Shown here piece by piece: positions 1-32,389 of a stretch of 32,389 bases of DNA; the first letter of the stretch is position 1, and the number at the start of each line of letters is the position of its first letter. Both the position numbers and the translations under genes were made by a program. Source of the stretch: Candidatus Huberarchaeum crystalense. Its GTDB lineage: Archaea > Huberarchaeota > Huberarchaeia > Huberarchaeales > Huberarchaeaceae. The notes under the pieces were generated by a model, which had not been told where the DNA came from, made no database searches, and saw only the letters and a list, made by a program, of their open reading frames with translations. Location: assembly GCA_002790315.1 (NCBI GenBank), contig PFUW01000020.1, positions 1 through 32,389 of the forward strand, written 5' to 3'.

Positions 1-225
1 AGAAATGAGTATTGATCAAATAAGATTATTTTCTACGCTTAACCTTGGAGAAGTTTTAAAAAATGTAAACATTTAATAACTTTGAAGTTTAATTAATTAA
101 TGTTAATTAATTAATGTTGGTGGCAAGAAAAAACAGAGTCGGCAATACTCATTTTTCAATAACTTTGAAAGATGGGTATTAACATCTTTATTAAGTTTTC
201 CAAAAGGCGACCCCGAAGGCAGATT

Positions 226-315
226 GCGTATAACGGCTGCGGACATACGAAGTGCGAGGCGAAGCCAAGCATTTGGGCGGAGCGAAGCATAGCCGTATGT
301 CCGCTGTTGTCCGAG
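226..315 (-). mobile_element. Integron attC-like recombination site
   Basis: GC-rich imperfect palindrome in AT-rich DNA. On the - strand it reads TCGGACAAC (R'' side, 314-306) ... GTTATAC (R' side, 234-228). Perfect 11-bp inner stem GCGGACATACG (239-249)/CGTATGTCCGC (294-304). Loop contains GCGAAGC motifs. Lies ~80 bp downstream of the stop of the last cassette gene. Confidence 0.75.
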
Positions 316-393
316 TGCGTTAGCACCGAGCAATCCGAAGGATTGCGAGAGTTCCGAACCCCCTCATGATTTTTTTTCTACTGTTTTGAAACA

Positions 394-1567
394 TCAGAAC
401 CATTCCGTGATTTTTATTTCTTTTGGAAATAGAACTTTTTTAAGCTCTCCTCCTTTATACTCGCTAATCATTGGTTTTTTGGTTATATATTTTTCAATGC
501 TCATTTCTTTCAAAAAATATTCTGTTTGAACAACCAGCTCCTCATCAAGAAGTTTTGAGTTAAATAAAATATTACGTTTTGGAATCATAAGTAAATTACG
601 TGTTTTAGCATCATAACTTGAAGTGTCTACTTTCGAATAATAATACGTAGAGGCGTCAAACACTCTAGCTTTGTGTTTTCTCAATTCAACAAGCTCTTCT
701 TTACTCAAAGGAGTTCCTATAGGCCTAGGCGGTTCTCTGTTTACCCCAACCAAGTTCGATCCAATTATTGATGCTATAATATCAGATGATGGAGTTTTAT
801 CGCTTTTTGGGTTTGAAATTATTTCTCTCTTTATATTCGTAGAGAAGGTAATAATATCATCTAATCTCCCATTGCTATCAACCTCCCTGAGAAAAGCCCT
901 TATTCGCGCTATTTTTGGTTTGGTAACAGCAGCTCCCTCAAAGTCGAACCAGATATTAAGGAACTCCTTTTTGATGTATTCTTTTACCAACCGTTTAATA
1001 TCATCTATTCCAAACTTTAAAGATACTGGAACAAATACCGGTTTTTTGTTTTTATAATCAAGGAGATGATAAACTTCTCCCACAAATTTTAGATACTTAT
1101 CTATGGTTATGATTGGTAGTTTTTTCTTCGTTATTATATCATACCTCTCGATTTTTATATTTGGAATAAGTGCTATCGGTGCTGAGAATGTGTAGTAATA
1201 CTCAAAATAACCTGAAATTTTTTCAATGTGGTTAAATTCCGTATATGGATTAAACCTGAATGTTTGGGAAATAATATATGGGTATTTGTCCATCCATTCT
1301 TCAAAACCAAATAATTTCTTAATCTGTTTATCTTCTCTTTCAGATAATACACGGTTAATAGTGGCGATGTCTACTAATTTAGAATGTTCAAAAATAACTC
1401 TTGGAAAGTTTTTTCCTTCTTTGATAAAAAGTTCTTTTGTCAGGCTTTTTTGCGTCTATTGTTTTAATAGGTCTGTCTATGTCTAACGTTCCGATTCTGA
1501 ACCGCTTCACATTAAAGTCTGACTTTTTATCACTAATGCACTCTTTTATCTCTATATTTTTAACCAT
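394..1567 (-). pseudogene. Frameshifted ~390-aa TIM-barrel protein, tRNA-guanine transglycosylase (TGT)-like, divergent
   Basis: ATG at 1567 with SD GAGGTG, 1 nt after the PIN stop. This frame (MVKNIEIKEC...RFRIGTLDIDRPIKTIDAK) stops at 1390-1388. The frame of the 299-aa ORF is open from 1455. Removing one base of the A6 run (1446-1451) fuses them. The N-terminus and alternating beta/alpha pattern (KPVFVPV, IWFDFEG, IIGSNLVG, LFNSKLLDEE) loosely resemble the TGT fold. No DSGG motif or Zn-Cys seen. Confidence 0.55.
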
Positions 1568-1568
1568 A

Positions 1569-2114
1569 TCAACACCTCTTTATTTCCTCCATGATTTGAT
1601 CTACTATATCGCCTTTGACCCTAAATCTTGATTTCTTTATTAAGTTCAAGATAGATATTGCTTCATCTTTAGAAAAAATTTTGTATGTACAACAAGAAAG
1701 TTTCACGAAACCTATTGTCCCGGTAACCTTTGTTGAAATATGTGGAAAGTTTCTTAGCAAAAACTTTTTTGTTTCATTATCATCCAGTATCGTTATAAAT
1801 CTGATGTTGAAAAGATATAAAATGTATGAAATAACGATGACTTCATGTTCCCCTCTTTTTATCTCATCGAACGAGAATAATGGTCTGAGTATCTCACCGT
1901 AATTATAGTATACGAAAATTTGAATGCGTGCTCCCACTACTTTTTCTATCATAGGATAGTTAGATGAATTTATAATTTCTTTTTTTATCAGTGGCCCGCT
2001 AACAAATTTGAATGTTTCGTAACTCAACATTCGAATAAAATATTGAGGTTTGTTTATGTCATCTAAAAAACAAATATAAAAGCTACTATCTGGAACTATA
2101 GTAACTTCAACCAT
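1569..2114 (-). CDS. PIN-domain nuclease (DUF3368-like)
   Basis: PIN acidic motifs: IVPDSSFYI, IKKEI, RGEHEVI, ILDD, VTGTIG. Start overlaps the upstream stop. Confidence 0.8.
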   Translation of the reverse strand: MVEVTIVPDSSFYICFLDDINKPQYFIRMLSYETFKFVSGPLIKKEIINSSNYPMIEKVVGARIQIFVYYNYGEILRPLFSFDEIKRGEHEVIVISYILYLFNIRFITILDDNETKKFLLRNFPHISTKVTGTIGFVKLSCCTYKIFSKDEAISILNLIKKSRFRVKGDIVDQIMEEIKRC

Positions 2115-2667
2115 TATACTTCACTAACTCTTTATATCTTCCTTCGGTAATTATCCATTTTTCCAGCAATCTTCTTGCTATTTCTTCTCTTTTTTGTGGT
2201 AAGAGGAGCTCGTCCGAAATCCTTGATTTCTGTCTGTACTCTGGATAAGTTGTATATACCAAAAATAGAAGTTCTTCTTTGGATAATTTATCGTATAATT
2301 CCCTAATCATTTTCATCATACCAAGCATTTCTTTAAATTTTGGCTCATCTGAGTGATCTTTCACAAGATTATCATAGTCTTTTTTTCCTTTAGAAGTAAG
2401 CCAACTTTTACCTTCCCGATCACGCTGATAAGCGCCAATATGATATACGGGGTTATTTATTAGGTCAGCAGTATCTACTGAGTATGGCCCTTCATAATGT
2501 TTTTCAAAAACAATAAAATTTGCAATTTTTGGGTTGGCTTGAGAGAGAATAAAGAGCTCTTTTTGTAGATGCTCAAGCGAGGGGACAGGCCTATCTACCA
2601 CTCCTAAAAGCAATATGATATATCGCTCTATTACTTCAATCTCTGTTAGTTCTTCTTTTTCACTCAT
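2107..2667 (-). CDS. Panacea/SocA (DUF4065)/YwgA-like winged-helix protein, putative antitoxin
   Basis: Motifs HLQKELFIL, FEKHYEGPYS, WLTSKGK, LLFLVYTTYPEY. SD GGTGA upstream. Confidence 0.65.
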   Translation of the reverse strand: MSEKEELTEIEVIERYIILLLGVVDRPVPSLEHLQKELFILSQANPKIANFIVFEKHYEGPYSVDTADLINNPVYHIGAYQRDREGKSWLTSKGKKDYDNLVKDHSDEPKFKEMLGMMKMIRELYDKLSKEELLFLVYTTYPEYRQKSRISDELLLPQKREEIARRLLEKWIITEGRYKELVKYNG

Positions 2668-2688
2668 TTTTCATCACCTTCTATTACC

Positions 2689-2829
2689 TTAACCAAGAAT
2701 GGGATTTAATCTTCCCATTTTGTTCCTCTCATTACTTGTTACTCTGGAGATACGAACTTTAAAAACCTCTAATACACTTTTTCCGTCTGCGATTATTCTT
2801 ACTTTGTTGTCAACAAGATATGCATCCAT
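2689..2829 (-). CDS. Small (46 aa) ORF, possibly a damaged AbrB/DUF2080-like DNA-binding protein
   Basis: SD GGAGTG then ATG: MDAYLVDNKVRIIADGKSVLEVFKVRISRVTSNERNKMGRLNPILG*. An alternative frame LVKVIEGDEK* ends in ATGA overlapping the next start, suggesting an internal indel. Below the ORF-track cutoff. Confidence 0.4.
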   Translation of the reverse strand: MDAYLVDNKVRIIADGKSVLEVFKVRISRVTSNERNKMGRLNPILG

Positions 2830-2847
2830 ATCATTACACTCCTATAG

Positions 2848-2945
2848 CGGGGTTCGGAATTTCGGACAACTTCGGTATATCCGACATTAATGTCGTATAT
2901 TCATACATTTTAGGATTATATCCGAAACTTACGTCGCATATATCA
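2848..2945 (-). promoter_or_regulatory. Putative attI-like site
   Basis: Core GTTGTCC (2870-2864) preceded by two related imperfect palindromes about 41 bp apart (ATATCCGACATTAATGTCGTATAT at 2877-2900; TATATCCGAAACTTACGTCGCATATA at 2917-2942), directly 3' of the integrase relic. Confidence 0.5.
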
Positions 2946-2960
2946 CCCTCTGACAGACTG

Positions 2961-3113
2961 CTAATCTTCATCCCCTTCCACCTCCTTCATCATATCTGAT
3001 TTCTTCATTATTAAATCTAAAGGGCTTTTTATCTTACCCAAATCNNNNNNNNNNNNNNNNNNNNCATGTGTGTATATTTCCGTATTCTTTGAAATTGTGT
3101 GTTCAAGTAGATC
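2961..3113 (-). pseudogene. C-terminal relic of a tyrosine recombinase (integron-integrase/XerD-like)
   Basis: DLLEHTISKNTEIYTH[gap]DLGKIKSPLD matches the box II consensus LLGHxSxKTTEIYTHV...IKSPLD including the catalytic Tyr. Upstream sequence is not integrase-like. N-gap at 3045-3064. Confidence 0.75.
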
Positions 3114-3609
3114 TTTATTAATGATTTTTATTAGTTTCGTGCCTACAAACCTTAAGAAGTTTTTATTATAATACATATTTTATTTTATTATATTTGCTGT
3201 ATTTTTTGAATATTATTTCTTTTAGTAAAGATACTTAAAATCTCCTTGTTTTTTGCAGTTTTTCAGAATTAGTAAGCCACTTTTATTTTCAAAAAAAGTG
3301 CTAAAATCCCACAATCTACAAATAATTATTGCTGTTGCAAAATCATTAAATTTATAGTTCATTTGCCAACCATCCTTAGCTTTTTATTAATAAATATCTG
3401 GTTAATTGGGCTTTGTTCAGCCAGTTAAAAAATAAATTATAAGCATTCATATATCTAATTTGTTTGTGAAAACAAGTAATTACACACAAAACTAGGCGCG
3501 CGCTTTATTAAATTTATTGAAAAAATAAGTGTTAAAGTTAGTTAATAAAATATATCTAAAATAAATCATAGATAAAATTAAAATAGCCTGAATTTAGATT
3601 TGCTTTGAA

Positions 3610-3882
3610 TTAAAATATCTTTTCTTTAAGCTTTTGCTCATCAACTATAATATAATCGCCAACATTAATTATAGTATTATATGGGATTACACTTTTTCCA
3701 TTTTCTTTTTCCAAGTCTAAATTTATAGCATATGCGCTTTGGTTTGTTAATACTAATTTGATAAGTTCGCCTGTTTGCACAACAAAAATAATATTATCAA
3801 CATCACCTAATCTATATCCTTTGTTTGTGATAACTACTTTGTTAAATAGAGCCTTAGATTTTATTGGTTCATCTTTTGCCAT
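3610..3882 (-). CDS. PRC-barrel domain protein (archaeal CdpB-like cell division candidate)
   Basis: LFNKVVITNKGYRLGDVDNIIF...TGEL...IPYNTIINVGDYIIV is the PRC-barrel signature. Confidence 0.85.
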   Translation of the reverse strand: MAKDEPIKSKALFNKVVITNKGYRLGDVDNIIFVVQTGELIKLVLTNQSAYAINLDLEKENGKSVIPYNTIINVGDYIIVDEQKLKEKIF

Positions 3883-4044
3883 AATGTATTTAGTAAGATA
3901 TTTAAAAGAGGTTTAAAAAGAGCAATCTACAATAAAATATATCAATAATTGTATTTAACAAAACCAATACAAATTTCCTTTTAAACAAAATCTCTAAAAT
4001 AAAGTACTACACTAAATATATCTTGGTGGTAGGAGATTAAAACA

Positions 4045-4689
4045 ATGAAAATCGAACAAGCAATTGCGGAAATGAAAAAGAACGTAGGTAAGCGAAATTT
4101 TGTCCAAAGTTATGATGTTGTTTTTCTTTTGCAGAATATTGATGTTAAAAAGCCAGATCAACGTATAAAACTTGAAGTCATACTTCCTCATTCACCTTTT
4201 AAAAAACCGCACTCACTCGCAGTAATCGCAAAAACAACAACAAATCTAGGAAAAATATCTTATCAGCAGGGCTTAGATGTTATTGAGCCAATATATTTAG
4301 AAAGCATTGCACAAGACAAAAAAAAAATAAAGCACTTGGCTAATAAGTTTGATGCGTTTTTGTGCGATGTTGTAGAAGTAAGAACAATGGCGCGCATACT
4401 TGGTGCATTTTTAGGCCCTAAAAATAAAATGCCATTAATGGTTTCAGGAGCAGAAGCAAATCTTGCACAACATATTAAAAAAATAAGCAGAATCGTGCGA
4501 CTTTCAACAGGAATGCAAATGCAACTGCAAACTCTTTTTGGCTATGAAAAAATGGATGATTCACAGCTTATTGAAAATTTTAATGCAGTTGTAGCAGCTG
4601 TTCTCGCAAAACTACCAAAAGGCCGCACACAACTCAAAAAAGTGTTTATTAAACAAACAATGGCTGCGCCAGTAGCAGTGGAGATATAA
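4045..4689 (+). CDS. rpl1: 50S ribosomal protein uL1
   Basis: KRNFVQSYD, VILPH, LGAFLGPKNKMP, KLPKG, IKQTM; SD AGGAG. Confidence 0.95.
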   Translation: MKIEQAIAEMKKNVGKRNFVQSYDVVFLLQNIDVKKPDQRIKLEVILPHSPFKKPHSLAVIAKTTTNLGKISYQQGLDVIEPIYLESIAQDKKKIKHLANKFDAFLCDVVEVRTMARILGAFLGPKNKMPLMVSGAEANLAQHIKKISRIVRLSTGMQMQLQTLFGYEKMDDSQLIENFNAVVAAVLAKLPKGRTQLKKVFIKQTMAAPVAVEI

Positions 4690-4739
4690 AATGATATTAA
4701 AATATCTATATTTTAATACTTTTTTTTTAGGAGGAAAAA

Positions 4740-5612
4740 ATGCCTAAAAAAATTGCTCTTAAAAAAATAAACAAGGAAGCAAAATCAAAACAACTTGAAA
4801 CACTGGAAAAAGAAATATTGCAATACTCAACAATTGCCATTATTGATATTGAAAATCTAATATCTGAGCAAATTATGAATCTTAGAAAAGCAATTAAAGG
4901 CAAAGAAATCTTGATTTTTGGAGGAAGAAAAAATCTGTTAATAAATGTCTTGAACAAAGCAGGCAACAAAACAGCAGTGCAAATGCTTAAGCAAAATAAA
5001 ACAAAATCACTTTTTGCGTTTTCAAATAAAAACCCATTTGCTCTTACTTTATTATTAGATAAAGAAATGCAACCAGCACCTGCAAAAGAAGGTGCAAAGG
5101 CATTAGATGATGTTGTTATACTAAAAGGAAAGACCAACCAAAAACCAGGCCCTGCAATCTCTTCTTTCACGCAAGCAGGTGTAAAAACACGAATAGAACA
5201 AGGATTTATTGCTGTAAAAGATGAAACAACTGTGACAAAAAAAGGAGATGTTGTGTCAGCAGCTGTTATAAAACTCCTAACAATGCTTGGTATTAAACCA
5301 TTTAAACAAGGATTTTACATAAAACAAGCAGTAACCAACAACCAACTCTTTGATGGTGAGGTTTTACATATTGATATTATTGGTTTTGCGAACAATATAT
5401 TATTTGCTGTTAAAAGGGCGAACAGTTTGTGTGTTAGTGCTGGAATTCCAACACCCTACTCTGTAAAAATACATATGCAAAAAGCAGCAAGAAACGCAAA
5501 AGCATTGGCATTAGGTATTGAACTTGTGACTCCTGATACACTTCCTATTTTATTGGCAAAGGCAAACTCTTCGGCAAAATCAATTCAAACAAAAATAGAG
5601 AATGTTTCTTAA
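4740..5612 (+). CDS. rpl10: 50S ribosomal protein uL10 (P0)
   Basis: NPFAL, PAPAKEG, PGPAISSF, LLTMLGIKP; follows rpl1; SD AGGAGG. Confidence 0.92.
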   Translation: MPKKIALKKINKEAKSKQLETLEKEILQYSTIAIIDIENLISEQIMNLRKAIKGKEILIFGGRKNLLINVLNKAGNKTAVQMLKQNKTKSLFAFSNKNPFALTLLLDKEMQPAPAKEGAKALDDVVILKGKTNQKPGPAISSFTQAGVKTRIEQGFIAVKDETTVTKKGDVVSAAVIKLLTMLGIKPFKQGFYIKQAVTNNQLFDGEVLHIDIIGFANNILFAVKRANSLCVSAGIPTPYSVKIHMQKAARNAKALALGIELVTPDTLPILLAKANSSAKSIQTKIENVS

Positions 5613-5619
5613 AAATAAT

Positions 5620-5847
5620 ATGCATATTAAAATGAAAGATTTGAAAATGCTTGACAAAATAGAGTTGGCGAAAAAGCAAAAAAACCTTAGTGATGAGATT
5701 TTAAAATTAAGAACTCAAGCAGCAGCAGGAGCTAAACTTGAAAAACCAAAAAAAATTCGTGAAATAAAAAAAGATATTGCGAGGATTTTAACTTTTCAAA
5801 ATCAAGTAAAGAAAATAAAAGAAAAAGAAACAAAGAAAAATGAGTAA
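5620..5847 (+). CDS. rpl29: 50S ribosomal protein uL29
   Basis: KIREIKKDIARILT motif. The ATG at 5620 avoids overlap with rpl10. Confidence 0.9.
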   Translation: MHIKMKDLKMLDKIELAKKQKNLSDEILKLRTQAAAGAKLEKPKKIREIKKDIARILTFQNQVKKIKEKETKKNE

Positions 5848-6151
5848 AATTTGCTCTATTTGTGGTTTGCCTGAAGAGTTGTGTGTTTGCAAAAAACCAT
5901 CAACTAATGTGCAACATATTATAGCTAGAACTGAAATAAGGCAATATGGCAAGGTTATAACAATTATTGATGGATTTGACAAAACATTGGATTTAAAAGG
6001 CCTTGTTAGACAATTAAAAACAAAATTCGCATGCGGCGGAAGTTTTGACAAAGAAAAGAGAGCAATTGAACTTCAAGGCAACCACACAGCGAAGATAAAA
6101 CAAGAGCTGATTCGCATGGGTTTTTCTGAACAAAACATACAACTTATATAA
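5840..6151 (+). CDS. sui1: Translation initiation factor aIF1/SUI1
   Basis: CSICGLPEELCVC, YGKVITIIDG, LKTKFACGGS, IELQGNH. Confidence 0.95.
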   Translation: MSKICSICGLPEELCVCKKPSTNVQHIIARTEIRQYGKVITIIDGFDKTLDLKGLVRQLKTKFACGGSFDKEKRAIELQGNHTAKIKQELIRMGFSEQNIQLI

Positions 6152-6223
6152 TTTTAATTAATATCTCAACAACAAATTTGCGCGCATTTAACTTATCAAA
6201 CCCAAAACTTTAATATATATATT

Positions 6224-6598
6224 ATGGAAAAAGAAATTGTTCTTAAACAATTCAACGGGCTGTTACACATTCCACCTATTACTGTGTGGAAAGGTATTGT
6301 AACAATTACAAATAAAAGGATCTTGTTTCGCGCCTCATTATCAGAAGAAGTATTGGCAAGAGCACCATTGCATGATTATATGCTATGGCATATGAAAGTT
6401 CATCCAACAATTGAAGGAAAAAATAAGCGAAGAGTGGCTTTTGATTATAATTATATTCTTGAAAACAAAACAAAAACAGTATATCTTGGAGTTAATAAGC
6501 CACAAGATTCTCAGGAAATTTTAGATCTGTTGCTAAAACTAACTGCTGAAAATAGGATAGAAAAGCAGATTAGTGAAAAAGGGGCGAAAATATGCTAA
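6224..6598 (+). CDS. Hypothetical protein, possible PH/GRAM-like fold
   Basis: 124-aa ORF with the GIVTITNKRILF motif typical of bacterial PH-like domains. Confidence 0.55.
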   Translation: MEKEIVLKQFNGLLHIPPITVWKGIVTITNKRILFRASLSEEVLARAPLHDYMLWHMKVHPTIEGKNKRRVAFDYNYILENKTKTVYLGVNKPQDSQEILDLLLKLTAENRIEKQISEKGAKIC

Positions 6599-6717
6599 AA
6601 GGAGTTATGAAAAAAGATGGTTCTGGAAAGGGGCGCGGACAATCTGGAAAAGGTTGTGATGAGAGACCACGAATGAGAAAAGGAGCAAATAGACCTGCTC
6701 TCTGTTCCACAAAATAA
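6592..6717 (+). CDS. Small basic Gly/Lys/Arg-rich protein (41 aa)
   Basis: MLKGVMKKDGSGKGRGQSGKGCDERPRMRKGANRPALCSTK. Start overlaps the upstream stop and the composition is coding-like. Not in the ORF track. Confidence 0.5.
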   Translation: MLKGVMKKDGSGKGRGQSGKGCDERPRMRKGANRPALCSTK

Positions 6718-6843
6718 TTGGCAATAAAATTACTTAAAAATATATTTTAACCACAAGAAGGCAAAGATTATTTTAAAGGAAATTTGATCATCTTAAAAAA
6801 GTGCGTTAGTTAGACAAACCGCTATTCTGTTGCATTCCTTAGC

Positions 6844-6916
6844 ATTATCTCAAATCTTAAAATTTATCAAAACTACAATATTATTATCTCAAATCTTAAA
6901 ATTTATCAAAACTACA
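6844..6916. repeat. 34-bp direct repeat x2 (5-bp spacer), abutting N-gap
   Basis: ATTATCTCAAATCTTAAAATTTATCAAAACTACA at 6844-6877 and 6883-6916. Confidence 0.9.
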
Positions 6917-6941
6917 NNNNNNNNNNNNNTTTAAATACATT

Positions 6942-8075
6942 ATGAATACTCAACAAAAGTTTGATTTAATTGTGCGCAACACAGAAGAGATTATAACCAA
7001 AGAAGACCTAAAAAATCTACTAAAAAACAACGAGAAACTAAATCACTATATTGGATTTGAAATTTCAGGAAAAATTCATATAGGAACTGGTTTAATGTGC
7101 ATGTCAAAAGTCAAGGATTTTATGGATGCAGGAGTTGATTGCGCGATTTTTTTGGCTGATTGGCATAGTTGGATAAATGACAAACTCGGTGGTGATATGG
7201 CAAAAATACAAAGTGTGGCTGTTGGATATTTTAAAGAAGGAATAAAAGCAAGTTTCAAATGTGTTGGCGGCGATCCAACTAAATTAAAATTTATTTTGGG
7301 TTCTGAACTTTACTACAATAATAATAAATATTGGGCAACAATGGTCGAAGTTAGCAAAAACACCACATTGTCAAGAATTAATAGAAGCATAAGTATTTTG
7401 GGGCGAAAAGAAGGAGACGCAGTTGATTTTGCTAAACTATTATATCCACCAATGCAAGTAGCAGACATTTTTAGTTTGGGTGTTAATTTACCTCACGCAG
7501 GACTTGATCAACGAAAAGCGCAAGTTATTGGTCGTGATGTTGCACTAAAATTAAAAATAAATCCTTTGCTTAATAAAAACAGAAACAAAATAAAGCCAGT
7601 TGCTGTTCACCATCACTTAATTTTAGGTCTTGGAAAGCCGCCTGTTTGGCCTGTGCCAAAAGACCGGTTACAAGAATTATGGTCATTATTGAAAATGAGC
7701 AAATCAAAGCCCAAAACATGTATATTTATTCACGATTCGCCAGAAGATATTAGAATAAAAATAAAAGAGGCGTTTTGTCCTGAAGGTGAAACAGAGTTTA
7801 ACCCTCTTTTAGATTGGGTAAAATATTTGATTTTTAAAGATAAAGATTCAAAACTCCAAATAAAGAGGCCAGAAAAGTTTGGCGGAAACAAAATATACAC
7901 TTCCTACAGCGATTTAGAAACAGATTTTGCGCAAAAAAATCTTCATCCTTTGGATTTAAAATTAGCTGTTGCTGAAAAAATAATTGAAATTTTGGAGCCA
8001 GCAAGAGAACATTTTAAAAAGCCAAAAGTTAAAGCAATGCTTGATGAGTTAGAAAAGATGATGATAACGCGATAA
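6942..8075 (+). CDS. tyrS: Tyrosine--tRNA ligase (archaeal type)
   Basis: YIGFEISGKIHIG, LADWH, YPPMQVADIF, GLDQRK, KMSKS, LHPLDLK. Confidence 0.95.
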   Translation: MNTQQKFDLIVRNTEEIITKEDLKNLLKNNEKLNHYIGFEISGKIHIGTGLMCMSKVKDFMDAGVDCAIFLADWHSWINDKLGGDMAKIQSVAVGYFKEGIKASFKCVGGDPTKLKFILGSELYYNNNKYWATMVEVSKNTTLSRINRSISILGRKEGDAVDFAKLLYPPMQVADIFSLGVNLPHAGLDQRKAQVIGRDVALKLKINPLLNKNRNKIKPVAVHHHLILGLGKPPVWPVPKDRLQELWSLLKMSKSKPKTCIFIHDSPEDIRIKIKEAFCPEGETEFNPLLDWVKYLIFKDKDSKLQIKRPEKFGGNKIYTSYSDLETDFAQKNLHPLDLKLAVAEKIIEILEPAREHFKKPKVKAMLDELEKMMITR

Positions 8076-8145
8076 GTTGTTGGATTAGAAAATACTAACA
8101 TTGATGTTATAGTGTGTAAAGCGCTCTTAAATATTTAAAAATCTT

Positions 8146-8958
8146 ATGGGCTTTTATCTTGATAAATCATTTTCAATTGATTTTGGTACAAAACTCGAAA
8201 GTGCGCGCAGCTTAATTCTTGGTGTTCCTTTTGATTCAACCACAACCGCAATTCCTGGTTCTCGACAAGCGCCTTTGCGAGTGCGAGAGGCATTTTTCCA
8301 AAAAGAAACTGCAAATTTAAATTTATATGATTTAGGAAATCTTGTTTGCGTGCCTGCAAATATCACAGAAACAGGAAAACGAGTTGAATATACTCTGCGC
8401 GAAATTAGAAAAAAATCCTCTTCGCCGATTTTTACTCTTGGTGGCGAGCATCTAATTACATATTGGACTACTAAAATTTTAGAGCCAGATATTTTGCTTG
8501 TTTTTGACGCGCACTTTGATCTGAAAGACCAAGTCAATGGTGAAAAATATACACACTGCACTTTTTTGCGTCGAATTATAGAAGAAACAAACATCAGAAT
8601 TATTGTGGTTGGGGGCCGCGCATTTGATGATGACGAAAAATTGTTTGTTGAAAAACACAAAGAACAATTAATTTTTACAAGTTCTTTTGAAAAAATTAAT
8701 GAAATTTGCAAAGATAAAAAAACATATATCTCTGTTGATGTTGATGTTTTTGATCCTGTATTTGCACCAGGAACAGGAACTCCTGAAAGCAATGGTTTGG
8801 ACACTCGTCAATTTTTTAATATTTTTGAAAATCTAAACATTGATTTGCTCGGCGGCGATGTGGTTGAGATAAATCCTTTACTTGATGACAAAGCAAACAG
8901 GACATCTGTTTTGGCTGCTGATGTTTTGTTTGAGTTGATTAAAAAGAGCCAAAAATAA
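8146..8958 (+). CDS. speB: Agmatinase (ureohydrolase family)
   Basis: GVPFD, GGEH, DAHFD, SVDVDVFDP..APGTGTPE, DVVEINP. Confidence 0.88.
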   Translation: MGFYLDKSFSIDFGTKLESARSLILGVPFDSTTTAIPGSRQAPLRVREAFFQKETANLNLYDLGNLVCVPANITETGKRVEYTLREIRKKSSSPIFTLGGEHLITYWTTKILEPDILLVFDAHFDLKDQVNGEKYTHCTFLRRIIEETNIRIIVVGGRAFDDDEKLFVEKHKEQLIFTSSFEKINEICKDKKTYISVDVDVFDPVFAPGTGTPESNGLDTRQFFNIFENLNIDLLGGDVVEINPLLDDKANRTSVLAADVLFELIKKSQK

Positions 8959-8959
8959 T

Positions 8960-9919
8960 ATGGTGCGCAAATTTTTCTGTTTTTTGCTTTTAATTCTTAC
9001 TTTTAGCAATATTTGTTATGCTGGTGTTTCTATTGATATTATTTCAGCACCTTTAAGTGCATCTGCTGGCGAAAATCTTCAAATTACAATTAATATTTAC
9101 AGCGATGTTTATGCTGAGGGACATCTATATTCTTATATCTATAAATATGATAAAACTAAAAATAAAACAATTTATGCTAACGAAAAAGGGTGGCAGGAAA
9201 ACAGATGTGGGTTTAGTATTAATGGAAGTGAGAAAAAAGTTTTAAAAAACAATATTATAGAAAATGTTGAACCAGGAGAATATATTTATCGAGTTAGGTT
9301 TAAAGAAAAAGTAGAAGATAAAACTAAAAACCACGATGCTGATATAAAGATAAATGTTGGTAATTATCCAGCACCAAAATCAACTTGTGAAGCAAAATTC
9401 ATTGGCGAAAAATACTGTAAATTGGACAATGTTTATCAAAAATACGAACAAAGCAATTGCAGTCAAATTGAAAAGAAAATTGAGACCTGTAACTTTGGCT
9501 GTAAAAATGGGGTTTGTAAGAGCAATACTTCAACATCTTTGGACGCAGATTTGAACAACACAACAAAAAGTGCGCGCAACTCAACCACAAACACAACAAC
9601 TTCGGCGAACAATACAGATTTAAATAAGAATAACAACACAACAAATAATAATGTAAGTAAGGGTGATGGTGTGAATAAAGACAATACAAGTAAGGGTGAT
9701 GGTGTGAATAAAGACAATATCTTAGAGCAGCAAAATATAGAACAAGATGACGCTCCTTATGAAAAAAGTCAAACTATAACAAGCAGAGGCATAACTAAGA
9801 ATACAGAATTACTTTCTTTATCTGCGATTTCAGGTATGTTTTCCCAAACTAGCAATCTTTCATTGCTTGGAATGGTTGTTGTTTTGGCTATTATTGGAAT
9901 AATTTTGTGGAAAATATAG
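8960..9919 (+). CDS. Cell-surface glycoprotein: signal peptide, Ig-like region, Cys-rich module, Asn/Thr-rich stalk, C-terminal TM anchor
   Basis: Hydrophobic N-terminus; CEAK..YC..C..CNFGCKNGVC; many N-x-S/T sequons; internal SKGDGVNKDN duplication; C-terminal LLGMVVVLAIIGIILWKI. Confidence 0.7.
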   Translation: MVRKFFCFLLLILTFSNICYAGVSIDIISAPLSASAGENLQITINIYSDVYAEGHLYSYIYKYDKTKNKTIYANEKGWQENRCGFSINGSEKKVLKNNIIENVEPGEYIYRVRFKEKVEDKTKNHDADIKINVGNYPAPKSTCEAKFIGEKYCKLDNVYQKYEQSNCSQIEKKIETCNFGCKNGVCKSNTSTSLDADLNNTTKSARNSTTNTTTSANNTDLNKNNNTTNNNVSKGDGVNKDNTSKGDGVNKDNILEQQNIEQDDAPYEKSQTITSRGITKNTELLSLSAISGMFSQTSNLSLLGMVVVLAIIGIILWKI

Positions 9920-9932
9920 GTGTAATAAATAT

Positions 9933-10481
9933 ATGGTTATAGAAGCACAAATTATGCAGGATTTTGCAGGACGAAATAGCGAATCTTTAAATGGTTTTGC
10001 AGAAAAAATTATTGATGAAATAAAAAAGCAAATGCTTGATATAAACTTTAAGAAAATAGATATAAGTAAGCCAAAACAAGATGAGAAAACAAAGCTTTTT
10101 TTTGTTACTGTTGTTTTAACTGTCAGCGCCGAACGAATTTCTGATATTTTTAAATTTTACTCCTTTTCTTTGTGGGGTCCAATGTTTATTGATGTTTTAT
10201 CTCCTATAAAATATGATCTTACCTTAGACGAAATGCAAGAAGTTTTTAATATTAACTCCCAAATTATAACTCAAAACACAACCCATCTTTTGCAACAAAC
10301 GCAACAATCTTCTATATTACAAACCAATAACTCAAATAATAATAATAGTAATGCAAACACTAAAACCACAACGCAGACAGATAACTCATATAATAATAGT
10401 AATGCAAACACTAAAACCACAACCCTGACTAATGAAACAATTATTGACGCGCACACAAAAAAAGATAAAATACCCAAATAA
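9933..10481 (+). CDS. Hypothetical protein with low-complexity N/T/Q C-terminus
   Basis: 182-aa ORF in operon context; NNSNANTKTTT duplicated. Confidence 0.7.
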   Translation: MVIEAQIMQDFAGRNSESLNGFAEKIIDEIKKQMLDINFKKIDISKPKQDEKTKLFFVTVVLTVSAERISDIFKFYSFSLWGPMFIDVLSPIKYDLTLDEMQEVFNINSQIITQNTTHLLQQTQQSSILQTNNSNNNNSNANTKTTTQTDNSYNNSNANTKTTTLTNETIIDAHTKKDKIPK

Positions 10482-10484
10482 TAT

Positions 10485-11723
10485 ATGAGACACAAAATTT
10501 TGCTTTTAGGTTTGGCAATTTTAATACTTTTCACTCCTGTTTTTGCTGCTGATGAAGACTCTGTAAAATTTAATGCATATACTGGCAGCACTTTTGAAAA
10601 AAATCGCGCAATTTTCGATGTGTTTACCCAAGAGTCAGCGAGCGCATGCTTTTATATTTTGGATAATTTTTCTATCAAAGAAATTTCTGAAAAAATTAAT
10701 CAAACCAGATATAGGGTCGATTTAAAAAATTTAACAACAGGAAAACACAAAATATTGTTTACTTGTTATTTTAACAGCAAAAATTATTCAACAAACCCAT
10801 ATAATTTTGAAATATATCCTATTTTTTGCGGCGACGGAATTTGCAGTTCAGGAGAAACACCTCAAAGTTGTCCTGCTGATTGCGGCTCACCCTATCGCAA
10901 AATAGGAGATGTGTGCTATTCAGATGAGTCTTGCGAGAGCAAGCACTGTGTTCACGGATTTTGCAGAGAAAATAAATGGGCTGCGGGTGATGGTTTTTGC
11001 GATAAAAACATTGGCGAAAATTGCGAAAATAGCCCAAAAGATTGTGGTGTTTGTCCTAAAATTAAATATAGAATTTACTCTTCAACTATGTCTGTTCAAC
11101 CATTTTGCAAAGAAGAAAGTGTTTGTATTGATGTGAGCGAATTAAATGTAGAACTTATTATAGATAATAATATGTCTTATAGTATAAATAAATATAGTAT
11201 TTGTTTTAATGCGAGCGAAGGAAGTCATATTTTTACTCTAAAAAAAGAACAATTCTTGTCTATTTCTGATGTATTTAATGTAATTGAATGTGATAAAAAA
11301 ATTATTTTTGGATATTTATGCAGTAAATATGCTTGGCCACTTGTCGCGCTTTTTGCTTTGTTGTCAGCATTTATTGTTTGGATGCTTTTAAATCCACGCT
11401 TTTTTATGCCAAAGTATGAAAAAGGAGAAGGTGCGCGCGCCAACCTCCAACACTTTATTAACAGTGCATTAAGATCGCTTTCAGAAGAAGAAATTGTTAA
11501 TTTAGCGCGAGAAAAAGGATGGCAGATTAGTGATGTTGCGTCAGCAGTTAAAAATGTAGTTATGCAGCGTGATTTTAAACGATTTTTATTTGGCGGCGCT
11601 GTTTTTATTACACTTATTTTAATTGTTTTTTTGCTTGGTGTTTGCGATTTTTACTGGGTGCCTGCAGCTGTTTGTGTAGTTTCAGTAGCAACTTTGATTA
11701 AACAAAGAAGTCTTTATTTTTAA
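10485..11723 (+). CDS. Cys-rich repeat surface/membrane protein
   Basis: Signal peptide; CGDGICSSGETPQSCPADC and GDGFCDKNIGENCENSPKDC repeats; about 3 C-terminal TM segments. Confidence 0.75.
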   Translation: MRHKILLLGLAILILFTPVFAADEDSVKFNAYTGSTFEKNRAIFDVFTQESASACFYILDNFSIKEISEKINQTRYRVDLKNLTTGKHKILFTCYFNSKNYSTNPYNFEIYPIFCGDGICSSGETPQSCPADCGSPYRKIGDVCYSDESCESKHCVHGFCRENKWAAGDGFCDKNIGENCENSPKDCGVCPKIKYRIYSSTMSVQPFCKEESVCIDVSELNVELIIDNNMSYSINKYSICFNASEGSHIFTLKKEQFLSISDVFNVIECDKKIIFGYLCSKYAWPLVALFALLSAFIVWMLLNPRFFMPKYEKGEGARANLQHFINSALRSLSEEEIVNLAREKGWQISDVASAVKNVVMQRDFKRFLFGGAVFITLILIVFLLGVCDFYWVPAAVCVVSVATLIKQRSLYF

Positions 11724-11880
11724 TTGTGCTGCTTTTAAAAATAAATCAATTTATGTCTTAATTATATACTTGTTTTTATATTTATATATTTGTTTTTGAG
11801 ATAATTCTAAAATTTATAACATCTGTAATAAAACACAAACTCTACACAAAACTTTTTATAAACTTTTATAACAAAAGTTT

Positions 11881-12297
11881 ATGGCAACAATAAACAGAAA
11901 AGTTAGAAAAGCGCGCGGAAAGCGCGGAGGAAGGGGGCAAGGAAAAAAACAACGCGGAAAAGGAACGCAAGGTGGTTGTGGGTTGGCTGGTTTAAACAAA
12001 TGGAAACTTGGAACTACTTTAAAATATGCTCCTGATCATTTTGGAACATGGGGGGTTGCGCGCAGAACAAAACACATGTGTGGCATTAATCTTTATCAAA
12101 TAACCCAAAAACTAAAATATTTTGAGAATAAAAAAGCATTGGAAACCGAGGTACTTGATTTAACTTCTACAAAATATGACAAAGTTCTCAGTTTGGGGGA
12201 TGTTCCAAAAGGCATTAAAAAAATCATTACTCATGCTGTTTCAGATAAAGCAAAAACAAAGTTAAATGAAGCCGGCATTGAAGTTGTGATTGGGTAA
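11881..12297 (+). CDS. rpl15: 50S ribosomal protein uL15
   Basis: Gly/Arg-rich N-terminus (GTQGGCGLAG), INL, YDKVLSLG, SDKAKTKLNEAG; precedes secY. Confidence 0.92.
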   Translation: MATINRKVRKARGKRGGRGQGKKQRGKGTQGGCGLAGLNKWKLGTTLKYAPDHFGTWGVARRTKHMCGINLYQITQKLKYFENKKALETEVLDLTSTKYDKVLSLGDVPKGIKKIITHAVSDKAKTKLNEAGIEVVIG

Positions 12298-12301
12298 TTT
12301 T

Positions 12302-13630
12302 ATGTCTAATTTTCTTGCAACAATTATGCCGACTGTTAGCGCGCCAAAAGGAAAAACATCTTTGAAAGAGAAATTTATGTGGATTTTTATAGTTTGCGCA
12401 ATTTATGTAATTTTAGGAAGTATTCCTCTTATAGGCCTTGCAGAGGGAGTATATACTCAGTTTGAGCTTTTGCAAATCTTAACAGCATCAAGTATTGGGA
12501 CTATTTTAACTTTAGGTATTATTCCTATTATTGATGCGTCCATTCTTTTGCAGATTTTGTTAGGTATGAAGTTTATATCTATTGATGTTTCTACTTCTCA
12601 AGGAAAAGCACAATTAGGCGCACTTCAAAAAGTATTGGCAATATTTTTCGCGCTCGCATTTTCTTTAGTTTTTGTTGTTACTGGTATACTATCTCCTGCG
12701 CAAGGGATTCCGCAAGTTTTTTTATTTATTCAGATTTTTATGGGTGCAATCCTTGTAATTTTTCTTGACGAAATTATTACAAAATGGGGTTTTGGAAGTG
12801 GAATAGGTTGGTTTATTTTGCTGGGTGTGGCGCAAGAAGCTATATATAGGGGATTTAATATTTTTGAAGTTGTGGGTTTAAATCTTGGAGATGTTGTTAA
12901 ATATATTGGAAATCTGGTTGCAGGCAATATTGGCGAAATTGATTTGCTTTTTCCCATTATATTTACTTTGGTTATTTTCGCAGTTGTAAACTTTGCGCAG
13001 TTATTGCGAGTAGAAGTTCCGTTGTCATATAATCAATTTGCTAGCGGCCACAGCTGGAAATTAAAATTTATATATACAAGCAACATTCCTGTAATTTTTG
13101 CTTCAATTATTATAGCTGAAATGGGATTAGTATTTAATACAATAGCAAACCATTCAACAGATATTATTCAGCAAATATTTAGTGGACTTCACTGGTTTGT
13201 ATCTATCCCCCCATCTTTTATTACTCACGCACTGTCAGGTACAGCATCCACAACAATGTATATGCAATCTTTTTCTCATATTTTGTTATATGTGGTGTTA
13301 TCTGCTATGATGGCTTTGTTGTGGTTGGAAATGACTGCTGCAAGCACACCATCAGGAGTTGCATCTCAAATCCACAAAGCAGGAATGAGCATCGGAGGTT
13401 TTAGAAGAGATCCGCGCATTATTGAAGCGAGGTTGACAAATTACATACCTTATCTTGCTGCAATGGGTGGTGCTTTTGTTGGCTTGCTTGCTGCGTTTGC
13501 TAATTTAACTGGTGCATATGGCGGAGGTACAGGCATTTTGTTGGCAGTTATGATTGTTTTTCAGCTTTATGAATATCTTATCCATCAGCATGCAGAAGAA
13601 TTCCTTCCTTTGTTGCGGAAGAAGTTTTGA
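12302..13630 (+). CDS. secY: Preprotein translocase subunit SecY
   Basis: GTILTLGIIPII, LDEIITKWGFGSGI, KFIYTSNIPVI, GFRRDPRI, GGGTGILLAV. ATG 12302 preferred over TTG 12290. Confidence 0.95.
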   Translation: MSNFLATIMPTVSAPKGKTSLKEKFMWIFIVCAIYVILGSIPLIGLAEGVYTQFELLQILTASSIGTILTLGIIPIIDASILLQILLGMKFISIDVSTSQGKAQLGALQKVLAIFFALAFSLVFVVTGILSPAQGIPQVFLFIQIFMGAILVIFLDEIITKWGFGSGIGWFILLGVAQEAIYRGFNIFEVVGLNLGDVVKYIGNLVAGNIGEIDLLFPIIFTLVIFAVVNFAQLLRVEVPLSYNQFASGHSWKLKFIYTSNIPVIFASIIIAEMGLVFNTIANHSTDIIQQIFSGLHWFVSIPPSFITHALSGTASTTMYMQSFSHILLYVVLSAMMALLWLEMTAASTPSGVASQIHKAGMSIGGFRRDPRIIEARLTNYIPYLAAMGGAFVGLLAAFANLTGAYGGGTGILLAVMIVFQLYEYLIHQHAEEFLPLLRKKF

Positions 13631-13760
13631 AATTGTGGTTTGAAGACAAACTTAAAAAATAGTTTGTGTTGATATTACTGATGTGTTGATTTAATATGTC
13701 AAACTATTTTGAATTTGCATCAAAAGAAAAAAGAAAAAATACACAGCATCAACATAAACA

Positions 13761-13835
13761 TAGCGGGGAATGGACTTGAACCATTGACCTTCGGGTTATG
13801 GGCCCGACGAGCACTCCATGCTGCTCCACCCCGCT
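13761..13835 (-). tRNA. tRNA-iMet (CAT), initiator
   Basis: Cloverleaf AGCGGGG...CCCCGCT-A with an A1:U72 pair and three G-C pairs in the anticodon stem (TCGGG CCCATAA CCCGA). TTCAA T-loop. No CCA encoded. Confidence 0.95.
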
Positions 13836-13888
13836 TTTATTTAAATTGTTGTGCATCTTATAATTTTTTTATAATTTTTATAAAAATT

Positions 13889-14263
13889 ATGTGGCAATAT
13901 CAAAAAGGTGTGACTTTTGAAAGGCAATTATTCAAGCGATTTTGGGATTCTGGTTGGGCTGCTATGCGCGCAGCTGGTTCAGGAGACAAAAAAGTCCCTG
14001 ATATTATTGCAGGAAATGGAAAAAAGCTTATAATTGTAGAATGCAAAACAATTAACGACGACCATATTTATTTGAAAAAAGATGATGTTGAAAAGTTGAT
14101 TTTGTTTGGCTTGCGAATTAAAGCCTGGCCACTTATTTGTGTAAAGTTCAAGGGCAACCCTGAGATATTTTATGCAATTGAGGATTTGCAATATACCAAA
14201 AATAACTGCTGCAAACTTAGTGTCCAACAAAAAGGCCTTTCATTTGATGAGATAAACTATTAA
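13889..14263 (+). CDS. hjc: Holliday junction resolvase Hjc
   Basis: KGVTFERQL, RAAGSG, PDIIAGNG, VECK. True start 13889; the longer ORF overlaps the tRNA. Confidence 0.92.
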   Translation: MWQYQKGVTFERQLFKRFWDSGWAAMRAAGSGDKKVPDIIAGNGKKLIIVECKTINDDHIYLKKDDVEKLILFGLRIKAWPLICVKFKGNPEIFYAIEDLQYTKNNCCKLSVQQKGLSFDEINY

Positions 14264-14290
14264 TTATTTTAAATAAGTACAAAAAATATT

Positions 14291-15166
14291 ATGAAATCAT
14301 CACAAATATATGTTTTGTTACTGGTTTTTATAATTTTAGCAGGAAGTGCATATCTTTTCTTGATTTTAAATAACCAAGTTCAGCAAAAATCAACAGAACT
14401 AACAGGTCTGTCGATTATAAAAGCAGAATTAGAGAACACGTCTCGTTCTCTTGCCGCAGATATTTCAGACTGCAGGGCACAACTAACACACACCCAACAA
14501 GCGTACAAACAACTTTTACAATCCAAGCAAGCAAATTTTACAAATCCTTTATTTAAAGAGCTTGTTAGCTTTTTAGAAGCAGACAAGACAGAGAAAACAC
14601 AATACAATGAACAAACTTATGATTGCACAGGCTTTTCCTTAGATTTGTATAAGAACAGTCGCGCGCATGGTTTTAAATCAGGAATTGTTGAAATAGAATT
14701 TGCAGAAACCAACAACGCAGGCCATATGATAAATGTTTTCCAAACACATGACAAAGGAAGAGTATTTATTGATGTGGCTGGAACAAAAGAAGGAAAAGGT
14801 GAAGACAAAGTTGGGTATATTAAACCAGGAAAGCCATATGGAACCTTGCCTTTTGCGTCAATACTCAACACCACAACAGCAATAGATTGCAACACAACTT
14901 GCCGGGTTTTTGCAAAAGAAATAGATTATTTTGATTTGGATGTGTTTTCTTATGCTTTTTTTGAAAATACAAAACAATGCATAACTTTATACAACAATTG
15001 CAGCCGCATTTTTGCAATAGATTCATCAGAACGAGCAGAATACACTTCTGAAGAGCAAAACAAACTTTTCGCGCACCTACAAGAATTGTATGTTTATTTA
15101 GATAAAAAACACATATCTTATATTTCTAAAAATGTGACAGTGAAGAGTATCCAGATTTATTGGTAG
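14291..15166 (+). CDS. Membrane-anchored protein with coiled coil and transglutaminase-like/papain-fold Cys protease domain
   Basis: N-terminal TM and coiled coil, then YDCTGFS ... GHMIN ... FID giving a candidate Cys-His-Asp triad. Confidence 0.65.
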   Translation: MKSSQIYVLLLVFIILAGSAYLFLILNNQVQQKSTELTGLSIIKAELENTSRSLAADISDCRAQLTHTQQAYKQLLQSKQANFTNPLFKELVSFLEADKTEKTQYNEQTYDCTGFSLDLYKNSRAHGFKSGIVEIEFAETNNAGHMINVFQTHDKGRVFIDVAGTKEGKGEDKVGYIKPGKPYGTLPFASILNTTTAIDCNTTCRVFAKEIDYFDLDVFSYAFFENTKQCITLYNNCSRIFAIDSSERAEYTSEEQNKLFAHLQELYVYLDKKHISYISKNVTVKSIQIYW

Positions 15167-15233
15167 ATTTTGTTTTTTAATTTATTTAAACATCTTAACA
15201 AAACTCTTTTTATATTGTTTTAATAACACATTC

Positions 15234-15300
15234 TAAGCACTAAAATTACATCTTTTCAACAACACCCTATAAGCACTAAAATTACATCTTTTCAACAACA
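15234..15300. repeat. 31-bp direct repeat x2 (5-bp spacer) duplicating the argS 3' end
   Basis: TAAGCACTAAAATTACATCTTTTCAACAACA at 15234-15264 and 15270-15300. Confidence 0.9.
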
Positions 15301-17006
15301 TCTATTCCTAACAATCTCAGCGCCTCTTTAAGCACGACAGCAAAGCAATTTACCAAGAACAGCAAACTTTCTTCATCACAACTTCCCAAAACTTTAACAT
15401 CGCGATAAAATTGATTGAATTCATTTGCTAATGAGTAAGTATATTTAGCGATTTCAGCAGGTTCATAGGTTTCTGCTGTTTTTTCCACAACTTCTGGAAA
15501 TTTTGCCAACAATTTAATCAAAGGAAGTGTTTGGATAGTTGTCAAGCAATTAACTTTAAATATTGCTGGCTTTTTGCTGGTTTTTTCTAAAATGTGTTGG
15601 GCGCGCACATATGCATAAAGCAGATAAGGGGCTGCATTTCCTTTAAGATCAAGTGCTAAGTCAAAATCAAATTTAATGTCTTTTTTCCTTTCTGTTTTCA
15701 GCAAATAATATTTGACTGCTGCTGTTCCTATTTTTTCAGCGGTTTCATTTTTTTCAATTTCATTAGGTTCTGTTTGCTTTTCAGCAGAAATGTTTTTGGC
15801 GCGTCGTTTTGCTTCATCTAAAATTTCTGTAATAGATAAATTTGTTGTTCCTATTCTACTTGAAATTTTCGCTTCTTCTTTAAATCCAACCAACCCATAT
15901 GATAAATGAATTGAGTTTTTATATTGTTTTTCATAGCTTAGTAATTTTAATATATAAGACAATACTTTCATCACATATGCTTGTTCAACAGCAACAACAG
16001 TAATTGCTTTGTCTGCCCCTTTCCATTTTCCACCAAATAATTTGTCTTCAACAAGGCCAAATTTCCACATCTGCAAAATTATGTCTTTTCCAGTATATGT
16101 AGCAGTCCCATCGCTTTTTACTAAAATTTTGTCAGGATTTTTCATGCCTTTAAATTCTTCAAATTGGCTCAAATTAGCAACCCAACACCCATCTTTTTCA
16201 TAGATTTTACCTTGCTTTTTTAATATTTCTATTCCTTTTGTTAATAAGCCAGAAAATACAATGTCGCTTTCATATATTTTAAATTTTGGTTGTTTTATGC
16301 CAAGTCGTTGCCATGTTTGGTATTGTGCTTTAATACATTTATTTACTAAAGTTTTTTGCTCTTTATTGTATTTGAGGTTGGATTTTTGCTCGAGCATTTC
16401 TGCCATTTTATGAACTTGCGCATTTATTTTTTCGTCTTGTTCCATCAATTGTTTAATTTTTGTATAAATGCTTCCTTGCCAAAAGTCAGCTCTTTCTAAA
16501 AGTCCTTCTGCTGCAGGAAGATTTTTCAAATTTTTAACTGCCCAAAAAACAGCTGCTGTGGGCATGCCCATATCATTGATGTAATCTATTTGAATTGTGT
16601 TTTGACCTGCTTTTTTTAAAATATTTGAAATTGAATCTCCGAGGCAAGCATTGCGCGCATTTCCAATATGTCCTGCTTTATTTGGATTAAGCCCAGGAAA
16701 TTCAATGACAACAACCTCTTCCTTTTTCTTCATCTCTCCAAAATGTTCTTGCTTTTCTATAATTTGATGGAGTGTTTCTTTTATTAGTTTATTTTTATTA
16801 ACAAAAAAATTAAGATACTTTCCTGCAATATCAACGCGATCAATCCATTTATCTGTTTTAATTTTCCCAACAACACCAGCAGAATTTGAGATAAAAACAC
16901 TTGCATCGCCATATTTTGGATCTGGGGGGGTAAGAATTATAATTTTTTCAACTCCTGCGCACTTTAATTGTTCTACTATCTCTGTTTTAAAATCTAATAT
17001 AGGCAT
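15282..17006 (-). CDS. argS: Arginine--tRNA ligase
   Basis: PPDPKYGD, NPNKAGHIGNARNACLGD, YINDMG, KSDGTATY, GNAAPYLLYAYVRA, C-terminal EKM. Confidence 0.96.
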   Translation of the reverse strand: MPILDFKTEIVEQLKCAGVEKIIILTPPDPKYGDASVFISNSAGVVGKIKTDKWIDRVDIAGKYLNFFVNKNKLIKETLHQIIEKQEHFGEMKKKEEVVVIEFPGLNPNKAGHIGNARNACLGDSISNILKKAGQNTIQIDYINDMGMPTAAVFWAVKNLKNLPAAEGLLERADFWQGSIYTKIKQLMEQDEKINAQVHKMAEMLEQKSNLKYNKEQKTLVNKCIKAQYQTWQRLGIKQPKFKIYESDIVFSGLLTKGIEILKKQGKIYEKDGCWVANLSQFEEFKGMKNPDKILVKSDGTATYTGKDIILQMWKFGLVEDKLFGGKWKGADKAITVVAVEQAYVMKVLSYILKLLSYEKQYKNSIHLSYGLVGFKEEAKISSRIGTTNLSITEILDEAKRRAKNISAEKQTEPNEIEKNETAEKIGTAAVKYYLLKTERKKDIKFDFDLALDLKGNAAPYLLYAYVRAQHILEKTSKKPAIFKVNCLTTIQTLPLIKLLAKFPEVVEKTAETYEPAEIAKYTYSLANEFNQFYRDVKVLGSCDEESLLFLVNCFAVVLKEALRLLGIDVVEKM

Positions 17007-17148
17007 ATTTTTTTTAGGTTTGTATCTGTTTTTAGATTATATTTAAAATATGTGTGTTTTTTAGCTTATATTTAAAAAATTTAAGTGGCACTTATTTTAA
17101 AGCAAAGATAAAAAATATATTAAATAACAATAATATTATATTAGCAAG

Positions 17149-17220
17149 GGTCGTATAGCGCAGTGGTAGCGCGCTGCTTTCACAGAGCAGATGTCCTTGG
17201 TTCAAATCCAAGTACGACCA
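17149..17220 (+). tRNA. tRNA-Val (CAC)
   Basis: GGTCGTA/TACGACC acceptor, GCGC D-stem, CTGCT-TTCACAG-AGCAG anticodon arm, CTTGG-TTCAAAT-CCAAG T-arm. TTAAATA box at 17120-17126. Confidence 0.93.
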
Positions 17221-17260
17221 TTTATAAAAATAATACAAAGCAAAAACCAAAAGAAAAATC

Positions 17261-17866
17261 TTATGTTGTAAAATAAGTTCCTTTGTTTTTTCTTTCTTTA
17301 TTATTAAATCTGTCAAAAAATATAGAGGGATCTTTTAGTGTGCGCGGTTTTAGGTTTTTCAATTCAGGTTCTCCTATAAAGCAAAAGCCAACTAGGTAAT
17401 AATTATTAACATCTGCGCCAATGAGTTTTTTAATATTATCAAATTCGCTTGTATATTCTTCAAACCAAAACCCCAAATTTATATTTGCTGCTGCCAAACA
17501 CATATTTGTGATCGCGCTACCTACTTGAAACCAAAGATATTGCTGCTTTTTTTCAAGAGTTAATTTTTCTGTTTTTGGCGCAAAACTACCAAGAACGCAA
17601 ATTACAACAGGTGCTGTGACAAAAAGATTTTGTTGATATTTGTTTTTTAAAAGCTCTTTTATGTCTTGATTTTCAATAAACACAAAACTCAGCGGCTCTT
17701 GTGATTCTCGTTTTATTCCAAATTTAACACTATTGAGAATATATCCCACATCTTCTTTTGAAATAGGTTTGTTTTTAAAAAAAGGTGTAAAATTTTGAAT
17801 TTCAAGTAAAGTATCAATTTCTTGCTTGCACATTTTTTTTAAAAAAGAAGGTACTTTTAGAATCAT
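17261..17866 (-). CDS. Nitroreductase-family protein (divergent)
   Basis: FKNKPISKEDV, SQEPLSFVFI, APVVICV, AITNMCLAAANINLG, FIGEP. Confidence 0.75.
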   Translation of the reverse strand: MILKVPSFLKKMCKQEIDTLLEIQNFTPFFKNKPISKEDVGYILNSVKFGIKRESQEPLSFVFIENQDIKELLKNKYQQNLFVTAPVVICVLGSFAPKTEKLTLEKKQQYLWFQVGSAITNMCLAAANINLGFWFEEYTSEFDNIKKLIGADVNNYYLVGFCFIGEPELKNLKPRTLKDPSIFFDRFNNKERKNKGTYFTT

Positions 17867-19065
17867 AGTATATAGGGTTGAACTTTTGTTATATTATATG
17901 GCTTGGAGCTTTCTGTTGAAAATGTTAAGTGCGCAGTTCCTTCTGTAAAATCAGCAGGAAGTTGAAAATACAAATAATTTGGTCCTGGGGCAGGGTTTAT
18001 CATAGTTCCTTTTTGAGTTTCACCTGTACGCGTAGTTAGGTCAACAAATATTGGTTCGTGAGGTAGTGTTGCTAATGTTTCATTTACGAAAAATACAATC
18101 CTTAATTGCTTTTCTTTTTTTAATTTTGGAATATTAAAACTAAGCTCCTTTGTCACAAATTTTCCATCCCAATATATTATGCGAATATTGCTTATATTAA
18201 TTTTGAAAGGTGGGATTACATAAAAGAATAGAGTGTTTGAGCTTTCTGGATAAATGTTTGTAAATAGTCTTGTTGAATAAGGTGCTATAGGTACAACATC
18301 ATTATAAAATATACCTTCTCCATTATGCTTTATTTCTAGTTTTGCAGGCTGGTTTGGCTTTACATCTATGACATCAAATTTCAACTTACCTGCTTTAAAT
18401 TTATTGTCGCTTGGTTTATATGATTTTGTCACAATGTTTTGAGTATAGTCATGGGAAAAAAGTTTAATATTTTTCACAGTATATTCAGTTGTTTCCCATA
18501 GGTTTGCGACTGTTGTTATTTCAATTTTATTGTTTAGTTGTATTGCTTTTTTGTCAAATTGAATGACTTGAAGCCCTACAGGAAGTTTGTCGTTGAATAT
18601 TTCTTTGTTGTTTAACTTTATTATGAGTGGTTTGTTTCCTGCGCTTGTTATTGTAAATTGCAGTAGTATTTGCTGAGATGCACCTACAAAATAAGCATCA
18701 TAATCTTGAACTAAAAAACTAAATGCTATTGAATCTGTTCCCCTACCTAAAAACAAATTTTTTTGAGATATATTTTGGGTTTTATTGTTTTCATAAAGTA
18801 TGACATCATAAGCAGAAGGTGAAATTTGCGCTTTTCCTAAATTTTGAGAATATTCTTGGGTTTTGCTAAACATTATTTCTCCTAATGGCATTGATTCATA
18901 GGGTGTGATTATTTTGCGTCCAACATCTCCAGATCCGCCGCCCCAATTTTTTCCCCTGAGGTCTGAAAAGTTAATGCTTGAAATAAGATATAAAAAAATT
19001 ACTACTATTGCTGCTCCTATGATTGCTGCGTTTCTTAATTTAGCTTCTTTTGCTTCGTCACCCAT
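17863..19065 (-). CDS. Hypothetical membrane-anchored, beta-rich extracellular protein
   Basis: 400-aa ORF with a single N-terminal TM followed by beta-strand-rich sequence; overlaps the next start by ATGA. Confidence 0.7.
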   Translation of the reverse strand: MGDEAKEAKLRNAAIIGAAIVVIFLYLISSINFSDLRGKNWGGGSGDVGRKIITPYESMPLGEIMFSKTQEYSQNLGKAQISPSAYDVILYENNKTQNISQKNLFLGRGTDSIAFSFLVQDYDAYFVGASQQILLQFTITSAGNKPLIIKLNNKEIFNDKLPVGLQVIQFDKKAIQLNNKIEITTVANLWETTEYTVKNIKLFSHDYTQNIVTKSYKPSDNKFKAGKLKFDVIDVKPNQPAKLEIKHNGEGIFYNDVVPIAPYSTRLFTNIYPESSNTLFFYVIPPFKINISNIRIIYWDGKFVTKELSFNIPKLKKEKQLRIVFFVNETLATLPHEPIFVDLTTRTGETQKGTMINPAPGPNYLYFQLPADFTEGTAHLTFSTESSKPYNITKVQPYIL

Positions 19066-19156
19066 ATGTTTTTATATGTTTTGTTTTTATTAAGTAATTT
19101 GTCCTGAAATCAACGAGCATTTGTTAGCTGTGCTTAATAATAGTGATGCGCGTCAC

Positions 19157-20134
19157 CTATCTCCCAAATTCCAAAAAATACTTTTTTGGTTTGGACTCTT
19201 GTTTTATTATGCTCTTCCATTTTAGATCAATATCTGAAACCCTCTTAATTTTTCCTTTATGCAAACAAAGAGGATCTACTACTCGCGACTTGCAAAATAC
19301 AATTACATCATAACTTTTTGGATTGTTTCTGAAACTACCTTTATTATTCATTTTATCAAATAACAGACTTAATTTTGAATCTGTTTTTATGTGTGGTTTT
19401 ATCTTCTCTAAAACAATTTTATCGGTGGTATATAAATCAGTTTTAGAAATATAGTTTTTTGAAAGTGCGTGCCAAAGAAAATCTCCAACATTCCTAGATA
19501 TAACTGTTAAAGATAAACTAGACCAAAATTTAGTATTTAAATTTAAAAATAATTTTGCGTATTTTTCAGCACTTTCAAAATCTTTAAAAACCCATTGCTT
19601 ATTTTCTGCTAAAAGATTATTAATAAAATATTTTCCATTTTTAATTTTCTTATGAAAAATAGCTGTTCTCAAACCATAATCTATTCTATCTGCGCACAAA
19701 TCTAGCAAATCTTTTTCTTTTAATGGAAAATTTTTGTTGTCCAAAATATAATCTAAATTTAAATTATATTTTTTCAGTATTTCGGGGATTTCTGACTTTC
19801 TCACAAACTCATCGAAAATTTTATCATGGCAATTCTGCTCTTTTTCTGAGTCAGCATCTGAAATATAGTCAGTACAATGAGAAAAAACTGTGTGAGAAAC
19901 ATCGTGAATAAGTCCTGCGATTTGTTCTTCAATTGGCGCGCCATATGTTTTTAAGAGCAAATAAACACCAATTGAATGCTCAAAGCGGGAAAATGTAGTT
20001 TTAAGAGAATGAGATTTAAAATATTCGCCCTGAGCTATATCTTTTAATCGTTGAAGGGTTTTGGAATTTATTAATTCTAAAATAACAGGTTCATTAATTT
20101 CAAAATTTCCATAAACTCTATCAATACCTTTTAT
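19157..20134 (-). CDS. HD-superfamily phosphohydrolase (dNTP triphosphohydrolase/COG1078-like); start codon ATA
   Basis: Frame is open 58 codons upstream of the called TTG: IKGIDRVYG...LQRLKDIAQ...SRFEHSIGV, then LIHDVSHTVFSH and LCADRIDYGLR. Confidence 0.85.
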   Translation of the reverse strand: MKGIDRVYGNFEINEPVILELINSKTLQRLKDIAQGEYFKSHSLKTTFSRFEHSIGVYLLLKTYGAPIEEQIAGLIHDVSHTVFSHCTDYISDADSEKEQNCHDKIFDEFVRKSEIPEILKKYNLNLDYILDNKNFPLKEKDLLDLCADRIDYGLRTAIFHKKIKNGKYFINNLLAENKQWVFKDFESAEKYAKLFLNLNTKFWSSLSLTVISRNVGDFLWHALSKNYISKTDLYTTDKIVLEKIKPHIKTDSKLSLLFDKMNNKGSFRNNPKSYDVIVFCKSRVVDPLCLHKGKIKRVSDIDLKWKSIIKQESKPKKYFLEFGR

Positions 20135-20141
20135 ATTATTT

Positions 20142-21875
20142 TTATTTTTCTATAAAACACTTATTGTTTTTTTGCTCAATATCTTTTTGTGAATTTGGCT
20201 CATTGACGCGAAGGCGATTGGTTTCAACATCGCGCCTAAGTGTAATGTTTAGTTTGCTGAGAAGTTTGTTTATGAGTGCGTATTTTTCTCCTTTTGTTGC
20301 AGTCGCACTTTCTGGCGCGCACATTATTTCTTTTTTTTCAAACAACATCAACGAGTCAGAAATATATTCTAAAAATGAAAGATCATGATCTACCACTAAT
20401 GCTGCTTTTTTGTAAATTCTCAGGAAAACTTTCAAAAATTTTGCAAGATTTAGCCGTTGCTTTACATCAAGATATGCTGTTGGTTCATCTAAAAGATAAA
20501 TATCTGCCTCTTTAAAAAGGCAAGCAGCAATCCACACTCGCTGCAATTCTCCTCCTGAAAGTGAATTTAAGGGCCTGTTTAGAAGATGAAATATATTTAA
20601 GTTGGCGACAATCAAATTGAATTTTTCTGATTTTTTTTCTATATTTTTTGGATTTATAAAATCTGCAACAAGGGTTGTTTTATTGGCGCTAATTTCTTGC
20701 GGTTTATATGAGATTGTAATTGATGTTTCAATGTTTTTTTGATCGCTTTTCTCAATACCATACAAAATTTTCAAAAAGGTGCTTTTGCCTGTTGCGTTTC
20801 TTCCCAAAATACCAACAATTTCCTCTTGAAAAATTGTTCCTTGTTCTGAAGTTAGGCAAAAGTTTTTGTAGGTCTTTGTGAAACTTGGAAATAAGAGCAA
20901 TTTATTTGTAAAATTAATAGTTTTTTTAGTTCCTGGTTGTGTAAGAGTGATTGGATCACTCATTTTAACATTTTCATCGCGCAAAAATCCGCGAAGAAAG
21001 TCATTAATTCCACTGCGACTATTTCTTATATTTGAAACAATTCCAAATGCTCCGGGTTTTCCGTATAAAATATTGATATAATCTGCAACAATATCTAAGA
21101 CCAACAAATCGTGCTCTACAACAGCACAATATTTATTTTGAGAATATTTTCTAATCGCTTTTGTTATATTTATTCGTTGGTAGATGTCTAAGAATGTTGA
21201 TGGTTCATCAAAAACCAACAAACCAGAGTTTTTTTCTAGTGTTATGGCGATTGCTGCGCGCTGTAATTCACCCTGCGAAAGTTCTGAAAGATCTTTTTCT
21301 AAAATGTTGCTTAATTCTAAATCATTAATTATTTCTTTATTTTTAATAATATCTTTGACTTTTTTTGATGGTAGAACCTTTGGTAGAATTTGTGGTTTAT
21401 AACTAATTTCTATTTTGTTATCATAGAGAGATTTAAAAAAATCAAAATTTTGCGTGCGGCGGAAAAAATCAACAACATCTTGCTCAGACGCATTCTTGTT
21501 GAAATTAGGAATTATTTGTTTGCTTAATATGTTCAATATTGTCGACTTGCCTGTTCCGTTTTCTCCAAGCAAACCTACAATTTTGCCTTTTGGAAGAGTA
21601 ATGAATTTAAACAACCTAAACATATTTTGTCCATATTGGTGAAATGGATTGCTTAGCTCTTCAGGAAGATTAATTATTTCTATTGCTCCAAAAGGGCATT
21701 TTTTTGTGCAAATTCCGCAACCTACACAAGTAAATTCATCGATTTTTGGGTATTTTTCACTTTTAACAAATTCTATTGTCTTTTGTCCCATTAAAACACG
21801 CGGACAAAATCGCGTACATTCATGGCTGCATTTTTCAGGAAAACAGTGGTCTATATGAAGGATTGCAATTCGCAT
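20142..21875 (-). CDS. rli: Ribosome recycling ATPase ABCE1/RLI
   Basis: N-terminal FeS cysteines (CVGCGICTKKCPFGAI), two ABC domains (GENGTGKS, GRNATGKS, LSGGELQR, LLDEP). Confidence 0.95.
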   Translation of the reverse strand: MRIAILHIDHCFPEKCSHECTRFCPRVLMGQKTIEFVKSEKYPKIDEFTCVGCGICTKKCPFGAIEIINLPEELSNPFHQYGQNMFRLFKFITLPKGKIVGLLGENGTGKSTILNILSKQIIPNFNKNASEQDVVDFFRRTQNFDFFKSLYDNKIEISYKPQILPKVLPSKKVKDIIKNKEIINDLELSNILEKDLSELSQGELQRAAIAITLEKNSGLLVFDEPSTFLDIYQRINITKAIRKYSQNKYCAVVEHDLLVLDIVADYINILYGKPGAFGIVSNIRNSRSGINDFLRGFLRDENVKMSDPITLTQPGTKKTINFTNKLLLFPSFTKTYKNFCLTSEQGTIFQEEIVGILGRNATGKSTFLKILYGIEKSDQKNIETSITISYKPQEISANKTTLVADFINPKNIEKKSEKFNLIVANLNIFHLLNRPLNSLSGGELQRVWIAACLFKEADIYLLDEPTAYLDVKQRLNLAKFLKVFLRIYKKAALVVDHDLSFLEYISDSLMLFEKKEIMCAPESATATKGEKYALINKLLSKLNITLRRDVETNRLRVNEPNSQKDIEQKNNKCFIEK

Positions 21876-22001
21876 AAGATTTTTAATTTTTTGGTTTGTG
21901 TGTTAATAAAAAGATTATTCAGGAAAACAGTGGTCTATATGAAGGATTGCAATTCGCATAAGATTTTTAATTTTTTGGTTTGTGTGTTAATAAAAAGATT
22001 A
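21834..22001. repeat. 84-bp perfect tandem duplication covering the rli start and upstream region
   Basis: Identical units at 21834-21917 and 21918-22001. Confidence 0.92.
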
Positions 22002-22047
22002 TGGGCATCATTAAAAAAAGCAAGAGTTTGCGAACAGAGGGTTTGTT

Positions 22048-22467
22048 ATGGCTTTGATTCGTAAATTATTGAGGCAAAAAAAAGCGCAAAAATTGCAGAA
22101 AAAGCGATATGTACACAAATTAATTAAAAGAACAAAGAAAGGTATTGATCCTCTTGATGGCTCACCTCAGGCGCGCGCACTTGTTTTAGAAAAGCGAACA
22201 GTTGAGCAAAAGCAGCCCCACTCAGGTCTTATTCGCGTTGTTAGGACTCAGCTAATTAAAAGTGGTCGTCAAGTTACAGCATTTTTGCCGAGAGAAGGAG
22301 CTGAAAAACATATTGCAGAGCATGATATTGTAACAATTGAGAGTGTTCATGGCGCGCAAGGTGGAGCAAAGGGTGCTATTCCTGGGGTTAAGTATTTGGT
22401 TATAAAAGTTAATGGTGTTTCCCTTGAGCAAATTCGCCGCGGGAAAAAGCAAAAACCAATAAAGTAA
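22048..22467 (+). CDS. rps12: 30S ribosomal protein uS12
   Basis: DPLDGSPQARALVLEK, KQPHSG, VTAFLP, IPGVKY, KVNGVSL. Confidence 0.95.
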   Translation: MALIRKLLRQKKAQKLQKKRYVHKLIKRTKKGIDPLDGSPQARALVLEKRTVEQKQPHSGLIRVVRTQLIKSGRQVTAFLPREGAEKHIAEHDIVTIESVHGAQGGAKGAIPGVKYLVIKVNGVSLEQIRRGKKQKPIK

Positions 22468-22468
22468 T

Positions 22469-22522
22469 TGTGTTTATTGTATTCATTTATTAAAGAAATG
22501 TGTTTATTGTATTCATTTATTA
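22469..22522. repeat. 24-bp direct repeat x2 (6-bp spacer) just after the rps12 stop
   Basis: TGTGTTTATTGTATTCATTTATTA at 22469-22492 and 22499-22522. Confidence 0.9.
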
Positions 22523-22575
22523 GAAATTAGAGAAATAAAAAAGGGTGCTGTTATCTAAAAATAAACAAATAAATT

Positions 22576-23931
22576 ATGTTAGACATAAACCTATTCCGCG
22601 AATATCCTGAAATAATAATTGCAAGTGAAAAAAGAAGAAGCAAGGATTTGGGTTTTGTTGAAAAAACAATTGAATATGACAAACAATGGCGCGCAGCCTT
22701 GATTCAAGTCGAAAAATTGCGGCAAGAAGTTAACAAAAATTCTCACGAGCTTGCGACAGCATCTTCTGTTGAAAAAAAACAAAAATCAGAAAAGATGAAA
22801 GAGTTAAAGCAAAAAATCATAGATTTGGAAAAAAATGCTGATGAATATTTAAAATTGCGAGATGAGAACAGATATAGAGTAGCGAATTTGCTTGATGAAA
22901 GAGTGCCTGATGGAAAGTCAGATAAAGAGAATTTGCCTATTTCATTTTATGGAACACCATCTGTTTTCAAAGATGATTTGCCTGGTTTTTTAAAAGCAAC
23001 AAATGGAAAAATGACATATAAACGTATTGAAACGCGTTTGAAAAGCCATTCTGATTTGTTGGTTGATTTAGATATAGCAAATCTGAAAAAATCAGCAGGA
23101 ATAGCAGGTAGCCGCACATATTATTTAAAAAATGAACTTGTTTTCTTAAATATAGCTCTTTTGCAATTTGCATTGGAAAAAATGGTTTCAAAAGGATTTA
23201 CTCCAATGTGGCCTCCTTTTTGGTTGAACGAAAAAGCAATGAAAGCTGTTTCGCATTTTGGAAATTTTCAAGACAGTCTTTACAAATTCACAGACAATGA
23301 CAATGAAAACTTTTATTTTATTCCGTCGAGCGAACAACCAATGATAGCTTATTTTTATAATGAAATTATTAGGAAAAAGGATTTGCCTTTTTTATGCGCA
23401 GGAATTTCAACAAATTTTAGGCGCGAGGCAAGCGCGCACGGCAAAGATGAAGGAGGGATTTTTCGCGTGCATCAGTTTGATAAAATTGAGCAAATTGTGG
23501 TTTGTGCTCCAGAAGACTCTGAAAAATGGCATCAAGAAATACTTAAAAATGGAGAAGAAATTTTAAAAGATCTTGGTTTGGCTTACAGGGTTATAAATTG
23601 CTGTTCTGGAGATATTGGTGATATGAATGTCCTTCAATATGATATTGAAGTTTGGATGCCATCACAAGGAAAATTTCGAGAAACGCACTCAGTGTCAAAT
23701 TTAAAAGACTACCAGGCGCGCAGGGCAGGTATTCGCTACAAAGAGCCAGATGGAACTACTGTTTTTGCTCACACACTTAATGCAACGAGCTTAGCAACCG
23801 AGCGCGTGATTGTTGCAATTTTAGAAAATTTTCAAAGAAAAGAAGGAACAGTTGAAATTCCAAAAGTGCTGCATAAATATTTACCATTTGGAATAACTGA
23901 AATTAAGCTATTAAAGCCATGGAAAGAGTGA
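22576..23931 (+). CDS. serS: Serine--tRNA ligase (standard type)
   Basis: MLDINLFR, N-terminal coiled coil, FRREA, GIFRVHQFDKIEQ, YDIEVWMPSQ, DYQARR, HTLNAT. Confidence 0.96.
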   Translation: MLDINLFREYPEIIIASEKRRSKDLGFVEKTIEYDKQWRAALIQVEKLRQEVNKNSHELATASSVEKKQKSEKMKELKQKIIDLEKNADEYLKLRDENRYRVANLLDERVPDGKSDKENLPISFYGTPSVFKDDLPGFLKATNGKMTYKRIETRLKSHSDLLVDLDIANLKKSAGIAGSRTYYLKNELVFLNIALLQFALEKMVSKGFTPMWPPFWLNEKAMKAVSHFGNFQDSLYKFTDNDNENFYFIPSSEQPMIAYFYNEIIRKKDLPFLCAGISTNFRREASAHGKDEGGIFRVHQFDKIEQIVVCAPEDSEKWHQEILKNGEEILKDLGLAYRVINCCSGDIGDMNVLQYDIEVWMPSQGKFRETHSVSNLKDYQARRAGIRYKEPDGTTVFAHTLNATSLATERVIVAILENFQRKEGTVEIPKVLHKYLPFGITEIKLLKPWKE

Positions 23932-23941
23932 AAACAGATGT

Positions 23942-24040
23942 TTGCTCTAAAATAATCTTTTCAACTTCTTGCTTTGCTTTTTCTAATTCTTCTTTTGCTT
24001 CTTTCTGCAACTGCTCTGCTTTTTGTATTCTCTTTTTTAC
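23942..24040 (-). pseudogene. Startless fragment resembling the C-terminal helix of an R-M specificity subunit (HsdS-like)
   Basis: VKKRIQKAEQLQKEAKEELEKAKQEVEKIILEQ; no start codon before the in-frame stop at 24067-24065. Confidence 0.45.
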
Positions 24041-24282
24041 TTTATAATTACTATTGTCATAATGTTAGATTGGTTTTGATTTAGTTAAACTACGAGCAAG
24101 TTTTTGCATGTTGTTTAATTGTTTGCTTTTTATATTAAAAAAATTTTCAAGCAGTATTNNNNNNNNNNNNCCGCACGCTGGCGTGCGATTTCAAAAATGC
24201 CTTTCAGATTGCGGAAAAATACCCTGCCGAGGCGCTTTGCGCCGAGGCAACATCTTTCAATTTCGCTAAAAGTACAAATTAG

Positions 24283-24356
24283 TGGGGTCGCCAGGATTTG
24301 AACCCAGATCGCCAGCTCCCTAAGCTGGTATGCTAGCCAAGTTACACTACAACCCC
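24283..24356 (-). tRNA. tRNA-Pro (AGG)
   Basis: GGGGTTG/CGACCCC-A acceptor; anticodon arm CCAGC-TTAGGGA-GCTGG with G37; CTGGG-TTCAAAT-CCTGG T-arm. Confidence 0.92.
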
Positions 24357-24392
24357 AAATTTAACTATTTCTTAAAATGTTTTAAAAAAGAT

Positions 24393-26321
24393 ATGATTGA
24401 TAAAATAGATGAAAAAACAAAAGGAACAGATGAATATAATGCTGAGAGCATTAAGATTTTAGAAGATGCAGACGCAGTGCGAAAACGACCAGGAATGTAT
24501 ATTGGCTCAACTGGTGAAACCGGGATGTATCATCTTATTGTTGAAATTATAGATAATGCAATTGACGAGAGTTTGGCAGGATATTGTAGTAGCATTGCTG
24601 TTACGCTTTTTCAAGATGACACAATATGCATAGAAGATGATGGAAGAGGCATTCCTGTTGCAACACATTCCACAGGAAAATCAGCATTAGAACTTGCAGC
24701 AACAAAGTTGCATGCTGGCGGAAAATTTGATCAAAAGAGCTACAAAATTTCAGGCGGGCTTCATGGCGTGGGATTGAGTGTTGTAAATGCTCTCAGCGAT
24801 TTGTTAACTATTGATGTGTTTTGTGATGGATCTCAATGGCAGCAAACATATTCAAAAGGCAAAGCAACAAATGAGGTAAAAAAAATAGAAGCAAGCGAAA
24901 AACACGGAACGCGAGTAACATTTAAACCTGACTTTTCAATTTTTAATGACGAAGGCCAGCCCCTTAAATATAATGGTGAAAAAATTGCTGAAATTTTACA
25001 AGAAAAAGCATATTTAAATAGCTGTGTAAAAATTACTTTTGAAGATAAAAAATCAAACAAAACCCATATATTTGAAAATAAAGGGGGGTTGGTAGAGTAT
25101 TTGAAAGCCATTACAAAAAATAAAACCCTTATTATTGACAAGCCATTTATTATAAACTTCCAGAGTGACAAAATATCGATAAATATTGCATTTACTTACG
25201 CAACAGGATATAGTGACAATATTTTATCCTATGTTAATAACATTAGAACAGGCGAAGGCGGAACACATGTAACTGGTTTTTTGATAGGTCTTGGCCGCGC
25301 GATTTCAAAATATTTTGGGGGCAAGCAAACAAAGGGTTTTGATATAGTTGATCGTGAGGACACAAAACCAGGACTTTCTGCAATCATTTCTGTTAACTTT
25401 GCAGAGCCGCAATTTGAAGGACAAACAAAAGCAAAAATGAATGTGTCTTGGGTTCGAGGAGTAGTAGATAAAGCTACAAGTGACGCAGTTTATATTTTTT
25501 TAGATGGAAACCCAGAACTTTCAAAACAACTTTTTGCGAAATTTAAGCAAACTGCAGAGAGTCGCATTGCTGCTGAAAAGGCAAGGGATTTAGTAAGGCG
25601 AAAAGGTGAGCTAGACATAATTTCAGGACTTCCTGGAAAGTTAGCTGATTGCTCTGGGCGCGACATAGAAAAAACAGAACTTTTTATTGTAGAAGGAGAT
25701 AGTGCTGGGGGTTCAAGTAAGCAGGGCCGCGATAGAAAAACCCAAGCAATATTGCCATTGCGCGGAAAAATTCTAAACATTGAAAAAGCAGGCATAGAAA
25801 AAATGCTTAATAGCGAAGTCATTACCCCCCTTATCGCTGCTCTCGGAACAAATATAGATGATAAGTTTGATATTAGTAAATTACGCTACGGCAAAATTAT
25901 AATGATGGCTGATGCTGATGTTGATGGTTCGCACATTCAAACTTTACTTCTTACTTTATTTTTCCGTCATTTCAAGCCACTGATTGAGCAGAATCGCATT
26001 TATAGTGCTGTTCCTCCATTATATAAAGTTTATAAAGGAAATAAAGAAGAGTATGCATATTCTGACGAAGAACGCAACAGATTATTGCAGATATTTGGGG
26101 GCGACGCAAATGTGCAAAGATATAAAGGTCTTGGAGAAATGAATCCTGATCAACTTGGAGAAACAACTCTAAATCCTGAAACGCGAATATTAAAAAGAAT
26201 TACAATCGAAGATGCAGAAGCAGCAGATAAATTGTTCACTTTGTTGATGGGAAGCGAAGTTGAACCAAGAAGAAAGTTTATTGAGAAGTATGCGCGCGAG
26301 GTTAAGAATATTGATGCTTAG
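24393..26321 (+). CDS. gyrB: DNA gyrase subunit B (type IIA topoisomerase B subunit)
   Basis: AVRKRPGMYIG, EIIDNAIDE, DDGRGIP, SGGLHGVG, EGDSAGG, PLRGK, DADVDGSHI, QRYKGLGEMN. True start 24393; the longer ORF overlaps tRNA-Pro. Confidence 0.93.
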   Translation: MIDKIDEKTKGTDEYNAESIKILEDADAVRKRPGMYIGSTGETGMYHLIVEIIDNAIDESLAGYCSSIAVTLFQDDTICIEDDGRGIPVATHSTGKSALELAATKLHAGGKFDQKSYKISGGLHGVGLSVVNALSDLLTIDVFCDGSQWQQTYSKGKATNEVKKIEASEKHGTRVTFKPDFSIFNDEGQPLKYNGEKIAEILQEKAYLNSCVKITFEDKKSNKTHIFENKGGLVEYLKAITKNKTLIIDKPFIINFQSDKISINIAFTYATGYSDNILSYVNNIRTGEGGTHVTGFLIGLGRAISKYFGGKQTKGFDIVDREDTKPGLSAIISVNFAEPQFEGQTKAKMNVSWVRGVVDKATSDAVYIFLDGNPELSKQLFAKFKQTAESRIAAEKARDLVRRKGELDIISGLPGKLADCSGRDIEKTELFIVEGDSAGGSSKQGRDRKTQAILPLRGKILNIEKAGIEKMLNSEVITPLIAALGTNIDDKFDISKLRYGKIIMMADADVDGSHIQTLLLTLFFRHFKPLIEQNRIYSAVPPLYKVYKGNKEEYAYSDEERNRLLQIFGGDANVQRYKGLGEMNPDQLGETTLNPETRILKRITIEDAEAADKLFTLLMGSEVEPRRKFIEKYAREVKNIDA

Positions 26322-26335
26322 TNNNNNNNNNNNNN

Positions 26336-26425
26336 TCAAATTAAATTAAATCAAACTAAAACAAATAAAAAACAATAGCACTTAATCAAATTAAATTAAA
26401 TCAAACTAAATTAAACTAAAACAAA
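26336..26425. repeat. Low-complexity pentamer repeats (AAATT/AAATC/AAACT) with a duplicated unit, next to N-gap
   Basis: TCAAATTAAATTAAATCAAACTAAA occurs twice. Confidence 0.7.
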
Positions 26426-26498
26426 ATAAAAAATAGTAGCACTGCTTAATCAAAAATTATATGCTCAACTCCACAAACCCTAAACATCTAAAAATAAT

Positions 26499-27494
26499 AT
26501 GAACTCTCATTCTGAATTTGCTGAAAGATCTTCACCACAAATAGAAAGCTTGTCCCAGATAGTTTATGAAAAAAACTTTTCTCAACTTACTTCGCCAGTA
26601 GCTATTGCGATATTTTTAGCAAGTGTTGCTTTTTTTATTGGTTTTATTTATTTGCTTATTATTGGTAGTGATAATTTTGGATTGTATTTTATTCTTCTTT
26701 TGCTTTCTATTCCTGGTTTTTTTTTGGGTTTTGTTCGACAATACGGTCCCACAGAAAAGGCAGTAATTTATAGATTTGGCAATTTTTGCAGAACAATAGG
26801 TCCGGGTTGGGCAATTTTGCTTCCATTTATTGAAAATGAATATGCTATTGTTGATACGCGAGTTCATCAACAAACAAAATACAAAGTTATTGCTTATACA
26901 AAAGACGATGTGCCTATTGAATTTGATTTTGCTTATTATGTTCGGGTTGTTGATGCAAGCAAAGCAGTAATGAATGTAAACAACATAGAGCGCGCAATTT
27001 CAACATATATTTTTGGAAATGTGCGAGGAGTTGTTGGAAAAATTTTGATGCGCGAGATGTTTTCAGATATGGATAGTTTAGAAAATCTTTTAAAACCAGA
27101 ATTAGAAAAACACAGTTTAAGGTGGGGATTTGATGTTGAGAATGTTGAGATTTTGCATATTTCTCTTCCAAAGACAGTTTTTCAAGCACTTTCTGAGCCA
27201 ATCACTCAAGAGCAAAAAGCCATAGCTGCGCGCTTTGAAGCAGAAGCAAAGAGAGTTATAATAAATGTAGTTGGTGACTCTGCTAAAAATTTAAGCCCCC
27301 AAGCACTTACTTATATTTATATCCAAGCACTGAACAAATTAGGTCAGCAAGCTGGTTCTAAGATTGTTATACCAACAGATTATTCTTCAATGATGAATCT
27401 TGCGACAAATGCGTCTCTTGCTGCAGAAGCGATTGGTGGAAAAGCCAACCTAAAAAAAATAATATCTGATGTAGCAGACAATATTAAATGTTAA
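26499..27494 (+). CDS. SPFH/Band 7 (stomatin-like) membrane protein
   Basis: Two TMs, EKAVIYRFG, GPGWAILLPFIE, TKDDV, RGVVG, WGFDVENVEI. Confidence 0.9.
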   Translation: MNSHSEFAERSSPQIESLSQIVYEKNFSQLTSPVAIAIFLASVAFFIGFIYLLIIGSDNFGLYFILLLLSIPGFFLGFVRQYGPTEKAVIYRFGNFCRTIGPGWAILLPFIENEYAIVDTRVHQQTKYKVIAYTKDDVPIEFDFAYYVRVVDASKAVMNVNNIERAISTYIFGNVRGVVGKILMREMFSDMDSLENLLKPELEKHSLRWGFDVENVEILHISLPKTVFQALSEPITQEQKAIAARFEAEAKRVIINVVGDSAKNLSPQALTYIYIQALNKLGQQAGSKIVIPTDYSSMMNLATNASLAAEAIGGKANLKKIISDVADNIKC

Positions 27495-27615
27495 GTTTTT
27501 GTTTTGTTTTTTGATTTTGGGTGTGTTAGTGTGTTAAATAACCCTAATAAGAAATATAACTACAATAAGAAATAAGAAGGAGAAATATATTTGTAAAAAT
27601 CCCAAAACCCTAACA

Positions 27616-27662
27616 AGTAGTGCTTAAAGCATTTGTGGAATGAGTAGTGCTTAAAGCATTTG
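27616..27662. repeat. 20-bp direct repeat x2 (7-bp spacer)
   Basis: AGTAGTGCTTAAAGCATTTG at 27616-27635 and 27643-27662. Confidence 0.85.
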
Positions 27663-27777
27663 CTGAATTAACCTGCTTTTAAATGCAAATGCTTTTTTTC
27701 ACGCCAAATTTTTCTAAAATGCGTTTGCGCGCCCAACAATAAGCAACAATAAGCTCTTGCATACTTTCAAAAATCTT

Positions 27778-29649
27778 ATGCTTAAGTTTAATCTTTTTCC
27801 ATTTGAGAAAATACGTAGTGGCCAAGCTGAATTTATGAATGATGTTGCTGCTGCAATTGAAAATAGAAAAATCTTGTTAAGCCATGCGCCAACAGGAATT
27901 GGAAAAACAGTTTCAGCTTTGGTTCCTGCTGTTGAATATGCGTTGAAAAATGATAAAATTGTTTTCTTTTTGACATCAAAGCAATCTCAACACAAGATTG
28001 TAATTGAGACTTTGAAAAAAATGAGTAATATATCTGACTCTAAAATAAAAGTTGTTGACCTTATTTCAAAACAAGCAATGTGTCCGCGCGAAATTGCTGC
28101 TGAGCATCCTGCTCTTTTTTCAGATTTTTGTCGCCTTGATCAAAAAACAGGAAGATGTAAATATTTTATCAATAATAATAATCAATTTAAAGAAAAAATA
28201 AACAGCGAAATTTTGCATGTTGAAGAATTTAAAAAACTATGCTCAAACGAGTGGGTTTGCCCCCATAAATGTGCATTAGAATTAATATCTACAGCAAATG
28301 TTGTTGTTTGTGATTATAATTATTTATTTACAGACATATATGATAATTTTTCAGACAAGATAGGAAAATCATTGAGTGATTTTATTGTTATTATTGATGA
28401 AGCGCACAACCTTTCAAACCGCCTTGTTGATTATCTTAGCGGCGAACTTAATGTTGATATTTTAGATGGAGCAAGAAAAGAGGCACAAAAAATAGACAGA
28501 AAGGACTTGAGCCAAATTATAAAAAAATTGATTGGTTTTTTTGAAAGTCAGCCAAAAAATAAAGAAGTCAATGTATTACTTGGATTTTTAATTGACAAAC
28601 TCAATAATATTTTGAAAGAATCTCTAAATCCAATAGGTTTTGATGATTTTTTTGAAGAGCTTAAAAAAGCAGCTGATGAGGTGTTTGAACAAAAGGTTGC
28701 AGAAGAGTATTCAAAACTGAATTTTTTGAAAACTTTTTTAGAAGGGTGGAAAACTAACTCTCCTTGCTCTCGAATTTTTTCGTTTGTTGATTCACCTAAA
28801 CTTTCATACAAACTTTTAGATCCTTCTTCATTAAGTAACACAGTTTTATCAAAAGTTCATTCTGCAATCTTGATGAGCGGAACATTTTCACCTCCAGAAA
28901 TGTACGCAGACGTCTTAGGTATTTCAAATGAGCGCGCAATTTTTAAAATTTACCCTTCTTATTTTCCTCAAGAAAATCGCTTTGTCGCAGTGACAAAAAA
29001 TCTAACAAGTTTGTATTCTTATAGGAGCAAAGACATGTTCTATGCAATAGCTGAAAAAATTACAAATATTTCTAAAATTATTATTGAAAAAACAGGACAG
29101 AATATAGCTGTTTTTTTCCCCTCATATTTATTTTTAAATGAGGTGCAGCAATATATTGATGACAAACTAAAATCAAAACTAATTGTTGAGTTGAGGCATA
29201 TGCGCAAAACAGACAAAGAGAATTTATATAATCAGCTAAAATTTTTTCCAGGCAAAATTTTGTTTGGGGTAATTGCTGGTTCGCTTTCAGAAGGATTTGA
29301 CTATGAAAACAACTTACTGAAATGTGTTATAGTAGTTGGTTTGCCGTTAAATCCGCCAGATCTTTTTAGGAAAAATTTTCAAGAATATTATTGCAAAAAA
29401 TTTGGTAAGCGAAAAGGCATACTTTACAGCAACACATATCCTGCGATAAATAAAGCAGTGCAAGCAGGTGGGCGCGCAATTCGCAGCGAAACCGACCGTG
29501 CAATTATTGTGTTGATGGATTATAGATATATTTTTCCTGAGTATATGCAATGCCTTCCCCCAGAATGGAATGCAAGGTCAAGCGATAAAATTGAAGATCT
29601 TTGTGAAAAGTTTTTTGATAAAAATAATAGCTACAACAAAGAAAATTAA
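27778..29649 (+). CDS. xpd: XPD/Rad3/DinG-family FeS DNA helicase
   Basis: Q motif RSGQ, APTGIGKT, four FeS Cys, DYNY, DEAHN, MSGT, FFPSY, SEGFD, QAGGRAIRS. ATG at 27778. Confidence 0.92.
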   Translation: MLKFNLFPFEKIRSGQAEFMNDVAAAIENRKILLSHAPTGIGKTVSALVPAVEYALKNDKIVFFLTSKQSQHKIVIETLKKMSNISDSKIKVVDLISKQAMCPREIAAEHPALFSDFCRLDQKTGRCKYFINNNNQFKEKINSEILHVEEFKKLCSNEWVCPHKCALELISTANVVVCDYNYLFTDIYDNFSDKIGKSLSDFIVIIDEAHNLSNRLVDYLSGELNVDILDGARKEAQKIDRKDLSQIIKKLIGFFESQPKNKEVNVLLGFLIDKLNNILKESLNPIGFDDFFEELKKAADEVFEQKVAEEYSKLNFLKTFLEGWKTNSPCSRIFSFVDSPKLSYKLLDPSSLSNTVLSKVHSAILMSGTFSPPEMYADVLGISNERAIFKIYPSYFPQENRFVAVTKNLTSLYSYRSKDMFYAIAEKITNISKIIIEKTGQNIAVFFPSYLFLNEVQQYIDDKLKSKLIVELRHMRKTDKENLYNQLKFFPGKILFGVIAGSLSEGFDYENNLLKCVIVVGLPLNPPDLFRKNFQEYYCKKFGKRKGILYSNTYPAINKAVQAGGRAIRSETDRAIIVLMDYRYIFPEYMQCLPPEWNARSSDKIEDLCEKFFDKNNSYNKEN

Positions 29650-29712
29650 AGATGTTTGTTGTGGAGTTTTTGGCAAAAACAGCAATCAAAAAAAGTTAAA
29701 TTTAGATTAAGC

Positions 29713-31161
29713 TTACGCTAAATTAAATTTATTCTTAAAAACAGCCATTATTTTATCAATTTGCTCTTGAAGTTTTTTTTGCTCTGCTACATATTCTGTT
29801 TTTGGCACTATTGCTTTTTTGTGAAGCAATACACATTTTTTTAAATTTTCATTTGATTTATATTCAGGAGTTTTTTTGTTTTCACCTTCTTCACTTTTTC
29901 TATCTTTTGATGGTTTGCCTTCAAAAAGACGATCAAGCAATCGCAATCCACCTTCGTCGCTTTTTGGCTTTTCTTCAACTTTTTCATCAGGAAGTTTAAA
30001 ATCTAAACCAAGTTCACGCGCTAATTTTGCGACTTCTTCAAGTTCAGCTATGTCATTTGTTCCTGCTACTCCTTCAATATAATCATCTATCTCTTTTTTT
30101 AGGGAAGTGTCTTCAATAGAACGTTGCTGCAAGCAACATTCCCAGGGAGTTAATAAATAACCTGTTGCATTAATTTGAAAATACCAATTATTGGCACCTG
30201 TTGCTTCAACTCCAACAAAATTAAAAATCCAATATTTTTTTAATACTGGCTTAATTTCTTTTTTGAGCTCAAAACTCCAACTAAGACCACTACTTAACTT
30301 TACAGTTGTCATCCTAACAGGCACTCCTGCAAGCATATTTACTGCAACGTCAGAATCCATACTAGCATATACAGATGCAGGATCACCACTCATAAATTCA
30401 AGTCTTTTAATATTTTCAAGTACAGGCCGCAATTGTTTTTTATATAAAACAATCATTGATAGGTCGCGCGCAAGCTGCTCTATTGCTATTTTTTCTGTAA
30501 GTTTAAGATTTTCTTTCCAATATTTTCGCCATTCTAAAAATTCAGTTAATTTTTTTGCCAAAATATTTTTATATCTATCACTAAGTGTTGTGTCTTTTTG
30601 AATTTCTTCAACTGTTTCTGTTTTGATAAAATAGTCAGGAAGCATATAAAATGAAAGATCCTGTGCCATTTGATATATGCTTGATCTTCCTTTTTTTATA
30701 TCTACATTGTCAAGCCAAAGCGATTTTTGTATGCGTATTGTTTCCTTTTGTTTTTCAGGGTCTTTTGTATTTTCACTATCTTTTATAATATCTAGAAATT
30801 TTTTTGTTTCAATGCGATCTGCCATTGATTGATTGATTGCTTTGGTTGAAATACCAATTGCTTGCAAAAGTTGACTTGCTTGTTGCTGCTGGCTTGCTTT
30901 TTTTTGTTGAATTTCACCCCAACGAGTATCTATTTCTGAAGCATACCACTGCTCATCAAGCTTTCTTAAATNNNNNNNNNNNNNNNGCGGCTTAATTGGT
31001 CGTAGTTTGTAGTGTTTTGGGTCTAAGGCTTTGCTTATTGAAGTATAAGCAAATTTTCCTTTTTTCACAGTTTCTCCTTTTGATTTAAATTTTTCTTTGT
31101 ATTTTTCAACATATGCTGCTTGTTCTACACCTTCTAATTCTACAAATGTCTTACCACTCAT
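29713..31161 (-). CDS. Hypothetical helical/coiled-coil protein (spans N-gap)
   Basis: 482-aa ORF, charged and helical; WLDNVDIKKGR segment looks like a conserved motif. Continuity across the gap at 30972-30986 is not certain. Confidence 0.7.
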   Translation of the reverse strand: MSGKTFVELEGVEQAAYVEKYKEKFKSKGETVKKGKFAYTSISKALDPKHYKLRPIKPXXXXXXLRKLDEQWYASEIDTRWGEIQQKKASQQQQASQLLQAIGISTKAINQSMADRIETKKFLDIIKDSENTKDPEKQKETIRIQKSLWLDNVDIKKGRSSIYQMAQDLSFYMLPDYFIKTETVEEIQKDTTLSDRYKNILAKKLTEFLEWRKYWKENLKLTEKIAIEQLARDLSMIVLYKKQLRPVLENIKRLEFMSGDPASVYASMDSDVAVNMLAGVPVRMTTVKLSSGLSWSFELKKEIKPVLKKYWIFNFVGVEATGANNWYFQINATGYLLTPWECCLQQRSIEDTSLKKEIDDYIEGVAGTNDIAELEEVAKLARELGLDFKLPDEKVEEKPKSDEGGLRLLDRLFEGKPSKDRKSEEGENKKTPEYKSNENLKKCVLLHKKAIVPKTEYVAEQKKLQEQIDKIMAVFKNKFNLA

Positions 31162-31231
31162 AATTTATTTACAGGGCAAGAATCGCCTTTATAATCACTA
31201 TCTTTTTAAATAAATATATTATAATAACATT

Positions 31232-32389
31232 ATGGTAATATCTAAGGGTAATTCAAAGAACCTTGCAATGTTGGTGTTTAGTATATTGTTAATTAGTTTA
31301 TTGCTAACTTCAACTGTTGTTAGTGGGGGTGGTGGTGAAGGGCAAATATGCAATGCTAACAATCTGAGTAATTGCAGTATAAATAATATTATAGATAAGA
31401 ATATGGGTTGTTATAATGGTGTGTGTACTCTTCTTTGTGGGCAAGGTAGGCCTCTTTGTAAAGAGGGTCATAAATGTGGTGAACATGTTGACGGGAATCC
31501 TACTACTTATGCAGGAAGTTATTGCGTTAAAATATTAACTGTAACACCTGTAGTTATTGCCTCAGAAGGAGAATCAACAATAGGAAAATTATTTGCTTGG
31601 AAAATGCCGGCTGAAATTTTTCAGAGTTTTTTGATGAAGTTCTTAATAATGTTTTTGTTACTGCTTGCAATTGTTTATGTGGCACTACAAACTGCAAAAT
31701 TCCCTCGTGGAACTGGAGTAGAAGATGAGTTAGTTAATAAAAGCAGGTTTTTTATTGCAGTTATATTTGCTTTAATGGCAGCTATAGTTATAGCAGCAAA
31801 TCCAGGTCTTTTTCCTGCTGAAATTATAATGACTAAGTTTATGATATTTATATTTATGATTGTTTTGTATTTTATTATAATAGGGCTTGTTTTTAAGGAT
31901 GATCCTATTTTAAATGAGAGCCTTTTTANNNNNNNNNNNTTAGAAAATATTCCTGTTTGCCAAGATCCTACATGGAACGAAAAATTATGTAATGATGCTT
32001 CTCCAGGGAGTTGTTTGGCAGCAGATTATGCTTCTGGTCAGGTTGTCTGCTGTGAAAATGCGTATTCTTCCTCCTCTGGTAAGATAGGAAAATATAATTT
32101 GTGTAAAAGCATAGAAAAAAGTCAAAAAAATATTTTATTGCCAATGTACTCGCCAGGCACAACTAAGGATGATCTATCTGTTTGCAAATTTGATATGAAT
32201 TTGTCTATGCCTTTGCTAGGACATAATATGTGTGCTGTGCTTGGCGAGTTTCTTATTGGTCCAAAAACATATCAAGATTATAAAGGATTTTTGCAATTAG
32301 CTTGGCTTCTTGCAGCTGCACTTATTTTGATTGAGCTTTGGATGAAATTTAAAGACAAGTCAATATGGTTTTTTGGTGCTATATTTGGA
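31232..32389 (+). CDS. Cys-rich multipass membrane protein, 3'-partial (absent from ORF track)
   Basis: ATG at 31232, no stop to the window end, same frame on both sides of the N-gap. Signal peptide, first Cys-rich module, about 3 TMs, second Cys-rich module, further TM. Confidence 0.8.
   Translation, partial: MVISKGNSKNLAMLVFSILLISLLLTSTVVSGGGGEGQICNANNLSNCSINNIIDKNMGCYNGVCTLLCGQGRPLCKEGHKCGEHVDGNPTTYAGSYCVKILTVTPVVIASEGESTIGKLFAWKMPAEIFQSFLMKFLIMFLLLLAIVYVALQTAKFPRGTGVEDELVNKSRFFIAVIFALMAAIVIAANPGLFPAEIIMTKFMIFIFMIVLYFIIIGLVFKDDPILNESLFXXXXLENIPVCQDPTWNEKLCNDASPGSCLAADYASGQVVCCENAYSSSSGKIGKYNLCKSIEKSQKNILLPMYSPGTTKDDLSVCKFDMNLSMPLLGHNMCAVLGEFLIGPKTYQDYKGFLQLAWLLAAALILIELWMKFKDKSIWFFGAIFG

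Follow-up and report, generated by a model that had tools for sequence, protein, structure and literature searches.

The locus analysed here raises the question of whether a run of genes ending in a GC-rich hairpin, in an archaeon with a 453-kb, 31% GC, 78%-complete genome, belongs to an integron, and which recombinase such an integron would use. The window, the whole stretch of 32,389 nucleotides that was analysed, is the entire scaffold C27, and therefore the assembly holds no contig to the left of it. Our analysis indicates that positions 1-3176, read on the minus strand, are probably the integrase-proximal end of an integron-type gene-cassette platform. The order of parts on this strand is a recombinase tail (3176-2961), palindromic boxes (2943-2876), a core (2870-2862), a cassette (2869-234) and an attC (314-226), and ribosomal proteins L1 and L10/P0 as well as SUI1 are encoded on the scaffold to the right of the sequence gap. 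The features that the original prediction had described from the letters are all present, with its 9-mer coordinates off by one base. The features are as follows.

1-233, minus strand: first 233 nt of a second cassette, beginning TTATACGCAATC...; the scaffold ends here
226-314, minus strand: attC core, with R'' TCGGACAAC (314-306), L'' (304-294), a variable loop, L' (249-239) and R' GTTATAC (234-228)
315-365, minus strand: 5' extension of the attC, with an outer arm GGGGTTCGGAA (362-352) and two small hairpins
234-2869, minus strand: cassette 1, 2,636 bp, from the TT of the attI core to the G of the attC R'
394-1567, minus strand: gene with a predicted TGT fold (tRNA-guanine transglycosylase or DpdA-like), about 390 aa, split into 59 + 299 aa
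1569-2114, minus strand: 181-aa protein, probably PIN-like (DUF3368 family) from the annotation of its homologues
2107-2667, minus strand: 186-aa protein with weak PADLOC similarity to PDC-M19A and to DarG (C-terminal, non-macro part)
2689-2829, minus strand: 46-aa ORF, first in the cassette, with no matches in searches
2849-2859, minus strand: cassette 5'-end arm TTCCGAACCCC, pairing with 362-352 in the circle (11 pairs)
2862-2870, minus strand: attI core GTTGTCCGA, with the crossover between G (2870) and TT (2869-2868)
2871-2943, minus strand: attI arm of two palindromic boxes (about 2943-2917 and 2900-2876), a spacer and 5 nt before the core, from the repeats and related loci
2961-3044, minus strand: final 27 codons and stop codon of the integrase gene (DLGKIKSPLDLIMKKSDMMKEVEGDED), 27/27 residues as in protein P0075
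3045-3083, minus strand: gap of 20 N (true length 11 nt) and 19 nt (3065-3083) with the TEIYTH codons, from alignment with contig L053
3084-3176, minus strand: diverged tyrosine-recombinase C-terminal stub (FLRF...KDLLEHTISKN), from tblastn and alignment to P0075

The recombinase C-terminal relic that had been noticed at the right-hand end of this region is confirmed by homology. The ORF at 2961-3176 (minus strand) spans the gap at 3045-3064, reading ...FLRFVGTKLIKIINKDLLEHTISKNTEIYTH[X7]DLGKIKSPLD..., and matches a recombinase of another archaeal genome, G001 (tblastn, E 0.001), as well as the 352-aa protein P0075 (38/51 residues). Identity to P0075 switches at the gap, from 27/27 residues in 2961-3044 to 11/17 in the stub, and in the alignment with L053 the stub DNA is about 45% identical to the intact gene, with synonymous differences at conserved residues. 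The 19 nt at 3065-3083 are identical to the intact integrase gene, and nothing further to the right of the gap is. Upstream of the stub no recombinase frame is found, the three-frame translation being full of stops; the XerA model NF040815 gives no match to the stub at E values up to 10, and the genome, 78% complete, yielded no further tyrosine recombinase. The metagenome contig L053 shares 99.97% identity with window positions 1-3044 (1 mismatch in 3,044 nt), reaches 32 nt beyond the scaffold end and carries an intact 352-aa integrase upstream. The claim that the array had lost its integrase is uncertain: the scaffold does hold just a stub, but L053 has the intact gene, and both depth and identity change at the gap.

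A chimeric scaffold is the strongest alternative, although we regard it as less likely than not. It says that 1-3044 derive from a different and far more abundant genome or element with an intact integrase, that the "degenerate integron" is a product of assembly, and that the chromosome of the archaeon holds only an old recombinase stub sharing a short identical stretch with the gene. The jump in identity at the gap and the mere 19 identical nucleotides to its right are in line with this, as is the same DNA lying behind an intact integrase in L053. Word depth in four public runs was 142/223/72/200 for the cassette contig and 12.7/26/17/45 for the one to the right of the gap, a ratio of 4.2-11.2 that is not constant across the runs. 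The low-depth right-hand contig enters the gap by 9-11 nt and has about 30 nt in common with the high-depth path, which is the length of an overlap in the graph, and a 2.5-kb contig (L032) of a MAG titled Candidatus Altarchaeum carries window positions 1-2259 at 99.9% identity. Contigs of the four runs cross the gap with 9 letters omitted, a single Logan contig in each run covers 151-2897, and the piece of the second cassette at 1-233 shows very high word depth and many loose ends. Against a chimera, a relic-specific contig reads the true 11-nt gap sequence, and therefore the relic molecule does reach the 3' end of the integrase gene; moreover, the gap by which the assembly links the pieces is a sized one. 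Three positions of the window (2185, 2915 and 2953) have letters other than those of the abundant variant, and at 2185 the window's letter is kept in run X1 at a depth of about 5.9 out of 148.4. Finally, another attC of this genome is found in chromosomal surroundings, on contig C22, where it lies upstream of a gene and 2.7-4.5 kb from those for L37ae, S27e and L44e.

To identify the recombinase that goes with an integron-type platform of this kind, we turn to the intact relative. P0075 passes the NCBIfam XerA model NF040815 (233.5 bits against a cut-off of 220, profile positions 5-260 of 263), and fails the integron-integrase model TIGR02249 with 217.6 bits (cut-off 265), matching it in two stretches and skipping model positions 169 to about 234. 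The IntI-specific insertion is absent, there being 27 residues versus 69 in Vibrio IntI4 (2a3v); the stub in the window ends short of this region. P0075 aligns end to end with the XerA structures 4a8e and 5hxy (151.6 and 151.3 bits), and scores 147.4 bits against Vibrio IntI4 and 98.6 bits against XerD, while a conserved N-terminal domain of some 65 aa is additional in its family. Judged by its sequence, then, the cognate integrase is a predicted XerA-like recombinase with an added N-terminal domain and without the IntI-specific insertion. The relic had been taken for that of an integron-type integrase, and this is not supported, since its nearest intact relative groups with XerA, an outcome that the original prediction had itself named as counting against it. 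The P0075 family is nevertheless the family linked to attC arrays. Around 80 relatives of P0075, matches to R1, our covariance model of the attC, were co-oriented with the recombinase gene in 68/68 cases and downstream of it in 63/68, which bears out the proposed layout of an integrase followed by a co-oriented array; where 2 kb or more of DNA was available downstream, 29/34 loci had an attC there. These counts overstate independence because some of the 80 loci are near-duplicates (e.g. L088 and L089). Nine ordinary XerA-like ORFs (15 loci, from another archaeal phylum) showed no N-terminal domain, two-box site or nearby attC, within flanks of about 1.5 kb only and with the motif judged by eye.

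The same family carries a conserved site at the 3' end of its genes. The two palindromic repeats expected 3' of the relic are 25-nt direct repeats at 2876-2900 and 2917-2941, 80% alike and each palindromic internally. Such a two-box layout recurs 3' of the stop codon in related integrases, with GTT after the boxes; at least two boxes occur in 18/30 related loci versus 20/600 shuffles, and the archaeal genome G001 (contig C32) likewise has the two boxes with GTT and the order integrase, attI, array. A further contig, L052, has the integrase and attI as in L053 and shares its sequence through ...CCGAAGTT, diverging from the next base, directly after G/TT (the slash marking the crossover). L052 on the one side and L053 with the window on the other are thus a natural pair of attI sites with different content. 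These findings support reading the site beside the recombinase tail, first proposed as attI-like, as an attI that is kept throughout the integrase family and has its crossover at G/TT.

The GC-rich element at the other end of the cassette (58% GC in the 31% GC genome) is supported as an attC-type site of an array-forming family. Its hairpin has an 11-bp perfect stem, 294-304 paired with 239-249, in which the sequence alone gives no evident extrahelical bases. Its score with R1 is 82 bits (E about 1e-16), in agreement with its first description as attC-like. In an alignment of 12 sequences the AAC and GTT are invariant, compensatory changes are observed at 9/10 stem pairs, and the unpaired spacer is asymmetric, with 1 nt on the 5' side versus 4-5 nt on the 3' side; the 5' extension module is kept in a subset of family members. 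Homologous copies occur on C22 and in distant archaeal genomes. R1 finds two sites in the archaeon's own genome, the one in the window and that on C22, and same-strand arrays elsewhere, such as eight sites 679-1,593 nt apart at G004:C15. No second attC was found by R1 on C27, which ends 225 nt past its single attC. The rule of IntegronFinder asks for two or more attCs inside 4 kb, called by HattCI/Infernal models, or for an intI recognised by both profiles (PMC9668308). C27 has one attC rather than the two that usually define a cluster. It is very improbable that the element is instead a structured non-coding RNA gene whose match to 2862-2870 is due to chance or regulatory pairing. The high GC content, the conserved covarying stem and the second copy upstream of a gene on C22 would suit an RNA, but Rfam gives no match at E values up to 10, the sites form same-strand arrays in which they stand at the ends of cassettes and have flanks that obey a cross-cassette rule (below), they follow one recombinase family, and L052 and L053 differ exactly at GTT.

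Reading the element as an attC, we find that the ends of the cassette complement each other, as proposed for a multi-gene cassette at 2869-234 with R'/R'' complementarity. The core GTTGTCCGA and the attC TCGGACAAC are complementary at 9/9 positions, and both 9-mers are unique in the 453-kb genome: the former occurs once, at 306-314 of the plus strand (the attC R'' on the minus strand), and the latter once, at 2862-2870 of the plus strand. The second inverted match, TTCCGAACCCC at 352-362 with its complement at 2849-2859, has one more copy on contig C1; cassettes of L065, L068 and L120 share this motif at the 5' end. When the cassette is circularised in silico, helices of 11 bp and 8 bp form across the 234/2869 junction, so that the second match extends the hairpin by 11 pairs as anticipated. 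The suggested fold of the bottom strand gave -46.7 kcal/mol with DNA parameters, versus -41.0 for the top strand, a difference of 5.7 kcal/mol, and the integrated context gave -30.2 and -26.2 kcal/mol (bottom, top); the circle junction thus folds about 15-16 kcal/mol better, with z-scores of -7.5 and -6.3 against 100 mononucleotide shuffles. Counting against the integron reading, the integrated element folded alone with RNA parameters is unremarkable (z -1.5 and -1.9). Complementarity across cassettes is also observed in related arrays. The R' of a preceding site and the next R'' were complementary at 8/9 or better in 5/13 adjacent pairs, three of them 9/9, as compared with 0/23 for a site's own R' and 8.3% of 436 unrelated pairs, and in 23/44 cassettes the 5' end complements the cassette's own attC region above the 95th percentile of 1,798 mismatched controls. 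The R'/5'-end type of the second cassette, GTTATACGC, recurs in arrays of G001, G004 and G038. Contigs of the four public runs, which drop rare forms, list no circle or inversion joints. That the 9 + 11-nt inverted match represents transposon terminal inverted repeats, or bounds a segment which the neighbouring recombinase inverts, is very unlikely, for although collinear inverted repeats do flank 2.5 kb beside a recombinase gene tail, the segment holds no transposase, its left repeat is embedded in the attC of a large family, related loci are tandem direct arrays with 68/68 sites on one strand, and an inverted segment is absent from the contigs of the four runs, rare forms being dropped there.

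The cargo is likely a defence or toxin-antitoxin module of three genes, of which one has a TGT fold and is frameshifted, one is probably PIN-like and one is DarG-C-like. The product of 394-1567 has 74 homologues, mostly of about 390 aa; the frameshift comes from a single additional A in the A tract at 1446-1451, and an intact variant (P0002) exists. The modelled product (pLDDT 93; Foldseek E 5.6e-8) is a clear match to a TGT-type fold, with Z 19.6 (1iq8, rmsd 4.3, 316 aligned), 19.3 and 18.3 against TGTs, versus 13.7 for DpdA and at most 11.9 for generic barrels; sequence identity is 5-12%. The 181-aa protein has no Pfam match at E up to 1, and PF11848 is precomputed on 17/45 of its homologues, some of which are named "predicted nucleic acid-binding protein". 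For the 186-aa protein PADLOC reports PDC-M19A (E 6.6e-7) and DarG profile positions 170-302 of 329 (E 3.8e-5), and Pfam has no match. Its gene is conserved with the next two genes in L033. Elsewhere the three-gene module adjoins restriction and Argonaute-like genes, and is therefore a candidate defence system.

Strand choice, chemistry and expression of the cassette system we infer. A cassette would be excised as a circle by recombination between the G/TT of the preceding site and the G/TT of its own attC. Within the circular form, R'' and the outer arm would pair with the 5' end (TTGTCCGA...TTCCGAACCCC) to give a folded single-stranded attC hairpin, which the integrase would recombine with the double-stranded attI at G/TT, placing new cassettes next to the integrase gene. 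For the array in C27 to move, an integrase would have to be provided in trans.

How this system relates to known ones can be judged feature by feature. With classical bacterial integrons (class 1, Vibrio) it shares the R''/L''/L'/R' hairpin with AAC...GTT, the G/TT crossover, insertion at attI, repeated integrase-binding sites in attI, and complementarity of a cassette's 5' end to the R'' of its own attC. It differs from them in that the integrase is co-oriented with the cassettes and has attI at its 3' end, lacks the IntI insertion and has an extra N-terminal domain, many attCs have an added 5' module and outer helix, and three to four genes lie in 2.6 kb. In common with the archaeal XerA/dif system, P0075 passes the XerA model and the attI boxes are short palindromes like recombinase core sites; P0075 is, however, nearly as close to Vibrio IntI4 as to XerA, and far closer to it than to XerD. 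In CTX phage-type elements, as would be the case here, a Xer-type recombinase joins a folded single-stranded hairpin to a double-stranded chromosomal site; those are single elements at dif, not tandem promoterless cassettes with their own hairpin site. Spirochaete (Treponema-type) integrons, whose reversed integrase orientation is mentioned in PMC9668308, share with the present system an integrase that reads in the same direction as the cassettes. In them the integrase is a canonical IntI with the specific domain. The archaeal integrons first described in 2022 have attI directly downstream of intI, and archaeal MAGs including DPANN-group phyla have cassette arrays mostly without a detected integrase (Ghaly et al., PMC9668308). 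These archaeal integrons and CALINs (integrase-less attC arrays) share with ours the attC arrays, the attI directly 3' of the integrase gene, the canonical insertion point and a cargo rich in toxin-antitoxin and restriction or defence genes (PMC9668308). The six IntIs treated there are defined by the IntI-specific domain, which the integrase linked to the present attC family lacks.

We put at slightly less than an even chance the broader proposal that many archaeal "CALINs" may be complete integron-like elements with a XerA-derived integrase, in which a dedicated N-terminal domain takes the place of the IntI insertion, so that standard integron finders would not call it. They would have their own conserved two-box attI at the 3' end of the gene and long-form attCs with an outer helix that only the excised circle completes, and might be sister or ancestral to bacterial integrons; on this view, what the window shows would be a recent exchange of the attI-cassette block between an abundant genome and this small archaeon, through recombination within the tail of the integrase gene. 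No natural gene-capture machines are better known than integrons, and those of archaea, reported only in 2022, have almost always come without a recognisable integrase. This study links one attC family and a conserved attI to one particular family of recombinases, which does not pass the test by which integron integrases are defined. If this recombinase is active, it would explain who services archaeal cassette arrays, widen the definition of an integron integrase and expose a blind spot in detection tools, and it would offer a simple Xer-like enzyme for studying recombination at folded single-stranded sites.

The window is the complete 32,389-base scaffold C27 of a 453-kb genome in 42 contigs (78% complete), and every element listed below is on its minus strand.

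3176-2961, minus strand: recombinase-tail ORF, reading ...FLRFVGTKLIKIINKDLLEHTISKNTEIYTH, seven X over the 20-N gap, then DLGKIKSPLDLIMKKSDMMKEVEGDED
2941-2917 and 2900-2876, minus strand: two 25-nt direct repeats, each palindromic, downstream of the recombinase ORF
2870-2862, minus strand: GTTGTCCGA, followed by AA and by TTCCGAACCCC at 2859-2849
between attI and the GC-rich element, minus strand: co-oriented, tightly packed ORFs of 46 aa, 186 aa and 181 aa and a 59 + 299-aa pair
365-226, minus strand: GC-rich element, containing GGGGTTCGGAA, TCGGACAAC, a stem and GTTATAC
362-352, minus strand: GGGGTTCGGAA, within the GC-rich element
314-306, minus strand: TCGGACAAC, within the GC-rich element
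304-294 with 249-239, minus strand: perfect 11-bp stem, within the GC-rich element
234-228, minus strand: GTTATAC, within the GC-rich element

The original prediction had described this layout exactly, except that its coordinates for the 9-mers were wrong by one base. Both 9-mers, GTTGTCCGA and TCGGACAAC, are single-copy in the genome. In four public runs word depth reaches 900-3,300 over window 1-150 and 540-1,700 over 151-300, against 72-223 over the cassette, and many contigs end at 90, 95, 109, 181-182, 223 and 253 of the window; this part of the scaffold may be repetitive, or may belong to a second cassette common to many arrays. Elsewhere ARAGORN places a tRNA-Pro with anticodon AGG at window 24282-24356 and, on another contig of the genome (C14:4951-5150), a tRNA-Ser interrupted by an intron of 124 nt.

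Comparison with other archaeal genomes indicates that the GC-rich element is an attC-type site. Contig C22 of the same genome begins with a homologous copy, and when BLAST is run on 40 other archaeal genomes, 5 of them, from different families, prove to carry several copies each (E <= 0.002). When 12 copies are aligned, AAC on the 5' side and GTT on the 3' side are invariant, and 9 pairs of the 10-bp stem show compensatory change. The covariance model built from these 12 copies, R1, finds two sites in the genome, C27:226-314 (82 bits) and C22:130-213 (79.7 bits), and reveals arrays on a single strand in other genomes, for example eight sites at distances of 679-1,593 nt on contig C15 of the archaeal genome G004. 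A tRNA or split-tRNA reading of the element is dismissed, as ARAGORN calls none nearby, and so is a known RNA family, since Rfam has no match in 1-3300 either at gathering scores or at E up to 10. The C22 site (L017, 130-213) stands at the start of its contig and is followed by two orphan ORFs, L37ae, GatC, S27e and L44e; this site could represent the opposite end of the array.

The link of this site family to an integrase comes from the recombinase relic. Used as a query, the relic finds one longer protein, P0075 (352 aa). Left of the gap the window encodes exactly the final 27 residues of P0075; right of the gap 11 of 17 residues match. P0075 is encoded exactly by two metagenome contigs, L052 and L053. 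The latter aligns to window 3044-1 without a gap and with a single mismatch, downstream of the intact gene. L052 agrees in the gene and in the 110 nt past its stop, then carries GTTATATGA in place of GTTGTCCGA and differs onward. These two contigs form a natural pair, and therefore the crossover is fixed at G|TT. Past its attI, L052 (2078-6152) holds GTTATATGA, a 74-aa ORF, a 764-aa ORF that is methionine-synthase-like by eye and a 275-aa ORF, and R1 finds no attC in the 4.1 kb downstream of that attI, which may be empty or may hold a cassette with another site type. In the 30 loci inspected past the integrase gene, whose integrases range down to about 53% identity, a pair of palindromic boxes comes after the stop codon, then a spacer and GTT; two or more boxes occur in 18 of the 30, as against 20 of 600 shuffles. 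The full layout, in which integrase, boxes and GTT precede a methylase cassette and two attCs, is present in a 100% complete archaeal genome (G001). In 80 loci around P0075 relatives, some of which are near-duplicates so that the counts are not all independent, R1 has 68 matches at E <= 0.01, all on the integrase strand, 63 of them downstream and 5 upstream. Of the 34 loci whose downstream DNA extends for 2 kb or more, 29 have a downstream site; the upstream count is 3 of 22. At two loci (L112:7842-7933 and L122:3721-3813) a co-oriented attC stands immediately upstream of the integrase start codon; the integrase gene may at times lie inside an array.

If recombination takes place at G|TT, bases past the G belong to the next cassette and are expected to complement that cassette's own R''. 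This cassette rule holds in the window and among its relatives. Of 13 adjacent pairs, 5 have a preceding R' that is complementary to the next R'' at no fewer than 8 of 9 positions, three of them at 9/9, whereas a site's own R' and R'' reach 8 in 0 of 23 cases and unrelated pairs do so in 8.3% of 436 comparisons. Among 44 cassettes, a set that takes in the window itself and one near-duplicate pair, 23 have a local complementarity score, taken between their first 45 nt and the 99-nt stretch ending at R'', that is higher than the 95th percentile of the mismatched controls (1,798 in number). The window cassette has a 9/9 complement and an outer helix of 11 bp. Folded as DNA, the in-silico circular junction gives -46.7 kcal/mol for the bottom strand and -41.0 for the top, against -30.2 and -26.2 kcal/mol in the integrated context (shuffle controls for the junction folds were mononucleotide), and all 19 pairs that had been predicted for the junction of the circularised cassette form in the fold. 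The 5' motif AAATTCCGAACCCCGC is also present at cassette starts of other loci; the outer helix is therefore a trait that the family shares in its 'long-form' attC and no private coincidence. No joint across 234/2869 occurs in the contigs of four public runs, which, being contigs alone, are no evidence of absence.

Pfam assigns Phage_int_SAM_4 and Phage_integrase domains to P0075 and leaves residues 1-69 without assignment. P0075 scores 233.5 bits with NCBIfam XerA, above the cut-off of 220, and 217.6 bits with the integron-integrase model TIGR02249, below the cut-off of 265 and in two stretches that skip the model's middle; the relic, with X at the gap, has no NCBIfam match at E up to 10. Against solved structures, bit scores of 151.6 and 151.3 for archaeal XerA, 147.4 for Vibrio IntI4 and 98.6 for XerD place P0075 about equally close to archaeal XerA and IntI4 and farther from XerD. 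In the region of the IntI-specific domain, P0075 has 27 residues where IntI4 has 69, and the integrase is without the defining IntI feature. The family keeps an N-terminal motif, ..FPYNP..I.KIKTI.G.KWHP..KYWS.P, in a region modelled as a small beta-alpha domain (pLDDT about 85; whole integrase, 80); an Atlas search with the N-terminal 66 residues gave scores of 0.82-0.84, to be taken as a lead only. Neither this domain nor the boxes nor an R1 site was found around 9 ordinary XerA-like ORFs in 15 loci of another archaeal phylum, judged from short flanks and with the motif read by eye. No IntI model exceeds its cut-off in 5 genomes with these attCs, nor does TIGR02249 in any of 371 genomes of the phylum of G004; at E up to 1e-48 TIGR02249 has no match in 401 sampled archaeal genomes, a search in which the control genomes were silent too and which has no positive control. 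A 'site-specific integrase' on the Chryseobacterium oryzae plasmid NZ_CP094530.1 shares 40% identity with P0075 residues 11-335, N-terminal domain included; the family may not be limited to Archaea.

How the stub came to adjoin the cassette has two possible answers: either a resident stub recombined with incoming integron DNA within the codons for the conserved TEIYTH, or the scaffold is chimeric, two genomes having been linked at a word that they have in common. Upstream of the stub every frame is closed, and tblastn finds no other tyrosine recombinase in this 78% complete genome. Right of the gap, identity to the intact integrase gene covers only 19 nt (3065-3083); farther upstream the DNA is about 45% identical and LL.H..SK is retained with synonymous differences, because of which the stub resembles a diverged homologue more than a decayed remnant of that gene. 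The Logan contigs of four public runs give an actual gap length of 11 nt, and in them the loose end at 3083 continues into the intact gene. Word depth is 142/223/72/200 for the cassette contig (151-2897) and 12.7/26/17/45 for the contig right of the gap, and the low-depth contig shares about 30 nt with the high-depth integrase path. The short identity with the divergence beyond it, the gap length, the depths, this overlap and the loose end call the join into question. A real copy in this genome is supported by positions 2185, 2915 and 2953, at which the window departs from the abundant variant, and by the slight depth that run X1 retains for the window's letter at 2185; the second attC of the genome, on C22, adjoins archaeal ribosomal protein genes, and the scaffold right of the gap encodes L1, L10/P0 and SUI1. 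We regard a chimeric scaffold as a serious possibility, though the less probable of the two, and the nature of the element is unchanged under it.

The 8 ORF pieces searched have no meaningful match in Pfam or NCBIfam, and PHROGs gives one weak match. The 59 + 299-aa pair is a single gene, broken by one surplus A within the A run at 1446-1451. L053, L032 and the Logan contigs, which are the copies seen, all have this frameshift, while a variant of 390 aa (P0002) is intact; the gene may be a pseudogene throughout the population, or 1446-1451 may be a slippage site. The protein model for this gene (pLDDT 93) has a tRNA-guanine transglycosylase fold with Z scores of 19.6, 19.3 and 18.3, as against 13.7 for DpdA, 13.8 for Cap10 and at most 11.9 for generic barrels. 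Its family has 74 matches, mostly of about 390 aa and none with a Pfam domain, and the sources name some of them as Asgard, Archaeoglobales, Thermococcus and Nanoarchaeota MAGs. PF11848 occurs in 17 of 45 relatives of the 181-aa protein, and the 186-aa protein has weak matches to PADLOC PDC-M19A and to the C-terminal part of DarG. Another locus, L033, keeps the three cargo genes together at 68% DNA identity, between a large ORF of methylase type and one of 763 aa, Argonaute-like by eye only. We infer that the three-gene cargo is a candidate defence or toxin-antitoxin-like module. L032, which is 2,479 nt long and comes from a MAG titled Candidatus Altarchaeum, is identical to window 1-2259 except at 2 positions and ends 2 nt past the window's start; its positions 1-218 are unrelated to window 2260 onward and encode what by eye resembles a transposase C-terminus, the break lying inside the 186-aa gene.

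Archaeal integrons have been reported in 75 MAGs by Ghaly et al. 2022 (PMC9668308), whose main account counts six IntIs and 539 attCs, in clusters that are mostly integrase-less, and places attI directly downstream of intI. In the literature searched, no paper, one review included, links a XerA-like integrase to attC; the supplementary figures of Ghaly et al. may bear on the point. The IntI and XerA scores of the integrase from HMMs and PDB structures are nearly tied. With its attI, its attC-type site and the complementarity across its cassette, the element is predicted to be integron-like in its workings, and the window belongs at least to the same kind as the integrons of that account. Its variant features are a XerA-like integrase without the IntI domain that is linked to this attC family, a conserved two-box attI and a long-form attC.

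What the first reader, a model, noticed from the sequence alone, without database searches (positions are those of the whole stretch)
394..2829. Candidate new toxin-antitoxin/defence module: Panacea-like + PIN nuclease + TGT-like TIM barrel
Seen: three tightly coupled genes (8-bp overlap, 1-bp gap, SD motifs) plus a small upstream ORF, all inside one cassette. Known: Panacea/SocA domains are promiscuous antitoxins, PIN domains are RNases, TGT-fold proteins (Tgt, DpdA) act on tRNA or DNA bases, and integron cassettes are enriched in TA and antiviral genes. Inference: a tripartite module where the barrel senses or binds nucleic acid/nucleotide or is a second effector. I do not recognise this combination as a named system. 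The barrel's fold call is tentative and it lacks recognisable TGT catalytic motifs.
Basis: partly seen in the sequence, partly recalled or inferred. Interest (0 to 1): 0.8.

Follow-up and report, generated by a model that had tools for sequence, protein, structure and literature searches.

The report
Archaeal three-gene toxin-antitoxin-like cassette
A small mobile cassette, found mostly in archaea, always links an antitoxin-like protein, a PIN nuclease and a previously unnamed enzyme shaped like tRNA-guanine transglycosylase, which points to an undescribed toxin-antitoxin or defence module.

Summary
On the minus strand lie a 46-aa ORF, a 186-aa gene, a 181-aa gene (8-bp overlap) and a 390-aa gene (1-bp gap) broken by one extra A at 1446-1451.

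No curated family names any of the three products. Structure does:
- The large protein (AF2 pLDDT 93) is a TGT-fold barrel: ArcTGT Z 19.5, DpdA 13.6, Cap10 13.4, generic TIM barrels 11.8 or less. It has no conserved zinc cysteines and no profile-level link to TGT or to P4 beta/TIM-B.
- The 186-aa protein is a winged helix plus a DarG-C-terminal-like antitoxin fold (Z 10.7).
- The 181-aa protein looks like DUF3368-type PIN proteins.

The order antitoxin-like, PIN, barrel is kept in 49 of 53 loci with enough upstream DNA, and in barrel relatives of only 23-28% identity. A complex prediction places the antitoxin-like protein on the barrel's conserved loop face (0.85 against 0.00 for controls).

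The integron claim is not supported, although the cassette is a discrete unit bounded by repeats. I found no published description of the trio. The closest concept is the TIM-B systems of a 2026 preprint. Verdict: a new variant of a known kind; the mechanism is inferred.

The parts
2689..2829 (-). 46-aa upstream ORF with an AGGAG motif; doubtful gene
   Evidence: ORF list. No relative in 50 upstream regions of related loci (tblastn). By eye, seven related loci carry AbrB- or RHH-like small ORFs at this position instead.
2107..2667 (-). 186-aa antitoxin-like protein: N-terminal winged helix plus helical C-terminal part. The whole protein resembles the DarG C-terminal toxin-binding domain.
   Evidence: AF2 pLDDT 94.0, pTM 0.88. 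Foldseek 7yk3_D E 6.6e-4, next hit E 0.4. VIA 7yk3_D Z 10.7, 154 aligned, rmsd 4.2; this is the only Z >= 8. PadR/MarR wHTH score Z about 7.5 over residues 1-110. PADLOC PDC-M19A 6.6e-7 and DarG 3.8e-5. No Pfam hit. 94 homologues.
1569..2114 (-). 181-aa PIN-like (DUF3368-type) putative RNase
   Evidence: 45 homologues, 17 with precomputed PF11848. 4 of 43 hit PF11848 in my own scan at E <= 0.1. Atlas structural look-alikes are DUF3368/PIN clusters, TM 0.74-0.85. Invariant D9, E46, E91, D111.
394..1567 (-). Gene for the 390-aa Zn-less TGT-fold (beta/alpha)8 enzyme. It is frameshifted in this copy (59-aa ORF 1388-1567 plus open frame 394-1455).
   Evidence: Three-frame translation. Intact allele P0001. 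AF2 pLDDT 93.3, pTM 0.91. Fold matches. 17 invariant residues, no conserved Cys.
1446..1451 (-). A6 run holding the +1 frameshift; the intact allele has A5
   Evidence: Window against P0001. 'Left out 1' at 1446 in the contigs of X18 and X20 but not X2 or X11.
182..363 (-). GC-rich repeat element downstream of the operon, beginning GGGGGTTCGGAAC; the cassette's left boundary
   Evidence: Alignment with two other copies. Motif hits at C27:348-361(-), C27:2850-2863(+) and C22:87-100(+). No Rfam match. Fold z -1.7. Contigs branch at 181/182.
2848..2990 (+). Inverted partial copy of the same element, with two 25-nt palindromic repeats (2876-2900, 2917-2941); the cassette's right boundary
   Evidence: Cassette contigs end at 2897 in three of four runs. 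Loose ends at 2858 and higher k-mer depth in the flank.

Best explanation
This is a conserved, horizontally spread, three-component toxin-antitoxin-like conflict cassette, mostly of archaea.

Gene 1 encodes a winged-helix plus DarG-C-terminal-like protein. It acts as the antitoxin and probably as the autoregulator. Gene 2 encodes a DUF3368-type PIN ribonuclease. Gene 3 encodes a zinc-less enzyme of the tRNA-guanine-transglycosylase fold.

My reading is that gene 3 is an active base-exchanging or base-removing enzyme acting on nucleic acid, or possibly on a protein. The gene-1 protein keeps it in check by sitting on its catalytic face, much as DarG's C-terminal domain holds DarT. The PIN nuclease is a second effector under the same antitoxin. 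Loss or titration of the antitoxin, for example during infection, would free both.

Shown here: the three folds, the strict gene linkage, the patchy and often island-associated distribution, and the frameshift polymorphism. Predicted only: the contact between gene 1 and gene 3. Inferred: toxicity, substrates, the trigger and any defence role.

In this window's strain the barrel gene is broken, so the copy here is probably only partly functional.
For: Linkage:
- 49 of 53 loci with at least 1150 nt upstream carry the three genes in the same order and strand, overlapping or adjacent.
- All 5 distant barrel relatives found in 400 other archaeal genomes keep the gene-1 homologue beside them, and 3 of the 5 also have a recognisable gene-2 homologue.
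- Loci with 23-28% barrel identity (L060, L061, L063) still have the trio.

Folds:
- Barrel: Z 19.5, 19.1 and 18.2 to TGTs, 13.6 to DpdA, 13.4 to Cap10.
- Gene 1: Z 10.7 to the DarG C-terminal domain in the DarTG complex 7yk3, and a PADLOC DarG hit over profile positions 170-302 of 329.
- PIN.

Barrel conservation. The 17 invariant residues include E60, D208, E248, R247, R301 and K364. D262 is kept in 67 of 69 and E210 in 67 of 69. Most invariant residues lie at or just after predicted barrel strands, as expected for a live active site.

Complex prediction. Score 0.85 against a best control of 0.00. That mark was reached by 58 of 80 solved complexes and 2 of 110 mismatched pairs. The three runs agree in at least 84% of contacts, and the partner's pLDDT is at least 87. 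The contacts join gene-1 residues 6-15, 45-85, 105-114 and 146-148 to barrel loops 140-149, 184-189, 212-221, 249-255 and the C-terminal tail. These loops lie next to the conserved S182, D208/E210 and T243-N252.

Context. Flanks vary. Recurring neighbours:
- Eco57I/MmeI-type R-M methylases: 8 loci
- DDE transposases: 6 loci
- tyrosine integrases: 3 loci
- DUF1156 methylase, and DUF499 and archaeal ATPases, seen beside distant relatives

Distribution. Only 5 of 400 other archaeal genomes have a barrel relative. The 63 loci come from many archaeal groups, and 4 are from MAGs labelled bacterial.

Decay. The barrel is the gene most often broken, in 6 lineages (window/L002, L005, L046, L048, L049, L050). 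In 2 of these (window, L049) genes 1 and 2 are both intact, and in L048 gene 1 is. Toxins are usually the first to decay.
Against: - No experiment exists for any member.
- No curated toxin, antitoxin or defence model matches the barrel or the PIN protein.
- Two loci keep an intact barrel while gene 1 is missing (L011) or split (L051), and L041 has a near-complete barrel alone. This is awkward if the barrel is a toxin that needs gene 1.
- The catalytic aspartates of TGT could not be mapped because no residue-level superposition was available. The sequence-pattern candidate 'ARVFD' (D304) is not conserved.
- The complex prediction used my own unpaired alignments and three chains, unlike its calibration.
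- The genome shows no QueC and no canonical TGT (78% complete). A deazaguanine substrate would therefore have to be imported, or is not used.
- A defence role is only suggested by neighbours. UvrA and tRNA-synthetase genes also recur in the flanks.
Confidence: 0.55

Rival explanations
1. TIM-B-type logic. The PIN nuclease is the only effector. The TGT-fold barrel is its constitutive negative regulator, making an inhibitory product or modifying a partner. The gene-1 protein is a transcription factor or second safety catch.
For: A 2026 preprint (10.64898/2026.10.19.760177, sections 32-33 read) unifies P4 beta ('TIM-B', PF14350) with the TGT fold. It reports TIM-B coupled to varied effectors, including an RNase (HigB), and proposes negative regulation. 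Here the effector-like PIN gene sits directly upstream of the barrel with a 1-bp gap, the same order as gop-beta in P4. A solved TGT-fold enzyme, Cap10, acts on a protein partner (entry title 9ntn). The predicted contacts include the N-terminal residues 6-15 of gene 1.
Against: - The barrel is not a PF14350 member by sequence. 0 of 69 members hit it among the 25 most-matched of 36 families shown at E <= 1. 0 of 4 hit PADLOC beta or PD-Lambda-2_C, while P4 beta scores 8.2e-188. hhalign to a 5-sequence beta alignment gives 0.03%.
- The frameshifted barrel allele, with an intact PIN gene, is the assembled form in two DNA runs (2014 and 2017). It sits on 50 contigs against 4 for the intact form. 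That is hard to reconcile with an indispensable brake on PIN, unless gene 1 suffices.
- The preprint's main text names neither PIN nor a DarG/PanA-like partner for TIM-B. Its supplements could not be read.
Confidence: 0.25
2. The trio is an integron gene cassette. It would be captured at attC-like sites by an integron integrase.
For: The unit is discrete. Contigs carrying it run from 151, 259 or 319 to 2897 in three runs and from 151 to 2680 in the fourth. Flanking segments have several-fold higher k-mer depth and several different continuations at 181/182, 223, 253 and 2858. A structured GC-rich element of about 180 nt follows the operon and recurs on another contig with compensatory-looking changes in one hairpin.
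Against: - No PF00589 recombinase was found in the genome (only 78% complete).
- Only three true copies of the motif exist in 453 kb, and the two that flank the operon are inverted relative to each other, unlike attC arrays.
- The window shows no array; ribosomal-protein genes follow.
- The folding z-score is only -1.7.
- In other genomes the trio sits in unrelated contexts.
Confidence: 0.1
3. This is a housekeeping RNA-modification or processing operon (a divergent TGT-like tRNA enzyme, a PIN processing nuclease and a regulator), not a conflict system.
For: The closest folds are tRNA enzymes. The window's genome has no canonical TGT. The cassette lies next to ribosomal-protein genes.
Against: - The family is sparse and patchy: 5 of 400 other archaeal genomes.
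- Flanks vary and include R-M genes, transposases and integrases.
- The barrel is frequently pseudogenised.
- Gene 1 has a DarG-C-terminal-like antitoxin fold.
- The cassette's contig has about half the depth of its right-hand neighbour contig: 668 against 1224 in X11 and 142.5 against 278 in X2 (contig depths are rough).
Confidence: 0.07

Closest known systems
TIM-B systems (phage P4 gop-beta-cII; Pfam PF14350 Beta_protein; PADLOC 'beta' and PD-Lambda-2_C), as analysed in bioRxiv 10.64898/2026.10.19.760177
   Same: A TGT-fold barrel without a tRNA role, encoded directly after a small effector or toxin gene in a mobile conflict locus. A link to antitoxin-type partners is discussed in that paper for PanA and TIM-B.
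   Different: No sequence or profile similarity. The partners here are a PIN nuclease and a DarG-C-terminal-like protein, which the paper's main text does not list. No convergent REase gene. Mostly archaeal, whereas PF14350 was not found in the 401 archaeal genomes searched; that search had no positive control.
tRNA-guanine transglycosylases (bacterial TGT, archaeal ArcTGT, QTRT1/2), DpdA and CBASS Cap10
   Same: The overall fold, including the N-terminal sheet and the C-terminal hairpin-helix extension. The model aligns over residues 3-384 to residues 6-354 of 1iq8.
   Different: 5-12% identity, and hhalign probability 0.1%. No CxCxxC...H zinc site. No linked QueC/D/E, DpdB/C or CD-NTase genes. 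Different conserved residues.
DarTG toxin-antitoxin system (DarG C-terminal domain bound to DarT, PDB 7yk3)
   Same: The 186-aa protein matches the DarG C-terminal domain along most of its length (Z 10.7). It is predicted to bind an enzyme that belongs to a nucleic-acid-modifying fold.
   Different: No macrodomain and no DarT-like ADP-ribosyltransferase. The partner enzyme is a TIM barrel, and an extra PIN gene lies between the two.
PanA (Panacea, DUF4065) antitoxins and DUF3368-PIN/UPF0175 pairs
   Same: Antitoxin-first operon order with small overlaps. Atlas structural look-alikes of gene 1 include clusters in which 20-21% of members carry SocA_Panacea, and one cluster in which 80% carry UPF0175. 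From memory, UPF0175 is the usual partner of DUF3368 PINs.
   Different: Pfam SocA_Panacea hits 0 of 64 members among the 25 most-matched of 35 families shown at E <= 0.1. The third gene is obligate here, whereas the Panacea paper (PMC8832971, passages read) found third genes only in subsets.

Membership tests
TGT-fold (deazaguanine transglycosylase-like) superfamily | (beta/alpha)8 barrel with the TGT-type N-terminal sheet and C-terminal hairpin-helix extension | tested here: met
   AF2 pLDDT 93.3. VIA 1iq8_A Z 19.5 (312 aligned, rmsd 4.0), 3unt_A 19.1, 6fv5_A 18.2, 7ui4_A 13.6, 9ntn_B 13.4; the next fold scores 11.8. All top 50 Foldseek hits are TGTs.
TGT family proper (Pfam PF01702) | Sequence-profile membership | tested here: not met
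   PF01702 is not among the 25 most-matched of 36 families shown for 69 members at E <= 1. The PF01702 genome search does not ring on the window's gene. hhalign A1 against a 15-sequence TGT alignment gives probability 0.1%.
TGT family proper | Zinc site CxCxxC...H in the C-terminal subdomain | tested here: not met
   No Cys column reaches 75% conservation in 69 sequences; only H298 is conserved. The TGT alignment has invariant C275, C277, C280 and H303.
TGT family proper | Catalytic aspartates (nucleophile and general acid; residue roles recalled from the literature) | tested here: inconclusive
   Invariant or near-invariant acids exist (E60, D208, E210, E248, D262). No residue-level superposition was available to me. 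D304 in 'ARVFD' is not conserved.
TIM-B / Beta_protein (PF14350) | Sequence-profile membership | tested here: not met
   PF14350 is not among the families shown for 69 members. PADLOC beta and PD-Lambda-2_C hit 0 of 4 members, against 8.2e-188 for P4 beta. hhalign gives 0.3% to P4 beta and 0.03% to a 5-sequence alignment. The control comparison of beta against TGT also fails, at 0.4%, so kinship at the fold level stays open.
TIM-B systems | Barrel gene directly downstream of an effector gene in one operon | tested here: met
   The PIN stop and the barrel start are 1 bp apart. The order is kept in 49 of 53 loci.
PIN domain (DUF3368 type) | PIN-like fold with conserved acidic residues | tested here: met
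   Atlas structure search: DUF3368/PIN clusters at TM 0.74-0.85 over 162-178 residues. PF11848 is precomputed on 17 of 45 homologues, but only 4 of 43 hit it in my scan and the window's own protein gives no hit. Invariant D9, E46, E91, D111. I made no fold model of my own.
Panacea / SocA (PF13274) | Sequence-profile membership | tested here: not met
   0 of 64 members among the 25 most-matched of 35 families shown at E <= 0.1. Atlas neighbours carry it on only 20-21% of members.
DarG antitoxin | C-terminal toxin-binding domain | tested here: met
   Foldseek 7yk3_D E 6.6e-4, TM 0.47. VIA Z 10.7 over 154 residues. PADLOC DarG 3.8e-5, profile positions 170-302 of 329.
DarG antitoxin | N-terminal macrodomain and a DarT partner | tested here: not met
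   The protein has only 186 residues, and the DarG match starts at profile position 170. No macrodomain or DarT hit in Pfam or PADLOC for any ORF of the cassette.
Integron gene cassette | Integron integrase, and attC sites in one orientation bounding each cassette | tested here: inconclusive
   No PF00589 match in the genome, but it is only 78% complete. The motif copies flanking the operon are inverted, and there are 3 true copies in 453 kb. The unit is nevertheless bounded by multi-context repeats.
Dpd system / type IV CBASS (TGT-like DpdA or Cap10 with deazaguanine supply) | Linked QueC-like, DpdB/C or CD-NTase genes | tested here: not met
   No recurrent flanking family of that kind in 63 loci; the clusters found in 3 or more loci are listed, and representatives were named. 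No QueC in the genome.

The most novel reading that the evidence does not exclude
The barrel is the first TGT-fold enzyme to act as a toxin or effector. It would be a zinc-less nucleobase-exchanging or base-excising enzyme that damages host or invader RNA or DNA. A DarG-C-terminal-like antitoxin holds it inactive by plugging its substrate face, and a PIN nuclease in the same operon finishes the modified or abasic nucleic acid. A variant of this reading: the barrel covalently modifies the N-terminus of its antitoxin partner, as Cap10 does to its cyclase. Together the three genes would form a mainly archaeal abortive-infection module that no current defence catalogue holds.
Probability: 0.25. 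Interest if true: 0.85.

Novelty: new variant of a known kind. Interest (0 to 1): 0.66.

Why it matters
Archaeal defence and toxin-antitoxin systems are poorly charted. Here are three families without any Pfam name that travel together through many archaeal groups, from Asgard to DPANN, and a few bacterial MAGs.

The large protein adds a third, sequence-distinct branch to the TGT fold outside tRNA modification, beside DpdA/Cap10 and TIM-B. It comes with a confident model, a clear set of conserved residues and a testable predicted complex.

If the barrel proves to be a base-exchanging toxin or a protein-modifying regulator, that would widen the known chemistry of conflict systems. It would also give a handle on how TGT-fold enzymes were recruited to immunity.

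Tried and rejected
- **Curated libraries.** Pfam, NCBIfam and PHROGs gave nothing usable for the three products. The only barrel hit was phrog_17886, E 0.016, function unknown.
- **PDB by sequence profile.** Nothing significant for any of the three alignments.
- **hhalign.** The barrel profile against TGT, P4 beta and a beta alignment gave 0.1%, 0.3% and 0.03%. The beta-against-TGT control is also negative, so these misses say nothing about the fold.
- **Viral structures (BFVD).** Only weak matches, TM 0.43 or less, and no P4 beta among the top 50.
- **Viral sequence.** No relative in 50,697 phage records (one chance hit, E 0.6). None in IMG/VR by pattern scan.
- **PF14350 genome search.** Nothing in 401 archaeal genomes, but the control genomes did not ring either, so this is uninformative.
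- **Complex prediction.** No confident contact between the barrel and the PIN chain was listed. The run with gene 1 replaced scored 0.00. This is no evidence against binding.
- **Rfam.** No family for the GC-rich flank.
- **Gene-decay pattern as a test of which gene is the toxin.** Mixed. The barrel is broken while gene 1 is intact in 3 lineages. Gene 1 is missing or split while the barrel is intact in 2-3 lineages.
- **RNA-library runs.** Four metatranscriptome runs hold 88-94% of the cassette's words. Contigs cannot show transcription, and DNA carry-over is possible.
- **Literature.** Eight searches (DUF3368 + transglycosylase; Panacea + DUF4065 + PIN; YwgA; TGT-like + defense + PIN; defence islands + TGT + TA; DpdA + toxin + antitoxin + archaea; PF14350; archaea + TA + TIM barrel + PIN + winged helix) found no description of this trio.


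Full report
**What is in the sequence**

On the minus strand of window 394-2829 lie four ORFs:

| ORF | Coordinates | Note |
|---|---|---|
| 46 aa | 2689-2829 | upstream ORF |
| 186 aa (gene 1) | 2107-2667 | |
| 181 aa (gene 2) | 1569-2114 | overlaps gene 1 by 8 bp |
| large gene (gene 3) | ATG at 1567 | 1 bp after the gene-2 stop |

Gene 3 reads 59 codons and then stops. A second frame is open from 1455 to 394. The two frames join across an A6 run at 1446-1451.

The protein database holds an intact 390-aa version (P0001, 99% identical) whose sequence corresponds to A5.

Contigs of four public runs were laid on the window:
- Two DNA runs, dated 2014 and 2017, carry the window's A6 allele.
- Two RNA-library runs of 2020 carry the allele with one letter fewer, together with three linked substitutions (593, 1400, 1954).

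The frameshift is therefore a real strain-level allele, not a one-off assembly error. It is also the commoner form in assemblies: the 299-aa product is on 50 contigs and the 390-aa product on 4. A short public MAG contig, L002 (labelled Ca. Altarchaeum sp. by its record), is 99.9% identical to window 1-2259 and has the same frameshift. It is not independent.

**What the three proteins are**

None of the ORF products matches Pfam at E <= 1. NCBIfam gives nothing usable.

PADLOC gives only weak hits, and only for gene 1: PDC-M19A at 6.6e-7, and DarG at 3.8e-5 over profile positions 170-302 of 329. PDB sequence-profile searches are empty for all three.

*The barrel (gene 3).*
- It has 88 homologues at E <= 1e-3 in the word-indexed search, none with a Pfam domain.
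- It has 143 cluster representatives in the exhaustive search of 1.84 billion proteins.
- An AlphaFold2 model from a 69-sequence alignment is confident: pLDDT 93.3, pTM 0.91.
- In Foldseek against the PDB, all top 50 hits are tRNA-guanine transglycosylases (best E 1.3e-8, TM 0.40-0.57, 7-12% identity).
- VIA-align against 48,161 chains gives the following:

| Structure | Z |
|---|---|
| ArcTGT 1iq8 | 19.5 (312 aligned, rmsd 4.0) |
| bacterial TGT 3unt | 19.1 |
| QTRT2 | 18.2 |
| DpdA 7ui4 | 13.6 |
| Cap10 9ntn_B | 13.4 |
| unrelated TIM barrels | 11.8 or less |

The family has 17 invariant residues: E60, S128, P135, P180, W206, D208, F209, T243, N244, R247, E248, S261, G269, G274, R301, Y308 and K364. 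D262 and E210 are each kept in 67 of 69. Most of these lie at or just after predicted barrel strands. This looks like a live active site.

No cysteine is conserved, so the TGT zinc site is absent (compare).

*Gene 1.* The AF2 model is confident (pLDDT 94.0).
- The only strong PDB match is the DarG C-terminal domain in the M. tuberculosis DarTG complex 7yk3. Foldseek gives E 6.6e-4 with the next hit at E 0.4. VIA gives Z 10.7 over 154 residues, the only Z >= 8.
- PadR/MarR winged helices match residues 1-110 at Z about 7.5.
- Pfam SocA_Panacea is absent from the 25 most-matched of 35 families shown for the 64 members.
- Atlas look-alikes carry SocA_Panacea on only 20-21% of members, and one look-alike cluster carries UPF0175 on 80%.

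'Panacea-like' therefore stays a lead. 'DarG-C-terminal-like antitoxin fold' is what was shown.

*Gene 2.*
- 17 of 45 homologues carry precomputed PF11848 (DUF3368).
- Only 4 of 43 hit it in my own scan.
- Atlas structural neighbours are DUF3368/PIN clusters at TM 0.74-0.85.
- D9, E46, E91 and D111 are invariant.

**Linkage and distribution**

A scan of one genome per species returned 63 loci with a barrel relative. 53 of them have at least 1150 nt upstream of the barrel. Of these 53:
- 49 have gene 1, gene 2 and barrel in that order, on one strand, overlapping or adjacent.
- One has only a truncated gene 2 (L011).
- Three have neither gene (L041, L046, L050; the last two have broken barrels).

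The trio persists at 23-28% barrel identity (L060, L061, L063).

In 400 other archaeal genomes only 5 have a barrel relative at E <= 1e-5. All 5 keep a gene-1 homologue beside it, and 3 have a recognisable gene-2 homologue. In one of the 5, the gene-1 homologue and a 187-aa ORF lie convergent to the barrel.

By record titles, the 63 loci come from Asgard, Thermoplasmatota, Archaeoglobi, methanogens, Thermococci, Bathyarchaeia, Nitrososphaeria and several DPANN groups. Four come from MAGs labelled bacterial.

Flanks differ from locus to locus. Recurring neighbours are:
- Eco57I/MmeI-type R-M methylases: 8 loci
- DDE transposases: 6 loci
- UvrA: 6 loci
- tyrosine integrases: 3 loci
- a DUF1156 methylase, a DUF499 ATPase and an archaeal ATPase, beside distant relatives

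No relative was found in phage records or IMG/VR contigs.

The 46-aa ORF is not conserved: 0 hits in 50 upstream regions.

**The cassette and the integron claim**

The operon is bounded by inverted copies of a GC-rich element that begins GGGGTTCGGAA. One copy is at 348-361 on the minus strand and one at 2850-2863 on the plus strand. The only other true copy in the 453-kb genome lies at the start of contig 22.

In the four runs laid:
- The contig carrying the operon starts at 151, 259 or 319. It ends at 2897 in three runs and at 2680 in the fourth.
- The flanks have several-fold higher k-mer depth.
- Several different continuations branch off at 181/182, 223, 253 and 2858.
- The cassette's contig has about half the depth of its right-hand neighbour contig (668 against 1224 in X11; 142.5 against 278 in X2). 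Contig depths are rough.

The trio is therefore a discrete, probably variable unit. An integron is not shown:
- No PF00589 recombinase was found (the genome is 78% complete).
- The flanking motif copies are inverted.
- The window holds no array.
- The element matches no Rfam family.

**How it may work**

A three-chain complex prediction scored the barrel against the other two proteins.
- The score was 0.85, against 0.00 for the best of three controls.
- That mark was reached by 58 of 80 solved complexes and 2 of 110 mismatched pairs.
- The three runs agree in at least 84% of contacts, and the partner's pLDDT is at least 87.
- The tool notes that my own alignments and three chains differ from its calibration.

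All confident contacts join gene 1 (residues 6-15, 45-85, 105-114, 146-148) to barrel loops 140-149, 184-189, 212-221, 249-255 and the C-terminal tail. These gene-1 residues include the conserved F54, H57, G60, P61, S63, P73, F111 and S148. The barrel loops follow the conserved S182, D208/E210 and T243-N252 on the strand-end face.

Together with the DarG-C-terminal fold of gene 1, this suggests that gene 1 neutralises, or is acted on by, the barrel at its active face. That is my best explanation. The PIN nuclease would be a second effector.

The main rival follows a 2026 preprint by Li, Burroughs and Aravind (10.64898/2026.10.19.760177; sections 32-33 and term passages read). It unifies phage P4 beta (TIM-B, PF14350) with the TGT fold. 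It reports TIM-B coupled to many effectors and proposes that it is a negative regulator.

By sequence, the barrel here is not a member of that family. The beta-against-TGT control also fails in hhalign, so kinship at the fold level remains open.

The persistence of the frameshifted barrel with an intact PIN gene argues mildly against the barrel being an indispensable brake. The gene-decay pattern across loci is mixed.

The genome has no canonical TGT and no QueC (78% complete), and no deazapurine genes recur in the flanks. A deazaguanine substrate is therefore not indicated.

**Novelty**

Eight literature searches found no description of this trio. PADLOC-DB 2.0.0 does not hold it.

The supplements of the Panacea paper (PMC8832971; passages read) and of the preprint could not be opened and might list it.

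I class the module as a new variant of a known kind: a TGT-fold barrel in a toxin-antitoxin-like conflict module. It has a new sequence family for each part and a mainly archaeal range.

Noticed in passing
window 182-363 (-), 2848-2990 (+); G000 C22:80-240 (L069): A GC-rich element of about 150-180 nt, beginning GGGGTTCGGAA, in an AT-rich genome. The first hairpin differs between copies in a compensatory-looking way. It matches no Rfam family. Its metagenome depth is several-fold above the cassette's, and it has many different neighbours.
   Followed up: partly
window 2876-2900 and 2917-2941: Two 25-nt imperfect palindromes (80% alike), 41 nt apart, just upstream of the operon and inside the multi-context flank. 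They could be an operator or promoter element, or part of the repeat.
   Followed up: no
L002 1-218 (junction at window 2259): In this near-identical public contig the 5' two-thirds of gene 1 are replaced by unrelated sequence. That sequence ends an ORF which looks, by eye, like the C-terminus of a transposase or integrase-type protein. This is either an insertion or an assembly chimera.
   Followed up: partly
L025, L026, L029, L034, L037, L039, L043 (just upstream of the gene-1 homologue): Seven DPANN or CPR loci carry a 50-69-aa ORF abutting gene 1. By eye these look like AbrB/SpoVT-type or ribbon-helix-helix DNA binders, a typical toxin-antitoxin regulator position.
   Followed up: no
window 24282-24356 (-): ARAGORN calls a tRNA-Pro with anticodon AGG. 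From memory, an A at the wobble position is unusual for an archaeal tRNA. An N-run lies nearby at 24159-24170.
   Followed up: no
whole genome G000: No PF01702 (TGT), PF06508 (QueC) or PF00589 (tyrosine recombinase) match in the 453-kb, 78%-complete genome. Its 20 nearest genomes in the collection share only the domain with it.
   Followed up: partly
L107 3556-4101 and L108 3631-4203 (L105 3547-4296 is annotated only as hypothetical protein): On two of the three annotated plasmids, the P4-beta homologue is followed by a convergent, 4-bp-overlapping 'sce7726 family protein' gene. A third plasmid has a hypothetical gene in the same position. This matches the convergent REase arrangement that the 2026 preprint describes for TIM-B systems.
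   Followed up: no
window 3045-3064 and five further sites: Six runs of N (84 bases in all) interrupt the window. One lies inside a 71-aa ORF just upstream of the cassette.
   Followed up: no

Follow-up and report, generated by a model that had tools for sequence, protein, structure and literature searches.

GCGCGC is a highly iterated palindrome of the native DNA of an AT-rich archaeon

The closest described counterparts of the motif analysed here are cyanobacterial. HIP1 (GCGATCGC) and the alternative highly iterated palindromes (HIPs) GGCGCC, GCsGC and rCCGGy are, like GCGCGC, short, G+C-rich palindromes with tens-fold over-representation. For HIP1, over-representation of 15- to 300-fold (PMC5861425) and densities of 300–2700 per Mb (PMC4390886) have been reported. 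Our literature search returned no archaeal HIP, the matches being concerned with cyanobacteria or HGT detection. GCGCGC resembles HIP1 in occurring in non-coding DNA and in coding DNA of all phases, in being missing from foreign DNA and in being spaced more regularly than random; it differs in sequence and in being a 6-mer, and the archaeon's G+C content is 31%. HIPs, including the alternative cyanobacterial ones, are described as usually co-occurring with a cognate methyltransferase (PMC4390886), whereas none was found for GCGCGC in the native contigs.

The window (the whole stretch of DNA that was analysed, 32,389 nt) carries GCGCGC at all 29 loci listed by a first-pass annotation (Table 1). 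An exact-match scan gives 32 overlapping matches, the extra ones at 3498, 11435 and 22173 arising from GCGCGCGC runs; 100 shuffles of the window with dinucleotides kept averaged 1.47 (sd 1.20, maximum 5), and none contained at least 32. The loci were said to fall in all three codon phases and in intergenic DNA, and they do: 25 of the 29 lie within ORFs (12 in phase 0, Ala-Arg, 6 in phase 1 and 7 in phase 2) and 4 are inter-ORF, three of them already named as such. The reported absence from 1–3490 holds as well, the scan finding no match in 1–3495.

Table 1. GCGCGC loci and the GCGCGC-free block of the window
Feature	Position	Basis
GCGCGCGC, two overlapping GCGCGC, inter-ORF	3496–3503	exact match
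GCGCGC, ribosomal protein L1 gene, phase 0 (Ala-Arg)	4390–4395	exact match, ORF phase
GCGCGC, inter-ORF, between SUI1 gene and next ORF	6180–6185	exact match
GCGCGC, arginase-family gene, phase 0 (Ala-Arg)	8203–8208	exact match, ORF phase
GCGCGC, ORF 8960–9919, phase 0 (Ala-Arg)	9572–9577	exact match, ORF phase
GCGCGCGC, ORF 10485–11723, phase 0 (Ala-Arg-Ala)	11433–11440	exact match, ORF phase
GCGCGC (run GCGCGCG), L15/L18e-family gene, phase 0	11911–11916	exact match, ORF phase
GCGCGC, L15/L18e-family gene, phase 0	12058–12063	exact match, ORF phase
GCGCGC, secY, phase 1 (Ser-Ala-Pro)	12339–12344	exact match, ORF phase
GCGCGC, Hjc-family gene, phase 2 (Met-Arg-Ala)	13966–13971	exact match, ORF phase
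GCGCGC (run CGCGCGC), ORF 14291–15166, phase 1	14661–14666	exact match, ORF phase
GCGCGC, arginyl-tRNA synthetase gene (- strand), phase 2	15601–15606	exact match, ORF phase
GCGCGC, arginyl-tRNA synthetase gene (- strand), phase 0	16653–16658	exact match, ORF phase
GCGCGC, inter-ORF	17169–17174	exact match
GCGCGC, HD-domain ORF (- strand), phase 1	19936–19941	exact match, ORF phase
GCGCGC, ABCE1/RLI gene (- strand), phase 1	20315–20320	exact match, ORF phase
GCGCGC, ABCE1/RLI gene (- strand), phase 2	21256–21261	exact match, ORF phase
GCGCGCGC, ribosomal protein S12 gene, phase 0	22171–22178	exact match, ORF phase
GCGCGC, ribosomal protein S12 gene, phase 1	22352–22357	exact match, ORF phase
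GCGCGC, seryl-tRNA synthetase gene, phase 2	22689–22694	exact match, ORF phase
GCGCGC, seryl-tRNA synthetase gene, phase 1	23432–23437	exact match, ORF phase
GCGCGC, seryl-tRNA synthetase gene, phase 0	23716–23721	exact match, ORF phase
GCGCGC (run GCGCGCG), gyrB, phase 0	26292–26297	exact match, ORF phase
GCGCGC, SPFH/Band 7 gene, phase 2	26990–26995	exact match, ORF phase
GCGCGC, SPFH/Band 7 gene, phase 0	27228–27233	exact match, ORF phase
GCGCGC, inter-ORF, upstream of XPD-like helicase gene	27727–27732	exact match
GCGCGC, XPD-like helicase gene, phase 2	28932–28937	exact match, ORF phase
GCGCGC, XPD-like helicase gene, phase 2	29472–29477	exact match, ORF phase
GCGCGC (run CGCGCGC), ORF 29713–31161 (- strand), phase 0	30466–30471	exact match, ORF phase
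GCGCGC-free, compositionally atypical block; three ORFs without Pfam or PHROG match	1–3044	motif, tetranucleotide and profile searches

The host is an uncultivated archaeon with a small, AT-rich genome, whose assembly is 77.85% complete (453 kb in 42 contigs). It contains 509 GCGCGC sites (1123 per Mb), where base composition predicts 6.9 and a first-order Markov model, which takes dinucleotides into account, predicts 18.2; the excesses are 74- and 28-fold. Sites occur on 37 of the 42 contigs; the motif is genome-wide and not limited to the window. When synonymous codons were shuffled inside each gene, which keeps amino acids and per-gene codon usage, 200 shuffles gave 45.2 ± 6.2 sites in ORFs (maximum 66), compared with 397 observed. 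In strict intergenic DNA, outside all reading frames of at least 60 codons, 24 sites are present against 0.12 expected, an excess of ~200-fold. GCGCGC is a true HIP-type highly iterated palindrome of the archaeon's native DNA, and its excess is not explained by chance or, as had been anticipated, by protein coding.

The unit under drive is the exact hexamer. Where five bases of the word are fixed and the remaining one falls at a synonymous position, the GCGCGC-completing base is used in 445 of 506 cases (positions 1–6: 75/88, 74/82, 66/76, 89/94, 74/86 and 67/80; baselines 8–41%). Isolated GCGC is nearly neutral at synonymous sites (331/1434 versus ~19% expected), flanks of GCGCGC are near background, and longer runs are not favoured (extension to a 7-mer, 2/40 and 4/76; from 8 to 9 bases, 0/16 and 0/25). 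Other G/C-only palindromes occur at the expectation of 6.9 each (GGCGCC 7, GCCGGC 8, CCGCGG 10 and GGGCCC 6). The directional force targets the exact 6-bp duplex word, not GCGC, longer alternating runs or other G/C-only palindromes, and it is equal across the six positions, every reading phase and non-coding DNA. Its strength per base would be modest, with log odds ratios of ~2–4, comparable to codon-bias-like selection or to biased gene conversion.

These results bear on the idea that GCGCGC arises as a by-product without any sequence-specific reader, whether from composition, codon or dipeptide usage, slippage of dinucleotides or alternation prone to Z-DNA. It would be in keeping with a GC dinucleotide that is over-represented (rho 1.66) and with a CGC share of 25% among Arg codons. 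However, the excess survives the dinucleotide, codon and amino-acid nulls, and codon and composition effects as its cause are refuted by the per-gene codon shuffle and the strict intergenic excess. Moreover, maximal runs of CGCGCG are 6.5 times rarer than those of GCGCGC (46 versus 300), all runs are shorter than 10 bases, there is no preference for 7-mers or 9-mers, and prokaryotes are reported to generally suppress alternating G-C runs of at least 6 (PMC4060949). We find a by-product hardly credible.

Protein-compatible contexts for the motif are occupied in 397 of 868 cases (46%), against 33 expected, and the sites are spread uniformly along genes. The motif force has raised the frequencies of the dipeptides Ala-Arg (O/E 1.39) and Arg-Ala (O/E 1.63). 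It is weaker when a second GCGCGC copy lies within ~100–200 bp: both members of a context pair are occupied in 0/32 pairs 7–25 bp apart (7.4 expected), 3/55 at 25–50 bp (11.7), 15/104 at 50–100 bp (21.1), 28/202 at 100–200 bp (42.4) and 62/316 at 200–400 bp (65.4). Spacing is under-dispersed, with a CV of 0.86 versus 0.99 under random placement.

As with USS and DUS, preferential uptake or recombination of DNA carrying the word could spread it as a molecular drive with no benefit per site. The density of ~1 GCGCGC per kb, the drive at every motif position, the affected protein composition and the more even than random spacing would fit this, and HIP1 has recently been proposed as an uptake recognition sequence (PMC13756078). 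We nevertheless consider it unlikely: searches of 5 genomes, this one (G000) included, yielded no ComEC (PF03772), a 6-bp word carries little specificity, and the interference range (at most ~200 bp) is shorter than typical recombination tracts. Nor is a competence system known from this lineage. The 100–200 bp reach of the interference is similar in size to a gyrase footprint. Gyrase wraps ~140 bp of DNA, and type IIA topoisomerases cleave with a stagger of 4 bases. GCGCGC could be a strong cleavage or binding site of the organism's bacterial-type DNA gyrase, since a G^CGCG^C palindrome would fit that stagger and the wrap would explain the interference; gyrB is present in the window. This reading is pure inference, however, and none of the 13 genomes of G008's order yielded gyrase B (PF00204), the three family f9 genomes with an excess of GCGC runs among them. 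We give it even less credence than uptake.

Compositionally foreign DNA, 16.7 kb in all, contains no GCGCGC loci against 16.9 expected (P = 4.5e-8). The motif marks native DNA, as the first-pass annotation had proposed, and the force has left compositionally foreign DNA untouched. Window positions 1–3490 lie at the 99.75th percentile of tetranucleotide composition among same-size native fragments; an N run at 3045–3064 divides block 1–3044 from the remainder. The strongest tetranucleotide outlier of the assembly is contig C1 (distance 0.722, beyond 400 of 400 null fragments), which is binned with the genome and contains zero GCGCGC. It encodes a controller-like HTH ORF, a C5 methyltransferase (PF00145, E = 2e-72; N-terminal half M.HhaI-like, E = 2e-49), a nuclease resembling R.HinP1I (E = 1e-79) and the first ~20 residues of a Vsr-like ORF interrupted by the contig end (PF03852 positions 1–20, E = 0.099). 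For the nuclease, 5427 homologues pass E ≤ 1e-20, and those nearest to it, 90–96% identical, are located on short contigs of many metagenomes; named carriers of near-identical copies are Patescibacteria, and 300 other archaeal genomes yielded just 2 weak matches. The cassette looks foreign, and its GCGC specificity is wrong for the hexamer.

The gene content of C1 would suit a scheme in which its methyltransferase methylates GCGC and adjacent Vsr-like very-short-patch repair converts near-sites to GCGC runs. Such repair should drive solely the methylated C, deplete T variants and, being confined to the site, cause no interference at a distance. Instead, all six positions are driven, also against transversion alternatives, and GCGC on its own is almost neutral. 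GTGC shows no depletion (O/E 0.94), and neither does GTGCGC, the commonest position-2 variant. Together with the outlier composition of C1, its lack of GCGCGC and the distribution of its nuclease, this leaves Vsr-type repair disfavoured and very improbable as the driver, and the GCGC methylase/HinP1I/Vsr cassette is probably not the GCGCGC reader. The earlier interpretation is partly supported: GCGCGC is a genome-wide, DNA-level palindrome that protein sequence does not account for and that marks native DNA, and methylation or repair as its driver is still a proposal.

Profile searches of the 77.85%-complete assembly found no native cytosine DNA methyltransferase. PF00145 matches are confined to C1 and PF01555 matches to outlier contig C42 (type III adenine Mod-like), PF02384 has no match, and the sole native DNA methyltransferase found, on C19, is a Dam-type (adenine) enzyme. 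MutS was not found in the assembly, and NucS gave a sub-threshold match (E = 0.0099). In our genome survey, f9 is the sole other lineage found with a >10-fold GCGCGC excess, and family f24 has zero GCGCGC in 9 of 10 genomes. PF00145 was found in 0 of 3 f9 genomes, one of them 98% complete, and f9 matches to PF01555 are weak and RNA-methyltransferase-like. Because the favoured unit in f9 looks like GCGC, not the hexamer, its excess may be a different phenomenon.

Contiguous, flank-independent 6-bp palindromes are the words read by type II restriction–modification enzymes, and a hexamer-specific DNA-modifying enzyme is therefore the likeliest reader. In the explanation we favour, with a probability of about 0.35, this would be a putative cytosine methyltransferase of the BssHII kind, whose mark would serve short-range strand or self discrimination during repair or recombination. 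An Elhai-type ratchet would keep new GCGCGC sites and restore lost ones, with diminishing returns from a second site nearby; a methyl-directed repair ratchet is described as predicting spacing saturation (PMC4390886), and GCGCGC-specific m5C type II systems are reported from Neisseria meningitidis (PMC7973814). The gene of the favoured enzyme may lie in the ~22% of the genome that is missing from the assembly, or the cell may receive the enzyme from elsewhere; there is apparent export of a methyltransferase from a DPANN archaeon to its host (PMC11001535). Counted against a methyltransferase reader are the apparent absence of a native cytosine methyltransferase and of MutS, and that of PF00145 from the f9 genomes.

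Alternatively, a protein may bind the bare hexamer independently of methylation, as a nucleoid organiser, a loading site or a Chi-like nuclease-stopping 'self' signal, each GCGCGC adding slightly to fitness, and less so when another copy is close. We rate this only a little lower than the methyltransferase reading. An exact word with six equally driven positions and flat flanks, its even spread along genes, under-dispersed spacing with interference to ~200 bp, foreign DNA without the motif and a cognate methyltransferase not found in the assembly are all consistent with it, and selection and a nucleoid role have been argued for HIP1 (PMC5861425). Against it, no reader protein was found, Z-alpha (PF02295) has no match in this genome or in f9, and structural DNA-binding proteins do not usually recognise a contiguous 6-bp palindrome without flanks.

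Three further systems invite comparison. In E. coli, the Dcm/Vsr very-short-patch repair bias enriches CCWGG and depletes CTWGG. A C5 methyltransferase and an adjacent Vsr-like gene are likewise binned with the archaeal genome, but GCGCGC is not that methyltransferase's site, T variants are undepleted, every position is driven and the cassette is foreign-looking. The USS of Pasteurellaceae and DUS of Neisseriaceae are 9–12 bp, non-palindromic and require a competence apparatus; GCGCGC shares their frequency of ~1 per kb, protein-tolerated placement, effect on peptide composition and even spacing, but ComEC was not found in the archaeal genome. Finally, an active restriction enzyme usually goes with avoidance of its site in the genome, whereas GCGCGC is 74-fold enriched in the archaeon, where an enzyme gene of the BssHII type was not found. 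BssHII-type restriction–modification systems, such as the m5C system reported from N. meningitidis (PMC7973814), have the identical recognition word, which means that enzymes of exact GCGCGC specificity exist.

The 29 GCGCGC positions counted by eye in the first-pass annotation are all recovered by a search of the window, which yields 32 matches in total, the three extra, overlapping ones sitting in GCGCGCGC runs. Dinucleotide-preserving shuffles of the same DNA (n = 100) contain 1.47 ± 1.20 matches, with a maximum of 5. The start of the window, described earlier as free of the motif, has no match in positions 1–3495. Four loci lie between ORFs (3496, 6180, 17169 and 27727), and the 25 inside ORFs occupy every codon phase, as had been claimed: 12 are in phase 0, all of which encode Ala-Arg, 6 in phase 1 and 7 in phase 2. 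The identified genes of the window are archaeal housekeeping genes, encoding ribosomal proteins L1, L10/P0 (with its insertion domain) and S12, SUI1, SecY, Hjc, ABCE1/RLI, three aminoacyl-tRNA synthetases, an XPD-like helicase and GyrB; 10 unexplained ORFs have no match in PHROGs.

The excess extends well beyond the window, which is contig C27 of an assembly of 453,293 bp in 42 contigs (the longest 42.8 kb; 31.5% G+C; 77.85% complete). The assembly holds 509 GCGCGC sites in 442 separate loci on 37 of its 42 contigs, where base composition predicts 6.9 sites and a first-order Markov chain 18.2. In native DNA the density is 1.17 matches or 1.0 loci per kb. By observed/expected ratio (O/E), GCGCGC heads both the list of all hexamers (28.0 over the first-order Markov chain) and that of the 64 palindromic ones (73.9 over base composition); leaving G/C runs aside, the palindromic hexamer that follows is TTGCAA, with an O/E of 2.95. 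A separate observation concerns palindromes that are scarce relative to base composition: TCCGGA (1 versus 32.6 expected), TACGTA (6 versus 154), CGTACG (2 versus 32.6), AACGTT (18 versus 154) and GGATCC, GGTACC and GACGTC (4 each versus 32.6). Their scarcity may reflect restriction avoidance, or depletion of CG and TA dinucleotides.

The first-pass annotation had argued that protein sequence does not explain the sites, and would have withdrawn the proposal if the excess had been limited to the window or had vanished under a null preserving amino acids and codon usage. Since the excess is genome-wide and survives such a null, neither is the case. Crude ORF-based calls gave 383 genes covering 72.7% of the DNA, with 396 sites coding (136, 106 and 154 in the three phases) and 113 non-coding. 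Synonymous codons permuted within genes, preserving each protein and the codon usage of each gene, give 45.2 ± 6.2 sites (n = 200, maximum 66) versus 397 observed; whole-codon permutation predicts 19.0. Strict intergenic DNA, taken as sequence outside all stop-to-stop frames of at least 60 codons in six frames (32.5 kb, 24.8% G+C), contains 24 sites where 0.12 are expected, and with a 40-codon limit 9 where 0.03 are expected. We discarded maximal-order Markov expectation as a test (O/E 1.05 for GCGCGC), since GCGCGC dominates its own sub-words. First-order Markov expectation is misleading for isolated GCGC (410 versus 439) for the same reason, and was replaced by a completion test, which scores use of the word-completing base at a synonymous third position when all other bases already fit.

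It is the exact hexamer that is favoured. With the other five bases in place, synonymous positions take the completing base in 445 of 506 cases (88%), and at 84–95% for each of positions 1–6 (75/88, 74/82, 66/76, 89/94, 74/86 and 67/80), against baselines of 8–41% for the same codon families elsewhere (odds ratios 7–74). Completion of isolated GCGC is near neutral (32/123, 122/477, 141/587 and 36/247; 331/1434 in total versus about 19% expected). One-base extension of the hexamer is not favoured (2/40 and 4/76), formation of the octamer, which consists of two overlapping hexamers, is favoured, and extension from 8 to 9 bases does not occur (0/16 and 0/25). Among protein-compatible contexts open to synonymous choice, 397 of 868 (46%) carry GCGCGC where 33 would be expected: 137/273 for Ala-Arg, 154/265 for x-Arg-Ala and 106/330 for [CSRG]-Ala-[LPHQR]. 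The Ala codon GCG is used at 8% in neutral context and at 91% when it precedes CGC, and the dipeptides Ala-Arg (O/E 1.39) and Arg-Ala (O/E 1.63) are themselves over-represented. Under mutation–selection or conversion balance, the odds ratios would translate into scaled coefficients of about 2–4 per base, and the force on GCGCGC would appear pervasive rather than extreme.

Composition or structure alone would have to account for a preference that is specific in register and sequence. Maximal alternating G/C runs of lengths 4–9 number 621, 387, 346, 73, 65 and 4, with none longer than 9; the 6-base runs comprise 300 GCGCGC versus 46 CGCGCG, and the 8-base runs 63 GCGCGCGC versus 2 CGCGCGCG. Other G/C-only palindromes occur at expectation (6.9 each): GGCGCC 7, GCCGGC 8, CCGCGG 10, GGGCCC 6, CCCGGG 8 and CGGCCG 9. 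The flanks of GCGCGC are near background, with only a mild preference for T at −1 and A at +1, and GCGCGC is therefore not part of a longer repeat element. According to PMC4060949, alternating G–C runs of at least 6 are generally suppressed in prokaryotes. We rank this reading last and regard it as the least probable of all.

Neighbouring sites interfere with one another, making the gaps between loci less variable than random: the coefficient of variation (CV) is 0.86 versus 0.99 for random placement, a value as low being reached in 0.15% of 2000 simulations. Gaps shorter than 100 bp number 21 versus 38.9 ± 5.6 expected, and only five site pairs in the whole assembly are 7–50 bp apart. Along genes, the sites are evenly placed (44, 46, 34, 31, 30, 47, 28, 42, 54 and 41 by decile). 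When pairs of compatible contexts are compared with expectation under independence, both members are occupied in 0 of 32 pairs at 7–25 bp (7.4 expected), 3 of 55 at 25–50 bp (11.7), 15 of 104 at 50–100 bp (21.1), 28 of 202 at 100–200 bp (42.4) and 62 of 316 at 200–400 bp (65.4). Selection against G/C hairpins of 6 bp could contribute to the exclusion at the shortest range. The tail, which reaches about 200 bp, points to sites that exert an effect over short distances, a second one adding less than the first.

The first-pass annotation also called for a comparison of native with acquired DNA, and the two are indeed set apart by the motif. Five contigs lack it (C1, C17, C24, C31 and C42), and these contigs, together with window positions 1–3490, stand apart from the large contigs in tetranucleotide composition, with distances (computed without GCGC and CGCG) at the 98th percentile or beyond. 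This outlier DNA (the five contigs plus window 1–3044; 16.7 kb) would be expected to carry 16.9 loci but has none (P = 4.5e-8). The compositionally atypical, motif-free block at window 1–3044 is linked to the rest by a run of Ns and therefore either is a mobile element or was joined on in scaffolding. In practice, GCGCGC can serve to tell this lineage's native DNA sharply from foreign or mis-binned sequence. Coordinates of the features in foreign-looking DNA, and of some further features of the window, are collected in the table.

Features of the motif-free contigs C1 and C42 and of the window
Feature	Location	Strand	Remarks
HTH controller-like ORF	C1 (L001) 1811–2005	−	small ORF
C5 methyltransferase	C1 816–1814	−	PF00145, E 2e-72; residues 7–205 like M.HhaI, E 2e-49
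R.HinP1I-like nuclease	C1 71–823	−	E 1e-79 over full length
Start of Vsr-like ORF	C1, contig end	−	about 22 codons left; PF03852 positions 1–20, E 0.099, below cut-off
PF01555 methyltransferase	C42 (L002:2–1721)		5′-truncated; motif-free outlier contig
ORF	window 394–1293	−	no match in Pfam or PHROGs
ORF	window 1569–2114	−	no match in Pfam or PHROGs
ORF	window 2107–2667	−	no match in Pfam or PHROGs
ORF	window 8960–9919		no Pfam match
Exact 33-bp tandem duplication	window 9655–9719		2.0 copies; in-frame 11-residue repeat within ORF 8960–9919
Hjc-family resolvase	window 13709–14263		~70-residue N-terminal extension ahead of Hjc domain
84-bp unit, 2.1 copies	window 21830–22002		98% identity; just upstream of the S12 gene; likewise in metagenome loci L013 and L014
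gyrB	window 24330–26321		bacterial type, in a small archaeal genome

A search for a GCGC-type methyltransferase and for Vsr-like genes, proposed in the first-pass annotation, did uncover a cassette that includes the start of a candidate Vsr-like ORF, with all genes on one strand of the 2190-bp contig C1 (L001:1–2190). Its methyltransferase is the only cytosine methyltransferase found in the assembly, and R.HinP1I, which its nuclease resembles, cuts GCGC. We nevertheless reject the cassette as the main driver of GCGCGC, since (i) C1 is the most extreme compositional outlier (distance 0.722); (ii) the nuclease is widespread elsewhere, with 5427 homologues and copies 90–96% identical on short contigs of many metagenomes, the named ones being Patescibacteria, and has only two weak matches among 300 other archaeal genomes; (iii) GCGC alone is not favoured, the resident enzyme's site being completed in 331/1434 cases and the hexamer in 445/506 and (iv) T variants are not depleted (GTGC O/E 0.94; GTGCGC 229 occurrences, more than GAGCGC with 127 or GGGCGC with 92). 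All six positions are driven, where a Vsr bias would act at the methylated C only. The specific GCGC/Vsr model, fifth in our ranking, is thus very improbable, and C1 itself probably reached the assembly as a promiscuous mobile element or through mis-binning.

Taken together, the data show that exact GCGCGC is favoured across the genome's native DNA by a sequence-specific force acting at the level of DNA, with neighbouring sites interfering at short range; we infer that a protein reading the hexamer in the manner of a type II enzyme is responsible. The suggestion of the first-pass annotation, methylation and repair or protein binding, is disfavoured in its Vsr form and persists in two others. 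We rank first a methylation-linked ratchet, with a probability of roughly 0.35. No cytosine methyltransferase was found on the native contigs of this 77.85%-complete assembly, where the only native DNA methyltransferase found is Dam-like; searches of the same assembly found no PF02384 and no MutS, and gave only a sub-threshold match for NucS. Genes missing from an assembly of this completeness may still be present in the genome. The methyltransferase on C42 was considered as an N4-cytosine enzyme for GCGCGC and rejected: its nearest solved relatives, MboIIA, RsrI and EcoP15I Mod, are adenine methyltransferases, and the ORF that follows has a P-loop, as judged by eye, so that C42 seems to carry a fragment of a type III restriction–modification system.

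Methylation-independent binding, or a self signal, comes directly after the ratchet in our ranking and is a possible, if tentative, reading; Z-alpha was not found in this assembly or in the family f9 genomes discussed below. In the specific form that we would put forward, equally tentatively, a deep-branching archaeal lineage with small genomes would mark itself with GCGCGC as a spaced 'self' code independent of methylation. The bare hexamer would be read by a putative protein, perhaps one that regulates a nuclease in a Chi-like manner or organises the chromosome, with each site acting over ~100–200 bp. Such a range of action would account at once for permissive positions being nearly saturated and for neighbours excluding one another. 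An uptake drive, as for the USS and DUS words, would match the density of 1.0 loci per kb and the spacing more even than random (CV 0.86 versus 0.99); no ComEC was found by PF03772 profile search in any of five genomes, this one included, and we consider this third-ranked reading unlikely. Gyrase sites, ranked fourth, are less likely still: gyrase B was found in 0 of 13 genomes in the order of G008, a small archaeal genome with a GCGCGC excess, so that the search for a gyrase correlation came out empty. The remaining probability belongs to something not among these readings.

The assembly is the only genome of its phylum among those compared, and its best ABCE1 identity to the 300 other archaeal genomes is 48%. 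An ABCE1 protein record with 80% identity exists, labelled 'MAG: Euryarchaeota archaeon'; a search for close relatives among genome contigs returned only bacterial ABC ATPases. Among metagenome contigs only loci of the same population came up (L013–L015; 99.6–99.8% identity), and none of their few SNPs falls inside GCGCGC. None of the 300 genomes combines a comparable density with a GCGCGC/CGCGCG ratio of at least 2. After correction for G+C in 13 of them, from samples, O/E exceeds 10 only in G008 (11.5; 283 kb, 38% G+C) and is 0.2–3.5 in the other 12, which disposes of the candidates with a ratio of at least 2 in families f29, f37, f10, f53 and f81. The excess is common to all three genomes of family f9 (G008, G241 and G161; small-genome archaea of two genera). 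Neither PF00145 nor gyrase B was found in any of the three, one of them 98% complete, and their weak PF01555 matches, considered as DNA methyltransferases, are RlmKL/UPF0020-type RNA methyltransferases, with no homologue in our assembly. Completion in f9 is 41% versus 22% for GCGC and 62% versus 27% for the hexamer. This weaker bias seems to be built on GCGC units and to scale with their number, and f9 may therefore represent a different phenomenon. Two side observations come from the same survey. G079 (43% G+C; sample L064–L065) completes GCGCGC in 17 of 23 cases versus a baseline of 0.19, with an O/E of only 3.3, and may show this type of bias in mild form. Family f24 (genus g24) shows the opposite behaviour, with no GCGCGC in 9 of 10 genomes (1.3–1.8 Mb) and 0–5 CGCGCG, the pattern that a BssHII-type restriction enzyme would be expected to leave.

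Among known systems, GCGCGC most resembles the highly iterated palindromes (HIP) of cyanobacteria. HIP1 is reported to be 15- to 300-fold over-represented and conserved, with a debated function (PMC5861425); 30 years after its description, both its purpose and the way it accumulates are in dispute, with a repair ratchet, nucleoid structure and DNA uptake as the contenders (PMC4390886, PMC5861425 and PMC13756078), the last a recent proposal (PMC13756078). PMC4390886 describes alternative HIPs (GGCGCC, GCsGC and rCCGGy) that co-occur with cognate methyltransferases, Elhai's proposed methyl-directed mismatch-repair ratchet, which saturates with spacing, and a GCGC methyltransferase in no cyanobacterium studied. 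HIP words are further characterised by site conservation among related genomes above the neutral level and by periodicity at 10–90 kb, against a longest contig of 42.8 kb here. We found no report of an archaeal HIP or GCGCGC excess in the literature searched. Archaea would gain their first described genome-wide word of this kind if the 'self' code is real, and HIP-type motifs would become separable from methyltransferases; if the sites are unmethylated, the link between the two would not be general. The present genome offers an independent and simpler case, a 6-bp word in an AT-rich genome under about 0.6 Mb, with a very high signal-to-background ratio (about 200-fold in intergenic DNA) and two quantitative handles, 88% synonymous completion and interference of 0/32 at 7–25 bp, whose predictions tell site-confined repair from signals acting at a distance. 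Like the HIP words, GCGCGC is the most over-represented short G+C-rich palindrome of its genome (O/E 28.0 and 73.9), has a density within their range of ~0.3–2.7 per kb at an O/E of at least 15 (1.17 per kb in native DNA), and occurs in all coding phases and in non-coding DNA without being driven by peptide sequence.
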